Part shown: piece by piece, positions 1 through 64,000 of the stretch
Layout of the letters: the number at the start of each line of letters is the position of its first letter
Position numbering within the stretch: the first letter of the stretch is position 1
Assembly: GCA_963771885.1 (NCBI GenBank)
Contig: CAVYVF010000002.1
Coordinates: forward strand, 192,001 to 256,000
Reading direction: 5' to 3'
Source of the DNA: Candidatus Bathyarchaeota archaeon
GTDB lineage: Archaea > Thermoproteota > Bathyarchaeia > TCS64
DNA: 64,000 bases
The notes under the pieces: model-generated
Told to the model about the DNA's origin: nothing
The model's input: only the letters and a program-made list of their open reading frames with translations
Database searches by the model: none
Program-made: the position numbers and the translations under genes

Positions 1-2
1 AG

Positions 3-374
3 ATATTCGACAGCGCGACCCTCCGGGGGGCAAAGGCGCTTGGCAGGATCGATATCGGTTTCCTCAGGAAGGGGGCGAAGGCTGACCTCGCGGTGGTCGA
101 TATGATGACGATGAACAACGTGCCCTGCCGCGACCCCATCAGGAACCTCATCAATTCGACGCAGCGAAGCGATGTAAGGTTGGTAATGGTCGATGGCGAA
201 GTCCTCGTCGAGAACGGCAGGCTCGTGAATGGTGATGAGGCGAGGCTCGCGGAGGATGTTCAGAGGGCATGCGAGTCGATATACCGTAGGCTACCGGAGA
301 AACACCCCTTAAAGAGGAGCGCCGACGAAGTCTCACCTCCATCACTTAGAAGCTGGGAGGGCGAACCTCAGTGA
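3..374 (+). CDS. Metal-dependent amidohydrolase/deaminase family, C-terminal part (5' end outside window)
   Basis: Frame is open from the window edge: ...SATLRGAKALGRIDIGFLRKGAKADLAVVD...VMVDGEVLVENGRL, a typical amidohydrolase C-terminus. Confidence 0.85.
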   Translation: MFDSATLRGAKALGRIDIGFLRKGAKADLAVVDMMTMNNVPCRDPIRNLINSTQRSDVRLVMVDGEVLVENGRLVNGDEARLAEDVQRACESIYRRLPEKHPLKRSADEVSPPSLRSWEGEPQ

Positions 375-1561
375 GCGGCGGCGTGGAGATCCGCGCCTCA
401 AAGCTAGTCGTGGGGGACGGGAGGGTCTACGAGGACTGCAGAGTCGGAATAAGGGACGGCGTCATCCTTGAAGTTTCACAGGGTCCCCTCCAGGAAACCT
501 ACGATGTAGTACATGACTTCAGGGGCAAAACGATCATGCCCGGCATTATCGACGCGCACGTACACCTGAGGTACGGCCCGAAGAAGGACACTGAAGATCT
601 ACCGGACGACTACCAGGCTATCAGGGCCGTTACCAACATGAGAAAAGCATTGGCTTCGGGTGCGACGACACTGATCGACGCGGGAGGGATACGTAATATG
701 ACCTTCAGCCTCAGGAGAGCCCAAATCGATAGGCTAGTGGAGGGTCCAAGACTCTTCGTCTGCGGAGAGATGATAACGATTACGGGTGGCAGAAGCACGA
801 AGCCGGGTGTGAGACTATACGAGGTTGATGGAGCCGACTCCGCGAGAAACGCAGCGAGGAGGCTTCTGATGCACCACAACGCCGACTTCATTAAGCTGGG
901 GGCGACGGGCGCCATCTCCGCCTCCCATACAGGGCCCAGGCACCCTCAGCTGACCCTCGAGGAGATGACCGTCATCTGTGAGGAGGCACACGCATGCGGT
1001 AGAATGGTCCACGCTCACTGCTATGGGGAAGAGGGAATTCGGAGGGCGCTCGCCTCCGGCGTAGATGTAATTGTACATGGCCAGACGCTCAGTGGAGGGG
1101 ACATCGACACCATGTTAGAAGGTGATAAGATCCTAATCCCCACGCTAAAGCCCTATGTAGAGGCTGTTGAAGCCCATGGGGATAACGCTTCAAAAACTAG
1201 GCTACTTGAGACAGAAGTTTGGAAGGAGACTGAACCCAACTTCAGAAAAGCACTAGCAGCAGGAGTGAAGATCGCCCTTGGAACAGACTCGGGTATGCCA
1301 AAGGTATACTTCGGAGAGCACAGCACTGAACTCGAATATATGGTCCGTTGGGGCATGACAAAAGAACATGCGATAGCCGCTGGGACGATAAACGCTGCTA
1401 AGACCATAGGAATGGGAGACCGACTAGGTACACTGGAGCCGGGGAAAGCAGCTGATCTGCTGGTTCTTGGAAGAGACCCTCTGAAGGATATCTCAGCCAT
1501 CGGGAAAGACCTTGAAGCAATCATGCTCGGTGGAAACTTCATTAAAGAAGTGAAAATCTAA
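371..1561 (+). CDS. Amidohydrolase family protein (Xaa-Pro dipeptidase/prolidase-like subgroup)
   Basis: PGIIDAHVH, DFIKL, VHAHC, GTDSG and G.LEPGKAADL motifs; overlaps the upstream stop. Confidence 0.9.
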   Translation: MSGGVEIRASKLVVGDGRVYEDCRVGIRDGVILEVSQGPLQETYDVVHDFRGKTIMPGIIDAHVHLRYGPKKDTEDLPDDYQAIRAVTNMRKALASGATTLIDAGGIRNMTFSLRRAQIDRLVEGPRLFVCGEMITITGGRSTKPGVRLYEVDGADSARNAARRLLMHHNADFIKLGATGAISASHTGPRHPQLTLEEMTVICEEAHACGRMVHAHCYGEEGIRRALASGVDVIVHGQTLSGGDIDTMLEGDKILIPTLKPYVEAVEAHGDNASKTRLLETEVWKETEPNFRKALAAGVKIALGTDSGMPKVYFGEHSTELEYMVRWGMTKEHAIAAGTINAAKTIGMGDRLGTLEPGKAADLLVLGRDPLKDISAIGKDLEAIMLGGNFIKEVKI

Positions 1562-1685
1562 GTGCTTGAGAGTCTCAGTGTTGTAAGCGCGAGAATATAG
1601 CCGAAAACACACATGCGTAGTGCTCCCTCATCTGTTTAGCTGAAAGTGTGGCTAATCTGAGTGTGTTGCCTTTTGTAGTGTTTAT

Positions 1686-1778
1686 GGGGCTTCATCAGCC
1701 CCGTCGCCATCGCCCCAAGGGGGCGGTGTAGGACTCGCGGCCTTGTGGTCAGAACCTAGCCGCAAGGCTATCGATGGC
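1686..1778. other. GC-rich multi-hairpin element, candidate structured RNA
   Basis: Hairpins GGGGCT-TCATC-AGCCCC, CATCGCCCC-AAG-GGGGCGGTG and TAGCC-GCAA-GGCTA; long-range pair GCCATCG/CGATGGC. Confidence 0.4.
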
Positions 1779-2235
1779 ATGTGAGTTTTTAAGATTCATG
1801 GATTCCAGATACTAATATTATGCTCACGCAACTCATTCACAGATCCCACACCCTTCGTAATTATGCATAAATCTTATCAATCCAAGATTGCACCTGCAAC
1901 TCTACCTTAACCGCTTCATCCCACAAGTTCCATGAAGGTTCTATGCCTAGGTATTGAGGAGATTGAGACTCCTACATTGAGGTCGCGCGCGCCACGAAGG
2001 CTAACCTCACTGAGGCCCTTGACCGAAATGAGGCGGCACTTGGAAGGCTAGACGTCTAAATCCGTAGACATTTGCGTTGACTATCTCCGCGCGCGTGTGT
2101 GCGATAATCGCATTAGCTCGGTAGTTGATATGGTTGATATTTCCTATTCGCATGCGCGCGCGCCCACTTTTCGAAAATATTCATAGAGTAAGCTAAATTC
2201 GAGAACATTCACAATTTAGGCTGTGTGAGTGAATT

Positions 2236-2709
2236 ATGGAACCTTATAAATTACCTAGGATGAGCGAGGCTGAGATTATTGAACTCGTTGACTCACAAAT
2301 GATTTGTCGTATAGCATTAAATGGTGAAGATTACCCTTATCTTGCGCCTTTCCGTTATGTGAAGCGGAATGACACATTATATTTTCACTTCACAGACTAT
2401 GGTAAAAAAATGCGCTTCCTTAAAAAGAGTAAAAAGGCGTGTGTCCAGATTGAAAAGTATAATTCGGATTTAAGTAACTACAGATTCGCTTCATTCCGCG
2501 GACAACTTGAAGAAGTAATGGATGAAAATGAGTATAAAGATATAATAATACTTTTTTCAGAGTCGGGTAAAGAGAGAATATCAACTAATTTCCTTGCCGC
2601 CCATGGGATAAAGCCCGAAGAGGGTTGGGAATCATTCAAATTTTCAAATAAGTATGTAATAATGAAACTTGTCGATATTGTTGAGAAGATTGGTTTAAAA
2701 TCCCCATAG
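2236..2709 (+). CDS. Pyridoxamine 5'-phosphate oxidase-like FMN-binding protein (NimA-like)
   Basis: ICRIAL...PYLAPFRYV...LYFH...GKKM pattern. Confidence 0.8.
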   Translation: MEPYKLPRMSEAEIIELVDSQMICRIALNGEDYPYLAPFRYVKRNDTLYFHFTDYGKKMRFLKKSKKACVQIEKYNSDLSNYRFASFRGQLEEVMDENEYKDIIILFSESGKERISTNFLAAHGIKPEEGWESFKFSNKYVIMKLVDIVEKIGLKSP

Positions 2710-2927
2710 ATCAGCAACCGCGTGCGTATGTTGTTATCCTTTTATTTCTTTCTTCGCACGCCATCTTGAGAAACTTATAGAACGCGTATGAACTATTTAG
2801 AATATTTATGGAGTGCGCGCTTCATTATGAATGGTGGAGACATAAGGAGTACACGCACCTTTATTCAAGGCAAGTATGCAAGACTGCATCTGTAAACAGA
2901 TTTAACGCTACTGATTATCCTATATTC

Positions 2928-4008
2928 ATGACGCATGCGTGTGGTCTAGATGAAGTCTCTACACGCCAATACCAAGAAGGCGACGACGAGGAGATCGTAG
3001 CTCTCTTAAAAGCCTCCTTTCCCTCCTGGAAAAAAAGAAAACAAGCAGTTGATTACTGGCGATGGAGATATGTACGATCACCTCTCAAAACCCACATCGC
3101 CATCTCAACAGTGAAAGGTCGAATTGCTGGCGTGGGGCATTGCATGCAGCTAAAGATCAAACTTGGTGAAAAAATAGTCATCTCTTGTTATGATGACGAC
3201 TATGCTACTTACCAGAAGTATCGAAAAATTGGCGTCTACAAGGCAGTGACCAACCTCACCGATTCCCTCAAGACTGGCGTTGGCGCTGACTTTTGTTACT
3301 GGATTACAACAAACCCAATCGTGTTGACGAAAGCGATGATACACCAGCAGGTAACTTTTCCGACTCCATTCTCCGACTTAGTCAGAATACGTGATGTTGA
3401 TCGTTTCCTAGAGAAGGTGCCCGTAGAGAACCCCCAGACCCTTAAAGTCGAATTCTCTAATGCACCTGCTCCAATTCGTAATATATGATGCTGAGAGAAA
3501 AATCGAGTTTCGTGACTTAGACTTATTTGATGAAGACTTTGATAGATTTTTTGAGAAGATTGTTAATGGCTACGACTACATTATGATGAGAAGTCATCAA
3601 TACATGAATTGGAGATTTACTCAGAATCCAGAGGCCGTGTATAAAATTAAGGCGGCCGAGTTAGACGGTAAGATCGTCGGCTATGTGGTTCTCGAATTTG
3701 AGGATTATAATGGATACTCAATTGGTTCGATATTTGATTTAATTACTTTTCAAGATCGCTATGACCTGGTTTATTCTATCTTTGAGGCGCTTGTAACCTT
3801 TTTTGATTCGACTGGTATTGAATGCATCAGTCTAACTACAATGCGGGGTCATTCCTACCACGAGGCCGCAACATCCCTTGGCTTCATTAACGCCACATAT
3901 GCCTCAGGCTCTCATGTTAGGTTTTGGGGATACAACGACCAATTTTATAAATCCCTTAATAGATTAAAACCAGACAGGATCTTTTTCTCCTATTCTGATT
4001 TCTATTGA
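2928..4008 (+). CDS. Tandem-domain GNAT acetyltransferase, split into two ORFs near 3480
   Basis: RQYQEGDDEEI...YWRWRY...YRKIG in the first ORF; RSHQYMNWRF...GKIVGYVV in the second. Confidence 0.7.
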
Positions 4009-4081
4009 TTACTCACAAATAGTCCATTTGAATAAATATTCACGCGTATTTTGAACCACTTCGCGCACAGCTGGCCTTTCT

Positions 4082-4528
4082 TTATTTGCTCTTGAGGATC
4101 TTCAGCGACTCGTTGATGTGTGCCTTCATGTCGGTCTGCGAACTGAAAATGTACCGGATCAAGCCATCCCTACTTATTATGAAGGTGGTCCTGCCCGGCA
4201 GAAGAAAGCCGGAAACGCCGTAGAGTTTAGCAACCTCGCCACCAGGATCACTGAGGAGAGTGTAGGGCAGGAGATTCGACTCAATGAACTTCTTATGCGA
4301 CTCCACGCTGTCAGCACTCACCCCAATCACCTCCGCTCCCGCCTCCGTGAAGTCCTCAAAGCTGTCTCGGAAGTGGCACGCTTCCCTGGTGCACCCCGGG
4401 GAGAAGTCCTTGGGATAGAAAAACAACACCACTTTTCTCCCCCTGAGGGAAGAGAGCGCAACAGACTTGCCATCCTGGTTATTAAGGGCGAAATCCGGCG
4501 CTTTGTCCCCCAGCCTGAGTTTAGCCAT
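4082..4528 (-). CDS. bcp: Peroxiredoxin, BCP/PrxQ type
   Basis: GDKAPDF, FYPKDFSPGCTREAC; likely start MAKLRLG at 4528. Confidence 0.9.
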   Translation of the reverse strand: MAKLRLGDKAPDFALNNQDGKSVALSSLRGRKVVLFFYPKDFSPGCTREACHFRDSFEDFTEAGAEVIGVSADSVESHKKFIESNLLPYTLLSDPGGEVAKLYGVSGFLLPGRTTFIISRDGLIRYIFSSQTDMKAHINESLKILKSK

Positions 4529-4862
4529 GTAACAGATTTGGGAACAGAAGATAAAAAAAGATCTGCGACAGAAGGGCAATCATCCATGCGTGAATGGTTT
4601 TTGATTCATTTTTGCGCGTGCAGCGCGCGTGCTCATTATTCAGAAAAGTAAGCCCCGGAAACGCTTGCCCTACCCCAGTCTTACCTCAAACTCATCCAGC
4701 CAAGACCTCACTATGACGTAGAAACGCTAGTGGAGATCGAGTTACCTATAACTGCGTCTATTTCAAGTAGTCACGCGCGCAAATGATATATACTCAGTTG
4801 ACAATCACCCATATAAGGTTCATCAATCACTAACTGATGAACCTTGAAAAATTGGGAAACTG

Positions 4863-5189
4863 GTGAAAAGAATGAAGTTTATAGCAGTTCACAAGTGGAC
4901 CAAAGAAACAAACATCGCATGCACGAAAGACATGGTAGCAGGTTTCACAGCCCTACTAAAGGGAGAGACCCCTAAAGACGTAATAATAGAAAACACCTGG
5001 ACAAGAGACGATTATGGCGCCTTCTGCTGTTGGGATGCGCCAAACAAAGAGGCTCTAACAAATCTGTTCAAGAAATGGCTGCCTACCATGTTGAAGTATA
5101 CCGAGTTTATCCCAGTCTCGCAGGCGTTCCCGGCGACTATCGAATATGAGCTTGGTTTACTCAAGATGATTACTGATATGGCAAAGTAG
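4863..5189 (+). CDS. Small hypothetical protein, DUF4242/DUF3303-like
   Basis: FIAVHKW...AFCCWDAPNKEAL; followed by a T/A run. Confidence 0.55.
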   Translation: MKRMKFIAVHKWTKETNIACTKDMVAGFTALLKGETPKDVIIENTWTRDDYGAFCCWDAPNKEALTNLFKKWLPTMLKYTEFIPVSQAFPATIEYELGLLKMITDMAK

Positions 5190-5377
5190 ACTACGTCATT
5201 CCCCTTTTTTTAAAAAAAAATATCCAAGTTTGCACACTTGAGTGAAAAAACGGTTATGATGTAATAGGATTCCAGATTTAATATGCTCCTATCACGCGCA
5301 CCTATGGGCACACACACGAGCATTACGCGTGTGAAAAGATGCGAAGTCTCATTATTCAAAACATATTTCTCTTAACC

Positions 5378-6613
5378 ATGAGGATCAAGGACGTCTACAC
5401 TTCCCCCGGGCTGACAGGCTACTTCTTCGACGATTTAGAAGCAATAAAACAAGGAGCCACATTAGATGGCGCAATATACAACGGAGCACCCGTAACACCC
5501 GGTTTTTCAAAGATAAGGCAACGAGGCGAATCCGTATCAATAATGCTCGAACTTGAAGATGGTAATATTGCCATAGGCGACTGCTCAGCGGTACAATACT
5601 CCGGAATAGCGGGTCGAGACCCAATATTCGCAGCCTCCAACCTAATAGACATAATAAATAATTTCCTTGCCCCAAGACTCACCGGCTTAGAACTAGATAA
5701 CTTTAAATCACTTTGCAACTGGGTCGATGAATTAGAATTATCGGGTAAGAAACTTCACACCGCGATTCGCTACGGCGCCACCCAAGCCCTATTGGACGCC
5801 TTCTCCAAATCGGAGAGTAAGACTATGGCAGAGGTAATTGCTGACTCCTACGGGCTCCAGATCTCACAAAAAATGATACCAATGTTCTCCCAGAGTGGAG
5901 GCGAAAGGTACTCAAACGTAGATAAAATGATCCTCAAGGGGGTAAAAGTCCTACCTCATGGCCTCATCAACAACCCAACACTCGTAGGACCCAATGGAAG
6001 AGGCCTCATCGAGTATGTAGAATGGGTCAAAGATCGCATTATAAAAATTGGTGGTGAGGATTACTCTGCAACTATTCTTCTCGGCGTTTATGGGACACTG
6101 GGCGGGGTCTTCAACAACCTCGAAACAGTGGCGCACTATATTTCTCAACTTGAGAAGACTGCTCATCCTTTTCCGCTATGGATAGAAACACCTATCTTGG
6201 CAGCGAATAAAAAAAGGCAAATCGAAGAATCGAAGTCCCTTAAAAACCATTTAGAGAAACTCGACTCAAAAGTCAAGATAGTTGCAGATGAATGGTGCAC
6301 TAGCCTTGACGATGTGAGAACTTTCTGCGACGAAAGCGCAGCCGATGTCATCAACATCATGACCCCACAATTTGGGACGATCGATAACGCTGTGGAGGCT
6401 GTGCTCTACTGTAAGAAAAGCGGAGTGGGTGCATACGTTGCAGGGTCATGTAATGAGACCGATATATCGGCCCGAGTATCAGCACATATCGCCCTTGCGA
6501 CTAACGCTGAATTAGTTGCAGCGAAGCCAGGAATGGGTGTTGATGAGGGGATCATGTTAGTTTATAATGAGATGCAGAGAGCCCTCGCGATGATAGCTAA
6601 ACATAGGAGATAA
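5378..6613 (+). CDS. Methylaspartate ammonia-lyase homolog with substituted active-site residues
   Basis: GDCSAVQYSG..GRDP, LHTAIRYG, LPHGL, VADEWC, CNETD, KPGMGVDEG. Confidence 0.85.
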   Translation: MRIKDVYTSPGLTGYFFDDLEAIKQGATLDGAIYNGAPVTPGFSKIRQRGESVSIMLELEDGNIAIGDCSAVQYSGIAGRDPIFAASNLIDIINNFLAPRLTGLELDNFKSLCNWVDELELSGKKLHTAIRYGATQALLDAFSKSESKTMAEVIADSYGLQISQKMIPMFSQSGGERYSNVDKMILKGVKVLPHGLINNPTLVGPNGRGLIEYVEWVKDRIIKIGGEDYSATILLGVYGTLGGVFNNLETVAHYISQLEKTAHPFPLWIETPILAANKKRQIEESKSLKNHLEKLDSKVKIVADEWCTSLDDVRTFCDESAADVINIMTPQFGTIDNAVEAVLYCKKSGVGAYVAGSCNETDISARVSAHIALATNAELVAAKPGMGVDEGIMLVYNEMQRALAMIAKHRR

Positions 6614-6777
6614 GGGATCTAAACACCGGTGCGCTTGTACGTTATATGAGGTTAATGCCAAAGAGACTTTGGTATAAGATTTCTCGAGAATAGCTAAGTG
6701 ATACTCTATTAGTAAGCGCTTATTCGAACAAATAGAACTTCCAACTATCCAAAAAATGTATCGTAAACGGGTTTTGA

Positions 6778-7155
6778 TCATTTAGGCGGAATACTTGAAG
6801 TCCAAATATCCCAGTGAAGCCTCCAGCCATCCGGAGTATTCTTCCAGACAACCACATACTTTCCCTTATCCTCAGCGGCTTGAAGCTTCAAATGGTATTC
6901 ACCCATCTCAGTAACAGTGTCCCCAGATCCGACGACCTCGACGGTCTTCAATATTGCATCCTTGAGCCCCATGCCCTTAATCGCTCCGCCCCAGAACTCC
7001 TCAATTGCTTTCCTCCCTTTGATGAAACTCATTCCGGCGGGCATTAGGCAGGCATCATTTGTATAAAGTCCAGATATCGCCTTTGCGTCGCTTCGCCTCA
7101 CAAACTCTCCGAATTTGCCGTTAGCTTTCTCGATCTCCTTCTTGATTTCAACCAT
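6778..7155 (-). CDS. NTF2-like/DUF4440 (SnoaL-like) protein
   Basis: YT.DACLMP...GRKAIEEFW...GKYVVVWK...DGWRL..DIW. Confidence 0.85.
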   Translation of the reverse strand: MVEIKKEIEKANGKFGEFVRRSDAKAISGLYTNDACLMPAGMSFIKGRKAIEEFWGGAIKGMGLKDAILKTVEVVGSGDTVTEMGEYHLKLQAAEDKGKYVVVWKNTPDGWRLHWDIWTSSIPPK

Positions 7156-7346
7156 TTTGTATTCATCTTCTCCTTGTTTCTCGATGAAGGGGGTAACAAG
7201 CGGGGGTGTACCCAATAATTGAAAACACCCTAGTTACTATATATTACTATCCGTTAACGCTTACCAATTAAGGGTTAAATCTAAACTCACCATAGGTGAA
7301 AATTTCATATAACAATATGAAGCTTCCAAAACACATCATGCACACG

Positions 7347-8057
7347 CTATTGGGAAACGAGATGGATTAGATTAGCTGCAACCCGCTCCGCGTATAGACG
7401 CATCTGAGCGTCATTGAGTTTACACTCGGCTAAAACCTGTTCAGGCGTCTTTCCTGCTACGGCAGTAGAGGCGCCCCACACTTCCAGCCAACTTCCGAGT
7501 TCACGACTATTCAGCTCAAAGCGGAACAAGAATCCTCGGATGTTGTTAAACCTGAATCCTTGAATATGGCAGGGTTCCCCCGTAGCCACGAGCTCTCCGT
7601 CCTTCGGTATTTCAAACATGTTTCCGTGCCAGAGGAAGGCTGTGAACTCTTGGGGTATGCCTTCAAGCAACGGGTCACGTATACCTGCCTCGGTGAGCTG
7701 TATCCGATAGCAACCCACCTCTTTGGGTGAGCTGTGAACATTAGCACCGAGCCTATACGCTAGGAATTGGGCACCGCCACATATCCCAAAGCAAGGCTTA
7801 CCGCTCAGCCGTATCTCATCGACGTAATCCCAGAGCTGCTGGAGGAAGTAGAACCGTGGCATCTCGTGGACATCGGGAGCCATCGCACTTAGAATAAAAG
7901 CGTCGAAGCCATCTATTGAGGGATATTTCTCCGGAGGCTGTAATCTATAAGCGTGGAAGATCGTTACCTCTGCTCCGAGGCCGCGAAGGATCTCCGGATA
8001 TATGCCCATAGACTCGATGGGGTCGATTTGAAGTACAAGAATGTGGGCTGGGTGCAT
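7347..8057 (-). CDS. Type 1 glutamine amidotransferase-like protein; catalytic His replaced
   Basis: FGICGGAQ nucleophile elbow; FRFE where the family has FHxE. Confidence 0.8.
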   Translation of the reverse strand: MHPAHILVLQIDPIESMGIYPEILRGLGAEVTIFHAYRLQPPEKYPSIDGFDAFILSAMAPDVHEMPRFYFLQQLWDYVDEIRLSGKPCFGICGGAQFLAYRLGANVHSSPKEVGCYRIQLTEAGIRDPLLEGIPQEFTAFLWHGNMFEIPKDGELVATGEPCHIQGFRFNNIRGFLFRFELNSRELGSWLEVWGASTAVAGKTPEQVLAECKLNDAQMRLYAERVAANLIHLVSQ

Positions 8058-8189
8058 AAAGTACCGGAGTCATTGAGAGTTGAAGATAGTAATAATGCTT
8101 ATTGGAGTTTAAGGAGTTAGCGCGCGTGGCTGGAAACAGGTTTCGATGGAACGCACACGGCCGCGCGTGCGTGGGATGAGTTCGTTAAA

Positions 8190-8204
8190 TGGTGGGATCG
8201 GTGA
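8190..8204 (-). repeat. att-like copy of the tRNA-Pro 3' end
   Basis: Identical to 11958-11972. Confidence 0.8.
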
Positions 8205-8282
8205 AGTCCACTCATTGGAGAGTCTATATTTTAAATAATAATGGGTTTATATGAAATATTGTTCATGTATTTTTTAAAAATG

Positions 8283-9743
8283 TTATGATACTCCCGCAAG
8301 TTTACACATATTCAAATAGCTTTCAAAAGCATACTCAACGTCCTTCTTTGTACTTCTATGATTAGTGAAACAAACCCTAAAGCCTTCAACCCCTCTCACC
8401 TTAGTCAATAGCCCTCCACATTCAAATAACTCAGGATGTGAATATACGATTGGCATGAGTTTAGCATTCTGAGCGATAGTCTCCTCCTCGCTCCACTCCG
8501 GTTTCTTGCAGCGGAAGACCACAACATTGAGAATAACGGGTGCAATCAGTTCAAGACCTGGTTGTTCCACCACTAGCTCAGCGTAATAATGAGCTAACTC
8601 AATATCTTTCTCAATCATTCGCCTGTATTTGTCGACCCCGTGCTCCTTGATACTCATCCATACTTTCAGGGCACGGAGTGGCCTGGAGAGCTCCATTCCT
8701 AGATCCATCATGCTAGGATCGTGTGAAATGTAATCTCCGTGCATCGAGAAAGCCTGATAGTGAGCCGCCTTATCCTTAACAAGAATACAACCAACCCCGT
8801 ATGGCATATACATCCACTTATGCAGGTCGAATGCCAGGCTATCCGCTCGCTCCATTCCCTTGACTAGATGCTTGTATTTTGGAGAGAGCGCAACCCAAGC
8901 TCCGAATGCCCCGTCTATGTGAAACCATAGATCCTGTTCTTGGCAGAAGTCAGCAATTGCGTCGAGGTCGTCGAAGCTGGCGACGTTTGTGGCACCAGCA
9001 CAGCCGATAACCCCGCAGGGAGTATATCCAGCCTTACGATCTTCTTTGACTTTCTCTTCTAGTTCATCGATGTTTATCTTGAAATCGTCATCCACTCGAA
9101 TTTTCCTAAGGTTCTTTGAACCAATTCCCATTACTTCAATTGCTCGCTGTATGCTTGTGTGCATCTCCTGGGAGCCATAGAAAGTAAGCTTGCTTGAGAT
9201 GCCATTTTCTTTGATGTTGCCTCCGGCTTTGACATTCCTAGCTACAATCAGGCCAGTTAGATTTGCGTGGCTGCAACCAGATACGAGTATTCCGGATGAG
9301 TCAGCGGGGTAGCCAAGCATCTCTTTCAGCCAGGATAAAACCTGTAATTCGATCTCCGGCCCTAGGTTGAAGCGGTTGTTTTCTGCTGCTATATTGTTTA
9401 GACCTGACATCCACATATCTGAGAGGGCGCCGAAGGGTGTTCCTTGCCCTAATACTGTATACCAGCATCTAGGAGAACCAAAATGAGGCGTATTGTTTTC
9501 TAGTATTATTTTCTGGAAATCGTCGTAGGTTTTTTCTGCTCCAAGGCCTTCATGAGGTACCTTAGTCTTGAGTTTGCTTAGGATTTCATCTGTGATGTAT
9601 TTGAATTGAGTTTTGGCTCTTATGGTTTCTTGATATGTTAGCATATCTTCGACCATTTGTCTCCCTAGTTTCTTCATCTCGTCCCAGTTTTCAGGGTCAA
9701 GTGTTTCTTCTTTCCGGACAGGCTCCTGTTTATTCTCGCTCAT
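8283..9743 (-). CDS. Group II PLP-dependent amino acid decarboxylase
   Basis: WFHIDGAFG, ADSLAFDLHKWMYMPYG. Confidence 0.9.
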   Translation of the reverse strand: MSENKQEPVRKEETLDPENWDEMKKLGRQMVEDMLTYQETIRAKTQFKYITDEILSKLKTKVPHEGLGAEKTYDDFQKIILENNTPHFGSPRCWYTVLGQGTPFGALSDMWMSGLNNIAAENNRFNLGPEIELQVLSWLKEMLGYPADSSGILVSGCSHANLTGLIVARNVKAGGNIKENGISSKLTFYGSQEMHTSIQRAIEVMGIGSKNLRKIRVDDDFKINIDELEEKVKEDRKAGYTPCGVIGCAGATNVASFDDLDAIADFCQEQDLWFHIDGAFGAWVALSPKYKHLVKGMERADSLAFDLHKWMYMPYGVGCILVKDKAAHYQAFSMHGDYISHDPSMMDLGMELSRPLRALKVWMSIKEHGVDKYRRMIEKDIELAHYYAELVVEQPGLELIAPVILNVVVFRCKKPEWSEEETIAQNAKLMPIVYSHPELFECGGLLTKVRGVEGFRVCFTNHRSTKKDVEYAFESYLNMCKLAGVS

Positions 9744-10363
9744 TTAACACACCTTGGTTGTCGTAGCATGAAGGTCAGTACTGGTCCGTTGGAGCCGAAT
9801 TGCTTAGTCTTTAGAACCTTGAATCCATGGCGCTCGTAGAGAGACGTGTTCACAGGATTTGAGTTTTCTAAATAAGTAGGGATTCTTGTTTCGTCAAACT
9901 TTTTTAATTTATACTTGAGTAGACCTGAACCTAGTCCTCTACCCTGATAGTTTGGGTCCACAGCGATGTATTCGAGGTAACCATGGGGGATGCTTGGCCG
10001 ATTCTCGACAAACGATTGAATCACCTCATTGAACCTATCTACCCTCGCCTCAGTCGTCCATCTCAATATCCTTGGACCGAGAGCCTCAAAGTTCTCAGGT
10101 GATACATCAAGCAGACCCTTACCCGGAGGAAACCATAAGGCGCAGGCCTTCAGATCCTTCGTTGAGTGCACTTCACCCTCGGAATAGGCAATATCGAGAC
10201 AAAATGTGAACAAGTCTCTTAGAGCAGACATCTTTAATCGGTCATCTCGGGTCATCCAACTGACACCGGGATCCGTTTTGAAAGCACGAGCCAGGGTTTC
10301 TGCAAGCTTAGCCGAGTCCCGGGGAGAGGCCGTGAATATCTCTGGATTGCTTGTACTCTGCAT
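9740..10363 (-). CDS. GNAT N-acetyltransferase (puromycin acetyltransferase-like)
   Basis: YLEYIAVDPNYQGRGLGS...YLENSNPVN..LYERHGF. Confidence 0.9.
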   Translation of the reverse strand: MQSTSNPEIFTASPRDSAKLAETLARAFKTDPGVSWMTRDDRLKMSALRDLFTFCLDIAYSEGEVHSTKDLKACALWFPPGKGLLDVSPENFEALGPRILRWTTEARVDRFNEVIQSFVENRPSIPHGYLEYIAVDPNYQGRGLGSGLLKYKLKKFDETRIPTYLENSNPVNTSLYERHGFKVLKTKQFGSNGPVLTFMLRQPRCVK

Positions 10364-10372
10364 TTTCCCACC

Positions 10373-11845
10373 TCAGTTTTGAGGATGACTGATGGCCTTT
10401 TGGCCAAGTTCCTTTACTAGATTGAAGACGTAATCAAAGTCCTCTCGTTTGCTGCGGTGATTAGTAATTGCCGCTCGTAAAACCCAGTTACCTTTAACGT
10501 TGGTGTCACTGATCATCCAAAACCTGATCTTATTTGCCTCCGTGGCAATCGCCTTATTCAACTTGTTTAACTCGTCTTCGGACAGGTTACCCGGGTTAAA
10601 TCTGAAACACACGACGTTGCTCGCTACTGGGGCGCAGAGCTCCATCTCAGGATCCCGTTGAACCAATTCACCTAGGTATCTTGCCTGGTCTATGTTCTGC
10701 TGAATCAAACGACCGTATTTGCCCCAACCATGAGCCCTTAGTAACATGTAGGCCTTTAAACCTCTGAACTCCCTACTGAGTGGCAAAGCGAGGCTGTGAG
10801 GACTATCCAGAGTTGTGCTATTCTCCTTGATGAGATCCGAACCACTCTTAAGATATTGAGCCTCATGCCCGTAAACAAATGTACTATAGTGAGCGAGTCT
10901 ATCCTTGACAAGAGTGCAGCCAATCCCGTAGGGCATGTACATCCACTTGTGCAAGTCTACAGCTAACGAATCTGCTCGCTCAAAACCATCAGCTAAGTGT
11001 TTATGGGTCTTACTTATTTTGACCCAGCCACCAAACGCCCCGTCTATATGAAACCAAAGCTTCTCTTTTCCAGCTAGGTCCGCAAGTGCGTGAAAATCGT
11101 CGAATGCTCCCGCGTCAACAGTTCCCGCGTTCCCAATAATGCAAAAAGGCAAGTAGCCCGCTTTTTTATCCTCATTTATCGCCGCTTTTAGTGAACTCAA
11201 TTTAATTCTGCATTCGTCATCGCTTTCTATCCATCGGAGGTTTTCGCTTCCGATTCCGAGAAGTTCAACACTTCTCTCTAGGCAGTGGTGCCCTCCGTCA
11301 CTCACGTAGACTACCATTCTACGCTGCACACCCTGCATTCCCTTTGCCTTCATGTCTACCTCTGCTCTTGCGTTTCGTGCCACTGCAAGTGCCGTGTAGT
11401 TGGCTTCGCTTCCACCACTAACCAAAACTCCCCCCGCTTCTTTCGGAAATTCAAGCATCTGCTTGATCCAGTCTATGACCTGCTTGTGAACGTACCCGGC
11501 TGCCATCGGTTGGGCTTCGATTACGCTGTTTACCCCCGCAGTTAGCATCGAAGTCAACATGCCATAAGGTGAGCCAGTACCTGCTACTGCACCCCAGAAA
11601 CGTGGGGCGGAATTACTTCCTGAATAAGGCTGGATATTATTTTTAAAGATGTTATATACTTGTTCTTCTCCCTCGCCGTCTTCAGTCAAAGGGGTTAGTA
11701 TGTTTTTAGTTATTTCTTGTGAAGGAAAACCGAATGTTTTCTTCGCAATATCTCGTTGGTGATCAATCATGTCATCGAGCATCTTATGCCCGAGTTTCCT
11801 CAACTCATCCCAATTATCAGGGTCAAGTGTTTCCTCTCGGACCAT
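10373..11845 (-). CDS. Group II PLP-dependent amino acid decarboxylase (paralog of 8283-9743)
   Basis: SGGSEAN, WFHIDGAFG, DLHKWMYMPYG; shared N-terminal EETLDP.NWDE. Confidence 0.9.
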   Translation of the reverse strand: MVREETLDPDNWDELRKLGHKMLDDMIDHQRDIAKKTFGFPSQEITKNILTPLTEDGEGEEQVYNIFKNNIQPYSGSNSAPRFWGAVAGTGSPYGMLTSMLTAGVNSVIEAQPMAAGYVHKQVIDWIKQMLEFPKEAGGVLVSGGSEANYTALAVARNARAEVDMKAKGMQGVQRRMVVYVSDGGHHCLERSVELLGIGSENLRWIESDDECRIKLSSLKAAINEDKKAGYLPFCIIGNAGTVDAGAFDDFHALADLAGKEKLWFHIDGAFGGWVKISKTHKHLADGFERADSLAVDLHKWMYMPYGIGCTLVKDRLAHYSTFVYGHEAQYLKSGSDLIKENSTTLDSPHSLALPLSREFRGLKAYMLLRAHGWGKYGRLIQQNIDQARYLGELVQRDPEMELCAPVASNVVCFRFNPGNLSEDELNKLNKAIATEANKIRFWMISDTNVKGNWVLRAAITNHRSKREDFDYVFNLVKELGQKAISHPQN

Positions 11846-11957
11846 ATAAACTCAAAATTACTCATTTTGGAAATGATAAATCGAGGATGTTTACAAATGT
11901 ATACAAAAACGCGACTCATGAATGCGGTGAAGACCACTCATCGGAGAGGTCAGATTT

Positions 11958-12034
11958 TGGTGGGATCGGTGAGATTTGAACTCACGAACTCGTACGCCCC
12001 AGGCACGAATCTTACCAAGCTAGACCACGATCCC
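11958..12034 (-). tRNA. tRNA-Pro(GGG), CCA encoded
   Basis: Cloverleaf GGGATCG...CGTGC-CTGGGGC-GTACG...GTGAG-TTCAAAT-CTCAC-CGATCCC-ACCA. Confidence 0.95.
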
Positions 12035-12081
12035 GAACCAAACACTAGACACAGCCTCCACAGTAAAAAGGTTACGCGGAG

Positions 12082-13274
12082 CTACTTTGACTGCTTCTCC
12101 TGCTCGGCTAACCTGCGTCCGTGCTCCTTTTTCGCAAAGTCTAGGAGTTCGGGCTTCGAGATCAAGTCTATTGCCATAAATGCGAGGGCAGTCGCTGCCT
12201 TCATCATGACCTCGTGCGCTTCGTCGGTCGCCGTCATAGACGCCCCTTCGGGGCTGTGGAGGGTTACGTTGCCTATGTTTACATATGCGCTTAGGGCAGG
12301 GATAGCCTGACTCACATTGCCGAAGTCTGTGCTGCCCCCCCTTGGCGGGGTTCCTTTTCCTCGGGGAAGTCGACTCCGACCTCCTTCATCTCGGCTCGGA
12401 ATAGGTCCGTGAGCGTCTTGTTGGGGATGCTGTTGGCGTATGGGTTTGCGACGCGCGTGATCTTGCTCCGGGTTCCTGTCATCAGCTCAGCGCCTTTAAT
12501 GATGTTCTGGACCTTCGTGTAGTACTCGGTGAGCATCGGCATGGTTGGTGCTCTGACGTAGAGATGGGCGCTCGCGTAGTCGGGGACGACGTTGGGGCTG
12601 GCGCCGCCGTTCTTGATTATGCCGTGTATGCGGACGTCCCTGTTGATGTGCTGGCGCAGCGCGTTTATCCCGTTGAATGTCTCGATGACGCCGTTTAAAG
12701 CGTTTATGCCCTTCTCGGGGGAGCCGCCTGCGTGGCTGCTTTTGCCATAGAACTCGACTAGGAAGCTCTCACGGGCGTTGCTCGAGCTGTAGCTCCCCCA
12801 CATATTAGCGGGATGAACCATAATGGCGACATCAGCCTTCTTAATCTCGTCGAGCATGAGCACCTTGCCGCCGGCGTTCTCGACGACACCCTCTTCGGCG
12901 GGTGTCCCATAGATGACTATGTTACCGGGAAGCTTTTCGGCGACTGAGGCAAGCCCTATTGCGGCGCCGAGGGCGGAGGCGGCGATGAGGTTGTGACCGC
13001 AGGCGTGCCCGATGCCGGGGAGAGCATCGTACTCGGCGAGGATTGCGATCGTCGGCCCCTCTCTATTCACCCTTTTCGCGGTGAAGGCTGTCTTCATACC
13101 CGAGACGCCGAGCTCCACCTCATAGCCGTGCCCCTTAAGTGCCTCAGCGAGGAGTGCCGCCGACTTGTACTCTTGGTGGCCGAGCTCCGGTTCAGCGTGT
13201 ATCCTGTTGCTGACGCCTACTAGAACCTCCCTGTGCTCGTCGATGCTGCGGCGAGCCGCTTCCTTGGTATCCAT
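12082..13274 (-). CDS. M20 peptidase/amidohydrolase (ACY1L2/AbgB-like), frameshift near 12340
   Basis: AEYDALPGIGHACGHN, GTPAEE, GKSSHAG; C-terminal part is in a separate ORF. Confidence 0.85.
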
Positions 13275-13277
13275 GCC

Positions 13278-14081
13278 CTAAGACTGCGCGGTGGCGGTGA
13301 AATCTTTTTCCAGCCCCGCGGCGCGAATGAGCGCCGAGTATTTGGCGTCGCTCATGTCCCTCCGATACTCCCTGAGTGCGGAGAGGAGCGTCTCCCTGTC
13401 GGGGAGCCCCATTATGCGCTCTACGACGAGGCTCGCCTGCGTATTCAGGAAAAGCGACTGCACGACGGTCGTGACGTTGGATACGCGTCTCGCAGTACTC
13501 GCTGACTCGAAGTCGATTATCACAGGCTCAAACCCACGCATCAGCGTATGCCTCCTGAGGCGGACGAGCTCGCCGTGGTCGAGCCCCGCCAAGTCAAGGC
13601 GCCTCGTCTGGTCGATCAACCTACGGAAGACGCCGCGGAGAATCCCCGCGTCACAGGTACCAAGCTGCCTGATCCAGTCGCTGAGATAAGGGCCCTCGAT
13701 GAGCTCCATCAGAAGGACGTCCTTCCCCCATGAGATGAGTTTCGGCCCTATTCCTACGTCGTTCGCCGCCCTGAGGAGCCTCGCCTCATCGTCAAAGCTA
13801 GTCCTGTCAGCGTCGGAGCGCCGTATCTTCGCAGCGCAGGCGCCGTCGCGAGTGATCGCCTTGAGGACTATGGAAGTGTTGCCCTTGCCGAGGACCGGTA
13901 TGGTCTCAACGCGGTGCGGCCCCTCGAAGACCACCGCCTCTACCCCCAGCGTCCTAAGTTCCTCGATCCTAGCCTCCGCAGCTCGGTAATCCCACCTTGG
14001 GAAGTGTATGAGGTAGCCCCGCGGGTGTGTGAGGAGCATGTCTAACGGGACATGTTCACTCAAGCCAGTCAGGCCTACCAC
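13278..14081 (-). CDS. Archaeal RIO-like Ser/Thr kinase
   Basis: LGKGNTSIV, AKIRR, DHGEL, IIDFESAS. Confidence 0.8.
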   Translation of the reverse strand: MVGLTGLSEHVPLDMLLTHPRGYLIHFPRWDYRAAEARIEELRTLGVEAVVFEGPHRVETIPVLGKGNTSIVLKAITRDGACAAKIRRSDADRTSFDDEARLLRAANDVGIGPKLISWGKDVLLMELIEGPYLSDWIRQLGTCDAGILRGVFRRLIDQTRRLDLAGLDHGELVRLRRHTLMRGFEPVIIDFESASTARRVSNVTTVVQSLFLNTQASLVVERIMGLPDRETLLSALREYRRDMSDAKYSALIRAAGLEKDFTATAQS

Positions 14082-15453
14082 ATAGGAAGTCGGCGAGGTA
14101 ACCGGAAAAGTCCCCCCTTAGCTCGCCCTCTACCTCCTCGTTAATGAAAATGTCCCCGCCCTCCCCGAGGAGGTCCGCAAGGCGCTTCGAGACTCCGAGC
14201 TCCTCATAGTTGTCCACTAGAACCTTCCGGAGGTAAGTGCGTGTGAGAACATGCTTCCTCTTGACAATTACCCACCACTTACCCCCCTCAATACCTGGGC
14301 CGCTGACGAGGTCAGGGGACTCCAGGTAGGTCCCTAGGAAGTCACGGCTGTCCTTCTGGAGGCGGACGGGTGGCCCCACCTTCTTGATCAGGGGCGGGAG
14401 GGCGATCGACTCGAGCTCGTAGACGAATATGTGCCTGCTCGCCTCGTCGCTCCAGGTGCCAGAGCGGAAGACCTTGAATCCCCTCTCCCCGAGCGCCCTG
14501 CCGAGGGCCTTCTCAGTCCGATAGAGCTGCCCCCAGAGAGTGTCAGGCACTGGCGGCTCCTCGTCGCGTATAACTATGAAGAGGAGGTCGGAACCCCTGC
14601 CCTCCAGCTTCCCCTTGAGCCCTGAGGCCTCTTTGGCTGAGGACTTGAAGAACTTCTCGCTGGGCTTCTCGAGCAGTGCGCGAGCCGCGGCGACAAATGT
14701 CCAGAGCGCCGTCTCGGTGACCGCGGAGGCGACGTTCCTGTTAGGGTCGACGGGATCAATTACGACGAGGGGCTCCTTAATCTTTGGCGCAGCCCCCTGC
14801 TCCAGCTGGATGACGGGGCGCTCATCCCAGTTACCCGCCGCCTCGACCAGCGCCTCGAATCCGCCGTGGGCGACGACGAGGAGCTCGCAGAGGTAGCCGC
14901 TGAAGCCCCCCACCTTGATCTCGGCCCCGTATACGCCGATACCCCTCATGAACGCCTTTAGGACCCTGATGTCATCACGTAGCCGCGCGTTGAGTCGTGG
15001 GAGTAAGTAGCTCGTGTGCAATGGCGTCCAATCCGTCGCCGACATGAAGCCACTCCCAGCCACAGCTCTGAAGCAGGGGATGAACTCCACCTCGAAGCCC
15101 TCAATCATCTTCTTCACATACGGGTGCTCCGCGTAAGCCTCGACCCAGCCCTTCCCCACATAGTCCTTCACGACCTCGTTGACCCTTAGCAGCTCGTTAC
15201 GCCCCGTACCGTGACGGAGTACAATAAAGATGTCAATGTCCCTCTGCCCGACGAGCCAAGTGTCTCGGGCAACCGAGCCATGGACCTCGACGTCTGCGTC
15301 TACGCCACCCTTCCTGAGCGCCTCAGCGAGGTCCGCCTTCAACTTCACTATGAATGCTTTTATCGCCTCGTAGTCGCGCTCGGACGGCTTGACCCCAACT
15401 GATATACTACGTTTAAGCTGGCTCCAAGGCTCCGGAAGGGGCAATGATGTCAC
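14056..15453 (-). CDS. cca: CCA tRNA nucleotidyltransferase (archaeal class I)
   Basis: GSVARDTWL..DIDIF, YAEHPY, GFSGYLCELL, DPVDPNRNVA. Confidence 0.95.
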   Translation of the reverse strand: MTSLPLPEPWSQLKRSISVGVKPSERDYEAIKAFIVKLKADLAEALRKGGVDADVEVHGSVARDTWLVGQRDIDIFIVLRHGTGRNELLRVNEVVKDYVGKGWVEAYAEHPYVKKMIEGFEVEFIPCFRAVAGSGFMSATDWTPLHTSYLLPRLNARLRDDIRVLKAFMRGIGVYGAEIKVGGFSGYLCELLVVAHGGFEALVEAAGNWDERPVIQLEQGAAPKIKEPLVVIDPVDPNRNVASAVTETALWTFVAAARALLEKPSEKFFKSSAKEASGLKGKLEGRGSDLLFIVIRDEEPPVPDTLWGQLYRTEKALGRALGERGFKVFRSGTWSDEASRHIFVYELESIALPPLIKKVGPPVRLQKDSRDFLGTYLESPDLVSGPGIEGGKWWVIVKRKHVLTRTYLRKVLVDNYEELGVSKRLADLLGEGGDIFINEEVEGELRGDFSGYLADFLCGRPDWLE

Positions 15454-15504
15454 TAATTGAGCTTAGGCGTGTGCACCATAGAAATAGCTACCGAATGCGA
15501 GTGG

Positions 15505-16065
15505 CTATAAGAGCGCCTTCGACTCTACGACATTCGAGTAGATCGGGCCGCTACGCGTCAGCAGGCTCTTCTTGAGGCATATGTGCTCGACCCTCTGGAG
15601 TCCGAACTCCTCGTCTGCCATCGCCTCAACCGCCTCGGCAAGCTTTGCCCTGTTATGTCCTCCTCGTACTCGGCATAGTGTCACGTGGGGCTGGAAGGGT
15701 CTCCTCTCCTGTTCAAAGCCAAGTGCCCTTAGTCCGCTCTCTAGTTCTGTGAATACGGCGAGCATCTCTAACGCCTCCCCAGCGACACCCGCCCATATGA
15801 CGCTCGGCCTGCTCAGCGACGGGAAGACGCCGACACCCCTGAAATCGAGTGTGAACGGCTTGAAGGCAATGCCCCTAATAAGCTCGGCGACTCGCGTCGT
15901 CCTCTCCTCAGTTATCTCGCCGAGGAATTTGAGTGTGACATGTATGTTCTCTTCCTCGACCGCCTTCAAATCCGCCCCCGTCGCTACGAGTGCCTCTTGT
16001 ACGCGCCGTAGCGCTGCCCTGAGCCGCGGCTCGTCAACTTCCACGGCTACAAAGCACCTATCCAT
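15505..16065 (-). CDS. thpR: RNA 2',3'-cyclic phosphodiesterase
   Basis: Two HxT motifs (HVTLKF, PHVTL); start MDRCFVAV. Confidence 0.92.
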   Translation of the reverse strand: MDRCFVAVEVDEPRLRAALRRVQEALVATGADLKAVEEENIHVTLKFLGEITEERTTRVAELIRGIAFKPFTLDFRGVGVFPSLSRPSVIWAGVAGEALEMLAVFTELESGLRALGFEQERRPFQPHVTLCRVRGGHNRAKLAEAVEAMADEEFGLQRVEHICLKKSLLTRSGPIYSNVVESKALL

Positions 16066-16122
16066 GGTGTAGATGCCGTCTCGGCTGCTAATGATTTTAA
16101 CCCTTGTGACCCCCGTACCTGC

Positions 16123-16995
16123 ATGGACTCCCTCGCCGTGGTACTCGTCCTCGTCAGCGCGGCGTCGCACGCGGCGTGGAACTTTCTCGCCAAGGGTTCA
16201 CGCGACAAAGACAGCTTCATGCTACTTACCAACGCGACGAGCCAGGTCACTCTCCTCCCCGTCTTCATTGTGCTGCTCCGCGACTGGCGACTTCCCCTGG
16301 AGGCGGTACCGTTCCTCGTGGTAAGCGCGCTGGCGGAGGTGGTCTACTTCCTCGCTCTGAGCCGAGCTTACGACGCGGGTGACCTGAGCGTAGTATACCC
16401 CGTCGCGAGGAGTGCTCCTCTCTTCGTTGCCATAGCGGGAGCCCTCTTTTTTGGTGACCCACTCTCCGCCTCGGGACTCGTCGGCATATTACTCGTCCTC
16501 GCAGGCGTCTATATACTCCATCTAAAGTCCCTGAGGCTAGATAGCCTACTCGAACCCCTGCGCAGCTTCCGTGGACCTGCATTCGGCTTCGCCCTCATTG
16601 CCGCCATCGGCACCACTGCCTACTCACTCAGCGACAAGGCCGCCGTGAGCCGCGTCGACCCTGTCCTCTACAACCTCTGGCTGGAGTTCGCAATAACCCT
16701 CGTCCTCCTGCCCATAATCCTACGAGGCAGAGGCTGGGGCAATATACGCGCCGAGTGGCGTAGCGACTGGAAGAAAATCTCACTAGCGGGCGCCTTAATG
16801 CGTGGTGGCTACCTCCTAGTCCTCGTGGCGATGACTCTCGCCCCCGTCGGTTACCTCCTCGCCTTCAGGCAAGTCAGCGTCGTTATAGGCGCACTCCTCG
16901 GTCTCACCCTCCTCGGTGAGGGATACGGCGCACCTCGCATACTCGGCTCTGCTACAATCTTTGCTGGCGTCTACGTCATAGCAACCCTTGCCTGA
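16123..16995 (+). CDS. EamA/DMT family transporter
   Basis: HAAWN, AYDAGDLSVVYPVARS; highly hydrophobic. Confidence 0.9.
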   Translation: MDSLAVVLVLVSAASHAAWNFLAKGSRDKDSFMLLTNATSQVTLLPVFIVLLRDWRLPLEAVPFLVVSALAEVVYFLALSRAYDAGDLSVVYPVARSAPLFVAIAGALFFGDPLSASGLVGILLVLAGVYILHLKSLRLDSLLEPLRSFRGPAFGFALIAAIGTTAYSLSDKAAVSRVDPVLYNLWLEFAITLVLLPIILRGRGWGNIRAEWRSDWKKISLAGALMRGGYLLVLVAMTLAPVGYLLAFRQVSVVIGALLGLTLLGEGYGAPRILGSATIFAGVYVIATLA

Positions 16996-17058
16996 GTTGA
17001 TCAACATAAAACGATTAGGATGGAAGGAGTGCACTCGTATAACGTGGCGCCAGCGATT

Positions 17059-17826
17059 CTAGTGAATAAATAAGCTCATTATGTATAAGCCGAAGTCGCC
17101 GAAGATGATAGAACTCACATACCCAACCCCCAATACGAGTAGGAAAGGCAAACTGTAAGCGACCCAGACCCGGCTTCGTCCAAGGGAGCGCAGCCTGTTA
17201 AACGTGTTCGAGGCGTCCGCGTCATCTGACAGGTCGGGCTTCAGGAGGAGCGTAATGACTCCTTCCTCGTTAACTGCCTCCAGCGGATATTCAAACGGGG
17301 GCCCCCTCACACTTGCGATTTCCTTTCTTATACCCGTCATCAGCAGAATGGCTTTCCTCCAACTGGTTGCCCCCGAATAGCCCTCGAAGAATGCACTCCT
17401 TCCCCGCGAACTGAGGTTGTACATGAGAACGATAATAACACCAGAGGCACTGATCATAGCCGAGTTCGAAATCACTGTCAGTGGATAGAGTACGGGTGTG
17501 AATAACATCGGTTTAAACACAGCTAAAGGCGCGATAGGGTTGAGTAAACCAATAACGACGAAGGCGAGGAGATCCGCCCCTCCAAATAACCCCGTGTAAC
17601 CAGCGGCGAGCGCGAACAGCACCGAGAACCCGACGGTGACGACGAGAAGGCTCAAGTCTAGCGCCCCCGAGTACACCTCGAAAGCGTCGATCCCGAGAGC
17701 CGCTACGCCAAATACGATCCAGACGAGATCGTTAACTTCCCTCGTCTTAACATCCTTGTAAGCAACGTAACCAAACATCACTATAGAGAGGGCGACTCTG
17801 AGCACATCGAACATATAGCTCCCCAT
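17059..17826 (-). CDS. Prepilin/prearchaellin peptidase (A24, PibD/FlaK-like)
   Basis: YKDVKTREV and FGGAD aspartyl motifs; C-terminal VWV..LPFL. Confidence 0.85.
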   Translation of the reverse strand: MGSYMFDVLRVALSIVMFGYVAYKDVKTREVNDLVWIVFGVAALGIDAFEVYSGALDLSLLVVTVGFSVLFALAAGYTGLFGGADLLAFVVIGLLNPIAPLAVFKPMLFTPVLYPLTVISNSAMISASGVIIVLMYNLSSRGRSAFFEGYSGATSWRKAILLMTGIRKEIASVRGPPFEYPLEAVNEEGVITLLLKPDLSDDADASNTFNRLRSLGRSRVWVAYSLPFLLVLGVGYVSSIIFGDFGLYIMSLFIH

Positions 17827-18195
17827 CGCAAACTCTCAGTCTCTACGACCATTCTTAGGCTTATATAATTTCTAGAGCAAAGCTCCTGATCTTCGTAGGG
17901 CATAATATCTGAACATCTCATCTGAAGAATGTTTTTCAATCCCTTATCGATCCGCTTTGGTTCACCTGAGTAAAAGACAAGGCTAGAAAGAGTCTTCGTA
18001 GACGGGTGCGAGACTCGTTACCTCAAGTTCTTTGAGCTCTCGACGACCAACGTGGTCTTAAAAACTATCTTTTCTTAAAATAATCCATGTTATATGAGTT
18101 ATATTAATTCATGACCTTATTATGAGTCTATAACCCTATCTTCTTTATTAATCGTAAAAGTTCTCCTATGTCTCTGAGGAGGCCTTAAGCAACAA

Positions 18196-18762
18196 TTGAG
18201 CTTCGACGAGAGGGTCGACGCAGTTGACCTAATTTTAAAGGTGCTACAGGACCATGAAAAGAGTCTCGACACCCTCGTATCTCAGATGGGTGAGACTCTC
18301 ACCCAGTCGCAGGCCACTGGAGCAGGCCAAGCTAAGGGGCTTAATCGATATAAGGTCGTCCTCCGTAGATGGTTAGATTTCCGGGCGAGGTGCATGAATT
18401 CTGAACTCGTCACCTTCGACATGATCGGGGACATGTTCCACGTTACCGTCGTGAAGAACGGTAGCTTTTACGCCTACTCGGAGACGATCCCCGAGGTAAC
18501 CATCAAAATGGAGAAGGAAGGGGACAAAGTACTCATCGAGGGAGACGAGTTGATGAGCCACAAAGATGTCTCTTACATCTTCAACGGGAAACTTCAGTGT
18601 GGCCTTGCCGTCAACACTAAAAAAGGAAAGGTCAACCTGCCCAACGGGGACGTAGTGCATAAGATCATGTATGAAGTCGACCCCGAGGAAGCAAGTAAAT
18701 GGCTGTCAGACGAACTGAAGACCGATACAAAGTCGATAGTCTTCGGCAGTATAACGCCCTAA
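18196..18762 (+). CDS. Hypothetical protein
   Basis: 188-aa ORF, TTG start after GAGGAGG; N-terminal DAVDLILKVLQDHEKSLD helix. Confidence 0.7.
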   Translation: MSFDERVDAVDLILKVLQDHEKSLDTLVSQMGETLTQSQATGAGQAKGLNRYKVVLRRWLDFRARCMNSELVTFDMIGDMFHVTVVKNGSFYAYSETIPEVTIKMEKEGDKVLIEGDELMSHKDVSYIFNGKLQCGLAVNTKKGKVNLPNGDVVHKIMYEVDPEEASKWLSDELKTDTKSIVFGSITP

Positions 18763-18792
18763 AAAAATTATTAAAAAATATGAGTGGAGAAT

Positions 18793-19137
18793 TTACCTCC
18801 AACTCATGATCTCGGGCACTTTCTTATTATCCACGAGCTCCTTCGCCTTGTTGAAATAGCGGAGCACATTCATGCCCTTCTCCGTGAGTTTGTACGCTTT
18901 CTTCGTCCTCTTATCACCGTCCTCCGTCAGGTACTCTTCGATGAGCTCTTGGTTTGCGAGTGACTTCAGTATCTGCTGAAGGGGTTTCCAGGAGAGGTTG
19001 GCACCATACATTATGCGTGTCGGAATGACTACGCCCTTGTTGACTTCCTCGAGTATGTCTATGTAGATCTCAAGCTTGCTTCGTCTGTTCGTCATCTTTT
19101 CAATCTTCTCCGTTTCTCTTTCTTGCCTGAACTTCAC
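18793..19137 (-). CDS. Winged-helix transcriptional regulator (COG3432/HTH_45-like)
   Basis: RRSKLEIYIDIL...TRIMYGANLSW...YKLTEKG. Confidence 0.88.
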   Translation of the reverse strand: MKFRQERETEKIEKMTNRRSKLEIYIDILEEVNKGVVIPTRIMYGANLSWKPLQQILKSLANQELIEEYLTEDGDKRTKKAYKLTEKGMNVLRYFNKAKELVDNKKVPEIMSWR

Positions 19138-19431
19138 TGGATTTACCCGGTCCTTTTAGAGGTTTAAGCAGTTGTCATGTGGTAAATGTTACACACATGT
19201 ATCAGGGACACAGATTCTTACCATGATGGCTCAGATACTGATGTAATATTAGCGCATCGTTAATTTTCAGCGCATTTTCCTTAGAAAATATATCGAAAAT
19301 CATTTTTTTATTTGTATGATGTAGCGCACACAATCTGTCCTCCTAAACGTCCTAGTTTTCGCATTTTTCGTTTCTCCTGACCTTGGTAAATATTGATCAT
19401 ATAGATTTAAAATATAGAATAGAGATACATA

Positions 19432-19767
19432 TTGCGAACCAAGATGTTCAGCAACACGCCGTTATCGCGCTTTGAGGTAGGAGCCTACCTCATGCTCGTG
19501 GCCGGCGTTGTGGGTGATCACCTCTCAACAGGTCTGGCACTGGCTCGCCCGAATATATACGAGACCAACCCAGTGGCTCTTAATCTAATGCAGAGGAGCC
19601 TATGGGTTCCCACTGATGTGGCGCTTATACTCGTAAGCATCCTGGCAACATACGTTTTAATGAGGGTCATGAACAAACCAGTCGCGAAATACGTCATGGT
19701 CTACCCTGCACTTGCGGGCGCGATAAGATTGGCTGTGACCTTCTGGAACTTTTCACTAATAATCTAA
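19432..19767 (+). CDS. Small membrane protein (DUF5658-like)
   Basis: D.LST..L.....YETNP followed by TM segments. Confidence 0.65.
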   Translation: MRTKMFSNTPLSRFEVGAYLMLVAGVVGDHLSTGLALARPNIYETNPVALNLMQRSLWVPTDVALILVSILATYVLMRVMNKPVAKYVMVYPALAGAIRLAVTFWNFSLII

Positions 19768-19778
19768 ACCTTTCCAAG

Positions 19779-20819
19779 TTACGTAGCGTAGGAGATACGG
19801 GAAACAAAGTAATTCGAGTTGTAAATGGCGATTACTGGAAGCCAAGTTTCTGAGAAAATTACTCTCCCGCGTGCAGCTGGAACAACATCTATCGGATGCT
19901 CCCTACGATCCTGACTCTTCCAGAGCAGGTCGAAGAGGTTGCCATACGACTTCAATATGGAGGCGTAGTTAGTCTCCATGGCGTAGAACTTGCCATCCTC
20001 GTTCTCCATCAGCAGCAGCATGTACCCCGCATCCGAGACAATGAAGCTCGGCTGATCCTTGATATGCAGGAAAGCGAAGTCGCAGTTTGAAAGGTCGACC
20101 TCCTCGAGGACGAAGGTGCTTGTGGTTGAATACTCTGTGAGTATCCTGACATCTATGTCCCTACTCTTTGAAATGTCCTCGAGCTCCTCGAAGAATGAGG
20201 AGTTGTAGATGTAGATGAGGTGCCTGTCCGTGACGACTGCGTTGAGCTTATTTGTTGACGCCTTGAGTATCTCGGAGATCCTCGCGCTTATCTGCTTCCT
20301 GCCCTCCAAAACCTGGAGCGTCTCTTTCTCCGACTCTGTCTCGCTCGCCTTCGGCAGGGAGTTCCATAAGTGGAGTAGCTCCGCCTTCTTCCTCTCCAAG
20401 TGGTGGATTCTCTGACGGCGCTCCTCTAGCTCCGTGTCAAGGACCTTCTCGAATGGGACGGCGGTGAATTTCATTGGTCTCTCGAGGACGCGGTATATTA
20501 CTCCCTTGTTCTCGAGCGTGCGAAGTATCTTGTAAGCCTCCGTCCTGTGTACTCCAAGGGACTCGGCAATTTTCTGCGCCTTCTGCGCCCCGTAGCGTGC
20601 GAGATACAAGTAGACCTTGACCTCGTTCTTCGATAGCCTGAACCGTGTAAGGGCGATATTGATGTCCCTCAACGCCTTGACCTGGTTCTCATGCTCGGCT
20701 TGTGGCTCGGTACTAAGGACGGGTTTCGTGAACTTGAGTAAAACGGGGTCTATGTCCGACAGAGGCTGCTGAGCGCTCTGCTTCTGCTTAAGAGTCCTTT
20801 CCGCTTGTACCGCCTGCAT
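19779..20819 (-). CDS. TrmB-family transcriptional regulator
   Basis: LSKNEVKVYLYL...IAESLGVHRTEAYKILRTLENKG...PMKFTAVP. Confidence 0.88.
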   Translation of the reverse strand: MQAVQAERTLKQKQSAQQPLSDIDPVLLKFTKPVLSTEPQAEHENQVKALRDINIALTRFRLSKNEVKVYLYLARYGAQKAQKIAESLGVHRTEAYKILRTLENKGVIYRVLERPMKFTAVPFEKVLDTELEERRQRIHHLERKKAELLHLWNSLPKASETESEKETLQVLEGRKQISARISEILKASTNKLNAVVTDRHLIYIYNSSFFEELEDISKSRDIDVRILTEYSTTSTFVLEEVDLSNCDFAFLHIKDQPSFIVSDAGYMLLLMENEDGKFYAMETNYASILKSYGNLFDLLWKSQDRREHPIDVVPAARGRVIFSETWLPVIAIYNSNYFVSRISYAT

Positions 20820-20896
20820 CTGTATCCCGGTTTAGGATAATACAGATTATAAAAGGCGCTTGTGGAGGTATAATCTAGATTCACACTCCATAAATT

Positions 20897-20945
20897 ATGG
20901 CATACTTTAACGTTCATTTTGGTGAGGCGGGCACTATTTGGGATG
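20897..20945 (-). repeat. About 50-bp imperfect repeat, copy 1 (possible promoter/operator)
   Basis: ATGGCATAC-TTTAA...GGGCACTATTTGGGATG; matches 22125-22174. Confidence 0.55.
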
Positions 20946-21117
20946 CCCTGGGTCACTTAGGGATAGTTTGAGGAATTATTGGTACGTTGTAGCGTGTTTC
21001 GCGCGCGCATGCGCTTTAATCGTCTGAATTTTTAGGCTCACATCGAGTATAATAAAGGGCATGTGCTAAAACACACTGAAGTGGATAAAACCCACTTTAT
21101 CACTGGAGTGAAGAGAC

Positions 21118-21327
21118 ATGAAAGTTGTAAAGATCGTTGAGTTGATAGGAAATTCACCAAATAGCTGGGAAGAGGCCGCTGAAAACGCTATGAAGGAAGC
21201 AGCTAAGACAGTGAGAAACATAAAGGGTGTTGATGTGAAGCGGTTTACTGCGAAGGTAAAAGAAGATAAGATTGTAGAATATCGCGCTGTTGTAAAGATT
21301 GCTTTCGTTGTAGATAGCGAAATTTAA
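21118..21327 (+). CDS. Dodecin-family protein
   Basis: KIVELIGNSPNSWEEAA.NA..EA.KTVRNI...EYRAVVKIAF. Confidence 0.9.
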   Translation: MKVVKIVELIGNSPNSWEEAAENAMKEAAKTVRNIKGVDVKRFTAKVKEDKIVEYRAVVKIAFVVDSEI

Positions 21328-21396
21328 GTAATCTAATTTTTACGCATAAGAGGCAGCTAGATTTCGTTACTCAATTATCCTAACGTCGGTGTCACT

Positions 21397-21894
21397 TTAT
21401 GCTCTCCAAATTCTACAATTTAGGTACTTTTTCTTAGAATATGTCAGGTACCATGACTCACTTCTCTTCTTATCTACGGCGACCTGTATTCTCCTAGCCA
21501 AAAAATCGTAGTGAGCCAGCGATGCATCTTTTCTAACATAGTCGTCGATACCAACGGAAAACGCTTCTTTGGCAACTTCATCACCACCGCGACTCGTATA
21601 GAGTATGTATGGAATATCTTGTTCCCTAATCGTCGAGTGGAGCTGAATTCCGTTCATCTCTGGCATGGCATAGTCGGAGACTACGCAGTCTGGTCGGTGA
21701 GTTTGAAGATGAGTTATTGCTTCAGCGGGGCTTTGTGTTGCAGTCACCTTAATTCTCGGATCGCTGTTTTCAAGATTTAGTTTCGCGAGGGCAAGCTGAT
21801 CTGTTTCATCATCAACCATGAGAACACGAATGTCTTTATCTAAATTATTTTGTTTGATATTGTTTAAGGGTTGAGTATTGCGAAGAGAAATCAT
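21397..21894 (-). CDS. Response-regulator receiver domain protein, possibly truncated
   Basis: VLMVDDE, DCVVSDYAMPEMNG, YILYT, DDYVRK. Confidence 0.85.
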   Translation of the reverse strand: MISLRNTQPLNNIKQNNLDKDIRVLMVDDETDQLALAKLNLENSDPRIKVTATQSPAEAITHLQTHRPDCVVSDYAMPEMNGIQLHSTIREQDIPYILYTSRGGDEVAKEAFSVGIDDYVRKDASLAHYDFLARRIQVAVDKKRSESWYLTYSKKKYLNCRIWRA

Positions 21895-22124
21895 GATTTT
21901 TCTTAGGGAAGCGTGTTATAAGAACTCCTTTCTTTTGCGCACAATTTTTGAAATTATTAAAGTAAGGGTTTATCTTTATGGATTTTCATAAAACTATGCT
22001 AAAGGAACGCCATACTCCCTTAGCCTCCGTAGTAGGGGCCGAAGAGGCCCCGAATACTCACGCCAACTATCACGAAACTGCAAGTAAATTGTTTAAAATC
22101 GGTTAGTTTGCCTTATGCGCGCGC

Positions 22125-22174
22125 ATGGCATACATTTAAAATTATTTTTTTAGGGTGGGCACTATTTTGGGGTG
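22125..22174 (-). repeat. About 50-bp imperfect repeat, copy 2
   Basis: ATGGCATACATTTAA...GGGCACTATTTTGGGGTG. Confidence 0.55.
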
Positions 22175-22276
22175 TTTTGGCGGGCGCAAATGATTAATCT
22201 CTTGAGAAATGGCTGACGTTGTGCGCACACACAAGGATCTGGGGAAGTTGAAATATTGATATTATTATGATTCATC

Positions 22277-22798
22277 CTATTTCTTCGAATTCTTTAGACG
22301 AACCTCTTTCACCTCATCAGGCAACTTTACCTCAATAAAACCCTCAAGCATCATACACACAATATCCTGAATCTGGGTTTCAGATCTCATCGGATAAATA
22401 ACATGAACAAGTTCTTCGATAAAAGAACCGCATAGATTTATGAGGAAATCTACGGATGTATCGCTCCAATGGTCTAAAACGTTGATGTGAACATTGAATC
22501 CCTCGCTTGTTCTCACAACCACTGCTCTTCTATCGGGCTTCTTCCCGAAACACTCTTCCAGTTTTCTAATCAGATCATCCCATTCCTCTTGGCGATAATA
22601 GTAGCTTACCTTTATTTCTGGAAACGTGAATTTCTGCTCTCTATCTAAATATTCTAGAGTATCGGTGAAGACTGTACCCATAAATGTCACTAATTGGTCG
22701 GGTGTGTCAAAGTTCTGGAACTTGTCCAGGTATTTCTCAATTCTGCCTCCTTTAGGCGGTGATGGTATTTCAATTGTCCTATGATCAAAGGGAGGCAT
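22277..22798 (-). CDS. Hypothetical protein with EELVH (zincin-like) motif
   Basis: 173-aa ORF containing FIEELVH. Confidence 0.55.
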   Translation of the reverse strand: MPPFDHRTIEIPSPPKGGRIEKYLDKFQNFDTPDQLVTFMGTVFTDTLEYLDREQKFTFPEIKVSYYYRQEEWDDLIRKLEECFGKKPDRRAVVVRTSEGFNVHINVLDHWSDTSVDFLINLCGSFIEELVHVIYPMRSETQIQDIVCMMLEGFIEVKLPDEVKEVRLKNSKK

Positions 22799-22996
22799 GT
22801 TGATGAGAAAGCGATGGTGGTTAAAGAACTGGGAGGCAACTCGCTAATTGGCGTGCGTAGCTAATACGGTTCTCTCTATTTACGCACGTGCAGTTGCATT
22901 CTCGATACTTGACTACTGCTGAGGAAAGCCAAAGTAAAGAAAACCGCAGACAACCACTTTAAAGCGAGCCGCACGCAGGGTTTCCAAGTTTAGCGC

Positions 22997-23896
22997 TTAA
23001 CAGATCTCTTCTAAGGATAACTTGGATACACTTACCACTGTATCCGCAGCCCCGTAGGAGATCAAGATATCGTTCCCGCGACGAATCGCGCCACAGCTGA
23101 ATACGACATTTGGAATGAACCCATTACATTCATAGTCCGTTTGTGGCTCGAAGATTGGCTCAAGAGATCTATACAATATCTTCTCAGGGTTGCCCTTCTC
23201 AAGCAATAGTGCGCCCAGTCTATAGACCCTGTTCTGGTCTACGCCGTGGTATATCTGCAACCACCCCTCATCAAGTTCAATCGGTGGCCCGGCTATTCCA
23301 ACTCTTAAGCAGTCCCAGCTGTTTTCCCTTGGAGTCATAACGATCTTCGAATTATTCCAGTTTTGCATATCATCTGAGTAGGCGATACATAGGTTGGGGT
23401 CTATTCTATGAAAAAGTACGGACTTTCCACCAATCTTTACTGGGAACAATGCACTGTTTTTGTTAGTGATATTTGGGAATGGGTATATCCTCTCTTCCCA
23501 ATCCCAATTTTTCGCCATTAGATCCCTGGACTTTATTGAGGTAATCCCGATCTGTGCCGTTTGCGCGTAGGCTGTATACGTCATATAACACCGATCCTCC
23601 ACTATTGTCACCCGAGGGTCCTCAACGCCCCTAATCTCTGAGGGATTTTTAGGTTCAAAAACTGGATAATCCAGCCGCTCATCAATGTGTTGGCCATCGA
23701 GAGAGGATGCATAACCCAGTCGGGAGACCATGTCATTCCCCATAGCTCTATATAAAAAGTGAACCCTGCCTCCGAGCTCGAACATCGCAGGGTTGAAGAC
23801 AAGCTTGGACTCCCAGCTATGTTCAGGGATCGGTTTCAGTATGGGATTGCCCTCGAAACGTGAAGCGACATAACGTTTAGTTTGATATTCCATCAA
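22997..23896 (-). CDS. GH130-family glycosidase/mannoside phosphorylase
   Basis: GNPIL, VFNPA, GVEDPRV, NKNSALFP, YHGV, NVVFSCG, YGAAD. Confidence 0.9.
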   Translation of the reverse strand: MMEYQTKRYVASRFEGNPILKPIPEHSWESKLVFNPAMFELGGRVHFLYRAMGNDMVSRLGYASSLDGQHIDERLDYPVFEPKNPSEIRGVEDPRVTIVEDRCYMTYTAYAQTAQIGITSIKSRDLMAKNWDWEERIYPFPNITNKNSALFPVKIGGKSVLFHRIDPNLCIAYSDDMQNWNNSKIVMTPRENSWDCLRVGIAGPPIELDEGWLQIYHGVDQNRVYRLGALLLEKGNPEKILYRSLEPIFEPQTDYECNGFIPNVVFSCGAIRRGNDILISYGAADTVVSVSKLSLEEIC

Positions 23897-24058
23897 GACT
23901 TACAGAACTCCTAATATGTATCCAGTTAATAAAACCCTGGGACAATTGGTTCTAACATGAATCATCGCTCTTATATAAATTGACTCAACGCACTTGTAGA
24001 CACTAGTTTTTGAAGCAAATAAAAAAGGTGTTAATACAAAGATGTATTAAAGTTACTT

Positions 24059-25663
24059 ATGGATAAAGCGAATACATACTTTAAAACCCTCTTCGACTTA
24101 CCGGTTTTAAACAGCACCGATTTAGAGCCTCCCACGATTTCTCAAGTCGAATCAGTCTCAAGACTGATTGATCTGCTGGTTACCCACGAAACAGGCGCGG
24201 TGATTGTGACAGAAGGCGAAAAACCCGTTGGCATAGTAACTGAAAAGGACATTGTTGAAAGGGTTCTAGGCCGCGGGAGAGACCTCGAAAGCACTCGGGT
24301 CGAAGAAATCATGTCCTCTCCCTTTGTATGTATAGAGTCTAATAAGTCGGTTAAAGAGGCCATTGAACTATTAAGGGAGAAAAATATCCAAAAACTAGGC
24401 GTAGTAGAAAAAGGGAAACTGATAGGTCTGACGACTGAGAGGAGGCTGCTTAACCTTGCACACGACACATACCTGGATGGAATCCAGGAAAGAGACGTAG
24501 ACGAAATCTATACCCCAAACGACAAACCCATCATTGCCTACCTAAGCACTTATCCTCCTCGCGAATGTGGAATCGCGACATTCACCTATGATTTAGTCGA
24601 CTCCATAAACCGCCAAGGCGCCCTATCTCCCCCCATGATTATCGCCATAAATGATGAGGGCGAATACTATGACTACCCCAACGAAGTCAAGTTACAGGTA
24701 GAAAGAGATGAGCGAGAGAGCTACAGAGCCGTGGCATCAAGGATCAACAACTCCGGCATCAATGCGGTGAATATTCAACACGAATATGGCCTGTTTGGCG
24801 GGTCCTGGGGAGATTACCTCCTGACATTCGCGGAAGAGTTGAAGAAGCCCCTAATCACAACCCTCCACACCATACTCCCGGAGCCTAACACGGATGCGGA
24901 GCGGGTTCTAAAAGAAATCATGGGATTTAGCGACAGGATAATAGTCTTGGCCAAAGCGGGATCCAAAATTTTAATCGAGCGCTACGGTGTCCCGACGGAA
25001 AAGATAAGATACATTCCACATGGCTGTCCAAATGTTCCCTTCATTAAAAGCAAAACACCCAAGATTGGTCTAGGGCTTAAGAATCGGTACATACTATCCA
25101 CTTTTGGACTCATCAGCAGTGGAAAGGGAATAGAGTACGCAATCAAAGCTATGCCCGAGATAATCTCGGCTGAACCACGAGTGCTCTACATCATAATCGG
25201 TGAGACGCATCCAGAAGTGAGGAAACATGAGGGCGAATCCTATCGACAATCATTATACGATTTGGTGGATTCTCTCGACATTGAACAGAATGTAAGATTT
25301 GTCAACCGTTTCCTAAATAAAATCGACCTGATCAGGTTTCTGCAGGCAACGGACACATATGTTCTACCCTATCCGAATAGGGACCAGATAAGCAGCGGTA
25401 CAATGCTCTACGCGCTATGTACCGGAAAAGCCATAGTAACAACCCCCTTTCTACACGCAGAGGAGGTTATAGATCAGGGAGCTGCCCTACGATGCGAGTT
25501 TAAAGACCCTCACTCAATCGCTGAATGCGTAAACACCCTCATCAAAGATGACGCAATGAAGGCGAAGTTTGAGAGAAGGGCATATGAAACTAGCCGCGAA
25601 ATGATCTGGCCTAGCGTCGCCATGAAATACATCAACGAATTCTACAAGGACCTCGGAATGTGA
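24059..25663 (+). CDS. CBS-pair domain fused to a GT4 glycosyltransferase
   Basis: PVGIVTEKDI CBS pair, then STYPPRECGIATFT, QHEYGLFGG, IPHG, GKGIE, SSGT. Confidence 0.88.
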   Translation: MDKANTYFKTLFDLPVLNSTDLEPPTISQVESVSRLIDLLVTHETGAVIVTEGEKPVGIVTEKDIVERVLGRGRDLESTRVEEIMSSPFVCIESNKSVKEAIELLREKNIQKLGVVEKGKLIGLTTERRLLNLAHDTYLDGIQERDVDEIYTPNDKPIIAYLSTYPPRECGIATFTYDLVDSINRQGALSPPMIIAINDEGEYYDYPNEVKLQVERDERESYRAVASRINNSGINAVNIQHEYGLFGGSWGDYLLTFAEELKKPLITTLHTILPEPNTDAERVLKEIMGFSDRIIVLAKAGSKILIERYGVPTEKIRYIPHGCPNVPFIKSKTPKIGLGLKNRYILSTFGLISSGKGIEYAIKAMPEIISAEPRVLYIIIGETHPEVRKHEGESYRQSLYDLVDSLDIEQNVRFVNRFLNKIDLIRFLQATDTYVLPYPNRDQISSGTMLYALCTGKAIVTTPFLHAEEVIDQGAALRCEFKDPHSIAECVNTLIKDDAMKAKFERRAYETSREMIWPSVAMKYINEFYKDLGM

Positions 25664-25667
25664 CAAA

Positions 25668-26702
25668 ATTTGGACTGAACTAAACAGACTGAGTGGACTC
25701 CGACTCTTCACAGATGAAATGGGCATACTTCAACACTCAATGTTCGGCGTAATCGACAGAAGACATGGATACACGACAGATGACAACGCCAGGGCCCTCG
25801 TGGCCTCAGTGCGCTTTCATAATAGATTCGGCGGAGAGGAAGCCACTCACCTTGCCAAGAGATACCTCGAATTTCTCCTCTACATGCACATAAATGGGGG
25901 CGGACTTCACAACCGTGTCCAATACGATAAGCAGTATCTGGACGAGGTAGGAACCGAAGACAGCATCGGTCAAGCACTTTGGGCAACGGGCAGCGCATTG
26001 AATTCAAGTCTGCCCCTATCTCTGAAACAGTTATCGAAGTGGCTATTTAATGAAAGCCTACCCATTGCCCGGGGTTTCACCTCCCCGAGGGCGAAGGCTT
26101 TCACCCTTCTCGGTTTATGTGAATACTCACGGGCTTACCCCGACGATGAAAATCTACTAAAGGACTTGAACCAATTTTCGGATTTTCTGGTTCAGAAATA
26201 TTTCGATGCAATGTCGCCCGAGTGGCAGTGGTTCGAGCCATACATAACATATGCGAACGCCAGAATACCCCAAGCACTTATCGAATCTTATCAAATCCTG
26301 AAAAACCCGCGGCATCTTCAAGTAGCAAAAAAAACCCTCGACTTTCTAATCGACTTGCAGTTTGAAAACGGGATCTTCATTCCAATAGGAACAGATGGAT
26401 GGTATCACAAAGGGAAACAAAAAGCGGTTTATGATCAACAACCCATAGAATCTGCCTGCATGACCGAAGCTGCCTTTTTAGCTGCAGAGATCTTTGACGA
26501 CGAAAAATATGGACAGAGAGGGCACGAAGCTTTCCTATGGTTTAAGGGAAAAAACATATCTCGGCTGGCACTAGTTGATACAAATGACTACACCTGTTAC
26601 GATGGCTTGACTCCTAAGGGTGTGAATCAAAATAAAGGTGCTGAGTCATTGATCTCATATCTCTTAGCTGAATTATCTCTGCCCAGTTCTAAGGGCCCTT
26701 AA
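25668..26702 (+). CDS. Glycosidase-like alpha/alpha-barrel protein, the usual partner of this GT4 type; start uncertain
   Basis: TDEMGILQHS, GYTTDDNARAL, WFE.YITY.NA, DQQPIE, CYDGL, NQNKGAES; frame open upstream of the ATG at 25719. Confidence 0.8.
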   Translation: MWTELNRLSGLRLFTDEMGILQHSMFGVIDRRHGYTTDDNARALVASVRFHNRFGGEEATHLAKRYLEFLLYMHINGGGLHNRVQYDKQYLDEVGTEDSIGQALWATGSALNSSLPLSLKQLSKWLFNESLPIARGFTSPRAKAFTLLGLCEYSRAYPDDENLLKDLNQFSDFLVQKYFDAMSPEWQWFEPYITYANARIPQALIESYQILKNPRHLQVAKKTLDFLIDLQFENGIFIPIGTDGWYHKGKQKAVYDQQPIESACMTEAAFLAAEIFDDEKYGQRGHEAFLWFKGKNISRLALVDTNDYTCYDGLTPKGVNQNKGAESLISYLLAELSLPSSKGP

Positions 26703-26780
26703 TGAGTGCGCACATAAGGCCTATTTATATGCACATTTTTATCTCAGATTTCCGCGGAAATGAGGAGTCTTAAAAAGATT

Positions 26781-27431
26781 TTATTGCGTGGCCTGCGTCG
26801 TCGAGTTTCCTCTAAGGAAAAGCGCCAACACAAACCCAGCCACAAACCCGCCAATATGAGCCATATAGGCTACGCCGCCCGTTTCCGCCGAATTGGCGAT
26901 TGAGCCGATGCCGCTGAAGAACTGAAGAACGATCCAGAGCCCTATCACAATCAAGGCAGGTACCTGAGTCACAACTCGACCCTGCAACACCCTCACCTTT
27001 CCCTGAGGGAACAACAAGACATACGCGCCAAGCACCCCCGCTATCGCCCCTGAAGCCCCCAGATTCGGGATATCTGACCCTAGACTAAACGCTAGCTGAG
27101 CAAACGTCGCCCCCAATCCGCAGATCAGATAGAAGACTGTGAACTTGACGCTTCCGAAGCGGTCTTCCACATTGTCGCCGAAGATCCATAGGTAGAGCAT
27201 GTTTCCCCCGAGGTGAACCCACCCCGCGTGCATGAACATTGATGTGAGGAGCGTCATTGAATCGCCGATAGGGTCGGCTAGGAAGCGGCTGGGGATGAAG
27301 GCCCACTTAATGATGAAGGCGTCTCCCCCACTCAGTTCAACGAAGAAAAATAGGACGTTCAGGGCGATTAATGCATATGTAACGAGTGGAACGGTTTTAC
27401 GGGCGCTGTCATCGTCGCCGATAGGCATCAT
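26781..27431 (-). CDS. Rhomboid intramembrane protease
   Basis: SMFMHAGWVHLGGNM, GASGA, AHIGG. Confidence 0.93.
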   Translation of the reverse strand: MMPIGDDDSARKTVPLVTYALIALNVLFFFVELSGGDAFIIKWAFIPSRFLADPIGDSMTLLTSMFMHAGWVHLGGNMLYLWIFGDNVEDRFGSVKFTVFYLICGLGATFAQLAFSLGSDIPNLGASGAIAGVLGAYVLLFPQGKVRVLQGRVVTQVPALIVIGLWIVLQFFSGIGSIANSAETGGVAYMAHIGGFVAGFVLALFLRGNSTTQATQ

Positions 27432-27699
27432 AGAGAATCAATTGTTTGTTTGTAAGCTTAGTTAATAGAGGTTCTTTCCTTCTAGCGCATAAAGTAATTG
27501 CAGCCTCTGTATGGTGATAAAGCGCGCCTCCCGGTACTCGGTGGACACGCGCATTATTTTGGGGGCCAGGGTCTGGATCAGGTCTAGGGCTTGGCATTGG
27601 ATCCGGGGTTGGATTGGGGTTAGGATCTGGGGTCGGGTTGGGCGTGGGGTCGGGTGTATTCGGATTAGGGTTAGGATTTGGTTTCAGATCTGGACACAT
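27409..27699 (-). CDS. Possible Pro/Asn/Asp-rich low-complexity peptide
   Basis: (PN/PD/PT)n encoded by degenerate hexamers at about 27560-27685; purine-rich SD-like sequence upstream. Confidence 0.4.
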   Translation of the reverse strand: MCPDLKPNPNPNPNTPDPTPNPTPDPNPNPTPDPMPSPRPDPDPGPQNNARVHRVPGGALYHHTEAAITLCARRKEPLLTKLTNKQLILYDAYRRR

Positions 27700-28113
27700 A
27701 TCTTATCCTTCCCTATACTAACTTGTTCAAAAACATGGGTGCGCGTGCGGAGTATGGCGTTCCATTAGCAATAATTTATGAAAACCCATGAAGGCAAACC
27801 CTTACCATCGCGAGCGAATGAAGTGGAAAAACGGCTCGCGTCGTTTCTCATGAAAGCGCCCCTAGCTTTCGATTGAATGAGTGACCAGCTCTGTGCATAT
27901 CCTTTAGGGATGCTGAGATGCGCGCGCGGTCTCGGACCAGGACTTTATTATTGTCGAATGGCTCTGGAGGCGCATGGAGGGCGAATAGATTTTACTTCCA
28001 AGCTTGGGCAGGGAACAACCTTCATAATAATAATACCCATTGAATAAATCGCCCTGTGCACAAGTAACACTAGTTTATATCGTTTCATTCCAATAGATCA
28101 TATAGCGGATTAA

Positions 28114-29034
28114 ATGTATCAAAATAGTATGATTTCTGTCGTTGTACCCGCTTATAATGAAGAGTTACTCATAGAGCAAACTTTAGAATCGATACCAGAT
28201 TACATCGATAAAATATATGCAGTTGACGATGGATCATATGATGACACCTATAATATAATTAAAAAAACATCGATTAAAGATAATAGAATAATTCCATTAA
28301 AACATGAGATAAATAAAGGGGTTGGTGCAGCGATTATTACCGGGTATAAAAAAAGTGTAGATGATAACGTTGACGTAGCTGTAGTCATGGCGGGAGATTA
28401 TCAGATGGATCAAACTCAAATACCCAAATTAATCGAACCAATTATAGAAGGAAATGCGGATTATACCAAGGGAAATAGATTAACGAATAATACCGATATG
28501 AAAGGTATGAGTATATTTAGACGGTTTGGAAACGAGTTATTATCTATACTCACAAAAATCTCGTCAGGTTATTATGATATTATGGATCCTCAAAACGGCT
28601 ATGCGGCGATTTCTAGACAGGCACTTACTACCATCGAGTTAGATGAGATCTATCCAAAATATGGATACTGTAACGATATTTTAGTAAAGTTAAACGTATT
28701 TGATCTTAGGGTGAAGGATGTCCCTATACCGGCTCGATACGGTTCAGAAAAATCAAAGATAAAATATGGGAGATATATAATGAATGTCTCCTGGTTGCTT
28801 TTCGGAAATTTTTTGTACAGACTAAAGATGAAGTACATCTATCAGGATCTAAGTCTGATTCCTTTTCTTTTTATATTTGGTGCTTTATTAATGCCTCTTG
28901 GAATGTTCTCTATGTTTTATAATAACTTCACATTGTTTTCAAATGCGTTTTCTTTACCTATTATTATCCTAAGTATACTATTTGTTTTAATTGCATTAAT
29001 GCTTGATATTAAAAATAGCAGAAATATTCACTAG
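28114..29034 (+). CDS. GT2 glycosyltransferase (DPM1-like) with C-terminal TM helices
   Basis: VVVPAYNEE, VDDGS, NKGVGAA, DPQNGY; markedly AT-rich. Confidence 0.9.
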   Translation: MYQNSMISVVVPAYNEELLIEQTLESIPDYIDKIYAVDDGSYDDTYNIIKKTSIKDNRIIPLKHEINKGVGAAIITGYKKSVDDNVDVAVVMAGDYQMDQTQIPKLIEPIIEGNADYTKGNRLTNNTDMKGMSIFRRFGNELLSILTKISSGYYDIMDPQNGYAAISRQALTTIELDEIYPKYGYCNDILVKLNVFDLRVKDVPIPARYGSEKSKIKYGRYIMNVSWLLFGNFLYRLKMKYIYQDLSLIPFLFIFGALLMPLGMFSMFYNNFTLFSNAFSLPIIILSILFVLIALMLDIKNSRNIH

Positions 29035-29061
29035 CACATGCAAATCGCCTCGTGTGAAATT

Positions 29062-29583
29062 TTATATCGGTACCTCACTTACAGTAAAGACCAATTCAGC
29101 GAGTTTGGCAGCCTCTCTGGTGAAGTCCTCCTCACCCAGATCGATCCAATTTGGACCGGTAATTACTCCCCTTAGATAAATGGTCGTGACAAACCTAGAC
29201 CCCCTCTCCACAACCTTACTCCGCAGCTTATCAACGGCTTTGGGGTTTGTTTCGTCGGCACCAACTAATCCCAAGATAACTCGTTTTCCGCGGAGATCGA
29301 TCTGTTCAAGGAATTCAATCATGGATGACGGAGGTTTCCCCTTCGATACGGCTGTTAGTAATATTATAGGGTCAAATTCAACAATAGCCGCGTTGGCTTT
29401 TGTTAGTTCTTCTTCTGCATGCGAATAGCGTCTGATCCTTAGCTTGTCTCTCCAGTCTCCGGGCTCAACTATTTTTCTGCTTTCGGCTTTGATTGTTGGT
29501 AGAACGATCTCCGCTATCTTGGCTGTTCTGCCTGTTTTGCTATAATAGAAGATGAGGGGCTGTAGAATTATGGTGCTCGACAA
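29062..29583 (-). CDS. Flavodoxin-like protein
   Basis: IFYYSKTGRTAKIA phosphate-binding loop. Confidence 0.7.
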   Translation of the reverse strand: MSSTIILQPLIFYYSKTGRTAKIAEIVLPTIKAESRKIVEPGDWRDKLRIRRYSHAEEELTKANAAIVEFDPIILLTAVSKGKPPSSMIEFLEQIDLRGKRVILGLVGADETNPKAVDKLRSKVVERGSRFVTTIYLRGVITGPNWIDLGEEDFTREAAKLAELVFTVSEVPI

Positions 29584-29730
29584 AGTTTAATCCCATAAAT
29601 TATCTTTGAACCTTTTTTAATAAATGTTAACCCATTTTACGCGGGAATTTTTTCGTATTTTCACATAAATTCCTGTGTGCGATTAGCCAGCTCAATTTCC
29701 TTCATTTATTAGCAGCGGTATTTCGCGCGC

Positions 29731-29884
29731 GACGAAGTAGAGGGAAGAGGAAAGAAAATCAAGGGACAGATCCGTGAAGAGATAGGTAAGATTTCGGATA
29801 ATAAAACGGAACCTCAAAGGAAAGATCGAGCAAGTCGAGGGAAAAGTGCAAGTCGAGAAAATCAAGAGAAGGGTCAAAGAATAG
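29731..29884 (+). pseudogene. CsbD-family stress protein remnant
   Basis: DEVEGRGKKIKGQIREEIGKISDNKTE, frameshift, LKGKIEQVEGKVQ...*; no start codon; begins right after CGCGCGC. Confidence 0.6.
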
Positions 29885-29990
29885 AACCCTTCAATCGCCA
29901 TTCCGCTCGATTAGCATGCGCGCGCGCTCACAAATAGATAAAGGTAAAACAGAGGAGAACGAGATCATGCGCCTAAATGAGATATGGGTG

Positions 29991-30356
29991 CTAGAAGCTT
30001 ATTACGGCGTCAGCCTCTAGGAGAAGATCATTGAGTGTTGCCGCACCTACGATACCAGCGTCGCTCACAAAGCTACCCCTAGGAAGATTAAACAGCATAC
30101 AGCTCTGCTCACAAACCATAAGCTTCACACCGGCTTTAACCGCTTGATCCATGACCTCCTTCAGGCTCGGAAATCCCCCGATCTTTATCTTCTCGGCCTC
30201 ACCGGTTTTTACCACTGTAATTCCCTTTATTATGAAGTAGATTGTGGCTTCTATGCTCATGGCCGCGGCTGTTGAACCGAGGATGAAAGGTGCGTAAAGT
30301 CTCTCGGGTGTGTCTATTCCGCTTGTTTGGACGTAGAGTATCTTCTTCTTTACCAT
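29991..30356 (-). CDS. DsrE/F-like protein
   Basis: PERLYAPF, GVKLMVCEQS, IVGAATL. Confidence 0.85.
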   Translation of the reverse strand: MVKKKILYVQTSGIDTPERLYAPFILGSTAAAMSIEATIYFIIKGITVVKTGEAEKIKIGGFPSLKEVMDQAVKAGVKLMVCEQSCMLFNLPRGSFVSDAGIVGAATLNDLLLEADAVISF

Positions 30357-30484
30357 GTTTATCGTTTAGGAATACGAGGTTATATTGATATACCGAGATT
30401 CTTGGGTGAATGCTTTTTTAATGGTTGAATTCTACGCGCGAGCGAATAAAAACAGTATTTATACTGTTGAATGCGGTCAGAAGT

Positions 30485-30560
30485 TGGTAGCCCGGAAGAG
30501 ATTCGAACTCTTGTCAGAGGCTCCAGAGGCCCCGATCCTTGACCGCTAGACGACCGGGCT
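30485..30560 (-). tRNA. tRNA-Gln(CTG), CCA encoded
   Basis: AGCCCGG...GGGGC-CTCTGGA-GCCTC...AAGAG-TTCGAAT-CTCTT-CCGGGCT-ACCA. Confidence 0.95.
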
Positions 30561-30764
30561 ACTGCCGTTTCATAAACCCGGAGGGATAATATAAGAATAC
30601 CCCCATCTAACGCCACTTTCACATGCAGTGTACCCATCTATCAAAAAGGGCAAAACCTTAAATAATATCTTTTTAAGGATTTCTATGCCCCACGTGAACA
30701 GTTTTCGCATGCTTCCCGCAGGGCGGAGCATCTGCGATGGGCGCGAACAGAATGGTGATGCACA

Positions 30765-31694
30765 ATCAAGCGAGGGCATAAGAGCCACGTCGATGGCGAG
30801 GACCGCTGCCCCGAGTGCGGGAGCGGGAACATGATACACGACGACGACTCGGGCGAGGTAATATGCGGCACCTGCGGACTCGTCGTAAAGGAATCCATGA
30901 TAAACGACGGGCCCGAGTGGCGCGCCTTCACACCCGGGGAGAAAGAGAGCAGGAGCCGCGTCGGGGTCCCCCTCAGCTTCGCCGTACACGACAAGGGGCT
31001 AACGACAGTAATTGGCCGCGTAGGAAAGGACGCCTACGGGCGCAACATACCCCTCAACACAAAGCTCCAGATGCTCAGGCTCCGAAAGTGGCAGATTCGC
31101 TCACGCGTGCACAGCTCTACGGACAGAAACCTCGCCCAAGCTATGGCTGAACTCGACCGACTCTGCGATAAACTCCACATCCCAGCAACCATCAAGGAGA
31201 GGGCCGCCATCATATACAGGAAAGCACTCGACACGGGCTTAGTAAGGGGGCGAAGTATCTCCGCCATCGCCGCCGCTGCCCTCTACGCAGCCTGCAGAAT
31301 AACCCAGACCCCTAGGACGCTCCGCGAGATAGCCCGACAGAGCCCCATAGAGAAGAAAGACATAGCCCGCTGCTACCGCCTAATGCTAAAAGACCTAAAC
31401 ATACAGATGCCAAAACCCGACGCCCAGCTCAGAGTCCCCAAAATAGCTGCAAAGGTCGGCGTAGGCGAGAAGACCCAGCAGGCAGCAGTAGAGATACTCC
31501 GCCGAGCCGAGAAAGTCCGAACCACCGCCGGCAAGGACCCCATGGGCCTCGCTGCCGCAGCCCTCTACATAGCCTGCGTCATGAACAACGAGAAACGCAC
31601 CCAGAAGGTAATTGCAGACGCCGCAGGCGTCACAGAGGTCACAATACGTAACAGGTACAAGGGACTCAAAGACGCCCTAGGACTCGAAGTATAA
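30765..31694 (+). CDS. tfb: Transcription initiation factor IIB; Zn ribbon begins upstream of the first in-frame ATG
   Basis: CPECGS...CGTCG, GPEWRAF, GKDPMGLAAA, TEVTIRNRY. Confidence 0.95.
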   Translation: MKRGHKSHVDGEDRCPECGSGNMIHDDDSGEVICGTCGLVVKESMINDGPEWRAFTPGEKESRSRVGVPLSFAVHDKGLTTVIGRVGKDAYGRNIPLNTKLQMLRLRKWQIRSRVHSSTDRNLAQAMAELDRLCDKLHIPATIKERAAIIYRKALDTGLVRGRSISAIAAAALYAACRITQTPRTLREIARQSPIEKKDIARCYRLMLKDLNIQMPKPDAQLRVPKIAAKVGVGEKTQQAAVEILRRAEKVRTTAGKDPMGLAAAALYIACVMNNEKRTQKVIADAAGVTEVTIRNRYKGLKDALGLEV

Positions 31695-31795
31695 TCACCA
31701 CCGAGTGTCTACAACAATCGACACACGACGAAAACCCCAAATTTTCTCAAAGAACAATATATATCTCAGAGCACTAATCGCAAGGGAGACACCCT

Positions 31796-32920
31796 ATGTC
31801 GGCAAAGGCAAAGACCCTGATCCTGTGCATAGACCAGGACGACGACATAGGTAAAAAGGGTGGAGTCCAAACACCGGTCGTCGGCGCATCGGCAAACCGT
31901 GAGGCGGCGGCGACACTCGCAATCGCTGACCCGGAGGAAGCCGACTCAAACGCGATGTTCGGCGCAATAAAACTCTACAAGGAACTAATTGTAAAGTACC
32001 CAGACGAGGCCTTTGAGATCGCTACTATCGCTGGCTCCACCATGGGCGGCGTTGAGGCGGACCGCGTCATGGTCGAGGAGCTCAAGACTGTCCTGGCCTC
32101 CTTCGACGCGGATGGAATCATCCTCGTGACCGATGGATTCGCCGACGACGTCATGAAACCCATCCTCCAGAGCCGCGTCCCCGTGACGAGCGTACACCAC
32201 GTCATCGTCAAGCACAGTGAGAGAATAGAGGAGACCTACGCCGTCTTCGGCAAGTATCTGCGTATGATAATCGACGACCCCTATTACTCCCGCATTGCGC
32301 TAGGGGTCCCCGGAATACTACTACTCATCTATGGTTTCCTCATCGCCTCCAACCAGCTACAGAACGCTGGTGTCGCCGTCGTCTTCGTCCTCGGCGTCGT
32401 ATTCTTCCTAAAGGGCTTCGGCATCTATGACCGGATATTAACCTTCAAGCCCAAGCTACCGCCACCCGAGGAACAGCCGATGTACGTCGCACGCATCATA
32501 GGCGGGATACTGTCTATAATAGGAATATATCAGGGGCTCAGCTCAGCGATAGGCATCGTACCGACGCCGGTCCTACTCGGCGATATTGGCTGGTGGGCGG
32601 GTATGCTGCCCGTGTTCATTTCAGAGTTCACCCTAAAGGGCATCGACCTGTTAATGCTCGGCTTCGGCGTTTACCTTATCGGCGGTGCCATCTTCCACTA
32701 CCTCGCTAAGGACGAACTAATAGGACAGAGCATCGTCAGCCTCAACCTCGCCTTCTGGGTTTGGTTGATTTTGAGAGAATCAGCGGAGATACTAAAGAAC
32801 CCACAGATAGAGATTACATTCTGGTCGCCACTAATCTTCTACACCTTCGCAAGCATACTCACCACAGTTATACTCGTATTCATAACTTACAGACGGTACA
32901 AACGACTACCATTTACATAG
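31796..32920 (+). CDS. DUF373-family membrane protein
   Basis: LCIDQDDDIG, DPEEADSN, VTDG..D. Confidence 0.85.
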   Translation: MSAKAKTLILCIDQDDDIGKKGGVQTPVVGASANREAAATLAIADPEEADSNAMFGAIKLYKELIVKYPDEAFEIATIAGSTMGGVEADRVMVEELKTVLASFDADGIILVTDGFADDVMKPILQSRVPVTSVHHVIVKHSERIEETYAVFGKYLRMIIDDPYYSRIALGVPGILLLIYGFLIASNQLQNAGVAVVFVLGVVFFLKGFGIYDRILTFKPKLPPPEEQPMYVARIIGGILSIIGIYQGLSSAIGIVPTPVLLGDIGWWAGMLPVFISEFTLKGIDLLMLGFGVYLIGGAIFHYLAKDELIGQSIVSLNLAFWVWLILRESAEILKNPQIEITFWSPLIFYTFASILTTVILVFITYRRYKRLPFT

Positions 32921-32973
32921 GCGGATAATTTAGTCAAGGTTTAAACGGGGTCACCACTCCCCTACTGTGAAGA

Positions 32974-33759
32974 ATGATGCTCAAGGACCTACTCACAGCC
33001 ATAGGCGTGTACCAGGTCTACGGGCGCTGGCTAAAGATGCAGCTAAATGAAGCTGATATGCCGCGCCATGTCGGCATCATCCTAGACGGCAACAGACGAT
33101 GGGCGCGCGGCCAGAACATGAGCCCATGGGAGGGACACTGGGCGGGCGGAGATCACGTAAAAGAGTTCCTAGAGTGGTGCCTCAACCTCAACATAAACAC
33201 TATAACCCTCTACGCCTTCTCCACCGAGAACTTCAAACGCGACTCGAAGGAAGTCGAGGAGCTCATGAAAGTCTACGAGAAGGCACTCCACGACGTGCTA
33301 GCCTCAGATGTAATCGAAAAGTATAGCGTCCGCGTCACCGCCATAGGGCGCAGGAACCTCCTACCCGAGAACATCCAGAGCCTCATCGGTGAGGTCGAGG
33401 AGCGCACAATAGCGAATGACAAGTTCTACCTCAACGTCGCCCTCGCCTACGGCGGGCGCGCAGAGATAGTCGACGCTACCCGGGAACTAGCCGAGCTTGT
33501 CAAGCAGGGGAAACTCGAACCCGGAGAGATAAACGAGGATCTAATCGGGAAACACCTCTACACCAAACACCTCCCCCAGCAGGAGCCCGACCTAATAATC
33601 AGAACCGGCAACGAGTCCCGCCTCAGCAACTTCCTCCTCTGGCAGGCTGCATACAGTGAGCTATTCATCGTCGACGTCTACTGGCCCGACTTCAGGGAGA
33701 TCGACCTACAGAGGGTAATAAGGGACTACCAGAGGCGAAACAGGCGATACGGGAAATAG
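32974..33759 (+). CDS. uppS: cis-prenyltransferase
   Basis: HVGIILDGNRRWA, YAFSTENF, DLIIRT, RLSNFLLWQ. Confidence 0.95.
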   Translation: MMLKDLLTAIGVYQVYGRWLKMQLNEADMPRHVGIILDGNRRWARGQNMSPWEGHWAGGDHVKEFLEWCLNLNINTITLYAFSTENFKRDSKEVEELMKVYEKALHDVLASDVIEKYSVRVTAIGRRNLLPENIQSLIGEVEERTIANDKFYLNVALAYGGRAEIVDATRELAELVKQGKLEPGEINEDLIGKHLYTKHLPQQEPDLIIRTGNESRLSNFLLWQAAYSELFIVDVYWPDFREIDLQRVIRDYQRRNRRYGK

Positions 33760-34830
33760 CTAGAAGATAGCATTCTCGATATCCCTTGGGAACTTCGTGA
33801 GTCTCTTGGCACCGCTCTCGGTTATCTGCACAGAGTCCTCTATCCTCACGCCGCCATATCCGCGAATGTAGACGCCCGGCTCGTCCGACACGACGTTACC
33901 CTCGACAAGCTTCCCCGTACCCCTCTGGCTCACCGATGGAGGCTCATGTATCTCAAGCCCAATACCGTGCCCAAGAGAGTGGATATAGTTGGCGCCGAAA
34001 CCCGCCTCCTCGATGACCTTCCGGGAGACTGAGTCAACATCCTTGCAGCCAGCCCCAGGTTTCATCACGGAGAACGCCTCATCGTGTGAGCGTAGAACCG
34101 TATCATACAGCCTCCGCTTCTTCTCGTCGGGTCTCCCCGCGATGAACGTCCTCGTGATGTCAGAACAGTAACCCCTGTAACACGCGCCAATATCGACCAC
34201 TATCATGTCACCTTTCACAATCTTTCTCTCGGTGCTTGACGCATGAGGGTAGGCAGATCGAGGACCCGAACCCACAGTAAACTCAAACGCGTGCGCCTCA
34301 GCACCCTCCCTCATCATCGCATAACTCGCCTCAGCAGCCAGTTGGTTCTCCGTGACGCCGACGGCAAGTTTCTCCCCCAGCGACTCCATAGCAGCATCTG
34401 CGAGCCTCCCAGCCTCAGCCATCAACTTCAACTCACCCGAGTCCTTCACACTCCTCTGCTCCCACACAACATCCTGATCTTGTCTAAAAACAATCTCAGG
34501 GAGCCTAAGCTCGACACGATCAAGAAATGCAATTGGGAGTTCGTCGAAGCCCACGACGGATGCGTGACTCCCCCTCAACAACTCAGCCAACCTGTTGAGA
34601 AGGCAGGAAGCCGTGAACGTCTCAACCGTGCAGTCCCCCACCGTATCCCGCGTAACATTCTCATCGAGGGAGGAGACAAGTAACAAGGGATCGATGTCAC
34701 TCGCCACGACGAGATAACTTCCCCCTATACTACCCGTATAATACCTGACATTCGGAGACCTCGCCGCCACAAATGCATCGAGCCCGTGTTCGCCTAGTTT
34801 ATCTGCTAGTTTGACGATCCTGCTGGGCAT
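33760..34830 (-). CDS. M24 Xaa-Pro aminopeptidase
   Basis: YCSDITRT, HSLGHGIGLEIHE, EPGVY, GVRIED. Confidence 0.92.
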   Translation of the reverse strand: MPSRIVKLADKLGEHGLDAFVAARSPNVRYYTGSIGGSYLVVASDIDPLLLVSSLDENVTRDTVGDCTVETFTASCLLNRLAELLRGSHASVVGFDELPIAFLDRVELRLPEIVFRQDQDVVWEQRSVKDSGELKLMAEAGRLADAAMESLGEKLAVGVTENQLAAEASYAMMREGAEAHAFEFTVGSGPRSAYPHASSTERKIVKGDMIVVDIGACYRGYCSDITRTFIAGRPDEKKRRLYDTVLRSHDEAFSVMKPGAGCKDVDSVSRKVIEEAGFGANYIHSLGHGIGLEIHEPPSVSQRGTGKLVEGNVVSDEPGVYIRGYGGVRIEDSVQITESGAKRLTKFPRDIENAIF

Positions 34831-35083
34831 ATCTATTCTCTGGTAGGGAAGGTTTAAAAAAGCGACGAAGCATATGATGTTCTCATCTGATGAGAGTAAC
34901 CTCCACGGGAGACGATGAACATCAACCATAATCCAACAATAATACGTAATAATACTGCACAAAATAGGCTCATCCCGAACATCAGACTTGAATTATTCAC
35001 AGGATTATGGCAATACAACAAGTCACCCGGGAACAGTTGCCCAGTCAGATGAGGGATCAGTTTACCAATAGAGGGGAAGGAAC

Positions 35084-38000
35084 ACGGTATACATTAGTAA
35101 GATACTGGTCAAGAACTTCAAGTCGTTCGGTGGCCAGATCAAGCTTAACTTCCAACCCGGGTTCAACGTCATAACCGGTCCCAACGGTAGCGGAAAGAGC
35201 AACATCATCGACGCCGTCCAGTTCGTCCTCGGCGAACTCGCCTCGAAAAGGATGAGGGTACCCGACTTCTCCGGACTCATCTACGACGGCGCAGGCGAAG
35301 AGGACCAGAACAAGCCACAGGTCTCCCAGGTCACTATCTACTTTGATAACGCGGATAGGGGGCTAGCCTCCGACAGGAGTCAGGTCAGCATTGGTAGAAA
35401 GGTCGACCGAGAGGGCAAGAGTGACTACTTCCTCAACGGGAAGCGGACGAGCCGCAAGGCGGTGCTTGACCTACTCCACTTAGCCGGTATCACTCCTGGC
35501 GGCTACAACATCGTCCTCCAAGGCACTGCAACTCGGCTGAGCGACCTGTCTCCCAGCGAGCGCATGGACGCCCTCGAGGATCTCATCGGCATAAAGGAGT
35601 ACGATGAGAAGAAAGCCGAGGCTAAGGGCAAGCTTACTGAGGCGGAGAGAAAGATCGAGGTCTCCGCGGCCCGCATCGACGAGGTTAGGAAGAGGGTCAC
35701 CGAGCTTGAGCGCCAGAGGAATGACGCCCTCAGGTTCAACCACCTAACCCGCGAGGAGAAGCGTCTCACTGCCCAGAAGCTCAGCTTCCAGATCAACCAG
35801 CTCGAGGAGAAGCTCGGCGTCCTCATGGCACAAATGAGGGAGCGCGAGACGGAGGCAGCAAAGCTTGAGGAGGAAAAGACCCAACTCAGAGAGGAGAGGG
35901 AGGCCGCCCGCAACAGGATAGAGGAATTCAACCGCGAAGCCTCCGAACGCGGCAACACGCGCCTCCCTATGTTGAGATCGAACCTCGTAAGCCGACAGAC
36001 ACTCAGGACGGGGCTCACGAACCGCCTCAAGCAGATCGAGACTCGCAACTCACAGCTCGCCAACCTCATCGCCCAGAAGGAGCACGAGCTAAAGGTCAGC
36101 GAGGAGGAGATCGAGGAGAGGAAGAAGAGCCTAGAATCCCTCAAGGCGTCCGAGGCGCAGATAATCGAGCAACTCGCCCCAAATAGACGCGAGCTAGAAG
36201 GATACGCGGGTATAATCAACAATGCCCGCCAATCCGCAGGAGAAAACCAGAGGCAATACGAGAAGCTCACGGAAGGCACGATGCCGATGCAGGAGAGCCT
36301 GAGCGGCATAGAGATTGAAATCAACAGTGTAAGAAGCAGCATCGCGACGATGGGGGACAAGGTTTCAGGTCTCGAGGAACGCAAGGTCGATTTCCAGAAG
36401 ACCATCGAGAGTCTCAACGCAAAGCTCGGGGAATACGCCTCACTCAAAGCCCAGGAGGCGAAGCGCCTCGAGGACATGCTGGGCAACATCGAGGGTCAGA
36501 TAAAGCGCCAGCGAGACCTCCGCAGCACGATCGAGAAGGCGAACGACCTCGCAAAGGAAGTCGAGACCACACTCACTGAGTTCTCGGCAAAGCGCGACCT
36601 CTGGCGCCACGTGATTGTAGAGGAGCGCGCCCTTGAGAGGATCAGGGAGATCGGAGAGGCCGGCGCACTCAATGGCTACCACGGTATGCTGCGCAGGCTG
36701 ATAAAGGTCGATCTACCAAACCAGCGCGCTGTTTACTCCGCTGCCGAGACTTGGATCAACGCAGTAGTCGTCGACGATACAGCGACCGTACTTGATTGCA
36801 TCGATAGGCTCAAGAAGACAAAGTTCGGCGTCTGCAAGTTCATAGCGCTTGACCAACTCGGCGCCCCCGAGCCGCTCCCAGCAATAAACGAAGGGGGGAT
36901 CATCGGTCCAGTTTCAGACTTGATCCGCTGCGACGATGTTTACGCTCCCGTCGTCCACCTCATCTGGGGTGACACATACCTAGTAAAGGACGACTCCGCG
37001 GCGCTCAAAGTTGTCGCACAAGGTCATAGAGCAGTAACCACCGCTGGTGACGTATACGAAGCGGGCGGCGGCTTTAAGGGAGGCTTCTACAGGAGGCCCC
37101 CCGACTACGCCAAGCTCATCCCCACAGAAGAGTCCATCGACAACCTCAGCAAGACCATCAAGGATCTCCGTGAGCGTTTGAAGACCCGGATGACGGAGCT
37201 AAAGTCTAGCGGCGGTAGCCTCCGCGGCTTCAACGCCTTCATGGACGGCTCCAAGGAGACCATGACGAAGATAGACGCTGAGGTCGTGGAGACGAATCTG
37301 AGGATCGAGCGCATCCAGAAGAACATAGAGCAGGCTGAAGAGTCTATAACCAAGTACCGCGCCGAGGCAGAACGCCAGAAGGGTCTCATCACGTCACTCG
37401 ACGATAGGAAGCAGCACATTACTCAGCAAATCGAGGAGACAAAGAAGGAGATCGCCAAGCTCAGGGAGTTCAAGCCCAGCGACGTCACCGACCTAGAGAT
37501 AAAGAGCGCCGCTCTCCGCAAGTTCGTTTCGGAGCAGCAGGAGCAGCTAAACAAAGTCCAGAACGAGATCGCCGTCCAGAAGAGCTATATCGAGCGCATA
37601 TTGAGTCTCCGCCTCACCGAGGCATCCGAGCAGAGGCGCAGGATGCTCGAGGAGGTCAAGTCACTCGAGGACGAGCAGATAACCTCTAACCAGCGCCTCA
37701 TCGAGTCCGGCAGGGAGATCGAGACTCTGGAGCGCGACCTCGACACCATCTCCACCGAGGTAGAGGCGACCAGCAAAGTTCTCGACCAGCACCAGAAGAC
37801 ACTCCGCATGGTCAACCAGCGCATAGAGGACCTTGAGAGGCGGCGCGAGGCCGAGGATAAAAGAATTAACCAACTCAGCCTCGACATAGAGCGCCTCAAG
37901 CTGCAGAGCGAGCAGCGACTCGACGAACTCGCCGCGAACGGCTACGAGGACAAAATAGACATCGCCGGTGTGGAGCTAGAGCGGGTCGAGGGACGCCTGC

Positions 38001-38650
38001 AACTCGTCCGCCAGGAAAAGAACGGCCTCGGCGCCGTCAACCAGCTCGCACTCGACCACTACGACGAGTACATGAATAACTACAAGAGCCAGAGCACTAG
38101 GATCAACGAGCTCGAGGAAGAGAAGGCGGGTATCCTCAAGTTCATCGAGCAGGTGGAGAAGGACAAGACCGCCCACTTCATGGCCGCATTCAACGAGGTG
38201 TGCGAAAACTTCAGCCACCTCTTCAGCCGCGTCACGGGCGGCGGCGATGGTAGGCTCGAGCTCCAGAAGCCCGAGGACCCATTCAGTGGAGGCGTAGACC
38301 TCTACCTGCAGTTCCCAGGTAAGCCCATGAGGCTTGGCAGCGGCGCTTCAGGCGGCGAGCGCTCAGTCGCAGCTATTGCCTACCTCCTAGCAATCCAGAG
38401 ATTCCTCAAAGCCCCCTTCTACCTCTTCGATGAGATAGATGCCCACCTCGACGACCTCAACACGAGCAGACTCGCCGAAGTCCTCAAGGACACAAGCAAC
38501 GAAGCACAGTTCCTCATGGTCAGCCTCAAGGACGTGATGGTTCACAAGGCGGACCGCATCTACGGCGTATTCGCACAGGGTGGGAAGAGCCGCGTCCTCG
38601 CCCTCCCCATGAAGGGGCTGCAAAAGGTCGAGGAGACGACTCCGCCTTGA
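35084..38650 (+). CDS. smc: Chromosome segregation protein SMC (inferred ACG start)
   Basis: xVYISKILVKNFKSF, GPNGSGKSN Walker A upstream of the first ATG, coiled coils and hinge, SGGE, LFDEIDAHLD. Confidence 0.95.
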   Translation, partial: TVYISKILVKNFKSFGGQIKLNFQPGFNVITGPNGSGKSNIIDAVQFVLGELASKRMRVPDFSGLIYDGAGEEDQNKPQVSQVTIYFDNADRGLASDRSQVSIGRKVDREGKSDYFLNGKRTSRKAVLDLLHLAGITPGGYNIVLQGTATRLSDLSPSERMDALEDLIGIKEYDEKKAEAKGKLTEAERKIEVSAARIDEVRKRVTELERQRNDALRFNHLTREEKRLTAQKLSFQINQLEEKLGVLMAQMRERETEAAKLEEEKTQLREEREAARNRIEEFNREASERGNTRLPMLRSNLVSRQTLRTGLTNRLKQIETRNSQLANLIAQKEHELKVSEEEIEERKKSLESLKASEAQIIEQLAPNRRELEGYAGIINNARQSAGENQRQYEKLTEGTMPMQESLSGIEIEINSVRSSIATMGDKVSGLEERKVDFQKTIESLNAKLGEYASLKAQEAKRLEDMLGNIEGQIKRQRDLRSTIEKANDLAKEVETTLTEFSAKRDLWRHVIVEERALERIREIGEAGALNGYHGMLRRLIKVDLPNQRAVYSAAETWINAVVVDDTATVLDCIDRLKKTKFGVCKFIALDQLGAPEPLPAINEGGIIGPVSDLIRCDDVYAPVVHLIWGDTYLVKDDSAALKVVAQGHRAVTTAGDVYEAGGGFKGGFYRRPPDYAKLIPTEESIDNLSKTIKDLRERLKTRMTELKSSGGSLRGFNAFMDGSKETMTKIDAEVVETNLRIERIQKNIEQAEESITKYRAEAERQKGLITSLDDRKQHITQQIEETKKEIAKLREFKPSDVTDLEIKSAALRKFVSEQQEQLNKVQNEIAVQKSYIERILSLRLTEASEQRRRMLEEVKSLEDEQITSNQRLIESGREIETLERDLDTISTEVEATSKVLDQHQKTLRMVNQRIEDLERRREAEDKRINQLSLDIERLKLQSEQRLDELAANGYEDKIDIAGVELERVEGRLQLVRQEKNGLGAVNQLALDHYDEYMNNYKSQSTRINELEEEKAGILKFIEQVEKDKTAHFMAAFNEVCENFSHLFSRVTGGGDGRLELQKPEDPFSGGVDLYLQFPGKPMRLGSGASGGERSVAAIAYLLAIQRFLKAPFYLFDEIDAHLDDLNTSRLAEVLKDTSNEAQFLMVSLKDVMVHKADRIYGVFAQGGKSRVLALPMKGLQKVEETTPP

Positions 38651-39309
38651 CCGAGAGAAAGGAGAAGCCCTATTACCTCCGCCAGCCCTGGGACATACTT
38701 TTCAGGGAGAACAAGCTTGAGAAAATAAGCCCCTGGGACATAAACCTCGTCACACTCCTCACCAGCCTTCTAGAGGAGATGGAACGCGTTGGCATCGACT
38801 ACAGGATAGCGGGCACAGCTGTGAATAGTAGCGTCTACATTTACCTGAAGAAGGCGGAGATGCTCCTCGCAATGGAGGAGCCCCCCGCTCCGCCGATGGA
38901 ACATGGAGATGTCTATCTACCTCCACCGGTGCCGCTTCCCTTCAGGTTCGAGTTCACAACGACCTCAGTGCAGGACCTCATCAATGCGCTTGAGCGCGCC
39001 CTTCAAGAAGAGAGCAGCCGCGGTGAAGTTCCACGCCTTCCGACGCTGCCAATACCGATCCCCAACTTCCTCGACTTCGAGACCTACCTCCTCGAAGTGG
39101 AGGCTCGGAGTGACGAGCTGCTGGAGAAGATGAAGGCGTCGAATGAGACCGAAAACCGCCTGAGCAAGATGATAGCTGGCTTGGGTTGGCTCGAAGCGGT
39201 GAGGTTATTCATGATGCTCCTCTTCCTCGCACAGAGGATGGAGATAGACCTCGACCAGGACGAGGATGAGACGGATGTAACGGTGAGGGTGAGGGTGAAG
39301 AATCTTTGA
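38647..39309 (+). CDS. scpA: Segregation/condensation protein A
   Basis: PWDINL, FMMLLFLA; follows smc. Confidence 0.85.
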   Translation: MTERKEKPYYLRQPWDILFRENKLEKISPWDINLVTLLTSLLEEMERVGIDYRIAGTAVNSSVYIYLKKAEMLLAMEEPPAPPMEHGDVYLPPPVPLPFRFEFTTTSVQDLINALERALQEESSRGEVPRLPTLPIPIPNFLDFETYLLEVEARSDELLEKMKASNETENRLSKMIAGLGWLEAVRLFMMLLFLAQRMEIDLDQDEDETDVTVRVRVKNL

Positions 39310-39860
39310 TGTCGGTATCGGAAAAGCGGCAAGTCAAACTGACTGAGCTCGAGGCGGCGCTCTACTCTGCTGGACACCCGCTCGACATGGAGGAGCTTAT
39401 GCAGGCGCTCGGGAGCAGGTCTGAGAAGATGGTGCTACGCTACGTCGAGGAGCTCGCTAAGAAGCTCGACGCACGCGGCGGCGCGCTCGAAGTGAAGAGC
39501 CTCCCCGGCAACAGGGTCGTCATGCAGCTCCGCCCGGAGTACGGGAAGATGGTGCGCCAGTTTACGAACCGGCCTCTCCTCACTGTCGGTCCCCTAAAGA
39601 CCCTCGGGTACATCGCTTACAACCAACCGATCGAGCAGGCGCAGGTCCTCGACTACCGCGGCGTCCACGTCTACACTCAACTGAAGCTGCTGGAGGATAT
39701 GGCACTGATATCTAGGGAGCGCATGGAGAAGGGGGTCATCATAAAGACGACGCCCTTCTTCGCCGACTACTTTGACCTCAGCCCAGACCCGGGGAGGAGT
39801 AGGCTCCAGATAATCGAGCTTTTCAGTAGCCTGCACCCGGAGCTCGTGGCGAGGGGCTAG
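39306..39860 (+). CDS. scpB: Segregation/condensation protein B
   Basis: LEAALYS, LKTLGYIAYNQPI, TTPFFADYF. Confidence 0.92.
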   Translation: MMSVSEKRQVKLTELEAALYSAGHPLDMEELMQALGSRSEKMVLRYVEELAKKLDARGGALEVKSLPGNRVVMQLRPEYGKMVRQFTNRPLLTVGPLKTLGYIAYNQPIEQAQVLDYRGVHVYTQLKLLEDMALISRERMEKGVIIKTTPFFADYFDLSPDPGRSRLQIIELFSSLHPELVARG

Positions 39861-40883
39861 CAGACGCGGGGAATCGGCTCCCCTATCGGCTTTCGGAGTA
39901 TCCTAGTGCCGCCGACCTGCGTCTTCATGAGAACCATGCCGGGGCGCTCGGCTTTGACCTCGCCGATGATTGCGGCATCAACTCCATATTTTGTAGCCTT
40001 AATTGCATCTAGTGCTGCGTCCGCCTTCTCAGGGGCGACGCAGATGACCGCTTTGCCCTCGCATGTGACCTCGTAGGGATCGAGGCCCAGCATATCGCAG
40101 GCGGAGCGGACCGCCTTCTTAACGGGAACCTTACCGTCTTCGAGCCATATGCTCACCTTCGACTTCTCCGCGAACTCGTTGAGGGCAGCAGTAAGGCCCC
40201 CCCTCGTGGCGTCCTTCATCGAGTGGATGCCTCCTACATCTAGAGCGGCGCTGATGGTCTCGACAGATCGGGGAGACGTCTGAGATAAGCTCCGTCTTGA
40301 AGCTGAGCCCACTACGGACGCTCATGAGTGCCGTACCGTGATCTCCAACGGTTCCCGTCACGATGACCCTGTCTCCTGGCTTGGCTTGACTGTCGAGTAT
40401 CCGAGGCCCGTGGAGCACTCCCACGCCCGTTGTGGATATGACGACCCCATCGAGCGAGCCAGCGGGCATAACCTTGAAGTCACCACTAATTATCGCTACG
40501 CCAGCCTCCTCAGCGGCGGCATTCATCGACGCGACGAGCTTCTTCAGGTCGGCGATGGAGTAGCCCTCCTCGACGATTATAGCATCGAGTATGGCGACGG
40601 GGTTCGCACCCATAACAGCTGTGTCGTTTACCGCGCCGCAGACGGCGAGCTTACCCAGGTCCCCGCCAGGGAAGAAGATGGGGTCGACCGTGTGTCCGTC
40701 CATGGTAAGTATGACCTCCTCACCGCCGATCCTGATTGAGGCCCCATCATCAAGTGCGTCGAGAGGGACGCCGTTGAGCGCCTGTCTCCTCGTGAAGCCC
40801 TTGAGGAACAACTCCTTGATGATAGCGTCCATCGCGGTACCGCCGGCGCCGTGGCTGAGCTTTACGAACTCGTCATTCGCCAA
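39857..40883 (-). CDS. hypE: Hydrogenase maturation protein HypE, frameshift near 40265
   Basis: LSHGAGG, DPIFFPGGDLG.LAV.G.VND, MKDATRGG, C-terminal PRVC. Confidence 0.9.
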
Positions 40884-41032
40884 ACCGATTCTCAGCCATA
40901 TGTTACGCGATGAGAGATATATCTATCCAAAAACGTGTCAATTCAGCAGCATTAAAGCCCCGAAAACCACACCTTTTTTATACCCCGCTCTCAACTACGG
41001 CTATAGCAACTCGGCTCAAATAGGAGGAGCAG

Positions 41033-41419
41033 GTCACGGTCTGGAACGATACTTTAACAAAGCGCAAGGCGACGGGCGGCAAGAAGAGGCCTTACAGGGC
41101 ACACCGCATCTACGAGGTCGGCAGGCACCCAGTAGAGACACTCGAGGGCGAGCAGAAGCTCAAGACTGTCAGTGGGCGTGCTGGAATCGAGAAGGTGAAG
41201 ATCGTCCGCGCGAACATCGTAAACGTCTCCGACCCAGAGTCTGGGAAGACGGAGAAGCTCGACATCATCGACGTCGTGAGCAACCCCGCGAACGCGGACT
41301 ACAACCGCCGCGGCGTGATCACGAAGGGCACGATAGTGAGGACCGAGAAGGGACTAGCGAGGATCATTAGCCGCCCCGGCCAGACCGGCTCTCTCAGCGC
41401 AGTCGTCTACAAGGAGTAA
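41033..41419 (+). CDS. rps8e: 30S ribosomal protein S8e (inferred GTC or ACG start)
   Basis: VW...KRKATGGK, in frame with NPAN..YNRRGVITKG and SRPGQTG. Confidence 0.92.
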   Translation, partial: VTVWNDTLTKRKATGGKKRPYRAHRIYEVGRHPVETLEGEQKLKTVSGRAGIEKVKIVRANIVNVSDPESGKTEKLDIIDVVSNPANADYNRRGVITKGTIVRTEKGLARIISRPGQTGSLSAVVYKE

Positions 41420-41441
41420 GCTTTTTTCGCCCACGCCCCCC

Positions 41442-41744
41442 TTGGGGGCTAGGTGCTCAGCTTGCAGATCAAAGGGTAAAATAATTCTCTGGCCTATCTA
41501 CTTCGACTCCACAGTTTCATGGAGCAACGGCCGTCGTGTGCCAAAGGTGAATGCTATTCGAGCGCCGAAGACCGAGGACATTGTTAAGGCAGCCGTATCG
41601 GCGGGACTCAAGGCTGAGCTCCAGCCAAACGTCGCCCACCCTCGCTACCCCTTCATTAAATCGGGTTACGTCCTCGTTGACACCAAGGAGCCTAAGGAGA
41701 AGGTCATCAAGCTGATAGCTAGCAAACTGCCCCGCGGCAACTAA
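41442..41744 (+). CDS. srp19: Signal recognition particle 19 kDa protein (start uncertain)
   Basis: ILWPIYFD...GRRVPK...HPRYP..SG. Confidence 0.9.
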   Translation: MGARCSACRSKGKIILWPIYFDSTVSWSNGRRVPKVNAIRAPKTEDIVKAAVSAGLKAELQPNVAHPRYPFIKSGYVLVDTKEPKEKVIKLIASKLPRGN

Positions 41745-41785
41745 TTCACCCAACGATTATAAGTCTCCCAGACACCGCTTAACGC

Positions 41786-42058
41786 GTGCCCCCAAGAGAG
41801 GAACAGCGAAAACCGCACAGCATAGGCACCGTCATGCATGTCTCCAAGAGTACGGGTCAGCTCATCGTCAGAGCCAAGGAGGAGGCTAGCATAGGCGACT
41901 TCGTCTACGACTCAAAGCGCAAGCGCGTTGGCGTTGTCTTCGACTTCTTCGGTCCAGTCGACGGTCCTTACATCGCCGTCAAGCCGCATGGAGATCCCGC
42001 CGCTTTCGTTGGCGCCGAGCTCTATGTCGAGGAGAGACGTAGGGAAAGGCGACGCTAA
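41786..42058 (+). CDS. gar1: H/ACA RNP subunit Gar1/Naf1
   Basis: VGVVFDFFGPVDGPY. Confidence 0.85.
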   Translation: MPPREEQRKPHSIGTVMHVSKSTGQLIVRAKEEASIGDFVYDSKRKRVGVVFDFFGPVDGPYIAVKPHGDPAAFVGAELYVEERRRERRR

Positions 42059-43251
42059 CCCCGTAAGTAGTCTCGAATCTCGACGATTTTACCCCCCTTC
42101 AAGAATACTCTAGGTACACGTCTGGCTATGGCGCACGTGACCTCGTGGGGGATCGTTTCAAGCCATGTCGCCATCTCCTCGACGCTAGGAGCACATCCCC
42201 CACCGAAGAGAGTGACCTCGTCACCAATCTCAGCTGCCTCGGCGTCTGTCAGGTCTATCATACACTGGTCCATGCAGACGCGCCCCACTATCGGCACTCT
42301 GTTTCCCTTGAAGTCGACCCAGCCCCTATTTGACAGCGCCCTCCGGTACCCGTCGGCGTAGCCTATTGGGAGCGTGCCAATTATGCTCAGGCGCTTCGCT
42401 TTGTATATTATTCCGTAGCTAATCCCTGCTCCTTTGGCGACGGCTTTGACGTTTGAGAGCCGAGCCTTGAGCGCCATCGCAGGCTTGAGGTTCACTCTCT
42501 TAAGGTTCACGTCGGGACCAGGTTCATATCCGTAGAGCATAATGCCTGGTCGCACCATGTCGAGGGCGTACTCGGGAAGGTCTATGATTGCTGCGCTGTT
42601 TGAGACGTGTCTAATCGGCGGCTCGACGCCGAGCCTTCTCAGCTCAGTGAGGACCCATGTGAACAATTCGTATTGGTGGCGCGTGTAGGTCTTGTCTGCG
42701 GCATCGGAGACAGCGAAGTGTGTGAAGATGCCTTCAAGCTCTACGTTGGGGAGGGCGGCGATCTCGGCGATGGCGCGTATCGCCCCGCTGCTTGGCTGGA
42801 ATCCTAGGCGCCCCATCCCTGTGTCCACCTTGACGTGCGCTGTCGCGACCACGCCGAGCCTCCCCGCGGCTTCATTGAGCGCCTCTGCCTGCTGTGGCGT
42901 GTATACTGTCGCCGACACGTTATTCTCGATGAGCGTCTCGTAGTCGGCGTCGGGTGTGTAGCCCAAGTTCAGTATCGGCGCCTCGATACCGGCCTTCCTC
43001 AGCTCGAGTGCCTCGGTTAGCGCCGCGACGCCAAGCCTGTCGGCGCCGTTCTCGAGAAAAGTTTTCGAGGCTGTGACTGCTCCATGTCCGTAGGCATCCG
43101 CCTTCACCGCCGCGAGTATCTCAGCGCTGCTGTCGGCTAGCCTCCTGACCTCACGGATGTTGTTCGCGAGGGCGTCAAGGTCCACCTCCGTCCACGCAGG
43201 CCGTGGGATGGGCATCGCGTCCATAACGTGTAATCCATCGCATCTCCCCAA
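42055..43251 (-). CDS. alr: Alanine racemase, bacterial type
   Basis: AVKADAYGHG, HVKVDTGMGRLG, GISYG, GYADG, GRVCMDQ. Confidence 0.95.
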   Translation of the reverse strand: MGRCDGLHVMDAMPIPRPAWTEVDLDALANNIREVRRLADSSAEILAAVKADAYGHGAVTASKTFLENGADRLGVAALTEALELRKAGIEAPILNLGYTPDADYETLIENNVSATVYTPQQAEALNEAAGRLGVVATAHVKVDTGMGRLGFQPSSGAIRAIAEIAALPNVELEGIFTHFAVSDAADKTYTRHQYELFTWVLTELRRLGVEPPIRHVSNSAAIIDLPEYALDMVRPGIMLYGYEPGPDVNLKRVNLKPAMALKARLSNVKAVAKGAGISYGIIYKAKRLSIIGTLPIGYADGYRRALSNRGWVDFKGNRVPIVGRVCMDQCMIDLTDAEAAEIGDEVTLFGGGCAPSVEEMATWLETIPHEVTCAIARRVPRVFLKGGKIVEIRDYLRG

Positions 43252-43302
43252 TATCGGTTGCCTTCCAGAATTGGTTTTAAGCTAAGGTGAGGATCGTGAT
43301 GC

Positions 43303-44007
43303 ATGGCCTCGGGCAGGATTCTAATAATCCAGAACGACCCCGTGGAGAACCTCGGCTTGTACGAGGCGTTTCTCAGGGAGAAAGCCGAGGTGGATGTAGC
43401 TCACGCCTACTCGATGAAGGTGGGTGAACGATTCCCCGGCACGGATGCTTACTCAGCGTTCATCATTGGTCCCACACCAATCTCAGCAAACGCGGTCGAG
43501 AAGCACCCCTTCCTTGTGTGCGAGTGGGAGTACTTGTCCCGTATTGTGGGGAGCAACAAGCCGGTGCTCGGAGTCTGCTGTGGCGGGCAGATTCTCGCGA
43601 GGCTCCTCGGCGGGGAGGTCGTGAGGAGCCCGAGCAAGGAGGTTGGGGGCTACACTGTGAAGCTGACAGACGCGGGTATTTCTGATCCGCTCTTCCGTGA
43701 CTTCCCTGTGGATGTGCCTGTTTTCCATTGGCATAGTGACATGTTCAAGGTCCCGCCGGGAGGTAAGCAAATTGCCCGCGGTGACCCGTGCCCCATACAG
43801 GCATATGCCTGGAGGAACATACGTGGTGTTCTCTTCCACCTAGAGATTAACCACCACGAGGCGGAGCGTTGGGCGTCCGCCTACCCCGAAGAGTTAGCAG
43901 CTGTGGGGAAAACGAGGGATCAAGTGCTCGAGGAGTGCCGTATGAGGGAAACCGAGATGAGTCGGCTCGCCGAGAAGCTCATCGACAACTTTCTTAATCT
44001 TACCTAA
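43303..44007 (+). CDS. Type 1 glutamine amidotransferase-like protein
   Basis: LGVCCGGQ, WHSD, FHLE. Confidence 0.88.
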   Translation: MASGRILIIQNDPVENLGLYEAFLREKAEVDVAHAYSMKVGERFPGTDAYSAFIIGPTPISANAVEKHPFLVCEWEYLSRIVGSNKPVLGVCCGGQILARLLGGEVVRSPSKEVGGYTVKLTDAGISDPLFRDFPVDVPVFHWHSDMFKVPPGGKQIARGDPCPIQAYAWRNIRGVLFHLEINHHEAERWASAYPEELAAVGKTRDQVLEECRMRETEMSRLAEKLIDNFLNLT

Positions 44008-44061
44008 CTGGTAAACCTCATCAACTCGAAGCACCAAATTTAGTCGGTTGGTGTTTCTAGC

Positions 44062-45195
44062 ATGAAGATAACTAAGGTCGAGATAATCCCCGTCAACTTG
44101 CCGAAGAAGAAGGTGCTCTCCCTCTCCCGCTACGGAAAGCTGGGTGAGGGGACGCCCTTCGAGTTCATCTTGACGCGCATCCATACGGACGAGGGCGTCA
44201 CCGGGGTCGGCGAGTGTCCGCCTCTCCCACCACTCAGCCCCGAAAACCAGGGAGTTGTCGCCGAGATGCTGAGGCGCTGGATCGTCCCCAACATCATAGG
44301 GATGGACCCCTTCGACCTCGAGGGCATCTGGGAGAAGATGGACTACTGGGCCCCCACGTACCCAATGGCGAAGGCAGCCATCGACATGGCCCTCTGGGAC
44401 ATCATGGGCAGGAGCCTGAACGTCCCAGTCTACAAGCTCCTCGGAGGGGGATCGAACCCCAAGAAGATACCGAACGCCGGACTTATTGGCATCGACACCC
44501 CAGCAAAGGTCGCCGCCGAGGGGAAGCGCCTCGTAAAAGAAGGCTACACGGCCATCAGGCTCAAGATAGGCCCGAAGAGGGACGCCACATGCGTAAAGGC
44601 GATTCGTGAAGCCATAGGCGAAGATGTAGTACTTCGCGTCGACTGTAACCAGGGCTACGCAGCCCACGAAGCGATCAAAATGATCAGGGAGATAGAGCAG
44701 TGGGGCGTCGAGCTCGTGGAGCAGCCGACCGTCTGGTGGGACTTTGCCTCGATCGCTAAGGTCGCGGGTTCAGTCGACACGCCCATAATGCCACATGAAT
44801 CTCTGTTCTCTATGGCCGATGTGAAGACCTTAATCGATATGGGTGCGATTGGCGTTTTAGGGCTGAAGACCTACCGACCAGCCGGGGGAATAACCAACGT
44901 TAAGCGTATACTCGACATGGCTCGGGTGATGAACATCCCGACACTCATGCACGACGACCTTGAGATGGGAGTCAGTCTTTCCGCTGCATCCCATATAATC
45001 GCGGGCTGCGGGAGGGCCATCACACAGACTTGTGAGCTCAGCGGGTTCCCAGAGTGGATCAACGAGGATGTCATCAAGGAACCCGTGAAGTTGGAGGGCG
45101 GTTACATCGCGCCCCCGAAAGGGCCGGGGCTCGGCTTCGAGCTCAACGAGGCGGTCGTCAAGAAGAACACGACGGGTATAATAGTCGTTCAGTAA
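44062..45195 (+). CDS. Enolase-superfamily dipeptide epimerase/MLE-like protein
   Basis: AKAAIDMALWD, RLK, RVDCNQG, VEQP, HES, GPGLG. Confidence 0.85.
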   Translation: MKITKVEIIPVNLPKKKVLSLSRYGKLGEGTPFEFILTRIHTDEGVTGVGECPPLPPLSPENQGVVAEMLRRWIVPNIIGMDPFDLEGIWEKMDYWAPTYPMAKAAIDMALWDIMGRSLNVPVYKLLGGGSNPKKIPNAGLIGIDTPAKVAAEGKRLVKEGYTAIRLKIGPKRDATCVKAIREAIGEDVVLRVDCNQGYAAHEAIKMIREIEQWGVELVEQPTVWWDFASIAKVAGSVDTPIMPHESLFSMADVKTLIDMGAIGVLGLKTYRPAGGITNVKRILDMARVMNIPTLMHDDLEMGVSLSAASHIIAGCGRAITQTCELSGFPEWINEDVIKEPVKLEGGYIAPPKGPGLGFELNEAVVKKNTTGIIVVQ

Positions 45196-45260
45196 TTCCT
45201 CAGATATTCTCTTAGGGATTTCACGAGGCGCATGAATACTAACAATTTATATTCTCGCCT

Positions 45261-46871
45261 TTGCGCACATGTGCAAGGAGTCCAACGACAGTATTGTCCC
45301 TGGAGCCTTGTCCCAGAGTTCTGGTCGGCGGCACACTAATTGATGGTACGGGCCGCCAGCCAATCACCGACAGCATCGTTGTGATGCAGGGCGACTACAT
45401 ATTAGCCGCAGGAAAAAAGGGTAAGATCGAGGTACCGAAGGGGGCCGAGGTCTACGACGTCACCGGCATGACTGTAGTGCCGGGTTTCATCGATAGCCAC
45501 TGCCACTTCTACGGCATGGGTCTCTCGATGATACGGGACGTCCAGCTCCGCGACACACCCTCCCTCGAAGGCGCTTTGACCCGCCTCAAGGAGAAGGCTA
45601 AGGCAGCCAAGAAGGGGGAGTGGATAATCGGCAAGGGCTGGGACGAGTCCAAGTGGCCCGAGAACAGGTACCCCACCAAGCAGGATCTCGACGCCGTCTG
45701 TAAGACAAACCCCATGATGATCGTCAGGATATGCGGCCACATGTTAACCCTCAATACCGCCGCGCTGAAGATGGGGGGAATCACTGGAAAGACCCCGCAG
45801 CCTGAGGGCGGACATATCGACATGGGTGATGACAGAGAGCCCACGGGCATACTCAGGGATTGCAGGCACCTAATAGAGACCTGCATCCCACAGGCGAGTG
45901 AGGAGCAGGCAGTCGAGGGTTTGAAGGTCGCGTCCGAATACGCGCTCAGCCTCGGATGTACGAGCGTAGGCGACGCCGGGTTGGGGGCGGACGCCCTCAA
46001 GGCGTATCAGACAGCGCTCGCAAAGGGCATGCTGAAGGTCCGCGCTTACCTCTTCCTCAACGAGACGGTCCAGAAGCAGAGCTATGAGGTCGGAATCAGG
46101 ACAGGTTTTGGCAACGATATGATAAAGGTCGGGCCAACGAAACTGTTAATGGACGGTAGCCTCGGCGCCCGCACCGCAGCGCTCTTTGAGCCGTACACTG
46201 ACGAGCCCTCTACGAAGGGCTTACTGATAATGCCGCCCGAGGCCCTCGACGAGAAGGCGAAGGCTGCCAACGAGCACGGCAACCAGCTAGCAATACACGC
46301 TATAGGCGACTACGCTATCGAGTGCGTCATAAACAGCATACAGGCTGCCCTCAAAGAGAAGCCTCGAAAGGATCACCGCCACAGGATCGAGCACTGCGAG
46401 ATACTCACCGCGGGGCAGATCGAGAGGATCAAGCAGCTTGGGATAATCCCCGCCGTCCAACCGAACTTCGTCGGCGAGTGGGCGGGACCGGGCAGCATGT
46501 ACGAGCAGCGCCTCGGGGCAAATCGCAACAAGCTGAACAACCCTTACAGGATCATGCTCGACGAGGGTATAATCTTCGCGTTCGGCAGCGACGGTATGCC
46601 CTTCCACCCGATCTACGGTATCTGGAGCGCTGTAAACCACGGCATCAAGGAGGCCAGGATAAAGCTGGTCGAGGCGATAAAGTGCTACACTCTTAACGGC
46701 GCCTATGCGAGCTTCGACGAGAAGCTGAAGGGGAGCATCGAGGTCGGAAAGCTGGCCGACATCGCTGTCGTGGATAGAGACCTTACTAAGATCAAGGCGG
46801 AGGACATACGGGATGCCAAGGTCTACATGACCCTTGTCGGTGGGAAGATCCTCTACCACAAGGGGCTTTAA
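45261..46871 (+). CDS. YtcJ-like amidohydrolase (start probably the TTG near 45294)
   Basis: PGFIDSHCH, DGSLGARTA, HAIGD, RIEH, FGSD. Confidence 0.9.
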   Translation: MRTCARSPTTVLSLEPCPRVLVGGTLIDGTGRQPITDSIVVMQGDYILAAGKKGKIEVPKGAEVYDVTGMTVVPGFIDSHCHFYGMGLSMIRDVQLRDTPSLEGALTRLKEKAKAAKKGEWIIGKGWDESKWPENRYPTKQDLDAVCKTNPMMIVRICGHMLTLNTAALKMGGITGKTPQPEGGHIDMGDDREPTGILRDCRHLIETCIPQASEEQAVEGLKVASEYALSLGCTSVGDAGLGADALKAYQTALAKGMLKVRAYLFLNETVQKQSYEVGIRTGFGNDMIKVGPTKLLMDGSLGARTAALFEPYTDEPSTKGLLIMPPEALDEKAKAANEHGNQLAIHAIGDYAIECVINSIQAALKEKPRKDHRHRIEHCEILTAGQIERIKQLGIIPAVQPNFVGEWAGPGSMYEQRLGANRNKLNNPYRIMLDEGIIFAFGSDGMPFHPIYGIWSAVNHGIKEARIKLVEAIKCYTLNGAYASFDEKLKGSIEVGKLADIAVVDRDLTKIKAEDIRDAKVYMTLVGGKILYHKGL

Positions 46872-47079
46872 CCTCATTTTATGGGTAAATTATGCCTCTT
46901 CCTCCACCGAGGAGGATAGGGGTACTATCTGGATTATCTCAATGGCGGTTGAATACGCGATAGCCCTTATTACGCTTCTGCGGGTTATCACCGTAACCTA
47001 AGTAATTGGTAGCATATGTATTGGCTATAACCAGTATCTAGAAATCAAATATATGATACGTTTAGGATAGGAAACTGAG

Positions 47080-47526
47080 TTAATCCGCCGTTTCGATGGT
47101 CTCAAGCTCCTTAATGTAATCAGGCTCAAGCCCATGCTCCTTAGCGCCACTGACCATTAAGCCGAGATACCTCTTCGTAGGCTTAAAGGGACCCTTTGGA
47201 TTCGTCGTTCTGTACGTGGCCGCCTTTACTGCTTTTCCTGTCTCGTCGACGACGTAGATGGTTTGCCTGAAGTAAATACCGTCGGGCACGCCCTCGATGG
47301 AGTCGAGGTGGAGGAGCTCATCGTTATCCACTTCATAGAGTACGCCCCTGACAAGCTTGGCCGCCGCCGGCTCAATACCCGTGACGCCTCCCTTGTAGGT
47401 TCGACTCATGAAGTTGAATTGGACCTCCCAGTTAGGGAGGAACGCCTTACCCTTATAGACCGCCTTGGGGCAATGCCTCTGAAGCGTCGCCGAGTCCAAG
47501 AAGGAACCATATGAGAAGTACAGCAT
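47080..47526 (-). CDS. Gamma-glutamylcyclotransferase-family protein
   Basis: YFSYGS, VRGVLY, LDSIEG, GAKEHGL. Confidence 0.88.
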   Translation of the reverse strand: MLYFSYGSFLDSATLQRHCPKAVYKGKAFLPNWEVQFNFMSRTYKGGVTGIEPAAAKLVRGVLYEVDNDELLHLDSIEGVPDGIYFRQTIYVVDETGKAVKAATYRTTNPKGPFKPTKRYLGLMVSGAKEHGLEPDYIKELETIETAD

Positions 47527-47575
47527 GGGGCTGATTGGGGATTAATGGTTAAAAGAGTTACCTCGTTTCCGACAA

Positions 47576-48167
47576 TCACTTGGCGCGCTTGTAGTCCTTC
47601 TCGCCCAAGATGTGGCGGTGGTACATCCAGTTCACGTGCCCTGGCGTTAGCTCGACCCTCAACAGGTCACCCTCCGTGGATGAAGCCCTGACGCGTTCCA
47701 TCTCCGCCACAGTCCTGTACCACTCATTAAGCCGTCTGCCCTTATCATCCATCTCTTCGGCGTGGCAGCTGAAATGAGTGTAGCCGTTCTCGTAGCAGTA
47801 GATGTGCACGAGTGTGAAGAGGCTCCCGCCTACCCCCTTGCCCTCGATGAGGCTCGCCATATCGTCGCCGTAGAAGCCACCGGACAGCTCTGCGTCCTCG
47901 TAGCCGAAGAAGAAGGCTAGAGGCTCCCTTCCCTGTCTGACCATCATGAGGAAGAAGCCCTCCTTCTCACCCCTCCTGATCATGTCCCAGACCGTGTACC
48001 TGAGCTCCTCCCTGAACATCTGGGAGTCGATCCTAAGAACCTCGTCTATGAGCACCCTGTCCAGTGTAACATGGACGCTGATCTTTACAGGACTCCCAAG
48101 AAGGGTGCTAAGTCTCTCCTCTACTCTGTCTCGCTGCTTCCTCGAAAAAGGGTGGCTCCTCGCCCAT
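47576..48167 (-). CDS. GNAT-like hypothetical protein, frameshift in a T run near 48147
   Basis: FYGDDMAS..EGKGVGGSL; ATG at 48167 joins the ORF if one T is removed. Confidence 0.6.
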
Positions 48168-48174
48168 GGGGGAG

Positions 48175-49174
48175 CTACTTGATGCCGTACCGCTTAAGAC
48201 CTGCGCCGACAACTTCGCGAATCATGTCGTCGAAGTTCCAGCCGCCTCGCAGCCACATGAAGGGGTAGAAGCTGAAGTCGTCCACCGACGGGTCGGCGTC
48301 GATGCCGGGGAGCGGGTTGATCTCAAGGAAGTATAGTTCGCCGCGGCTGTTGTACCTGAAGTCGAGGCGTCCCCAGTCGTAGCACTGGAGTATCTTAACT
48401 GCCTTAAGGGTGGTCTCTTCGACCTCCCTTCTTGAGCTTGGCGGGTAGCTTGGCAGGGCAGAGGTAGTTGGCTGAGGTATCGTAGATGGTCTTCGCCTTC
48501 TGGCCGAGGACGGTGCCGAGCTCGGGGGCGAACTTGCTGAAATCCATCTCAAAGATGGGAAGGATGCGCGGTTTTTCCTCTCCTATGAAGTTGCCGACTA
48601 TGCCGACGCTGAATTCGCGCCCATCGATGAACTCTTCGGCGAGTATACCCTGCTTGTATACGCCGAGCATCTCCTTGAGTTTCCTGCGCAGCTGCTTCTC
48701 GTCGTGTACCACGTTGTCGATGTTGATGCCGATGCTGCTGCCCTCGTGGCTTGGCTTAAGGATGAGTGGGTACCTGAGCTTGGCGGGAACTGCGTCGTCT
48801 TTCTCGTAGAGGACGGTGAAAGGCGCGGTCTTGACGCCATGCCACTCAAGCACCTTCTTCGTCGTGGGTTTATCGAGGCAGATGGCGGTCGCCATGATGC
48901 CAGCCCCCGTGTATGGAATGCCGAGCATCTCACAGAAGGCGGGGACCTGGCTCTCCCTACTCTCGCCACGGATGCCTTCAGCCCTGTTGAGCACGAGATC
49001 CGGCCTCTCACGCCTGAGTGTCTCGAAGCAGGTCTCATCGGCCTCGATCTGGAGGTACTCCCAGCCGGCGGCCTCGATGGCGTGCTTCACGAGCTCAATT
49101 GTGTGGGGTGGCTCGTACTCGACCTGGAACTCGCCTTTGTCATGGCGAGTGTTACAACAAAAAGCTATCCTCAA
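48175..49174 (-). CDS. D-Ala-D-Ala ligase-like ATP-grasp enzyme, frameshift near 48430
   Basis: GIPYTG, DKPTTK, KPSHEGSSIGI, EEFIDGREF, RLDFR, LEINPLPG. Confidence 0.88.
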
Positions 49175-49184
49175 CTTATTGTGG

Positions 49185-50547
49185 CTAGGGGACGTCCGAG
49201 AGGACCTCCTTGTAGATGCTCAGGGTCTGATTCTTGATCTTCTCTGGCATCGTGATCGCATTCGTGGATGCCGAAGAAAAGTCTTGTAGAGCTCGTCTTC
49301 GCGGCCCTTAGCCTCTTCGAGGAACCTCTGCTCGAACTCCTGAGTCAGGGGGCTCCTGTCCCCGTTCTTCCATGCTAGGTAGAAGGCGAATAGCTGCTCG
49401 TCGCGGCCCCTGCCCGTAAGGGCGTAGGTGTTGACGTCGCTTCCGCCGAAGAGGCTGAAGTACTCCTTACAGTCCTCCGTGAGCATGTTCCTGTTGAGCC
49501 CGACGGTCTTGGGGTCGAAGCCGCACGCCTTGATGAGTAGGTACATCTTGCTGCAGACGCTGCAGCTCATGCACCAGCGTGTGTCGCGGCCAGCTTCGGT
49601 CTCGACGAAGCAGCTCATGTGGTACTTGGCGACTTCGGGGTATCTCTTGTAGAGGGCGTAGACGACTGCGATGTCGTTGAGCGGCTCTATGACGCTCATC
49701 GTGCGGACGCCGCCGTTTGTGAGGAGGCGGGTGATGAGGTCGATGTTAACTGGTCCACTTGTGGCTCTGGTCGAAGGCGGGGTAGCAGATGTAGCCCTCG
49801 CTGTCGTAGTAGTACTCGCTGCAGCTCTGCTCGTTGCCGAAGAGTATGTACTTCGCTCTGGAACGTGTTGGCGATAGGGAGGAGCATCATCGCGTACTGG
49901 GTGTTCTGGAGTCCCCAGCCGATCTCCGTCTTGCCAACGCCGAGGCGTATGCCGTCGCGCAGGTGGCCTGTCGTGTGGATGATCTTGTTCAGCTTCACCT
50001 TGAACTCGTTCTCGAACTCTTTGGCGAGCACGTCCTTGTGCTTCTCCTCGTATAGGAGGAGGGGCTCGACGACGTACGCTGCCTGCGGGTTGAGTCCTAG
50101 TTCGCGGCACACCGCCCACGTGAGTAGGCTGTCCTTGCCGAAGCTGAGGGCGACGACGCTGCTGTCGTCCCTGCTCGGCTGCTTATAGGTCGGGAACTTT
50201 ACGTCGTAGTCGTTGAACTTGATCTTCAGGTTCATGAACTCCTTGATGAGCTCCGACGTGCGTGTCCCGTCTACGTCTGCGCAGCTTGGCAGGTCCATCA
50301 GTAGGTTCTGAAAGAACTGCGTCTGGAAGAAGGGGGCTGAGGTGTTGTACCTGAGCTCGCTCTTCCGGAGGGTCAGGGGGAGGTGGACGGTCTCAGCGTA
50401 GACGAGGTTGTCGAAGAGAACGTCCTTCGCCTCCTGGGGATAATTCTTCCAGAAGCCGTTGGGGTACTTTACGACATACCGCGACCCGCGGAGATTAATT
50501 TCATAACCCGTCTCGATCTGTCTCGCTTCAATGGAGAGGCTAGACAC
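49185..50547 (-). CDS. PP-loop ATPase, MurL (peptide L-to-D-Glu epimerase)-like, several frameshifts
   Basis: LSFGKDSLL PP-loop; MSC...RWCMSCSVC Cys motif. Confidence 0.55.
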
Positions 50548-50640
50548 TATACATATACCTGCGTGGACTTTCTATCCGGAGACGATAACTCATTAATGCT
50601 ACTTATTATTGCTTACTATTAGGTTAGACCCAGATCTTGA

Positions 50641-51612
50641 CTGCAATGTTGCAAGACGGAATTAATCAAGCATGGGATCGGCGACACGATATTTACACAT
50701 TCCCGCAATCTCGAACAGTTGCTTGGATACAGCAATATTTACCTGAAATTTGAGGGCGGCAACCCGACTGGGACGATGAAGGACCGCGCGTCCTACGCCT
50801 GTCTCAGGCTGGCTAAGAGGAAGGGTTACGGGGAGGTCGTCATAGCCTCATGCGGTAACTTCGGCGCGAGCTATCGTCAGCACTATCACGATTCTTCGGC
50901 GTCAAGGTGCACGTCTACATTCCCGAGAAGTACCACACGCCCCGCATAGCATCCATGGAGAAGCTGGGCGGGATCATACACAGGGCTCCCGGCACCTATG
51001 AGGACGTTGTCGCCCTCTCCAGTGAGGAGGCGGCGAAGCGTGGATGGTACAACGGGAACCCCGGTACACCCGAGAACAGGAAGGTATCCATCGAGGCATA
51101 CGCTACGATCTCCTACGAGATCGCAAAAAGGCTAGGGGACGCACCTGACGTGGTCGCTGTCCCAACAGGCAACGGCACGACCATCGCTGGAATCAACCAC
51201 GGCTTCCAGGTCCTCCTAAGGAGAAGGAAAGACAAAGAAAGCACCCGCATTAATTGCTGCTAGTACAACGGGTGGAAACCCCGTAGTCTCCTGTTTCCTC
51301 GAAGGAGAGAGGATGATCAGTGACTTGAAGCCGGACAGCATCGACGAGACCAATGTAAACGAGCCCCTCGTCAGCTGGATTAGCCTTGATGGGCAGGACG
51401 CCCTCGACGCGGTCTGGGAGAGCAAGGGCTGGGCTGTACATATCGCCGACGAGGAGATGATCCGGTACTCGGAGATCCTTCTTCGCGAGGAGGGTCTCTC
51501 GGTGTTGCCCGCTTCCTGTTCATCCGTCGCCGCCCTCCCCCTCTACATCAAGGAGAGAAAGCTGAGGAAGGGCCTTGACCTCGTTGCTTTACTCACGGCG
51601 AGGAACTTCTGA
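50641..51612 (+). CDS. Fold-type II PLP enzyme (threonine synthase-like), two frameshifts, start uncertain
   Basis: LKFEGGNPTGTMKDR, ASCGNFG, PTGNGT, EEGL.V.PAS. Confidence 0.8.
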
Positions 51613-51670
51613 GCCAAGCAAACGCTTATTCCCGGCGGTAGCGCGGTAGAAGTAATTCCGGTGAGAGAGT

Positions 51671-52192
51671 ATGTCTAAGCCGATCTGGATAGCCCGCGAT
51701 CCAGCAAACTGCTCGGGTTGCAGGCGCTGTGAACTCATCTGCAGCATAGAGCACGAGGGCTGGATGTGGCCCGACGCCTCGAGAGTGCGCGTCTTCATGC
51801 CTTTCCCAGGCATCGAGGTGCCCCACCTCTGCGCCCAGTGCATGGACTACCCATGCATAGCCTCCTGCCCAGTGCAGGCACTGTCAAAGGACTCAAACAC
51901 CGCCGCGGTCATCGTCGATCGGGCGAAGTGTATCAGCTGCGGAGCCTGCATAAGGGCATGCCCCGGGACGGTGCCGTATCTGCACCCAGGTGACAACAAG
52001 GCGACCATCTGTGACCTCTGCGGCGGCTCACCCAAGTGCGTCGAGGTGTGCACCGAGGCGGGGTACAACTGCCTCACCATCGTAAACGAGCCCCCTAACG
52101 TTCACAGGAAGATCTACAGCAGGAACCCCTACGACACGGCGAAGGACATCGCAGTGAAGCATGTTCGGGGAGAAGGGCGAGGAGGTAATTAA
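51671..52192 (+). CDS. Multi-[4Fe-4S] subunit (WOR5 small-subunit-like)
   Basis: CSGCRRCELIC, CAQC..YPC..CP, CISCGACIRACP, CDLCGGSPKCV. Confidence 0.9.
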   Translation: MSKPIWIARDPANCSGCRRCELICSIEHEGWMWPDASRVRVFMPFPGIEVPHLCAQCMDYPCIASCPVQALSKDSNTAAVIVDRAKCISCGACIRACPGTVPYLHPGDNKATICDLCGGSPKCVEVCTEAGYNCLTIVNEPPNVHRKIYSRNPYDTAKDIAVKHVRGEGRGGN

Positions 52193-54077
52193 ATGAGCAC
52201 CATCAAGACGGAGCCCGGCGGATACGCGGGCAAGTGGCTCGACATAGACCTCACCAAGGGCAAGATCGAGACCGTTACATTCCCCTACGAGTATGCTTGA
52301 GCAGTACTTCGGCGGCAGGGGCATGGCGGCGAAGATACTCTGGGACCGCGTCGGAGACAAGTGGAGCGAACTTGACTCACTCTCTCCCGAGAACCCACTC
52401 ATATTCGCAACGGGGCCGATGACCGGCATCTACCCAGGTGCACGCATTTGCGTTAGCGGTAAGAGCCCCGCAAACAACGGCGTCATCGGCAGCACGGCTG
52501 CGACTGAGACCGCCGTAGAGCTGAAGGACGCGGGATACGACGGTATAATATTCACGGGCAAGTCAGAGAACCCCGTCTATCTATTAGTCACTGACAGTGG
52601 AGTGGAGCTCGTCGACGCGAAGCACCTCTGGGGCCTCGACTCCGAGGAGACGCTGATCAAACTCAACAAAGAGGTCAGGGACGCTCTAGCGAAGAAGATG
52701 CCACGGGTCGGCCTCTGGAAGGAGCCGGCGACCATGTACATCGGCCCAGCCGGGGAGAACAAGGTGCGTAACTCGGCGGTATGCACAAAGATATGTCACG
52801 CCGCCGGCTATGGTGGTTACGGGGCGCTGATGGGCTCGAAGAACCTAAAGGCGATCGCCGTCAAGAGCAGGGGTATATTCCCGGCTGTCGACGCACCAGA
52901 GACCGTCAAGGTTCTGTGGAGGAAGGTCCACGCCGACTTGATCGCCGTGTCATCAATGCGCAGGTGGGGCACGGGTGCCATGGGCTATGGAGCCGGATAT
53001 GGAACGAGCAGCGAGCCCATCAGGAACTGGCAGGAGGAGTGGCACGACGAGAAGCAACTCGGCGTAAACCGATACATGGACAAGTACTGGGTCAAGGTAA
53101 AGTGGGCGGACTTCAACTGCACCACTAACTGCATGAAGGTCAGCTGCATAAAGTCAGGTAAGTGGAAGGGCGACATCACCGACGTCCCAGACTACGAGCT
53201 GCAAGCATACTGCGGGACCAACTTCGGCATCTACGACGCCGGCGACAACATCCACCTGAGCACCCTGATGGACAAGCTGGGGCACAGCGGCATTAACGGA
53301 GCGAACACGATCGGATTCGCAGCCGAGCTTTACCAGCGAGGTATACTCACCGAGGAGGACATAGGCTTCAAGCTCGAGTGGGGCGACGTCGAGGCCTTCG
53401 ACAAGCTCACGCGTATGATGGCATACCGACAGGGCATAGGTGACATCCTCGCCGAGGGCAGCTACCGCGCTGCGATAAAGATCGCAGAGATGAAGGGACT
53501 ACCCAGGGATGACGTGCTGAAGTACGTCATCCACGTCAAGGGCATAGAGATCGGCGCCCACGGCACACGAAGCGATATGGACTACACACACGACATGACC
53601 TACGCCGCTAGCGTCCAGGGTGGAGACCACACCGCAAACGTCATAGATGGCTACAACGACATGAGCGGCAATCTCTACTTCGACTCCGCTGTCTACTGCA
53701 GCTTCACCGGGAGGGGACCGAGCGTCGCCCTCCAGTTCGACTTCGCCAAGGCAGTTACCGGCTTCCCAATCAACATCACGAGTTGGAGGAAGGTCAACGG
53801 CCCGAGGATCACAACGCTGCAGAAGGCGTTCCTCCTCATGGGCGGACCTGACCTCATGTGGGAACCGCTAAAGGACGATGACAACCCGCCCCGCTACTAT
53901 GAGCCACTGCCATCAGGGCCCTGGAAGGGCAAGACCACGGACAAGGAGCGCGTCGACCTCAGAATACAGGCCTACTTCGAGACCCTCGGCTGGGATAACA
54001 GGGGCATCCCGAAGAAGGAGACTCTCGAGAGGCTCGACCTCGGCTTCCTAGAGAAACACATGGCGAAGTACCGCTAA
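52193..54077 (+). CDS. Tungsten aldehyde:ferredoxin oxidoreductase family, WOR5-like; frameshift near 52292
   Basis: GYAGK..DIDL, GGRG, HAAGYGGYGALMGSKNLKA, DxxCxxxC. Confidence 0.88.
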
Positions 54078-54147
54078 TCCTACTTTCATTTACTCTCATT
54101 CTTTTCACTAGGACACGTTTTAAGCGACCTTTTCGTGTTCATTCCAG

Positions 54148-57018
54148 ATGTCGGTCTTCAATCTGCTCCATCCCCGGCTGAGGGAGGCCCTAACTGAGTT
54201 TGGGCTGGTGAAGCCGACTCCGCCACAGGAGAGGGTGATCCCCCCTATTCTGGCGGGGGAGAATGTCCTCCTCGTGGCGCCAACGGCGAGTGGCAAGACC
54301 GAGGCGGCTATACTCCCGGTCTTCGACGCCTACTTGCGCGAGGGGGACAAGGCCGGCATCAACATCATCTACATTACGCCTCTCCGCGCCTTGAACCGGG
54401 ACATCGACAAGCGTATGATGGCGTGGGCGGAGAGCCTCGGCATCGATGTGCAGGTGCGCCATAGCGACACGACGCAGAAGCAGAGGCGGAGTCAACTCAA
54501 GAAGCCGCCCCAGATGCTGATAACGACCCCTGAGACGCTTCAGGCGATCCTCCCCACGAAGGACATGAGGAAGCACCTCGCCTCTGTACGCTGGGTCATT
54601 ATCGACGAGATACACGACCTCGCCGCCTCGAAGCGTGGAGCACAGCTCACCGTGGGACTGGCTCGCCTTGATGAAGTCGCGGCGAAGCCACCACAGAGAA
54701 TCGGCCTCTCAGCCACCGTCGGCAACCCCGAGACCATCGCCGCATTCCTTGCCGGCCCCCACCCAATTAAGATCGTCGAGGTCACTGTGGACAAGAACTA
54801 CGTCTACGACGTCGAGTACCCTGAGGCCAAGGCGGAGGACTTCGACCTCGCGAGCGACATGAACACGACGCCTATAGCGGCGTCCCGCCTACGCGCCATA
54901 AGGGACCTGGTCAGGGCACATCACTCCACACTCATCTTCGTGCAGGGGCGCGGACAGGCGGAGAGCCTCGGCCACAAGCTCGGGCAGCTCGACCCCGGCA
55001 TAGAGGTCCACCACGGCAGCCTGAGTAGGGAGCAGCGTCATATCGTCGAGGACAGGTTCAAAGCTGGCGAGTTGAAGGCGATCGTCGCCACCTCCACACT
55101 GCAGCTCGGCATCGACGTCGGCAACGTCGACCTGACGATACAGTACAACAGTCCACGTCAAGTATCCACGCTAATACAGCGTGTGGGGCGCGCTGGGCAT
55201 AAGTTGAGCAAGCTCTCACGGGGTATAATCGTCACCGCCTACGGTGAGGACGCGCTGGAGTCCATGGTGACTGCGCGGAAGGCGAAGGTTAACGAGATAG
55301 AGCCGACCGAGCCACATAGGAATCCGCTCGACGTCCTCGCCCATCAGGTAACTGGGATGACGCTCGACTACGGTGAAGTCAACCTAGAAAAAATATATTC
55401 TATTATTATAGGTGGCGCGAACTGCTTCAAAACACTTAGCCGCGGCGATTTTGAAGATGTCGTCGGCTTCCTAAATGCCATAAGGATCGTGAACAGGAGG
55501 GGAGATAAGTTGGAGAAGACGAAGAAGGGACAGAGATATTACTACGAGAACCTCGGCATGATCAACGACGAGAGGCGTTACCCCTTCATCAATGTCGCCA
55601 CCGACAAGGTGATTGGCACCGTCGGCGATGAGTTCTGGACGCTTCGGGCACGCGTTGGCCTTAACGTTATCCTCAAGGGAAAAGTCTGGAAAATTCTGCA
55701 GATCGACGAGGACGAAGGGAGACTCTTCGTGCTTCCCAGTGATGATCCCCTCGGGGCGCTCCCCGGATGGGACGGCGAGCTCATCGGCGTCACAAAGGAC
55801 GTCGCTGAGGAGGTCGGCGACGTCAGGGAGATGATGGGGGAGAGGATCAAAGTGAAAGGGCTAGAGGTGACAGTTGAGGAACTCTCGAAGGAACTCCACC
55901 TCCCTCTCGCGACAGTCGCCGTAGCGGCTAAGGAGGTCGATGCACAGCTAAAAGCCGGCTTCCCGATCCCTAATAAGGGTCTCATACTCGTCGAGTCGTA
56001 CGAGAGATACATCATCATACACACCGCCTACGGAAGCAAGGTCAACACGACCCTCGGCTGCGTCCTCGACGCCATGCTCAGCGAGAGGGACCTAATCCTT
56101 GGCTGGTGGAGCGACGCCTACCGAATACTCATCGAGGCGACTGGCAAGGTAAGTAGGTATGATGTCGACGATGTCGTAAACGTCCTCAAGAGCCTTAAGC
56201 CGGAGGACGCGGAGACTCGCCTCACCGAGTACATGGAGGCGCGGTTTCCCTACGCCTACAACATGAAGTTCATCGCAGAGCGCTTCGGAGCCATACCCCG
56301 TGGCAAATCCTATGGCGCCGAGTCACTAAACCGCCTCTACCGTAGGTATAAAAACAGCCCCATCTACAAGGAGGCGCTACGCGAGGTCTACAAGGAGAAG
56401 CTTGACCTCAACTCCGTGAAGCAGATAGTGGGCGACGCCTCAGCCGGCAGTATACAGATACAGTACGTCCCTGCGAAGGAACCGAGTCCACTCGCACGGC
56501 ACATACTCGAAGCCTACGCCGACCTCGAGGAGCTACTCGACTCCAGCATCACCGTCCCCGACCAACTCGATTACATGCAGAAGAGCGTCCACGCTAGGGA
56601 GGTGAAACTGAGTTGCATGAACTGCAACGAGTGGCACACCGAGGCGAGGATACGGGACCTGCCTGATCGCCCCACATGCATTAAGTGCGGTTCGGGTCTG
56701 CTGGCCGTTCTCCGCCGAGTGGAGGACCCTGAGCACTTCCGGTCCCTCCTCAATCGCATGAAAGTAGGCGAGCAGCTCATACCCGAGGAAACGGATACAG
56801 TCACGAATGGGCGCAAGACCGCCGACATGGTCCTGAGCTATGGGCGCAAGGCTGTGGAAGCGCTCGGTGTCTACGGCGTCGGCCCCGTCACCGCCTATCA
56901 GGTATTAAGCAGGATGCACTCAACCGACACCGATTTCTACTCCGCCTTGTTAAAGGCAAAAATCCAGTACATGCGTACGCGGCAATACTGGGATAACAAG
57001 AAAGAGAAGATGAAGTAG
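54148..57018 (+). CDS. lhr: Lhr-family DEAD/DEAH helicase
   Basis: APTASGKT, DEIH, SAT, HHGSL, QRVGRAGH, C-terminal Zn finger. Confidence 0.9.
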   Translation: MSVFNLLHPRLREALTEFGLVKPTPPQERVIPPILAGENVLLVAPTASGKTEAAILPVFDAYLREGDKAGINIIYITPLRALNRDIDKRMMAWAESLGIDVQVRHSDTTQKQRRSQLKKPPQMLITTPETLQAILPTKDMRKHLASVRWVIIDEIHDLAASKRGAQLTVGLARLDEVAAKPPQRIGLSATVGNPETIAAFLAGPHPIKIVEVTVDKNYVYDVEYPEAKAEDFDLASDMNTTPIAASRLRAIRDLVRAHHSTLIFVQGRGQAESLGHKLGQLDPGIEVHHGSLSREQRHIVEDRFKAGELKAIVATSTLQLGIDVGNVDLTIQYNSPRQVSTLIQRVGRAGHKLSKLSRGIIVTAYGEDALESMVTARKAKVNEIEPTEPHRNPLDVLAHQVTGMTLDYGEVNLEKIYSIIIGGANCFKTLSRGDFEDVVGFLNAIRIVNRRGDKLEKTKKGQRYYYENLGMINDERRYPFINVATDKVIGTVGDEFWTLRARVGLNVILKGKVWKILQIDEDEGRLFVLPSDDPLGALPGWDGELIGVTKDVAEEVGDVREMMGERIKVKGLEVTVEELSKELHLPLATVAVAAKEVDAQLKAGFPIPNKGLILVESYERYIIIHTAYGSKVNTTLGCVLDAMLSERDLILGWWSDAYRILIEATGKVSRYDVDDVVNVLKSLKPEDAETRLTEYMEARFPYAYNMKFIAERFGAIPRGKSYGAESLNRLYRRYKNSPIYKEALREVYKEKLDLNSVKQIVGDASAGSIQIQYVPAKEPSPLARHILEAYADLEELLDSSITVPDQLDYMQKSVHAREVKLSCMNCNEWHTEARIRDLPDRPTCIKCGSGLLAVLRRVEDPEHFRSLLNRMKVGEQLIPEETDTVTNGRKTADMVLSYGRKAVEALGVYGVGPVTAYQVLSRMHSTDTDFYSALLKAKIQYMRTRQYWDNKKEKMK

Positions 57019-57019
57019 G

Positions 57020-57364
57020 TTACTCGTCGTCCTTGAGGAATTTCGACTCGTCGTCGCCGGCCTCGAGGGCGAAGTTCATGTGCGCCATGCTCGCGCCTGC
57101 GCCTAGTGCAGCGGCAACTGCTATGACTTCTGCGAGCTCCTCCTTCGTCGCGCCTGCCGCGAGCGCCCTCTTCGCGTGGGCCTCGATGCAGTACGGGCAC
57201 CTCGTGATATATGTGGCAGCGACCGCGCAGAGCTCCTTTGTCTTTACGTCGAGCTTGCCCGGCTCGAAGACTTTCTCGTCGAATTCTCCGAAGGCCTTGA
57301 GCACACCCTGATTCCAGTACTTTGTGACTTCCCTGTTCCTCTTCTTGGCGTAGTAGTATGCCAT
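57020..57364 (-). CDS. Carboxymuconolactone decarboxylase/AhpD-family protein
   Basis: LDVKTKEL, CPYCIEAH. Confidence 0.9.
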   Translation of the reverse strand: MAYYYAKKRNREVTKYWNQGVLKAFGEFDEKVFEPGKLDVKTKELCAVAATYITRCPYCIEAHAKRALAAGATKEELAEVIAVAAALGAGASMAHMNFALEAGDDESKFLKDDE

Positions 57365-57401
57365 AGGGGAACGCTCGCCACACCTTATTCAAGCCTTGTG
57401 G

Positions 57402-58589
57402 TTAACGCATGACGGCGGCGAGCGCCTCGATGCTTCTCTCGACGCCGTCGCCGAGGTGGCTCGCGTTCAGCTCCGCGAGGCGCTCAGCAAATGATTCGTC
57501 TCCCAACATCTCCTCAATGAGGAGAAGAAGCCCGTCCCTCTCGATGTTCTTTTGGTGGATTGCATGGGCGACGCCGAGCTCCTGCGCCCGGCGGGCGTTA
57601 CCGTACTGCTCCGGGTGGTTCGCCACTGGTATTATAACAGCTGGCTTCCCATAGCAGATACTCTGCATCATCGTCTCGTGTCCGCCTCGGGATATGACAA
57701 GATCACAGGCGTTCAGTATGTCGAACTTCTCCTTGACCCAACTAACCTTGATTAATGAACCATTCCTAACTGGCTTGGAGTCGCCATTCGGGTCGCCCAT
57801 AGACATCACGACGCGGTACTCATCGGGAAAGGACTCGAAGATTGGCGAGAGGAGTTTCAGTAGAGGCAGCCTCTCAGCACGTGGGCCACTTATCCCCGCA
57901 TAGACGAGCCTCTGCTCAGGGGCAACATCTAGCTCTGCTCTGACATCGCACCTGTCTCTCGCCTCTTCCGGCCTCTTCGGAAGGATGGCGCCGACGAGTT
58001 CCACCTTCTTCTGGTATGGCCCGGGGATTCGCAGGCAGTCTATGCTGAGCGTGTTGGGGGCTGGGAAGTCGGGTATAAGAATCTTGTCGGCGTAGCCCCA
58101 ACCCCTGCCGATGAGGGTCATTATCACGCCGTCCCCTACTTTGGACAGCATGAACATGTCCTTCTTCATCGGAATGAGTGGTGTGAACTGATTGAGGATG
58201 AGCAGGATGGGAAGGCCAAGCATCTTCGCGGCAAAGATGGATGAGAGGCGGGAATCAGAGACGACGGCGTCCGGCTTAAACGCCTTCATATATTTGATCT
58301 CGGCGTTCACCTGCCTCATGAACGTGGGGAGAGCCTTGACTCCCTGATTGATCGAGGACATCTTCAGATCGATGCTCCCCGAAGAGTCGTTCGACATCGA
58401 GATAGGCGGCGCGGGGAGGACCCTGAACCCCTGCTTCGCCGTATAGTCGATGCCCTCAAGGTATGTTGAGAAGACTATCTCGGCGCCGCGCCTACGCAGC
58501 TCCTGCGCTATAGGCATGTTACGGCTCGCGTGGCCGAGACCAATGCCGCAGGGGCTGAAGTATATCCGGGCGCCGTCGAAGCCAACCAA
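57402..58589 (-). CDS. GT28/MurG-like glycosyltransferase
   Basis: GIGLGHASR, ISRGGHET, HPEQYGNA. Confidence 0.85.
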   Translation of the reverse strand: MVGFDGARIYFSPCGIGLGHASRNMPIAQELRRRGAEIVFSTYLEGIDYTAKQGFRVLPAPPISMSNDSSGSIDLKMSSINQGVKALPTFMRQVNAEIKYMKAFKPDAVVSDSRLSSIFAAKMLGLPILLILNQFTPLIPMKKDMFMLSKVGDGVIMTLIGRGWGYADKILIPDFPAPNTLSIDCLRIPGPYQKKVELVGAILPKRPEEARDRCDVRAELDVAPEQRLVYAGISGPRAERLPLLKLLSPIFESFPDEYRVVMSMGDPNGDSKPVRNGSLIKVSWVKEKFDILNACDLVISRGGHETMMQSICYGKPAVIIPVANHPEQYGNARRAQELGVAHAIHQKNIERDGLLLLIEEMLGDESFAERLAELNASHLGDGVERSIEALAAVMR

Positions 58590-58598
58590 GTGATGACC

Positions 58599-59216
58599 CT
58601 AGCCGTGTATCTCTTCCCTCTCGATCTCTCCGCCCGGCGTCTTCTCGGCGAAGATAATGGCGGCGAAGCTGCAGACCTCTGTGCCAGGTAGAAGCCACGA
58701 GTCTGGCGGGAGCCCCGCCTTTACGCAGCACTGACTTAGGAACTCCCCGGAGTCCCACCCCCACTCCGTGGCGACCTGCGGGAGTAACAGCCCGCTCCTA
58801 CCGCCCCGCTTGACTATAAGCCCGTGCTCCCCCACCCTGACGCACATCGGGTATCTCTCCGGCTTCTCCACTTTAACGACCTCTGGAGGCGTGAGAACAC
58901 TGACTTCGACTACGATTTTGCCGAGTTCATCCCTTTTTAGTTGGGGGAATCTAGGGTCCTCGAATGCGGCCGCCTCGGCAACTTCGACAACGGCTTCGAC
59001 GAGCGGCTTGATGGGGTAGGGGTAGCCTATGCAGCCCCTGAGCTTCCTTTCCCCCCCGAAGAGTGTGTTGAGGGTGACGAAGACTCCGCATACCTCCCGC
59101 GTCTTCGAGGGCGCGTCGCCGGTGTCCACCTTCTTCCTCGAAAAGTTGGCCTCGATGGTCCCGCGCGCCAGCTTTACGAGGTATGTTCCCTCGCTGAGCG
59201 TAAGGTCGAAGGTCAT
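58599..59216 (-). CDS. AMMECR1-domain protein
   Basis: GVFVTL, LRGCIG, DPRF, EVSVL, LLPQV. Confidence 0.92.
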   Translation of the reverse strand: MTFDLTLSEGTYLVKLARGTIEANFSRKKVDTGDAPSKTREVCGVFVTLNTLFGGERKLRGCIGYPYPIKPLVEAVVEVAEAAAFEDPRFPQLKRDELGKIVVEVSVLTPPEVVKVEKPERYPMCVRVGEHGLIVKRGGRSGLLLPQVATEWGWDSGEFLSQCCVKAGLPPDSWLLPGTEVCSFAAIIFAEKTPGGEIEREEIHG

Positions 59217-59254
59217 GGGGGCTCCTTCTTTCATAGTTCGGGTGTCCGGCGCGT

Positions 59255-59735
59255 TTAAATGGATGCCGGATGGGCCTCGGCGCGTCTTAGCGTCTCCACT
59301 ATCTTTGGCCAGTGGCTTCCCCGCCAGTAGACGCTCCCGCACTGGGGGCAAGCCCAGTAGTCGTCGATGACCCTGTATGTGCCCTCGGGGACCCTGCCCT
59401 CTACGTCTGCCTTAACTACCTTTTCGACGGCGTGATTACATTTCGGGCATCTGGACTGCGTGGGGTCGAACGTGAGACCATAACTCCGCGGATAGCTGTG
59501 CAAGCGCCTCCTCGTCTCTCTCTGATTTGATATATATGGAGTCTGCACCTCTCTTCTTCGCCCTGATAACGAGCACCTCGTCGCGGGTCAGTAGAATCCG
59601 GCTCCAGCGGAGCGCCTCATCGACGAGTTCATCGTCCTCCGTGTCCTTCCTGTACTCGGTGTCATATCCCCCGATCCTGAGCCATCTGGCGAGTGAACCG
59701 AGCATACCGTCTAGGAGGAAGCGGGGCGCCATCAA
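59255..59735 (-). CDS. Mut7-C RNase-domain protein, frameshift near 49 nt into 59480-59500
   Basis: DGMLGSLARWLRIGGYD; RCPKCN, CPQCGSVYWRGSHW. Confidence 0.85.
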
Positions 59736-59756
59736 AACTAGAAATGGGCCGGTGGC

Positions 59757-60320
59757 TTATTCTTCCTTCTCCTCGGCTCGGCAGTCCTCGCAGAGGAACT
59801 CGCCGTCTACACCGCGGAGGTTGGTCGAGTAGGCCTCGCAGCGGTCGCAGTAGCCGACCGTGGAGGGACTGAAGCCTTCGGGGGCGCCATTGATCTTGGA
59901 GTTCTCCCTCATTATCTCCATGATAGTGGGGATTATCCTGATGATATCTTTGTGACTGATTATGCCGACGAGCTGCCCCTTGTACGTCACGCCGAGGCGA
60001 CGAATGTTGAGCTTATCCATCATCCTCATCGCGTCGACTATGGGTGTCTCCGCCTTAACGACGCGGAGTGGACTGGACATAACCTCGCCAGCGGTGACTC
60101 CCTTCGGCGACTTGCCGTCAGCGACGACGCGCAGCACAATGTCCCGCTCCGTGACAATGCCGACGGGCTGCCCCTCAGCGTTGTTTACCACGACTGCGCC
60201 GAGCTTCTGCTCGCGCATGAGCTTTGCGACCTCGGTGATGTCACTGCCCTCTTCGACGGCGAAGACGGGGCTAGACATCGCCTCCCGTACCATCATCTTT
60301 GGTTCTAACTCAAGGCTCAT
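59757..60320 (-). CDS. CBS-pair protein with C-terminal Zn ribbon
   Basis: PVGIVTERD; GYCDRC...LCEDC. Confidence 0.88.
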   Translation of the reverse strand: MSLELEPKMMVREAMSSPVFAVEEGSDITEVAKLMREQKLGAVVVNNAEGQPVGIVTERDIVLRVVADGKSPKGVTAGEVMSSPLRVVKAETPIVDAMRMMDKLNIRRLGVTYKGQLVGIISHKDIIRIIPTIMEIMRENSKINGAPEGFSPSTVGYCDRCEAYSTNLRGVDGEFLCEDCRAEEKEE

Positions 60321-60401
60321 AGCCCCTATGCCTCCGAGTTGACAACGGATTATTGGTATAAAAAGGGTATGAAGTTGTACTCCATAATGGCGGGTGAATG
60401 G

Positions 60402-60740
60402 CTAGAGGAGGCTGACGCCACCACAGTGGTCGCAGACGACGACGCTTCCCGCTCCGACCTTCTCGGCGGAGACGCCGATCCATCCTCCGCACTGGCTGCA
60501 CCGAGCAAGTACGCCCCCACCCACCGAGGATGATGCCTTCACCTCACTCACCTTGCCAAGCCCTGTGATGACCGTGGGGCGCTTGAGGCCCAATCTAGAA
60601 GCCATGAGGCGTATCGAGTTTGGGCTCCTACTCGGAAGCTCTTCGAGGAGCTCGGGGAAGCTCGCTCCACTGGGGTACATACTCCTCAGCTTGTAGACCT
60701 CGGTCTCCGTCCAGACCCTCTGCCTCATCAGCATCGTCAT
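60402..60740 (-). CDS. Small protein with a Myb/SANT-like HTH and a Zn ribbon
   Basis: WTETEVYKL...RSPNSIRLMASRLGL; CSQC and CDHC. Confidence 0.65.
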   Translation of the reverse strand: MTMLMRQRVWTETEVYKLRSMYPSGASFPELLEELPSRSPNSIRLMASRLGLKRPTVITGLGKVSEVKASSSVGGGVLARCSQCGGWIGVSAEKVGAGSVVVCDHCGGVSLL

Positions 60741-60759
60741 TATCCTCTAGGATGTTGGG

Positions 60760-60880
60760 GTAGCGCGGGTTGGGGAACCCGATATGGCAGGCCGGTTCGG
60801 CGTCGCGTCGGGTCACCCCGATCGCCTCGCCTCCCCCATTCTCCCCGCCCCGAAGCATCGCCTAGGCCAACCCGGGCTAC
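60760..60880 (-). ncRNA. Candidate 121-nt structured RNA upstream of 60402-60740
   Basis: 13/14-bp terminal stem (60760-73 with 60867-80); inner GGCG-AG-GCG-A-UCGGG-GUGA-CCCGA-CGC-GA-CGCC hairpin on the minus strand. Confidence 0.5.
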
Positions 60881-61219
60881 ACTAGGATTGACGACCCGTG
60901 AGGGCTGTCCATCGTGGTGGGTCTTCGGAGCCCCCCGCGCTACGCGATTAGAGCGGTTCGAATCGTATATGATGGTTCTGTTGCAGCGATTGTTCATTAC
61001 GTGGGTGGTTGGCGTAGAAAATTATATCCCTGTTTGTCTCATTGGGGTAAATATCGTCGCGTGGCGTTGAGACCAAAAGCCGTTTACGCCTTCCGGTGAA
61101 AACACGGGGACACGCCCCATGCCACTTGACTTCTCTGAGGAAAAACAGCCAGCATATAAACGCCCAGTGGTTCGACGAAAGGTTTAATGAGAAACCGCCC
61201 GTTGGGATATGCGACTCCT

Positions 61220-61959
61220 TTGGAAATCCAGTACATTAGCAGGCCCGAGCTTGACCATCCGGATATGATAGCCGCGTGGCCGGGGATGGGTTATATTGCG
61301 AAGATATCCGCTGACTACCTGCGTAGGCGCCTCAACGCCAAGTTGTTCGCCGAGGTCACCTACTATCACAATATGCTCGTCTACAACAACGGTCAAGGCG
61401 AACTTTCCCCGATCAGGCACAGGTTCTACTATTCACCCTCGAGGAACCTGATAATCTGCGTCGGCGACGCGCAGCCATCGATACCCGAGGAGTCGATCAG
61501 GCTCGCGAGAACGTGTCGTAAACCTAGCAGTGGAGTTCGGTGTCCGCCGCATCTGGACCATGGCGGCGTACCCGACTGAGTACACGGATGAGCCCCAGGT
61601 CTACGGCGTCTACACGGATGAGTCAATGAAGGCACCACTCGAGGCGATTGGCGTTAAGATTGTTCAGGAGGAGGGCGTCGTGAACGGGCTCAACGGCGTA
61701 GTCATAGGAATAGCGAAGTCGCGGGGGATACCCGGCGTCTGCCTGATGGGCGACATAAAGTACGCCAACGTGCCCCAGCACCTCTCCTCACGCGCCGTAC
61801 TCATCAAGCTGGCGCCCTGCTCGATATCGAACTCGACACGACGCTCCTCGAGAAGAGGGCGAGGCGCCTCGACGCATCCATCAGAAAGAGGCTCGAGGCC
61901 TTCGAGGAGGAGGCTGAGCTCCCCCGATCTCGGAGAAGAAGCCAGACTACATCAGCTAA
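61220..61959 (+). CDS. PAC2-family proteasome assembly chaperone, frameshifted
   Basis: AWPGMGYIA, GDAQP, GLNGV, C-terminal YIS* (HbYX-like). Confidence 0.82.
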
Positions 61960-61995
61960 CGATACGTAGAAATATGCCGGAGCAGCCATAACGGG

Positions 61996-62277
61996 GTGAA
62001 CACGATGAAGCCCTCTGAGAAGCTCTACTGGATCAAGGCAGGCCTGGCGCTCGTCGCCGCGTTGTTATGCTTCTCCCTTCAGACCTACTTCGCCATTGAG
62101 GGGACGCTCGTCTTCCTACTCGGCGCCCTCCTATACCTCGCCACCTCCGACGCCCTTTCGAGCTACTTCAAGCTGGAGAGGGGACACGGACTCAAGGTGG
62201 GAGCCGGCGCGTACATATTCATCTGGATAATGGTCTGGACGCTCCTATACACGGTGTCCCAGACAGCACCCATCTAG
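61996..62277 (+). CDS. Small membrane protein
   Basis: KLYWIK...GAYIFIWIMVWTLLYT; about three TM segments. Confidence 0.7.
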   Translation: MNTMKPSEKLYWIKAGLALVAALLCFSLQTYFAIEGTLVFLLGALLYLATSDALSSYFKLERGHGLKVGAGAYIFIWIMVWTLLYTVSQTAPI

Positions 62278-62278
62278 A

Positions 62279-62629
62279 CTACTTCTTAGCCGCCATTCTA
62301 TAATGAACTAGGTCGGACCACGCAGAGAAGAAACCCGTGTCGAACGGCTTCGGCCTCCCTTTCATGAGAAGCTCCCTGAAGTCTTTGCTGTGCTTCTCGA
62401 GTCCCTCCTCAGTGGTACTGGCCTTGTTGAAGAAGTCCCTATCGTCGCCGGAGCGGGCCGAGATGAGAATACCCTCCAGCGCCTTAATGTAGCCCTCCTG
62501 GAACTCGGGGTTGGCGTTCTTGCGGCTTCGTACCTCGTCAAGTGCCTTGTCGGCGTCACTGAAGCGACGCTCGATGACGGCGTCGAAGAAGACTATGACG
62601 GATTCGCGGGTCTTGCCGGTGGCCGTCAT
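62279..62629 (-). CDS. Hypothetical protein downstream of radA
   Basis: GYIKALEG...DTGFFSAW. Confidence 0.7.
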   Translation of the reverse strand: MTATGKTRESVIVFFDAVIERRFSDADKALDEVRSRKNANPEFQEGYIKALEGILISARSGDDRDFFNKASTTEEGLEKHSKDFRELLMKGRPKPFDTGFFSAWSDLVHYRMAAKK

Positions 62630-62642
62630 TCCTCGGGGTCTG

Positions 62643-63617
62643 TCAGATCTCTTCATCGCTCTCTATCCCTTGCTCCGTTATCCTGATTGGCACCTCTCCC
62701 TCAGGGAGACTGGGGCTCACAGTAAGTTTGGCTATGCGTATATTATCCCTGCCCTTCCGGAGAAAGATGCGGGTGTGGCTCATGTGGCCGACGATGTGTC
62801 CCCCGACTGGCTGAACGCCCTTCGTGAAGAAGGCGTCCGGCTGGGACATCACCTGATTCGTGATGACTGCGACGGTATTGAATGCCCGGCTAAGCCTCAT
62901 CAGCTTGTGCATATGCTTGTTGAGAAGCTGCTGGCGGTTGGCAAGCATCTCGCGTCCGAGGTACTCACTCCTGAAGTGGCTGGTGAGACTGTCGACGATT
63001 ATGAGGCGTATGTTGTTCTCCTTGATGACCTCGTCAGCGTTGTCTAGGAGGACCATCTGGTGGTCGCTGGTGTAGGCCTCGGCGAATATTATCTTCTTGA
63101 GAGCGGCGTCGGGGTCGAGGCCGAACTTCTTCGCTATCTGCTGAATTCGCTCGGGGCGGAATGTGTTCTCGGTGTCAACGTAGAGGGCTCCTCCGTTGAG
63201 CCCGCCCTGCTCCTCGGGGAGCTGGACGGTGACGCAGAGCTGGTGGCATATCTGGCTCTTGCCTGTGCCGAACTCTCCGTAGAACTCGGTGAGGCTCTGG
63301 GTCTCGAGCCCTCCCTTGAGGAGCTGGTCGAGGCTCAGGCATCCAGTTGTTAACTGCTTTATTTGTTTCCTAATCTCGACGAGTTCGTCTCCTCGGACGA
63401 AGGTGATAGCGATGCTCTTCCGGGCTGCGTCGATGACCTTCCCCGCCGTCTCCTCGCCGATGCCCGCGGCGATCAGCTCCGCGGTCGTCGCCATGGCGAT
63501 GGACTCGACGGTCTTGAAGCCTATCTCTTTGAACTTCTGCGCCGTCGCGGGGCCGACGGAGGGCAGATCCTCAATCGACTGATACTTCGCCTTGTAGTAG
63601 TCGGTTTGATCTGCCAT
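62643..63617 (-). CDS. radA: DNA repair/recombination protein RadA
   Basis: DLPSVGP, GEFGTGKSQ, DTENTFRPER, FRSEY.GRE.L..RQQ. Confidence 0.96.
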   Translation of the reverse strand: MADQTDYYKAKYQSIEDLPSVGPATAQKFKEIGFKTVESIAMATTAELIAAGIGEETAGKVIDAARKSIAITFVRGDELVEIRKQIKQLTTGCLSLDQLLKGGLETQSLTEFYGEFGTGKSQICHQLCVTVQLPEEQGGLNGGALYVDTENTFRPERIQQIAKKFGLDPDAALKKIIFAEAYTSDHQMVLLDNADEVIKENNIRLIIVDSLTSHFRSEYLGREMLANRQQLLNKHMHKLMRLSRAFNTVAVITNQVMSQPDAFFTKGVQPVGGHIVGHMSHTRIFLRKGRDNIRIAKLTVSPSLPEGEVPIRITEQGIESDEEI

Positions 63618-63649
63618 CTGAACCAACCTGCTCTCCGTCTAGTAGCTAT

Positions 63650-63862
63650 TTAAAGGACTTCCCGACTCTCCGAGCCGTCCGGTTCAAGCTCGATGGCAAG
63701 CACGCCCTCGTAGCCGCAGGCTCCGCAGTGCCACTTAGCTGGCAACATCCCAAAATTGGTCGTGTACTTCATGTCACTGCTGCCACATCGAGGACAGAAT
63801 ACTGGCTGTGGCTTGCGATGGGTGATCTTGCCGAGGGTATCTCTAATGCCCCCCGTCGGCAT
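63650..63862 (-). CDS. Small Zn-ribbon protein
   Basis: CPRCGS...CGACGYEG. Confidence 0.7.
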   Translation of the reverse strand: MPTGGIRDTLGKITHRKPQPVFCPRCGSSDMKYTTNFGMLPAKWHCGACGYEGVLAIELEPDGSESREVL

Positions 63863-63863
63863 T

Positions 63864-64000
63864 TTACTGGACCTCGATGTTCTCCTGTGGGAAACCCAGA
63901 TCTATCAGGACGTCCCTGACTACGTCGCGGTGGTCACCCATGAGCATTATTTGCTCGTCCTTTGCCGTGCCACCGCAGGCGCATTTGTTCTTCAACTGGG
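63864..64000 (-). CDS. Translation initiation factor aIF1/SUI1, C-terminal part
   Basis: LKNKCACGGTAKDEQIMLMGDHRDVVRDVLIDLGFPQENIEVQ*. Confidence 0.88.
   Translation of the reverse strand, partial: QLKNKCACGGTAKDEQIMLMGDHRDVVRDVLIDLGFPQENIEVQ

What the first reader, a model, noticed from the sequence alone, without database searches (positions are those of the whole stretch)
1607..30440. Alternating purine-pyrimidine tracts punctuate almost every spacer of both tRNA-linked accessory regions
Seen: RY tracts occur in otherwise AT-rich spacers. Examples are ACACACATGCGTA 1607, CGCGCGCGTGTGTGCG 2088, CGCATGCGCGCGCGC 2149, CGCGTGCGTATG 2719, TGCGCGTGCA-GCGCGCGTGC 4613, CACGCGCGCA 4772, three tracts at 5293-5332, CATGCACACGC ~7337, three tracts at 8120-8173, CGCGCGCGCATGCGC 21000, TATGCGCGCGCATG 22114, TGTGCGCACACACA 22220, TACGCACGTGCA 22880, GTGCGCACATA ~26706, ACACGCGCAT 27545, GTGCGCGTGCG 27739, ATGCGCGCGCG 27918, CGCGCGCG 29724, GCATGCGCGCGCGC ~29914 and TACGCGCG ~30433. 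They bracket unrelated 1-3-gene units in mixed orientation. Several lie just after stop codons, and one sits at a gene truncation point (CsbD). They look much rarer in core spacers by eye. Inference: they could be junction scars or recombination sites of an undescribed cassette-accretion system, or Z-DNA-prone breakage hotspots. No recombinase gene is in the window.
Basis: partly seen in the sequence, partly recalled or inferred. Interest (0 to 1): 0.8.

Follow-up and report, generated by a model that had tools for sequence, protein, structure and literature searches.

The report
GC-repeat fillers at archaeal DNA joints
The short alternating G-C stretches between the genes of this uncultured archaeon are mostly new letters written in where broken DNA was rejoined, which points to an undescribed style of DNA end repair whose enzyme is still unknown.

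Summary
The tracts are real: 20 in 23 accessory spacers against 2.2 by shuffle, no excess in 28 core spacers, and the excess is genome-wide. They are joint fillers, not recombinase sites. At 13 of 81 clean homology breaks a GC-rich alternating run starts at the break in one copy only, never both; control offsets give 0-3. In 4 of 5 genes intact here but internally deleted in relative G003, pure (CG)n filler replaces the lost DNA. The window's CsbD start codon was lost the same way. Tracts are not conserved. No integrase or resolvase was found. Best reading: end joining that adds self-complementary (GC)n tails, which later decay by transitions. The enzyme is unidentified. A full Ku/LigD operon is present, but 28 of 38 tract-rich genomes of the class lack Ku. 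Across GTDB, 29 of 76 hits of one signature are Bathyarchaeia. The scan found these seams before on two other pieces of this genome; the class-wide spread and the lack of a link to Ku were tested here and do not appear in those notes as shown.

The parts
29724..29730 (.). (CG)n filler replacing about 20 bp that held the CsbD start codon
   Evidence: Upstream and coding DNA align to intact copies in G012 and G007, which have ATG and no tract here
29731..29883 (+). CsbD-like pseudogene: no start codon, further small deletions
   Evidence: Pfam CsbD E=3e-5 on the first 28 codons; intact G012 copy E=2e-13; alignment
27918..27926 (.). Alternating filler at the edge of a 1.7-kb block (27927-29635) that has a 94% copy on contig C11; the C11 copy lacks this tract and has its own at the other end
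27739..27749 (.). Tract at the edge of a 57-bp partial copy (27749-27805) of the element near 21962-22018
   Evidence: coordinates only
4772..4781 (.). Tract at the 5' edge of the promoter-plus-gene unit 4780-5214; homology in five relatives begins at 4779-4781, and the three relatives read lack the tract
5293..5333 (.). Three tracts at the left edge of the methylaspartate ammonia-lyase unit; the 92% match in G005 begins at 5335, next to its own similar tract
6629..6634 (.). Short GTGCGC at the right edge of the same unit; the G005 match ends at 6634 inside a longer tract
29914..29927 (.). Older tract, present at the same place after CsbD in G012
21000..21014 (.). Tract spanned by contigs of two other studies; about 100 bp from the G003 break at 20901, so not at that break
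30433..30440 (.). Tract shared with G003 (inherited)
1607..2163 (.). Tracts at 1607, 1984, 2088 and 2149 in a 700-bp spacer; no homologue held, so not tested as joints
2719..2943 (.). Tracts at 2719, 2782, 2849 and 2931; not tested as joints
4613..4632 (.). Double tract upstream of the peroxiredoxin gene; not tested as a joint
7337..7347 (.). Tract overlapping the stop codon of the GATase gene; the G007 match ends here, but gene end and joint coincide
8120..8173 (.). Three tracts; nearest break (G007, 8090) is 30 bp away
22114..22892 (.). Tracts at 22114, 22220, 22851 and 22881 around the 22277-22798 gene; not tested as joints
26706..27554 (.). Tracts at 26706 and 27545 either side of the rhomboid gene; not tested as joints
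1562..11957 (.). Low-GC accessory block ending at tRNA-Pro; its genes occur singly and scattered in congeners
11958..12034 (-). tRNA-Pro(GGG)
17827..30484 (.). Low-GC accessory block ending at tRNA-Gln; about 20.9-30.0 kb is missing at this place in G003
30485..30560 (-). tRNA-Gln(CTG)

Best explanation
The tracts are filler DNA made when two unrelated DNA ends are joined (deletions, insertions, capture of foreign fragments). Shown: fillers of 4-13 nt, about 90% G+C and alternating, stand exactly at joints and are absent from the ancestral sequence. Inferred: a polymerase or primase extends free 3' ends with alternating G and C, starting with G, or with C after a terminal G. Because (GC)n is its own complement, tails on any two ends can pair and be ligated without homology. 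Inferred: the fillers are then neutral, decay by G>A and C>T into mixed purine-pyrimidine tracts, survive mainly outside genes, pile up where gene gain and loss is frequent, and are sometimes reused as microhomology. The enzyme is not identified; Ku/LigD seems not required. My guess is a core enzyme with terminal-transfer activity, PriSL first.
For: One-copy-only runs at 13 of 81 clean break ends (11 distinct joints), 0 in both copies, 0-3 at five control offsets; these runs are 90% GC with 92 of 109 steps GC or CG; all 11 ends whose last native base is G or C continue with its complement. Looser set: coverage by tracts peaks just outside 257 breaks. 17 short fillers have 83 of 106 alternating steps against 115 of 212 in the ancestral ends they replace (p=3e-5). 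Four Pfam-positive genes intact here (MFS_1, ATC_hydrolase, PadR, YgbA_NO) carry deletion plus (CG)n in G003. CsbD polarised by two outgroups. Spacers at synteny breaks hold tracts in 18 of 98 against 16 of 332 conserved spacers. Tracts are not better conserved than their spacers (92.2% against 93.8%). In low-GC genomes of other families pure GC cores start with G in 64 of 80, 30 of 34 and 27 of 32 ends, as two G-first tails would give. SsoPriSL bridges non-complementary ends in vitro (PMC3333859, passages).
Against: Only 7 of the 17 short fillers are fully alternating and 11 of 44 joints are blunt or microhomologous, so other routes operate. No enzyme tracks the trait. In this genome cores start with G in only 146 of 264 ends. 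The in-phase rule is partly inflated by alignment absorbing filler bases, and 2 of 13 runs follow a T. Tracts are no more palindromic than phase-preserving shuffles (89 of 500 reach the value). In Ku-lacking lineages the joint evidence is anecdotal: 5 of 36 breaks against 3 of 36 at control offsets. Most window tracts have no homologue held and were not tested. No biochemical data.
Confidence: 0.75

Rival explanations
1. Stuttering, not tailing: ends pair through a chance GC or CG dinucleotide and a repair or replicative polymerase slips repeatedly, copying that seed into (GC)n during deletion formation. Same scars, but templated.
For: 11 of 13 young runs continue in phase from a native G or C; several joints have CG or GC at the native end.
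Against: Some joints have no GC seed at either end (T and A ends at C10:22657; C2:329064; C23:742237). No matching (AT)n excess: the ATAT-core pattern is mostly coding, 10 of 17, and 35-42% GC loci still carry (GC)7.
Confidence: 0.2
2. The LigD polymerase of the resident Ku operon writes the fillers in this genus; tracts in Ku-lacking families are relics or have another cause.
For: Complete operon: ligD_pol, Ku_bact, NHEJ ligase and PE domains all above NCBIfam cut-offs; Ku in 12 of 15 congeners.
Against: Ku in 10 of 38 tract-rich and 43 of 179 tract-poor genomes (p=0.84, kin not independent). None found in 11 family-f27 genomes, where tracts are pure and dense. LigD-Pol follows Ku. Ku-bearing family f26 has no tract-rich genome among 31.
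Confidence: 0.15
3. Pre-existing Z-DNA-prone tracts are breakage hotspots and attract rearrangements.
For: Alternating G-C is the classic Z-forming sequence (PMC4060949, passages). Both partners carry a tract at 3 of 31 tract-bearing breaks; one GCGCGC-to-GCGCGC indel.
Against: Ancestral alleles lack the tract in the in-gene deletions and at CsbD. It does not explain where the tracts come from.
Confidence: 0.07
4. Target or attachment sites of a site-specific recombinase that accretes gene cassettes, as in integrons.
For: Small gene units in mixed orientation bounded by tracts, next to tRNA genes.
Against: One-copy-only, variable, unconserved sites; also inside broken genes; no PF00589 or PF00239 match in G000; tyrosine recombinases occur in 189 of 251 genomes whatever the trait and were not found in tract-rich G011, G021, G143, G206.
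Confidence: 0.03
5. Regulatory or chromatin signals (protein-binding sites, terminators), or an assembly artefact.
For: Mild excess just after stop codons and in short convergent spacers.
Against: No fixed distance to starts or stops, no conservation, frameshifting fillers inside genes; seen in independent runs and in many unrelated assemblies.
Confidence: 0.04

Closest known systems
Prokaryotic Ku/LigD non-homologous end joining
   Same: Joins unrelated ends; the polymerase domain is an AEP nucleotidyltransferase (PMC8656161, passages); a full operon is in this genome.
   Different: Alternating fillers of 4-13 nt are not mentioned in the passages seen (recalled: usually one or a few nucleotides); the trait does not follow Ku or LigD-Pol across the class.
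Archaeal primase PriSL: terminal transfer and polymerization across discontinuous templates
   Same: Adds nucleotides to 3' ends, anneals and bridges non-complementary ends, proposed for Ku-less archaeal repair (PMC3333859, passages); PriS is present here.
   Different: In vitro only, works best on dC runs and prefers rNTPs; no (GC)n product in the passages seen; a universal enzyme does not explain the patchy trait.
TdT N-nucleotides and Pol theta insertions (recalled, no call)
   Same: Extra bases at repair joints, G/C-rich for TdT, self- or trans-templated for Pol theta.
   Different: Eukaryotic; random or copied from flanks, not strictly alternating. The PolX here is the PHP-fused type and was not found in 16 of 38 tract-rich genomes.
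DRT3b protein-templated poly(dC-dA) synthesis
   Same: Shows that a polymerase can enforce alternation without a nucleic-acid template (PMC13174585, abstract and outline).
   Different: A bacterial antiphage reverse transcriptase making long free DNA; no PF00078 match in this genome; the product here is short, GC, and inside joints.
Integron attC cassette arrays (recalled, no call)
   Same: Arrays of small unrelated genes separated by short structured sites.
   Different: No integrase found, no conserved site, mixed orientation, and sites also inside broken genes.

Membership tests
End joining with filler DNA | Extra bases at the joint that lie in neither parent end | tested here: met
End joining with filler DNA | No long homology between the joined ends | tested here: met
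   ancestral ends are unrelated at the filler joints
End joining with filler DNA | Event starts from a double-strand break | not testable with these tools
   inferred from joint structure only
Ku/LigD NHEJ | Ku, polymerase, ligase and phosphoesterase encoded | tested here: met
Ku/LigD NHEJ | Scars depend on Ku/LigD (co-occurrence across genomes) | tested here: not met
   10 of 38 tract-rich against 43 of 179 tract-poor genomes have Ku; crude trait score, incomplete genomes
Site-specific recombination / integron | Recombinase encoded | tested here: not met
   no PF00589 or PF00239 match in G000, 92% complete
Site-specific recombination / integron | Conserved site present on both partners | tested here: not met
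   13 one-copy, 0 two-copy at 81 breaks; not conserved
Site-specific recombination / integron | Excised circles | tested here: inconclusive
   four runs laid were low-depth contigs of relatives; no joint at a tract
Z-DNA breakage hotspot | Tract exists before the rearrangement | tested here: not met
   exceptions
Z-DNA breakage hotspot | Tract adopts Z form in the cell | not testable with these tools
   no structural data
DRT3-like alternating polymerase | Reverse transcriptase gene | tested here: not met
   no PF00078 match; divergent RTs could be missed
PriSL-mediated bridging | Enzyme makes the filler sequence from DNA ends | not testable with these tools
   PriS present; activity untested

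The most novel reading that the evidence does not exclude
Several families of Bathyarchaeia run a Ku-independent end-joining route in which a polymerase writes G-first, strictly alternating (GC)n tails without an external template. The tails act as universal sticky ends, so any DNA fragment can be joined to any other, and the accessory genome is built gene by gene without integrases.
Probability: 0.4. Interest if true: 0.9.

Novelty: new variant of a known kind. Interest (0 to 1): 0.78.

Why it matters
How archaea without Ku join broken ends, and how Bathyarchaeia take up single genes without mobile elements, are open questions. A fixed, readable scar makes both testable from sequence alone: joints can be counted, polarised and roughly aged by decay. 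It also predicts an enzyme with a new product, a sequence-programmed self-complementary tail, useful for joining DNA ends without adaptors. Practically, these tracts should not be read as regulatory motifs or as selected Z-DNA.

Tried and rejected
Enzyme candidates by presence in 251 genomes of the class against a tract score: Ku and LigD-Pol no link. PolX (22 of 38 against 52 of 179) and the PolB2-like polymerase (17 of 38 against 39 of 179) show weak links that vanish within the home family and leave 10 of 22 tract-rich genomes outside it with neither. Tyrosine recombinases no link by inspection. The score is crude: 34 genomes fell in neither class, among them G000 (67 against 31) and G003 (29 against 28), and G010 scored 0 yet has two tracts in 20 kb; 'tract-poor' therefore includes false negatives. 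No RT, DinB, integrase or resolvase match in G000. Hairpin or palindrome excess: none. Fixed position to starts or stops: none. Joint test in Ku-lacking genomes: G144 against G266 gave 5 of 36 against 3 of 36; G106 had no close relative among 10; both inconclusive, and a wider G144/G266 comparison was not done. Read laying showed no joints at tracts; depth was too low. First ungapped joint finder was too coarse and was replaced. A TFB search of viral contigs found nothing. Two further look-ups of earlier findings were empty. Paper searches found no description of this phenomenon; the library lacks most subscription journals and no supplements were read.
Full report
Setting. The window is C2:192001-256000 of a 2.46-Mb, 23-contig archaeal genome, 92% complete and 6.7% contaminated. 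Two low-GC blocks (about 1.6-12.0 kb and 17.8-30.5 kb) end at tRNA-Pro and tRNA-Gln and hold small unrelated genes. These genes occur singly and scattered in the 17 congeners searched.

Observation. The quoted tracts are present. Accessory spacers of the window hold 20 GC-rich alternating runs of >=10 nt against 2.2 by shuffle; core spacers hold 2 against 1.9. Genome-wide the excess for >=12 nt is 13.8-fold, 8.8-fold and 2.6-fold in spacers between low-GC, mixed and high-GC genes, with none in coding DNA. GCGCGCGC and CGCGCGCG are the top spacer 8-mers after poly-A. There is no fixed distance to starts or stops. Contigs of two other studies span the tract at 21000.

Tracts stand at breaks of homology. 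I compared the genome with its own 88-97% duplicate segments (second strain or recent duplicates) and with G003, the closest relative (81 of about 170 contigs, 734 kb, some cut at 20 kb). In a first set of 257 alignment ends (41 of those G003 contigs plus loci of other congeners), tract coverage rose from about 2% inside to 9% just outside and fell to 2-4% further out; runs of >=10 nt touched 31 breaks, 28 in one copy and 3 in both. After dropping ends that still align after a small shift, 13 of 81 ends had a run starting at the first unmatched base, all in one copy only, against 1, 3, 2, 3 and 0 at offsets of 40-200 bp; the 13 ends are 11 joints. Spacers with a synteny break carry tracts in 18 of 98 cases, conserved spacers in 16 of 332.

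The tracts are new sequence. Of 44 indel joints, 33 had filler and 11 were blunt or microhomologous; among the 17 fillers of 3-14 nt, 83 of 106 steps alternate, against 115 of 212 in the ancestral ends they replace, and 7 of 17 are fully alternating. Five joints lie inside genes that are intact here, which fixes the direction. In four (MFS_1, ATC_hydrolase, PadR, YgbA_NO) G003 has lost 34-222 bp and gained 4-11 nt of pure (CG)n; the fifth filler is imperfect. One is shown aligned. In the window itself about 20 bp with the CsbD start codon are replaced by (CG)n, with G012 and G007 as intact outgroups. The 27918 tract marks one end of a block whose C11 copy lacks it and has its own tract at the other end. 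Homology to the unit at 4780-5214 begins at the 4772 tract in five relatives. Not every break has a tract: the G003 break at 20901 is 100 bp from the nearest one.

Ageing. Young fillers are 90% GC, whereas long spacer tracts in general have many CA/TG and AC/GT steps. Inherited tracts differ between G000 and G003 mostly by G>A and C>T and are not better conserved than their spacers (273 of 296 against 6466 of 6897). I infer neutral decay from (GC)n to mixed tracts; the direction of change is biased by selecting GC-rich tracts in G000.

Spread. In 251 genomes of the class, an alternating pattern against a composition-matched control marks 38 genomes in 7 families as tract-rich and 179 as tract-poor. 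Loci of 35-42% GC in three other families carry pure runs up to (GC)7-8, mostly outside long ORFs (0.7-1.8 per kb against 0.1-0.2; regions were chosen around known hits). There the cores start with G on both strands. One 18-base signature gave 76 hits in 185,579 GTDB genomes; 29 are titled Bathyarchaeota or Bathyarchaeia, 4 unnamed Thermoproteota and 1 Thaumarchaeota, and the rest are scattered single records, nearly all bacterial. Surveys report such patterns as generally suppressed in prokaryotes (PMC4060949, passages) or mildly enriched in archaea, with no mention of Bathyarchaeia (10.64898/2025.12.30.697008, passages).

Enzyme. The genome has a full LigD-Pol, Ku, ligase-PE operon on C23, PolX, PolB1 and a PolB2-like polymerase beside a RadA-like gene (the PolB2 and RadA-like labels are my reading of the sequences), and PriS. 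No RT, DinB, integrase or resolvase was found. None tracks the trait. Ku is in 10 of 38 rich and 43 of 179 poor genomes; PolX and PolB2 show weak links that vanish within the home family; Ku was not found in five more f27 genomes. Caveats: the score misses GC-rich carriers, G000 and G003 included; genomes are incomplete; kin are not independent; and that tracts in Ku-lacking lineages are also fillers rests on a few joints.

Mechanism. Shown: alternating GC fillers at joints, absent from the ancestors. Inferred: 3' ends are extended with G then C in turn; (GC)n tails are self-complementary, so any two ends can pair and be sealed. The in-phase start at 11 of 11 G/C ends and the G-first cores fit this. 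A stutter on chance GC microhomology is the main rival and is not excluded. SsoPriSL can tail and bridge ends in vitro (PMC3333859, passages) and DRT3b shows protein-enforced alternation (PMC13174585, abstract); neither is shown to act here.

Verdict. A real, lineage-wide repair signature: end joining with filler DNA is a known kind, a fixed alternating filler apparently independent of Ku is not described in the searches made. Two earlier agent notes on other pieces of this genome reached the same 'seam' reading; my reading was stated before that look-up, and they are not independent support.

Noticed in passing
L024:6513-10792 (G000:C23): Complete archaeal NHEJ operon: LigD-Pol, Ku, ligase-phosphoesterase fusion, then a PRK10302-like hypothetical gene. 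Ku was found in 61 of 251 genomes of the class.
   Followed up: yes
L126:3979-7074 and L125:6005-7540: PolB2-like gene after a RadA-like gene and divergent from PCNA; its open frame is 551 aa here against 724 in G003. PolB1 also begins mid-protein. Both may be frameshifted by assembly errors or truly broken.
   Followed up: partly
G000 whole genome: No tyrosine recombinase match at all, whereas 189 of 251 genomes of the class and all 14 controls have one.
   Followed up: partly
L127:5054-6271; G000:C17 and C18: Three shortened extra PolX copies in a repeated 5.2-kb low-GC block, near a Cdc6 gene on C17; possibly contamination or a mobile block.
   Followed up: no
window 21944-22060: About 100-bp non-coding element repeated at C2:169957 and C2:174699, partly at window 27749-27805, and in several congeners.
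   Followed up: no
window 6634-6682: A 50-bp non-coding stretch shared at 82-94% with several congeners at unrelated places.
   Followed up: no
window 27545-27740: Proline-rich low-complexity fragment with a weak PARP-like Pfam match between two tracts; probably a captured gene remnant.
   Followed up: no
window 8283-11845: Two PLP-dependent decarboxylase genes in tandem with a GNAT gene between them.
   Followed up: no
G000 whole genome: GGCC is strongly under-represented (z = -86 in coding DNA, -25 in spacers), suggesting past restriction pressure.
   Followed up: no
G000:C1:86304-86749: Long poly-T then poly-A run, probably an assembly artefact; excluded from the joint counts.
   Followed up: no
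L056:8866-9126 (G003): A 261-bp fragment with alternating tracts at both ends in G003 and neither in the G000 copy; looks like a captured piece.
   Followed up: partly

Follow-up and report, generated by a model that had tools for sequence, protein, structure and literature searches.

Core genes of a Bathyarchaeia archaeon likely begin at near-cognate codons

In the genome of Candidatus Bathyarchaeota archaeon (Bathyarchaeia; TCS64; GCA_963771885.1) no fewer than 14 genes out of some 2,055, among them those for TFB, for SMC in chromosome segregation, for ribosomal protein S8e and for Top6B of DNA topoisomerase VI, carry ACG (10 genes), CTG (3) or ATC (1) at the start position or directly beside it. 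These genes are likely translated from those codons, and we put the probability of this reading at roughly three in four. The ordinary initiator Met-tRNA would pair with ACG, CTG or ATC with one mismatch, a Shine-Dalgarno duplex would hold tRNA and codon in position, and start-codon proofreading by aIF1, which is probably lax, would let the near-cognate codons through; we infer that initiation there occurs with methionine. The share of genes concerned is small, 0.7% from the genes counted here and an estimated 3% or so overall. Since any single change of ATG yields a near-cognate codon, the list of codons is by itself weak evidence, and the case rests on the missing alternative starts.

Results and Discussion

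The codons at the TFB, SMC and S8e starts are genuine genomic sequence

The window analysed is a stretch of 64,000 nt (contig CAVYVF010000002.1, positions 192,001 to 256,000, forward strand), which we compared with related genomes (labelled G001 upward) and with contigs of independent sequencing runs of DNA (X1, X2, X3) or RNA (X18, X19, X20). The initial annotation had placed near-cognate codons at the starts of the three genes, with an in-frame stop just before them and no ATG, GTG or TTG ahead of the conserved N-terminal motifs, and this was confirmed. G003 shares all three contexts; at TFB, where it shows 96.3% DNA identity over the gene, the start context is identical. The start of TFB is crossed by DNA contigs of X2 and X3 with 0 gaps, and by that of X1 with a single gap, at 30419, outside the start. 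The X1 contig that spans 41036, at S8e, shows 3 differences, none of them within the start codon. Thus, the three codons belong to the genome and are not assembly errors.

Many frames in the assembly are broken, and one of two weaker candidates proposed earlier was lost to an indel.

25668..25670, + strand: ATT, candidate start, in the column of the G008 ATG
50641..50643, + strand: CTG, rejected as start; TTG/ATG (ATG 50646) opens the PALP-family gene

The CTG is an artefact of one extra base in the assembly, and all 7 of 7 relatives have the in-frame TTG and ATG. At the ATT, conservation is lacking in the residues after the column of the G008 ATG, and the codon may stem from an indel. A screen of the whole genome picked out 124 of 2,055 genes as shortened by their canonical start, the majority being fragments. 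These genes, as well as CTG 50641, would suit the view that the near-cognate codons reflect assembly errors or lesions, or that translation begins at later canonical codons (TFB is treated separately below). However, the codons are common to independent genomes and runs, and later starts would cost SMC its Walker A motif, S8e 53 residues and TFB two zinc ligands; we consider this view the least probable of those discussed here.

The SMC gene carries ACG in most genomes of the genus

35069..35083, + strand: in-frame stop TAG (35069) and purine-rich Shine-Dalgarno-like stretch 5' of SMC, pairing -6.9 kcal/mol
35084..38650, + strand: SMC gene, 1188 aa, ACG as probable start

The TAG and the ACG ahead of Walker A lie where they had been annotated. 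The next canonical codon is found only at 35252, 56 codons downstream and past Walker A, while position 1 of the SMC_N Pfam profile aligns already at residue 3. Among 18 genomes of the same genus the start column holds ACG in 12, ATA in 2 (G001 and G010) and ATG in 4. A canonical start stands in each of the 12 genomes compared from other genera, and SMC of the distant genome G036 has CTG at the start position. Shine-Dalgarno pairing at the ACG sites (-6.8 to -9.1) is weaker than at three of the four ATG sites. This spread, over 12 genomes with ACG, a separate branch with ATA and a distant genome with CTG, points to gene-specific selection against ATG. It could mean that near-cognate codons are genuine but deliberately poor starts, kept in order to lower or regulate the expression of chosen genes under ordinary archaeal proofreading, as with infC in bacteria or dnaA and rpsL in Deinococcus; we regard this explanation as unlikely.

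Sister genomes exchange ATG and ACG at the start of S8e

41021..41027, + strand: in-frame stop TAG (41021) overlapping the Shine-Dalgarno sequence AGGAGG (41022–41027), 5' of S8e, -9.9 kcal/mol
41036..41419, + strand: ribosomal protein S8e gene, 127 aa, ACG as probable start

Here, the TAG and AGGAGG are present as first described, and of the two starts proposed, GTC 41033 and ACG 41036, only the latter was retained, for 8 relatives have ATG in its column. The next canonical codon lies only at 41195, 53 codons downstream, and position 4 of the S8e Pfam profile aligns at residue 7, ahead of it. In the 16 readable genomes of the genus the column contains ACG (6), CTG (2) or ATG (8); in S8e of G011, an in-frame GTG precedes the column by 8 codons. 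ACG occurs in four separate places of the concatenated protein tree, with an ATG sister at three of the four. RNA contigs cover S8e in two of three runs and the start codon in none (X18 begins at 41070 and X19 at 41121, 34 and 85 bases past the codon; X20 contigs do not cover the gene).

Sister genomes exchange ATG and ACG with the strength of the Shine-Dalgarno sequence unchanged, which argues against deliberately poor starts, S8e being required once per ribosome. Since this exchange takes place in a ribosomal protein gene, the cost of a near-cognate start would appear to be small. For SMC and S8e, the relaxed choice of start codons suggested by the initial annotation is supported by conservation and by switching between ATG, ACG, CTG and ATA in the same column across independent genomes, and 11 additional genes (below) add to this support.

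The start of TFB is the least certain of the three

30752..30781, + strand: out-of-frame mini-ORF at the TFB start (ATG 30752, GTG, ATG 30758 to TAA 30779), identical in G003
30754..30759, + strand: Shine-Dalgarno-like GGTGAT 5' of TFB, containing the in-frame stop TGA (30756–30758), -9.6 kcal/mol
30765..31694, + strand: TFB gene, 309 aa, ATC as putative start (the least certain among the three); intact CPEC/CGTC zinc ribbon

For TFB, the positions given earlier for TGA, ATC and the following CPEC stood, and the use of ATC as the start is less certain than that of ACG in SMC and S8e. The next in-frame ATG is at 30831, 22 codons downstream of ATC and past CPEC, and the Pfam match of the TFIIB zinc ribbon starts at residue 14, ahead of the first canonical codon. 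In G007 a stop is followed by ATC, without a canonical codon for 77 codons. The canonical start of relatives lies within one or two codons of the ATC column. A rescue of the frame by one indel, from ATG 30793 (a caveat raised at the outset) or from ATG 30758, was rejected, as the G003 context and the contigs of other runs are free of such an indel. For this gene alone, a route other than ATC, either an out-of-frame ATG with a frameshift or reinitiation after the mini-ORF, is less likely than ATC. In its favour, ATG 30758 is the counterpart of an ATG that is in frame with TFB in several relatives, the ATC column reads TTC in three relatives, and the genome holds five TFB matches.

Further genes with probable near-cognate starts

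The genome screen, which listed 43 rows, added 11 genes with near-cognate starts (8 ACG and 3 CTG): Top6B, KH/Dim2, XPF, INO1, Hsp20, PyrI-like, HD, NUDIX, amidohydrolase, CDF and ThiS. It was a condition of the screen that these genes lack any usable canonical start from the upstream stop to the conserved sequence. Candidates outside the 14 were endonuclease III, ABC, THUMP-region, lipoate-ligase and C7:112571. The set of near-cognate starts includes unrelated enzymes and a transporter.

Eight of the new genes were followed in relatives by dedicated searches, plus the PyrI-like gene. The nine candidates checked in this way were hand-picked, and two more came from the comparison with G013; for 7 of the 9 hand-picked candidates, at least one relative shows a canonical codon in the column concerned. 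Altogether, same-column canonical orthologues were found for SMC, S8e, Top6B, KH, INO1, Hsp20, HD, NUDIX, PyrI-like, amidohydrolase and CDF. For XPF, the canonical codon of relatives lies within one codon of the near-cognate one, and the only orthologue of ThiS likewise has ACG. Top6B shows ACG in 3 genomes, and 7 others have ATG in that column. In KH/Dim2, 29 readable genomes show CTG (6), GTG (21), TTG (1) or ATG (1).

Two broader approaches to a census of starts were discarded. In unfiltered pairwise anchoring the signal was lost among antisense frames, fragments left by indels and conserved DNA upstream of genes, and a self-training start model in which all 61 codons were allowed came to favour spurious ones, with CGA and TCC among those ranked above ACG. 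Anchored canonical starts numbered 148 (86 ATG, 39 TTG and 23 GTG). The predominance of ACG among the near-cognate starts (10 of 14) contrasts with its rarity in the genome, where it makes up 1.9% of codons (ATC 3.5%, AAG 4.9%).

Shine-Dalgarno pairing at near-cognate starts

All 14 near-cognate starts are preceded, at normal spacing, by a sequence that pairs with the 3' end of the genome's own 16S rRNA (-6.9 to -12.1 kcal/mol), in part by selection. The median is -9.6 (n=14) as compared to -7.1 for canonical starts (n=148; p=0.0007), a difference that is inflated, as most candidates were chosen for the motif. In Top6B, two independent ACG lineages show -11.2, -11.2 and -13.2, versus -5.8 to -6.6 in the 7 ATG genomes; no such compensation was seen in S8e or KH. 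A purine at -3 is present at 12 of 14 near-cognate and 93 of 148 canonical starts, which is not significant (p=0.14), and no shared upstream motif was seen among the near-cognate starts beyond the Shine-Dalgarno sequence. The lack of a shared motif and the mix of unrelated enzymes with a transporter speak against starts kept poor for regulation.

Probable near-cognate starts extend beyond the lineage studied

Starts at ACG, CTG, ATA and ATC were found in one other genus as well as four distantly related Bathyarchaeia genomes, so that, as far as sequences indicate, they extend beyond the studied lineage. In nine more cases, from G021, G034, G035, G036 (140 kb screened) and G038, the frame is free of canonical codons as far as the upstream stop, and pairing is -8.7 to -14.8. 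Top6B of G021 has ATA at its start position, aIF1A of G038 appears to start at ATC, and ACG is seen for Rpp29 in two distant genomes. Across the large ribosomal protein operon, near-cognate starts occur in 0 of 330 gene-genome pairs of the genus (misanchored rows removed by hand).

The avoidance of near-cognate starts in this coupled operon, the repeated ACG of Rpp29, the ATC of G038 aIF1A, and the fact that several targets are nucleic-acid or ribosome-assembly proteins do fit starts that are poor on purpose. A further explanation is C-to-U mRNA editing of the plant-organelle style, by which ACG would become AUG and CUG would become UUG. One such change makes 13 of the 14 codons canonical (10 ACG and 3 CTG), but ATA (SMC of G001 and G010, Top6B of G021) and ATC (TFB, aIF1A of G038) are not convertible, and KH uses all four first bases, as first-position wobble predicts. 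Moreover, when the genome was searched with PF00383, only a small deaminase-like ORF standing by itself (165 aa) and a single split match turned up. We thus consider editing very improbable.

The initiation components examined are largely normal

63864..64000, - strand: aIF1 (SUI1) gene, 3' part; start-codon proofreading factor, intact, canonical start, loop-1 RKWSK, LMGD replacing LQGD

Translation from the near-cognate codons would call for an initiation apparatus that tolerates them. aIF1 was found in 36 of 41 genomes, and that of the studied genome keeps the basic residues of loop 1. Its loop-1 change of G to S is present in 16 of 16 genus sequences shown, and LMGD in the same 16 plus G021 and G024. 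Position 1400 of 16S rRNA is U in 9 of 9 sequences of the same order and C in 4 of 4 others. Neither the aIF1 changes nor U1400 tracks near-cognate starts across the class: aIF1 of G035 retains the loop-1 G and LQGD, and 16S rRNA of G034 and G036 keeps C1400, despite near-cognate starts in all three genomes.

The initiator tRNA is normal (A1 and three G-C anticodon-stem pairs) and the 16S 3' end, with the anti-Shine-Dalgarno sequence, is standard. Loss of aIF1 and alteration of either RNA element were rejected as the cause. Nothing unusual was seen at the 790 loop, in the 1338 region or in the uS9 tail either. Genes for aIF1A and aIF2 beta were found as well, and no feature of the latter could be linked to near-cognate starts. 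Autoregulation through a rare start on a fidelity factor, as in infC, was not seen, since aIF1, aIF1A and aIF2 beta all have canonical starts in this genome and only aIF1A of G038 has ATC. A possible precedent from E. coli, where helix-44 mutations around position 1413 would increase initiation at non-AUG codons, is not relied on here. As a matter of speculation, the laxity may stem from the genus-specific aIF1 changes, from U1400 or from a general property of archaeal initiation.

A more far-reaching reading, which we put forward tentatively and hold to be possible rather than likely, is that ACG could serve as a routine and efficient fourth start across Bathyarchaeia, with CTG, ATA and ATC tolerated. 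It would amount to a eukaryote-like near-cognate spectrum on essential genes, and the order's U1400, in place of a near-universal C in the P site, together with the aIF1 changes would make a natural relaxed-fidelity ribosome.

Comparison with known systems

To our knowledge, ACG is not an accepted prokaryotic start, and it is absent from the table 11 initiators. Gene callers would therefore mistrim such genes, cutting off the Walker A motif of SMC, the zinc ribbon of TFB and 40% of S8e, or would call them pseudogenes, a problem of annotation that affects an abundant uncultured archaeal class. No report of such starts in archaea was found in the literature searched, which reached few subscription journals.

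In plant organelles, C-to-U editing creates start codons; genomic ACG at the start position is common to both systems, and ATA and ATC also occur here. The main text of a Deinococcus study (PMC2830850) describes core genes with non-canonical starts proven by peptides (DnaA ATC, RpsL CTG, infC ATA); CTG, ATT, ATA and ATC were considered, and ACG does not appear in that main text. As far as that text goes, both are prokaryotic lineages with conserved near-cognate starts in essential replication or ribosomal genes that annotation had missed. The difference is that a bacterial IF3 system with peptide data stands against dominant ACG, more genes and codon switching between sister genomes, known here from sequence (PMC2830850).

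Archaeal initiation is described, in parts of three reports (PMC4705826, PMC6237735, PMC6412873), as using AUG, GUG and UUG only, with proofreading by aIF1, and according to a section of one of them Sulfolobus aIF1 rejects AUU (PMC4705826). The initiator tRNA, anti-Shine-Dalgarno sequence and factors of the genome studied here are normal in this respect, whereas ACG, CTG, ATA and ATC stand at its start positions. The ATG/ACG alleles of sister genomes provide natural test pairs for the strictness of this proofreading.

Near-cognate codons of eukaryotes have an efficiency ranking, and viral ACG starts exist. The likeness to the present case lies in homologous factors (aIF1, aIF1A, aIF2 beta) and in the same set of codons. 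In eukaryotes, as outlined in part of one report, initiation at CUG, ACG and AUN is policed by eIF1 (PMC4705826). What differs here is the positioning by a Shine-Dalgarno duplex, the use as main start of single-copy housekeeping genes and the lack of a significant Kozak-like purine bias at -3. These starts bear on the issue of whether a strict choice of AUG was added in eukaryotes; if ACG were indeed routine, archaeal relatives of eukaryotes would run an eIF1/eIF2-type machine with a eukaryote-like near-cognate spectrum.

Start codons of TFB, SMC and S8e. The 2.46-Mb genome under study (G000) comprises 23 contigs, the window being C2:192001-256000. The initial annotation had read near-cognate starts in three core genes, and at all three sites the sequence is as it described.

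Apparent start codons in the window
30765, ATC, TFB; preceded by an in-frame stop, then a purine-rich motif
35084, ACG, SMC; preceded by an in-frame stop, then a purine-rich motif
41036, ACG, S8e; preceded by an in-frame stop, then a purine-rich motif

The next in-frame ATG, GTG or TTG follows after 22 codons in TFB, 56 in SMC and 53 in S8e, which is already beyond CPEC, beyond Walker A and beyond 40% of the protein, respectively, and the Pfam matches of all three genes start ahead of the first canonical codon. Since broken frames are common in this assembly (among 2,055 predicted genes, 124 were marked as truncated by a canonical start, mostly fragments), we compared the sites with 40 relatives. 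In G003, a relative with 96.3% DNA identity, all three start contexts are the same; the TFB start is spanned gap-free by contigs of two other sequencing runs (X2 and X3), and the S8e codon is unchanged in the contig of a further run (X1) that spans it. The three codons are not assembly errors; the genomic evidence makes a strong case for SMC and S8e and a moderate one for TFB.

Relative to contigs of other runs, the assembly shows single-base indels at window positions 40265 (against four of four runs), 41465-41466 and 30419. They are probably assembly errors, in a hydrogenase-maturation-like gene and before an SRP19-like gene. The contigs also form two GC groups (small 0.44-0.50, large 0.55-0.58) and C10 bears a second initiator-type tRNA-Met, both consistent with the stated contamination of 6.7%.

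SMC and S8e start columns in relatives. At the position where relatives carry the SMC start, genomes of the genus have ACG (12/18), ATA (2/18) or ATG (4/18), and all 12 genomes of other genera have a canonical codon. For S8e, the 16 readable genus genomes divide into six with ACG, two with CTG and eight with ATG; the six include G011, where a GTG occurs in frame 8 codons upstream, and G010, whose sequence ends just upstream. Beyond the genus the S8e start is canonical in 13/13, in the same column or one codon earlier. Among 80 named S8e loci, partly from the same genomes, 5 of the 78 readable ones are near-cognate, every one among the closest matches. On a concatenated-protein tree S8e ACG occupies four separate places, with an ATG sister in three, and the ACG of Top6B has two origins. 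That such starts serve regulation is a live alternative, favoured by the strong retention of non-ATG starts in SMC.

TFB is the weakest of the three cases. In several relatives an ATG stands in frame one or two codons ahead of the ATC column; the equivalent ATG (30758) is off-frame in G000 and G003, where it begins a mini-ORF that runs to TAA 30779. The column has TTC in three relatives and ATC or ATA in four other genomes; in G007, too, ATC comes after a stop, and no codon is canonical over a stretch of 77. The ATC of TFB has GGTGAT 5 bases upstream, and we consider it fairly likely that TFB starts there. As for two weaker candidates proposed initially, CTG 50641 proved an artefact, with in-frame TTG and ATG in 7/7 relatives, and ATT 25668 matches the position of an ATG in G008, the residues after it being different.

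Further apparent near-cognate starts in the genome. A screen that required coding sequence ahead of the first canonical codon, together with a near-cognate codon and a ribosome-binding motif, returned 43 rows. The eight best-looking new genes, and one flagged for canonical-start truncation, were checked in relatives; comparison with G013 added two more.

Start codons of further genes, and those of relatives
Top6B: ACG in G000, G003 and G012; ATG, same column, in 7 genomes
KH/Dim2: CTG 6/29, GTG 21/29, TTG 1/29, ATG 1/29
INO1: ACG; ATG in G001
Hsp20: ACG; ATG in G016 and G001, TTG in G021
HD protein: CTG; GTG in G001
NUDIX: ACG; ATG in G001, ACG in G021
PyrI-like: ACG; TTG in G001 and G021
XPF: ACG in four genomes; TTG in G001, one codon off
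ThiS: ACG; ACG too in the single orthologue
Amidohydrolase: ACG; TTG (G013 comparison)
Cation-efflux protein: CTG; GTG and ATG (G013 comparison)

In total, apparent near-cognate starts were found in 14 genes (10 ACG, 3 CTG, 1 ATC), at least 0.7% of the 2,055. The G013 comparison gave 4 of 116 anchored positions (about 3%), a count that is blind to starts common to both genomes and includes misanchored rows, and the comparison with G016 gave 0/46 because SMC and S8e of G016 also start with ACG.

The PyrI-like gene (L208, from G000:C23:429664) has about 420 codons, its counterparts in four relatives being open frames of 411-430 aa, and comprises a PyrI domain followed by a putative phosphoribosyltransferase. 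The endonuclease III gene after hflX (L214, G000:C2:363116-363140) has ~80 codons without a canonical one in G000 and lacks any over the first ~30 codons, the start region compared, in G003, G006 and G013; a CTG/ACG start is possible.

Reach across the class. In the large ribosomal protein operon, counted as gene-genome pairs with misanchored rows removed by eye, near-cognate starts were absent from the genus (0/330), family (0/99) and order (0/108) and present in 4/91 pairs from other orders: uL29 (ACG) and uS3 (CTG) in G036, and Rpp29 (ACG) in G034 and G035. G036 also has SMC with CTG and FeoB with ACG, its screen giving four clear cases in 96 anchored genes; aIF1A has ATC in G038, and in G021 Top6B has ATA and NUDIX ACG. 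None of these nine cases has a canonical codon as far back as the upstream stop. Given cases in all five genomes, near-cognate starts are scattered through the class. A strong ribosome-binding motif precedes the apparent aIF1A start of G038 (L389), which could possibly represent feedback on initiation fidelity.

Initiation machinery and possible causes. The initiator tRNA is normal, the 16S 3' end is a standard anti-Shine-Dalgarno, and aIF1, aIF1A and aIF2 beta are all present. Each of the 14 near-cognate sites can form a duplex with the 16S end (-6.9 to -12.1 kcal/mol), with a median of -9.6, most having been picked for their motif, versus -7.1 at 148 anchored canonical starts. The unbiased within-gene test was mixed, with Top6B showing clear compensation, S8e and KH none, and SMC the reverse. 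We infer translation from the near-cognate codons, which Met-tRNAi would start with one mismatch. C-to-U editing of the mRNA could instead create the starts; it would account for ACG and CTG but leaves ATA and ATC unexplained. RNA contigs stop short of the S8e codon.

Three changes are candidate causes of laxity. Loop 1 of aIF1 is RKWSK in 16/16 genus sequences and RYGK in the Pyrococcus factor, whose R31, Y32 and K34 bind the 30S or stabilise mRNA according to PMC6237735. In the genus as well as in G021 and G024, LMGD replaces the LQGD of aligned aIF1 structure sequences (two archaeal and human; E. coli YciH has IQGD). The base that we take, by a conserved motif, to be 16S position 1400 (E. 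coli numbering) is U in 9/9 same-order sequences versus C in 4/4 from other orders (L419-L432). Base 1400 stacks on the P-site wobble pair. Since none of the three tracks near-cognate starts across the class, they remain leads.

16S rRNA gene of G000
C23:481356-482853 (L425)

Elsewhere in the 16S, helix 44 has a C1414-A1486 mismatch throughout the genus and in G025, and a compensated stem variant of helix 45 occurs in G000, G006, G008 and G013 and is absent in G001, G012 and G016 (L425, L428, L429, L430). The G034 match (L421) has 1,737 bases versus about 1,498 elsewhere, which suggests an insertion or intron. The aIF1A gene found upstream of rio1-KH-top6B in relatives is an 11-codon remnant in G000 (L201, C23 ~181200, minus strand), first and last residues fused; G000 keeps a single aIF1A elsewhere (C23:679773), and 13/40 relatives have two matches.

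Comparison with known systems. The literature searched contained no archaeal report of such starts. A review gives archaeal starts as AUG, GUG and UUG and states that Sulfolobus aIF1 rejects AUU (PMC4705826); the accessible parts of PMC6412873 and of a Haloferax ribosome-profiling preprint (10.64898/2026.09.13.751334) mention no ACG starts. The nearest proven parallel is in Deinococcus, where, according to PMC2830850, DnaA starts at ATC and RpsL at CTG.

What the first reader, a model, noticed from the sequence alone, without database searches (positions are those of the whole stretch)
47080..51612. Operon for MurL-like PP-loop protein, Ddl-like ligase, GNAT-like protein and GGCT, divergent from a PLP enzyme
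Four tightly spaced minus-strand genes encode an adenylating PP-loop protein with a C-terminal WCxxCxxC motif reminiscent of MurL, an ATP-grasp peptide ligase, a GNAT-like protein and a gamma-glutamylcyclotransferase. No Mur ligases are in the window, and archaea lack bacterial peptidoglycan. It may be an undescribed pathway that makes and recycles a small D-amino-acid or gamma-glutamyl peptide, osmolyte or cofactor tail.
Basis: inference. Interest (0 to 1): 0.7.

Follow-up and report, generated by a model that had tools for sequence, protein, structure and literature searches.

The report
Conserved archaeal peptide-building enzyme cluster
Four neighbouring enzyme genes of a sediment archaeon form a real cluster, kept together in many uncultured archaea, that most likely builds a small, chemically unusual dipeptide whose identity and role are not known.

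Summary
The genes are real; their frameshifts are assembly errors. The conserved unit is not the one first named. It is PLP enzyme (PRK06381 type) + MurL-like adenylating enzyme + Ddl-like ligase + GNAT. In 80 genome loci (Bathyarchaeia, Asgard, others) the ligase is adjacent in 75 of 75 with enough flank, the PLP gene in 73 of 74 and the GNAT in 66 of 72. GGCT is in 13 of 80, in one genus, with its own promoter-like site. The PP-loop protein is a remote MurL homologue with a QueC fold; it is neither MurL nor QueC, and the genome has no Mur ligase. Relatives swap parts: KamA replaces the PLP gene; DUF1611/DgcN-like replaces ligase + GNAT. The PLP enzyme has an invariant Cys where serine racemase has its second base. 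Best reading (0.5): it supplies a non-standard amino acid, which is ligated, N-acetylated and adenylated at the carboxyl, then inverted or amidated. Substrates are unknown. I found no description in the searchable papers. This scan has noted the same cluster before on other genomes.

The parts
49185..50547 (-). MurL-like, QueC-fold adenylating (PP-loop) enzyme, 452 aa in intact orthologues; SFGKDS 135-140, GNE 237-239, Cys312 + WCxxCxxC 324-331 (probable Zn site, by analogy with QueC, recalled). Core.
   Evidence: four single-base assembly insertions
48175..49174 (-). Ddl-like ATP-grasp ligase, 332 aa; ATP/Mg residues kept, Ddl His63->Glu66 and Tyr216->Thr229. Core.
   Evidence: one insertion at 48429
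47576..48167 (-). GNAT-family acetyltransferase, about 197 aa; fused to the ligase in L073-L075. Core, lost in 6 of 72 informative loci.
   Evidence: (PF00583 in 31 of 35 members at E<=0.01, not in the closest orthologue P0003)
50637..51612 (+). Fold-type II PLP enzyme of the PRK06381 family, 323 aa; PLP Lys48, invariant Cys72 (CGN), Arg102, Tyr154. Core; not the housekeeping threonine synthase.
   Evidence: (356.8 bits, cut-off 266)
47080..47526 (-). Gamma-glutamylcyclotransferase-like (AIG2/GGACT), 148 aa. Accessory, one genus only, own TATA-like element.
50548..50636 (.). 89-bp AT-rich divergent intergenic region between the MurL-like and PLP genes, strongly conserved in the genus; probable back-to-back promoters (inference).

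Best explanation
A four-enzyme module that builds a small, soluble N-acylated dipeptide containing a non-standard amino acid. Step 1 (inferred): the PLP enzyme supplies the unusual monomer, most likely by racemising or otherwise remodelling an amino acid, with Lys48 and Cys72 as two opposed bases. Step 2 (family-level inference): the Ddl-like ligase joins it to a second amino acid (ATP to ADP). Step 3: the GNAT caps an amine with acetyl-CoA. Step 4: the MurL-like enzyme adenylates the free C-terminal carboxyl (ATP to AMP) and inverts that residue, as MurL does, or amidates it, as QueC-fold enzymes do. Shown here: gene identities, folds, conserved residues, linkage and part-swapping. Not shown: any substrate, product, order of steps or activity. 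GGCT is not part of the core.
For: Linkage in 80 genome loci: ligase directly downstream in 75 of 75 with flank, PLP in 73 of 74, GNAT in 66 of 72. The PLP gene stays with the cluster in three arrangements: 37 divergent, 29 convergent, 7 co-oriented. The one exception (L113) has its PLP orthologue about 100 kb away; two genomes with only a stand-alone MurL-like gene lack it. Ligase-GNAT fusions occur in 3 loci. Wider family, 77 metagenome loci: Ddl-like neighbour in 49, KamA + Ddl-like in 27, PLP in 7, never KamA and PLP together. The 40 cluster ligases form one clade (support 1.0) whose nearest sisters are KamA-linked ligases, so the PLP gene sits where an amino-acid isomerase sits. Cys72 is invariant in 42 of 42 PRK06381-type sequences, two residues before the conserved Asn. 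Serine racemase Ser84 (Asn86 nearby) is the second base needed for racemisation (PMC6424897, passages). In a second architecture a DgcN-like acyltransferase replaces ligase + GNAT, so the MurL-like enzyme goes with an N-acylating partner. MurL inverts the C-terminal residue of an N-acyl peptide with ATP to AMP (PMC8788868 part 1, PMC5808125 passages). Its motifs are shared.
Against: Identity to true MurL is only 14-17%, and the NF041275 score is 24.5 bits against a cut-off of 700. The closest solved fold is QueC/Cap9/QatC, which form amides or nitriles rather than epimerise (their chemistry is recalled). Stand-alone MurL-like genes without ligase or PLP exist (L028-L034, L125-L127), as do stand-alone PRK06381 genes (6 of 17 lack a MurL-like gene). 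The Cys72-Ser84 correspondence rests on motif position, not on a superposition, and I recall no Cys-type fold-II racemase. Many of the 80 loci are close kin, so the counts are not independent. No transporter, regulator or precursor peptide is conserved to point to a product.
Confidence: 0.5

Rival explanations
1. Catabolic salvage. The module tags scavenged D-amino acids or D-peptides (for example from peptidoglycan debris), inverts them to L irreversibly with ATP, and the PLP enzyme deaminates a product. It works like the DgcN-DgcA route.
For: The sister architecture carries a DgcN-like gene. In 7 of 9 fetched spirochaete-phylum loci it is fused to the MurL-like gene and followed by a creatininase-like hydrolase and a dipeptide-epimerase-like enolase; the enolase has KxK and DxD in the 4 aligned (signature recalled). 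L109 has an OSBS/NAAAR-like enolase and a D-peptidase-like serine hydrolase inside the cluster. [quoted passage not shown]
Against: Characterised MurL runs L to D only. The KamA version looks biosynthetic. The enolase beside the window cluster lacks the DxD motif and the first catalytic Lys and is confined to the genus. No transporter is conserved.
Confidence: 0.2
2. The enzymes modify a protein or other macromolecule (N-terminal or side-chain amino-acylation), as the QueC-fold Cap9/QatC, RimK-type ligases or the KamA-EF-P system do.
For: The closest folds include Cap9-CdnD (Z 14.3) and QatC. KamA partners occur in the wider family. The MurL-like protein is unusually conserved in the genus, 81-100% over its N-terminal half against 39-80% for the GNAT.
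Against: The ligase is Ddl-like (small-molecule clade). No conserved small target gene appears among clustered neighbours of 100 aa or more (shorter ORFs were not examined).
Confidence: 0.12
3. One reading: a gamma-glutamyl peptide or cofactor tail is made by the ligase and recycled by GGCT.
For: GGCT is adjacent in 13 loci. A class I glutamine amidotransferase is nearby in the genus, and gamma-glutamyltranspeptidase lies within about 4 kb in 4 loci. An ATP-grasp/GGCT protect-and-release pair is known from butirosin (recalled).
Against: GGCT was not found in 67 of 80 loci, including all Asgard ones. It has its own TATA-like site and two stand-alone paralogues in this genome.
Confidence: 0.08
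4. Cell-wall-like role: a remnant or analogue of peptidoglycan or pseudomurein peptide synthesis.
For: MurL and Ddl are peptidoglycan enzymes. Alanine racemase is present in this family of Bathyarchaeia.
Against: The only Mur-fold protein in the genome is FolC, and MurD2 queries give no hit. The pseudomurein ATP-grasp model scores 43.7 bits against a cut-off of 500 (N-terminal piece). No alr reached the cut-off in 22 Asgard-phylum carriers.
Confidence: 0.04

Closest known systems
[quoted passage not shown]
   Same: Homologous adenylating enzyme with the PP-loop, NE, Q, S-x-x-x-P, SC and WCxxCxxC motifs, next to a peptide ligase; a ligate-then-activate logic.
   Different: 14-17% identity, far under the cut-off; the ligase is ATP-grasp, not Mur-type; no UDP-MurNAc pathway; PLP enzyme and GNAT added.
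QueC and relatives (Cap9, QatC, YcfA)
   Same: Best structural match: Z 14.6, rmsd 3.0 A, 189 residues, with a four-Cys site.
   Different: 452 aa with an extra N-terminal domain and C-terminal helices; no QueC model hit; linked to amino-acid enzymes.
[quoted passage not shown]
   Same: ATP-grasp fold and nucleotide/metal residues.
   Different: Under all cut-offs (180.9 vs 243; 157.4 vs 245.65); His63 and Tyr216 positions replaced; own clade beside KamA-linked ligases.
DgcN-DgcA D-glutamate pathway (primary paper not held; described from PMC12363236 passages and recall)
   Same: N-acylation followed by a change of stereochemistry; a DgcN-like gene replaces ligase + GNAT in the sister architecture.
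   Different: This locus has no DgcN-like gene; sister DUF1611 proteins score 125-176 bits against a cut-off of 480.
NAGGN osmolyte pathway and D-cycloserine pathway (both recalled; one search found no paper to test them against)
   Same: Similar enzyme sets: GNAT + ATP-grasp + adenylating amidase (NAGGN); acetyltransferase + fold-II PLP + racemase + ATP-grasp (cycloserine).
   Different: No homology test was run; different enzyme families; analogy only.

Membership tests
MurL (NF041275) | Score over the curated cut-off | tested here: not met
   24.5 bits vs 700, E 8.4e-6 for the intact orthologue P0001
MurL (NF041275) | PP-loop, NE, Q, SC and WCxxCxxC motifs over the full length | tested here: met
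   Alignment with 7 actinobacterial MurL-type proteins that lie beside Mur ligases
MurL (NF041275) | Paired with MurD2 in a peptidoglycan pathway | tested here: not met
   No MurD2 hit; the sole PF08245 hit is FolC; genome 92% complete
MurL (NF041275) | ATP-dependent L-to-D epimerase activity with AMP release | not testable with these tools
   Needs an enzyme assay
QueC | QueC-type PP-loop fold with a Cys4 site | tested here: met
   Z 14.6, rmsd 3.0, 189 aligned; Foldseek E 7e-4
QueC | Match to QueC family models; single-domain size of about 220 aa | tested here: not met
   No QueC model among the hits of 63 family members at E<=0.01; 452 aa
D-Ala-D-Ala ligase | Score over Ddl cut-offs | tested here: not met
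   180.9/243 and 157.4/245.65
D-Ala-D-Ala ligase | His63 and omega-loop Tyr216 (roles recalled) | tested here: not met
   LHG aligns to AEG and AKY to AKT; Glu66 and Lys228 invariant in 34
D-Ala-D-Ala ligase | Alanine racemase in the same genomes | tested here: not met
   Over cut-off in 13 of 37 genomes, 0 of 22 Asgard-phylum ones; MAGs are incomplete
PRK06381 PLP family (NF004996) | Score over cut-off | tested here: met
   356.8 vs 266; the label 'threonine synthase' is an annotation, and no paper names the family
Threonine synthase ThrC (TIGR00260) | Score over cut-off; NPxR.EGQK and STGN motifs; thr operon context | tested here: not met
   85.5 vs 167.1; Arg and Gln replaced; a separate thrB-thrC operon scores 281.9 (L140)
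Serine racemase-type fold-II racemase | A second (re-face) base two residues before the conserved Asn | tested here: inconclusive
   Cys72 in 42 of 42 at that motif position; Ser84 role from PMC6424897; no direct superposition or assay
GNAT acetyltransferases | PF00583 match and motif A | tested here: met
   31 of 35 members at E<=0.01, best 5.3e-11; GxGxG kept; this genus is the most diverged
GGCT/AIG2 | PF06094 and PF13772 over cut-off | tested here: met
   40.5/22.8 and 72.7/27 bits

The most novel reading that the evidence does not exclude
Bathyarchaeia and Asgard archaea, which have no peptidoglycan, make a dedicated D-amino-acid-containing N-acetyl dipeptide. They would use a new Lys/Cys two-base PLP racemase and an ATP-driven MurL-type epimerase. 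This is one version of a modular family (PLP or KamA; Ddl-like + GNAT or DUF1611; MurL-like) spread over archaea and some bacteria.
Probability: 0.25. Interest if true: 0.8.

Novelty: new variant of a known kind. Interest (0 to 1): 0.6.

Why it matters
MurL is described in the reviews read as the first ATP-consuming peptide epimerase, tied to peptidoglycan. Here a large remote branch of it sits in wall-less archaea, including about an eighth of the Asgard-phylum genomes sampled (25 of 201), usually beside an amide-forming enzyme. The swaps (KamA for PLP; DUF1611 for ligase + GNAT) and the invariant Cys72 give specific, cheap assays. Success would name a new archaeal metabolite, give a function to PRK06381 (now labelled threonine synthase), and possibly show a new racemase mechanism.

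Tried and rejected
Pfam found nothing for the two PP-loop pieces or the GNAT piece, and NCBIfam found nothing for the pieces. A PDB sequence search gave only TtuA at E 0.03. An apparent MurL-ligase fusion (L235, 803 aa) crosses a run of N and was dropped as an artefact. A complex prediction of MurL-like with ligase gave no answer, score 0.05; this is neither for nor against binding. One search, meant to sample Desulfobacterota, returned the same phylum sample as and adds nothing. A plasmid search with the second-type MurL-like protein found no match. RNA-library contigs cover parts of the cluster, including one across the MurL-like/ligase junction, but the shares are small and contigs cannot show transcription, so this is not used. 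The upstream alr/GATase/enolase/amidohydrolase block was considered as part of the pathway and set aside: it is adjacent only within the genus, absent at the locus in several of its members (L023, L024, L027), and its enolase lacks the dipeptide-epimerase motifs. The fold searches did not place the N-terminal 120 residues, which were barely tested. L239-L245 were fetched but not analysed. Paper searches with no relevant description: MurL + epimerase + archaea: 0; PRK06381, PF26298, PF26299, DUF6395: 0. For 46, 63, 123, 128 and 140 I saw listings and abstract starts only. Subscription journals and supplements were not searched.
Full report
Observation. The window lies in a 2.46 Mb genome, 92% complete. 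Its close relatives carry Bathyarchaeia record titles. Six-frame reading shows four minus-strand genes and a divergent plus-strand gene, three of them broken by frameshifts. Exact ends: PP-loop 50547-49185, ligase 49174-48175, GNAT-like 48167-47576, GGCT 47526-47080, PLP 50637-51612. Against relatives 82-95% identical the breaks are single extra bases. Contigs of other runs lack nine of them, each in two or three of the four runs laid. All 17 other genomes of the genus carry the PP-loop gene. The breaks are therefore assembly errors, and I used intact orthologues from L020.

The PP-loop protein. It has no Pfam match and 417 homologues, named only 'hypothetical' in Bathyarchaeota, Thor-, Hod-, Promethe- and Aigarchaeota (best 120 seen). 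A further 318 representatives at 50% clustering were found. The Atlas's nearest clusters are MurL (score 0.97). NCBIfam's only hit is MurL NF041275 at E 8.4e-6, 24.5 bits against a cut-off of 700; 49 of 63 family members tested hit it at E<=0.01. The model (pLDDT 93.9) matches QueC best (Z 14.6, rmsd 3.0, 189 residues), then Cap9 (Z 14.3); Foldseek gives QueC and QatC at E 7e-4. I fetched MurL-type proteins that lie beside Mur ligases in Actinomycetota-phylum genomes (9 of 251 had a match). They are 14-17% identical yet share the PP-loop, NE238-239, Q260, S284, SC311-312 and WCxxCxxC. So it works like a MurL/QueC carboxyl-adenylating enzyme but is a member of neither family. The genome's only Mur-fold protein is FolC.

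The real unit. In 80 loci from the genome collection (best 80 of 176) the ligase follows the MurL-like gene in 75, and the other 5 end at the gene. The PLP gene is present in 73; 6 are cut short, and the last (L113) has its orthologue about 100 kb away. The GNAT is present in 66; 8 are cut short and 6 lack it. The PLP gene is divergent in 37, convergent in 29 and co-oriented in 7; all four genes run one way in L236 and L237. Ligase and GNAT are fused in L073-L075. GGCT is in 13 loci, all in this genus, behind its own TATA-like element, and it has two stand-alone paralogues. Many loci are kin, so these counts show conservation, not independent events. Distribution is patchy: the wider family was found in 15 of 301 genomes of the own phylum and 25 of 201 of the Asgard phylum.

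The partners. The ligase keeps the ATP-grasp core but is under all Ddl cut-offs, with Glu66 at the Ddl His63 position and Thr229 at Tyr216 (roles recalled). Alanine racemase is over the cut-off in 13 of 37 carrier genomes, all in or near this family, and in none of 22 Asgard-phylum ones. All 22 carry the MurL-like gene; the full cluster was inspected by handle in five (L082, L109, L235-L237). The GNAT is confirmed by Pfam in 31 of 35 members. The PLP enzyme passes the PRK06381 cut-off but not ThrC's, and the genome has a separate thrB-thrC operon (L140). Its fold is closest to threonine synthases, but the ThrC Arg/Gln motif is replaced and CGN stands for TGN; Cys72 is invariant in 42 of 42. 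In serine racemase Ser84, two before Asn86, is the second base without which racemisation is lost (PMC6424897 and PMC5998037, passages). The correspondence is by motif position only.

Part-swapping. (B) In the own phylum 11 genomes have a second, separate clade of MurL-like proteins (support 0.993; FastTree). In 10 of the 11 it lies in a PLP - DUF1611/DgcN-like - MurL-like run. Of 17 genomes with PRK06381 over the cut-off, 11 have this gene and 6 do not. In the phylum of a Spirochaetales-titled genome 10 of 251 have PRK06381. Of 9 fetched, 7 have a DUF1611-MurL-like fusion followed by a creatininase-like and an epimerase-like gene, 1 has DUF1611 only and 1 is cut short. L115 joins a B-clade PLP enzyme to A-type partners, so one PLP reaction seems to serve both. 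(C) In 77 metagenome loci (best 80 kept of 456) 49 have a Ddl-like neighbour, 27 also KamA (8 checked against NCBIfam, all over the KamA-family cut-off), 7 a PLP gene, and 27 none of these, being short or stand-alone. KamA and PLP never co-occur. The cluster's ligases form one clade next to KamA-linked ones but with a different omega loop (GQrAKt versus YEvKW).

Mechanism. The simplest reading is that an isomerase (KamA or PLP) supplies a non-standard amino acid, an amide-forming step (ligase + GNAT, or DUF1611) N-acylates it, and the MurL-like enzyme adenylates the carboxyl and inverts or amidates it. MurL's ATP-to-AMP, L-to-D chemistry is from PMC8788868 (part 1 of 3 read) and PMC5808125 (passages). 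I give 0.5 to biosynthesis of a small N-acyl dipeptide, 0.2 to D-to-L salvage, 0.12 to protein modification, 0.08 to the gamma-glutamyl/GGCT version and 0.04 to a wall role. No substrate or activity is shown. Against my reading: the very low identity to MurL, stand-alone copies of both the MurL-like and PLP genes, and no conserved transporter or regulator.

Novelty. Searches found no description in the held library; subscription papers and supplements were out of reach, and the DgcN paper was not held. The scan has noted this cluster (e1-1162206, e1-5469321), the KamA form (e1-3793576, which prompted my KamA check) and the DUF1611 form (e1-1895667, e1-1436973, e1-3163871, seen after I had found it) on other genomes; these are not independent support. 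Verdict: a real, conserved, uncharacterised pathway; new variant of the ligate-then-adenylate kind; interest 0.6.

Noticed in passing
window 42055-46871: Alanine racemase (over cut-off), class I glutamine amidotransferase, enolase-superfamily protein and amidohydrolase 3 lie beside the cluster in most of the genus. The enolase has R-L-K for KxK, His at a metal position and no DxD.
   Followed up: partly
G013, G016, G012, G024 and other genomes of family f1: Up to four alanine-racemase genes over the TIGR00492 cut-off per genome in this archaeal family, although alr is described as thought to be bacteria-specific (PMC12363236).
   Followed up: no
G000:C23:402449-403832 (L028): Stand-alone MurL-like paralogue (34-38%), also frameshifted here, present in most of the genus without ligase or PLP neighbours.
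   Followed up: partly
G000:C22:130981-131589; C23:469476-470024 and 470801-471370: Three stand-alone paralogues of the cluster GNAT (32-35%); two GGCT paralogues at C22:243116 and C22:270014.
   Followed up: partly
window 2001-12000 and 18001-30000: Low-GC stretches (0.38-0.49 against about 0.57). ORFs 5339-6613 and 8283-9743 / 10373-11845 resemble a methylaspartate ammonia-lyase and two aromatic amino-acid decarboxylases (recalled likeness, not tested), with a second glutamine amidotransferase-like ORF at 7347-8057.
   Followed up: no
L059, L061, L081, L089, L111: Records with bacterial titles carry Bathyarchaeia-like copies of the cluster; the genome of L081 draws the same phylum sample as G000, so these titles or bins should not be read as bacterial occurrences.
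   Followed up: partly
L032 / L257 (G024:C3:18933-20435): Intact PLP gene next to a decayed MurL-like fragment with two stops and no ligase: one apparent loss of the cluster.
   Followed up: partly
L225:7887-11501: A Bacteroidota plasmid has a PRK06381-type gene (46%) in a run with ppk2, an aspartoacylase-family protein and a 2OG-Fe(II) oxygenase: a third context for this PLP family.
   Followed up: no
L141-L144: MurL-like genes with a divergent Ddl-like ligase (3 of 4) and a ThiF/MoeB-family adenylyltransferase downstream (3 of 4).
   Followed up: no
L109:10988-13259: A beta-lactamase-family serine hydrolase and an OSBS/NAAAR-like enolase are inserted between the GNAT and PLP genes in a Heimdallarchaeota-titled genome.
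   Followed up: partly
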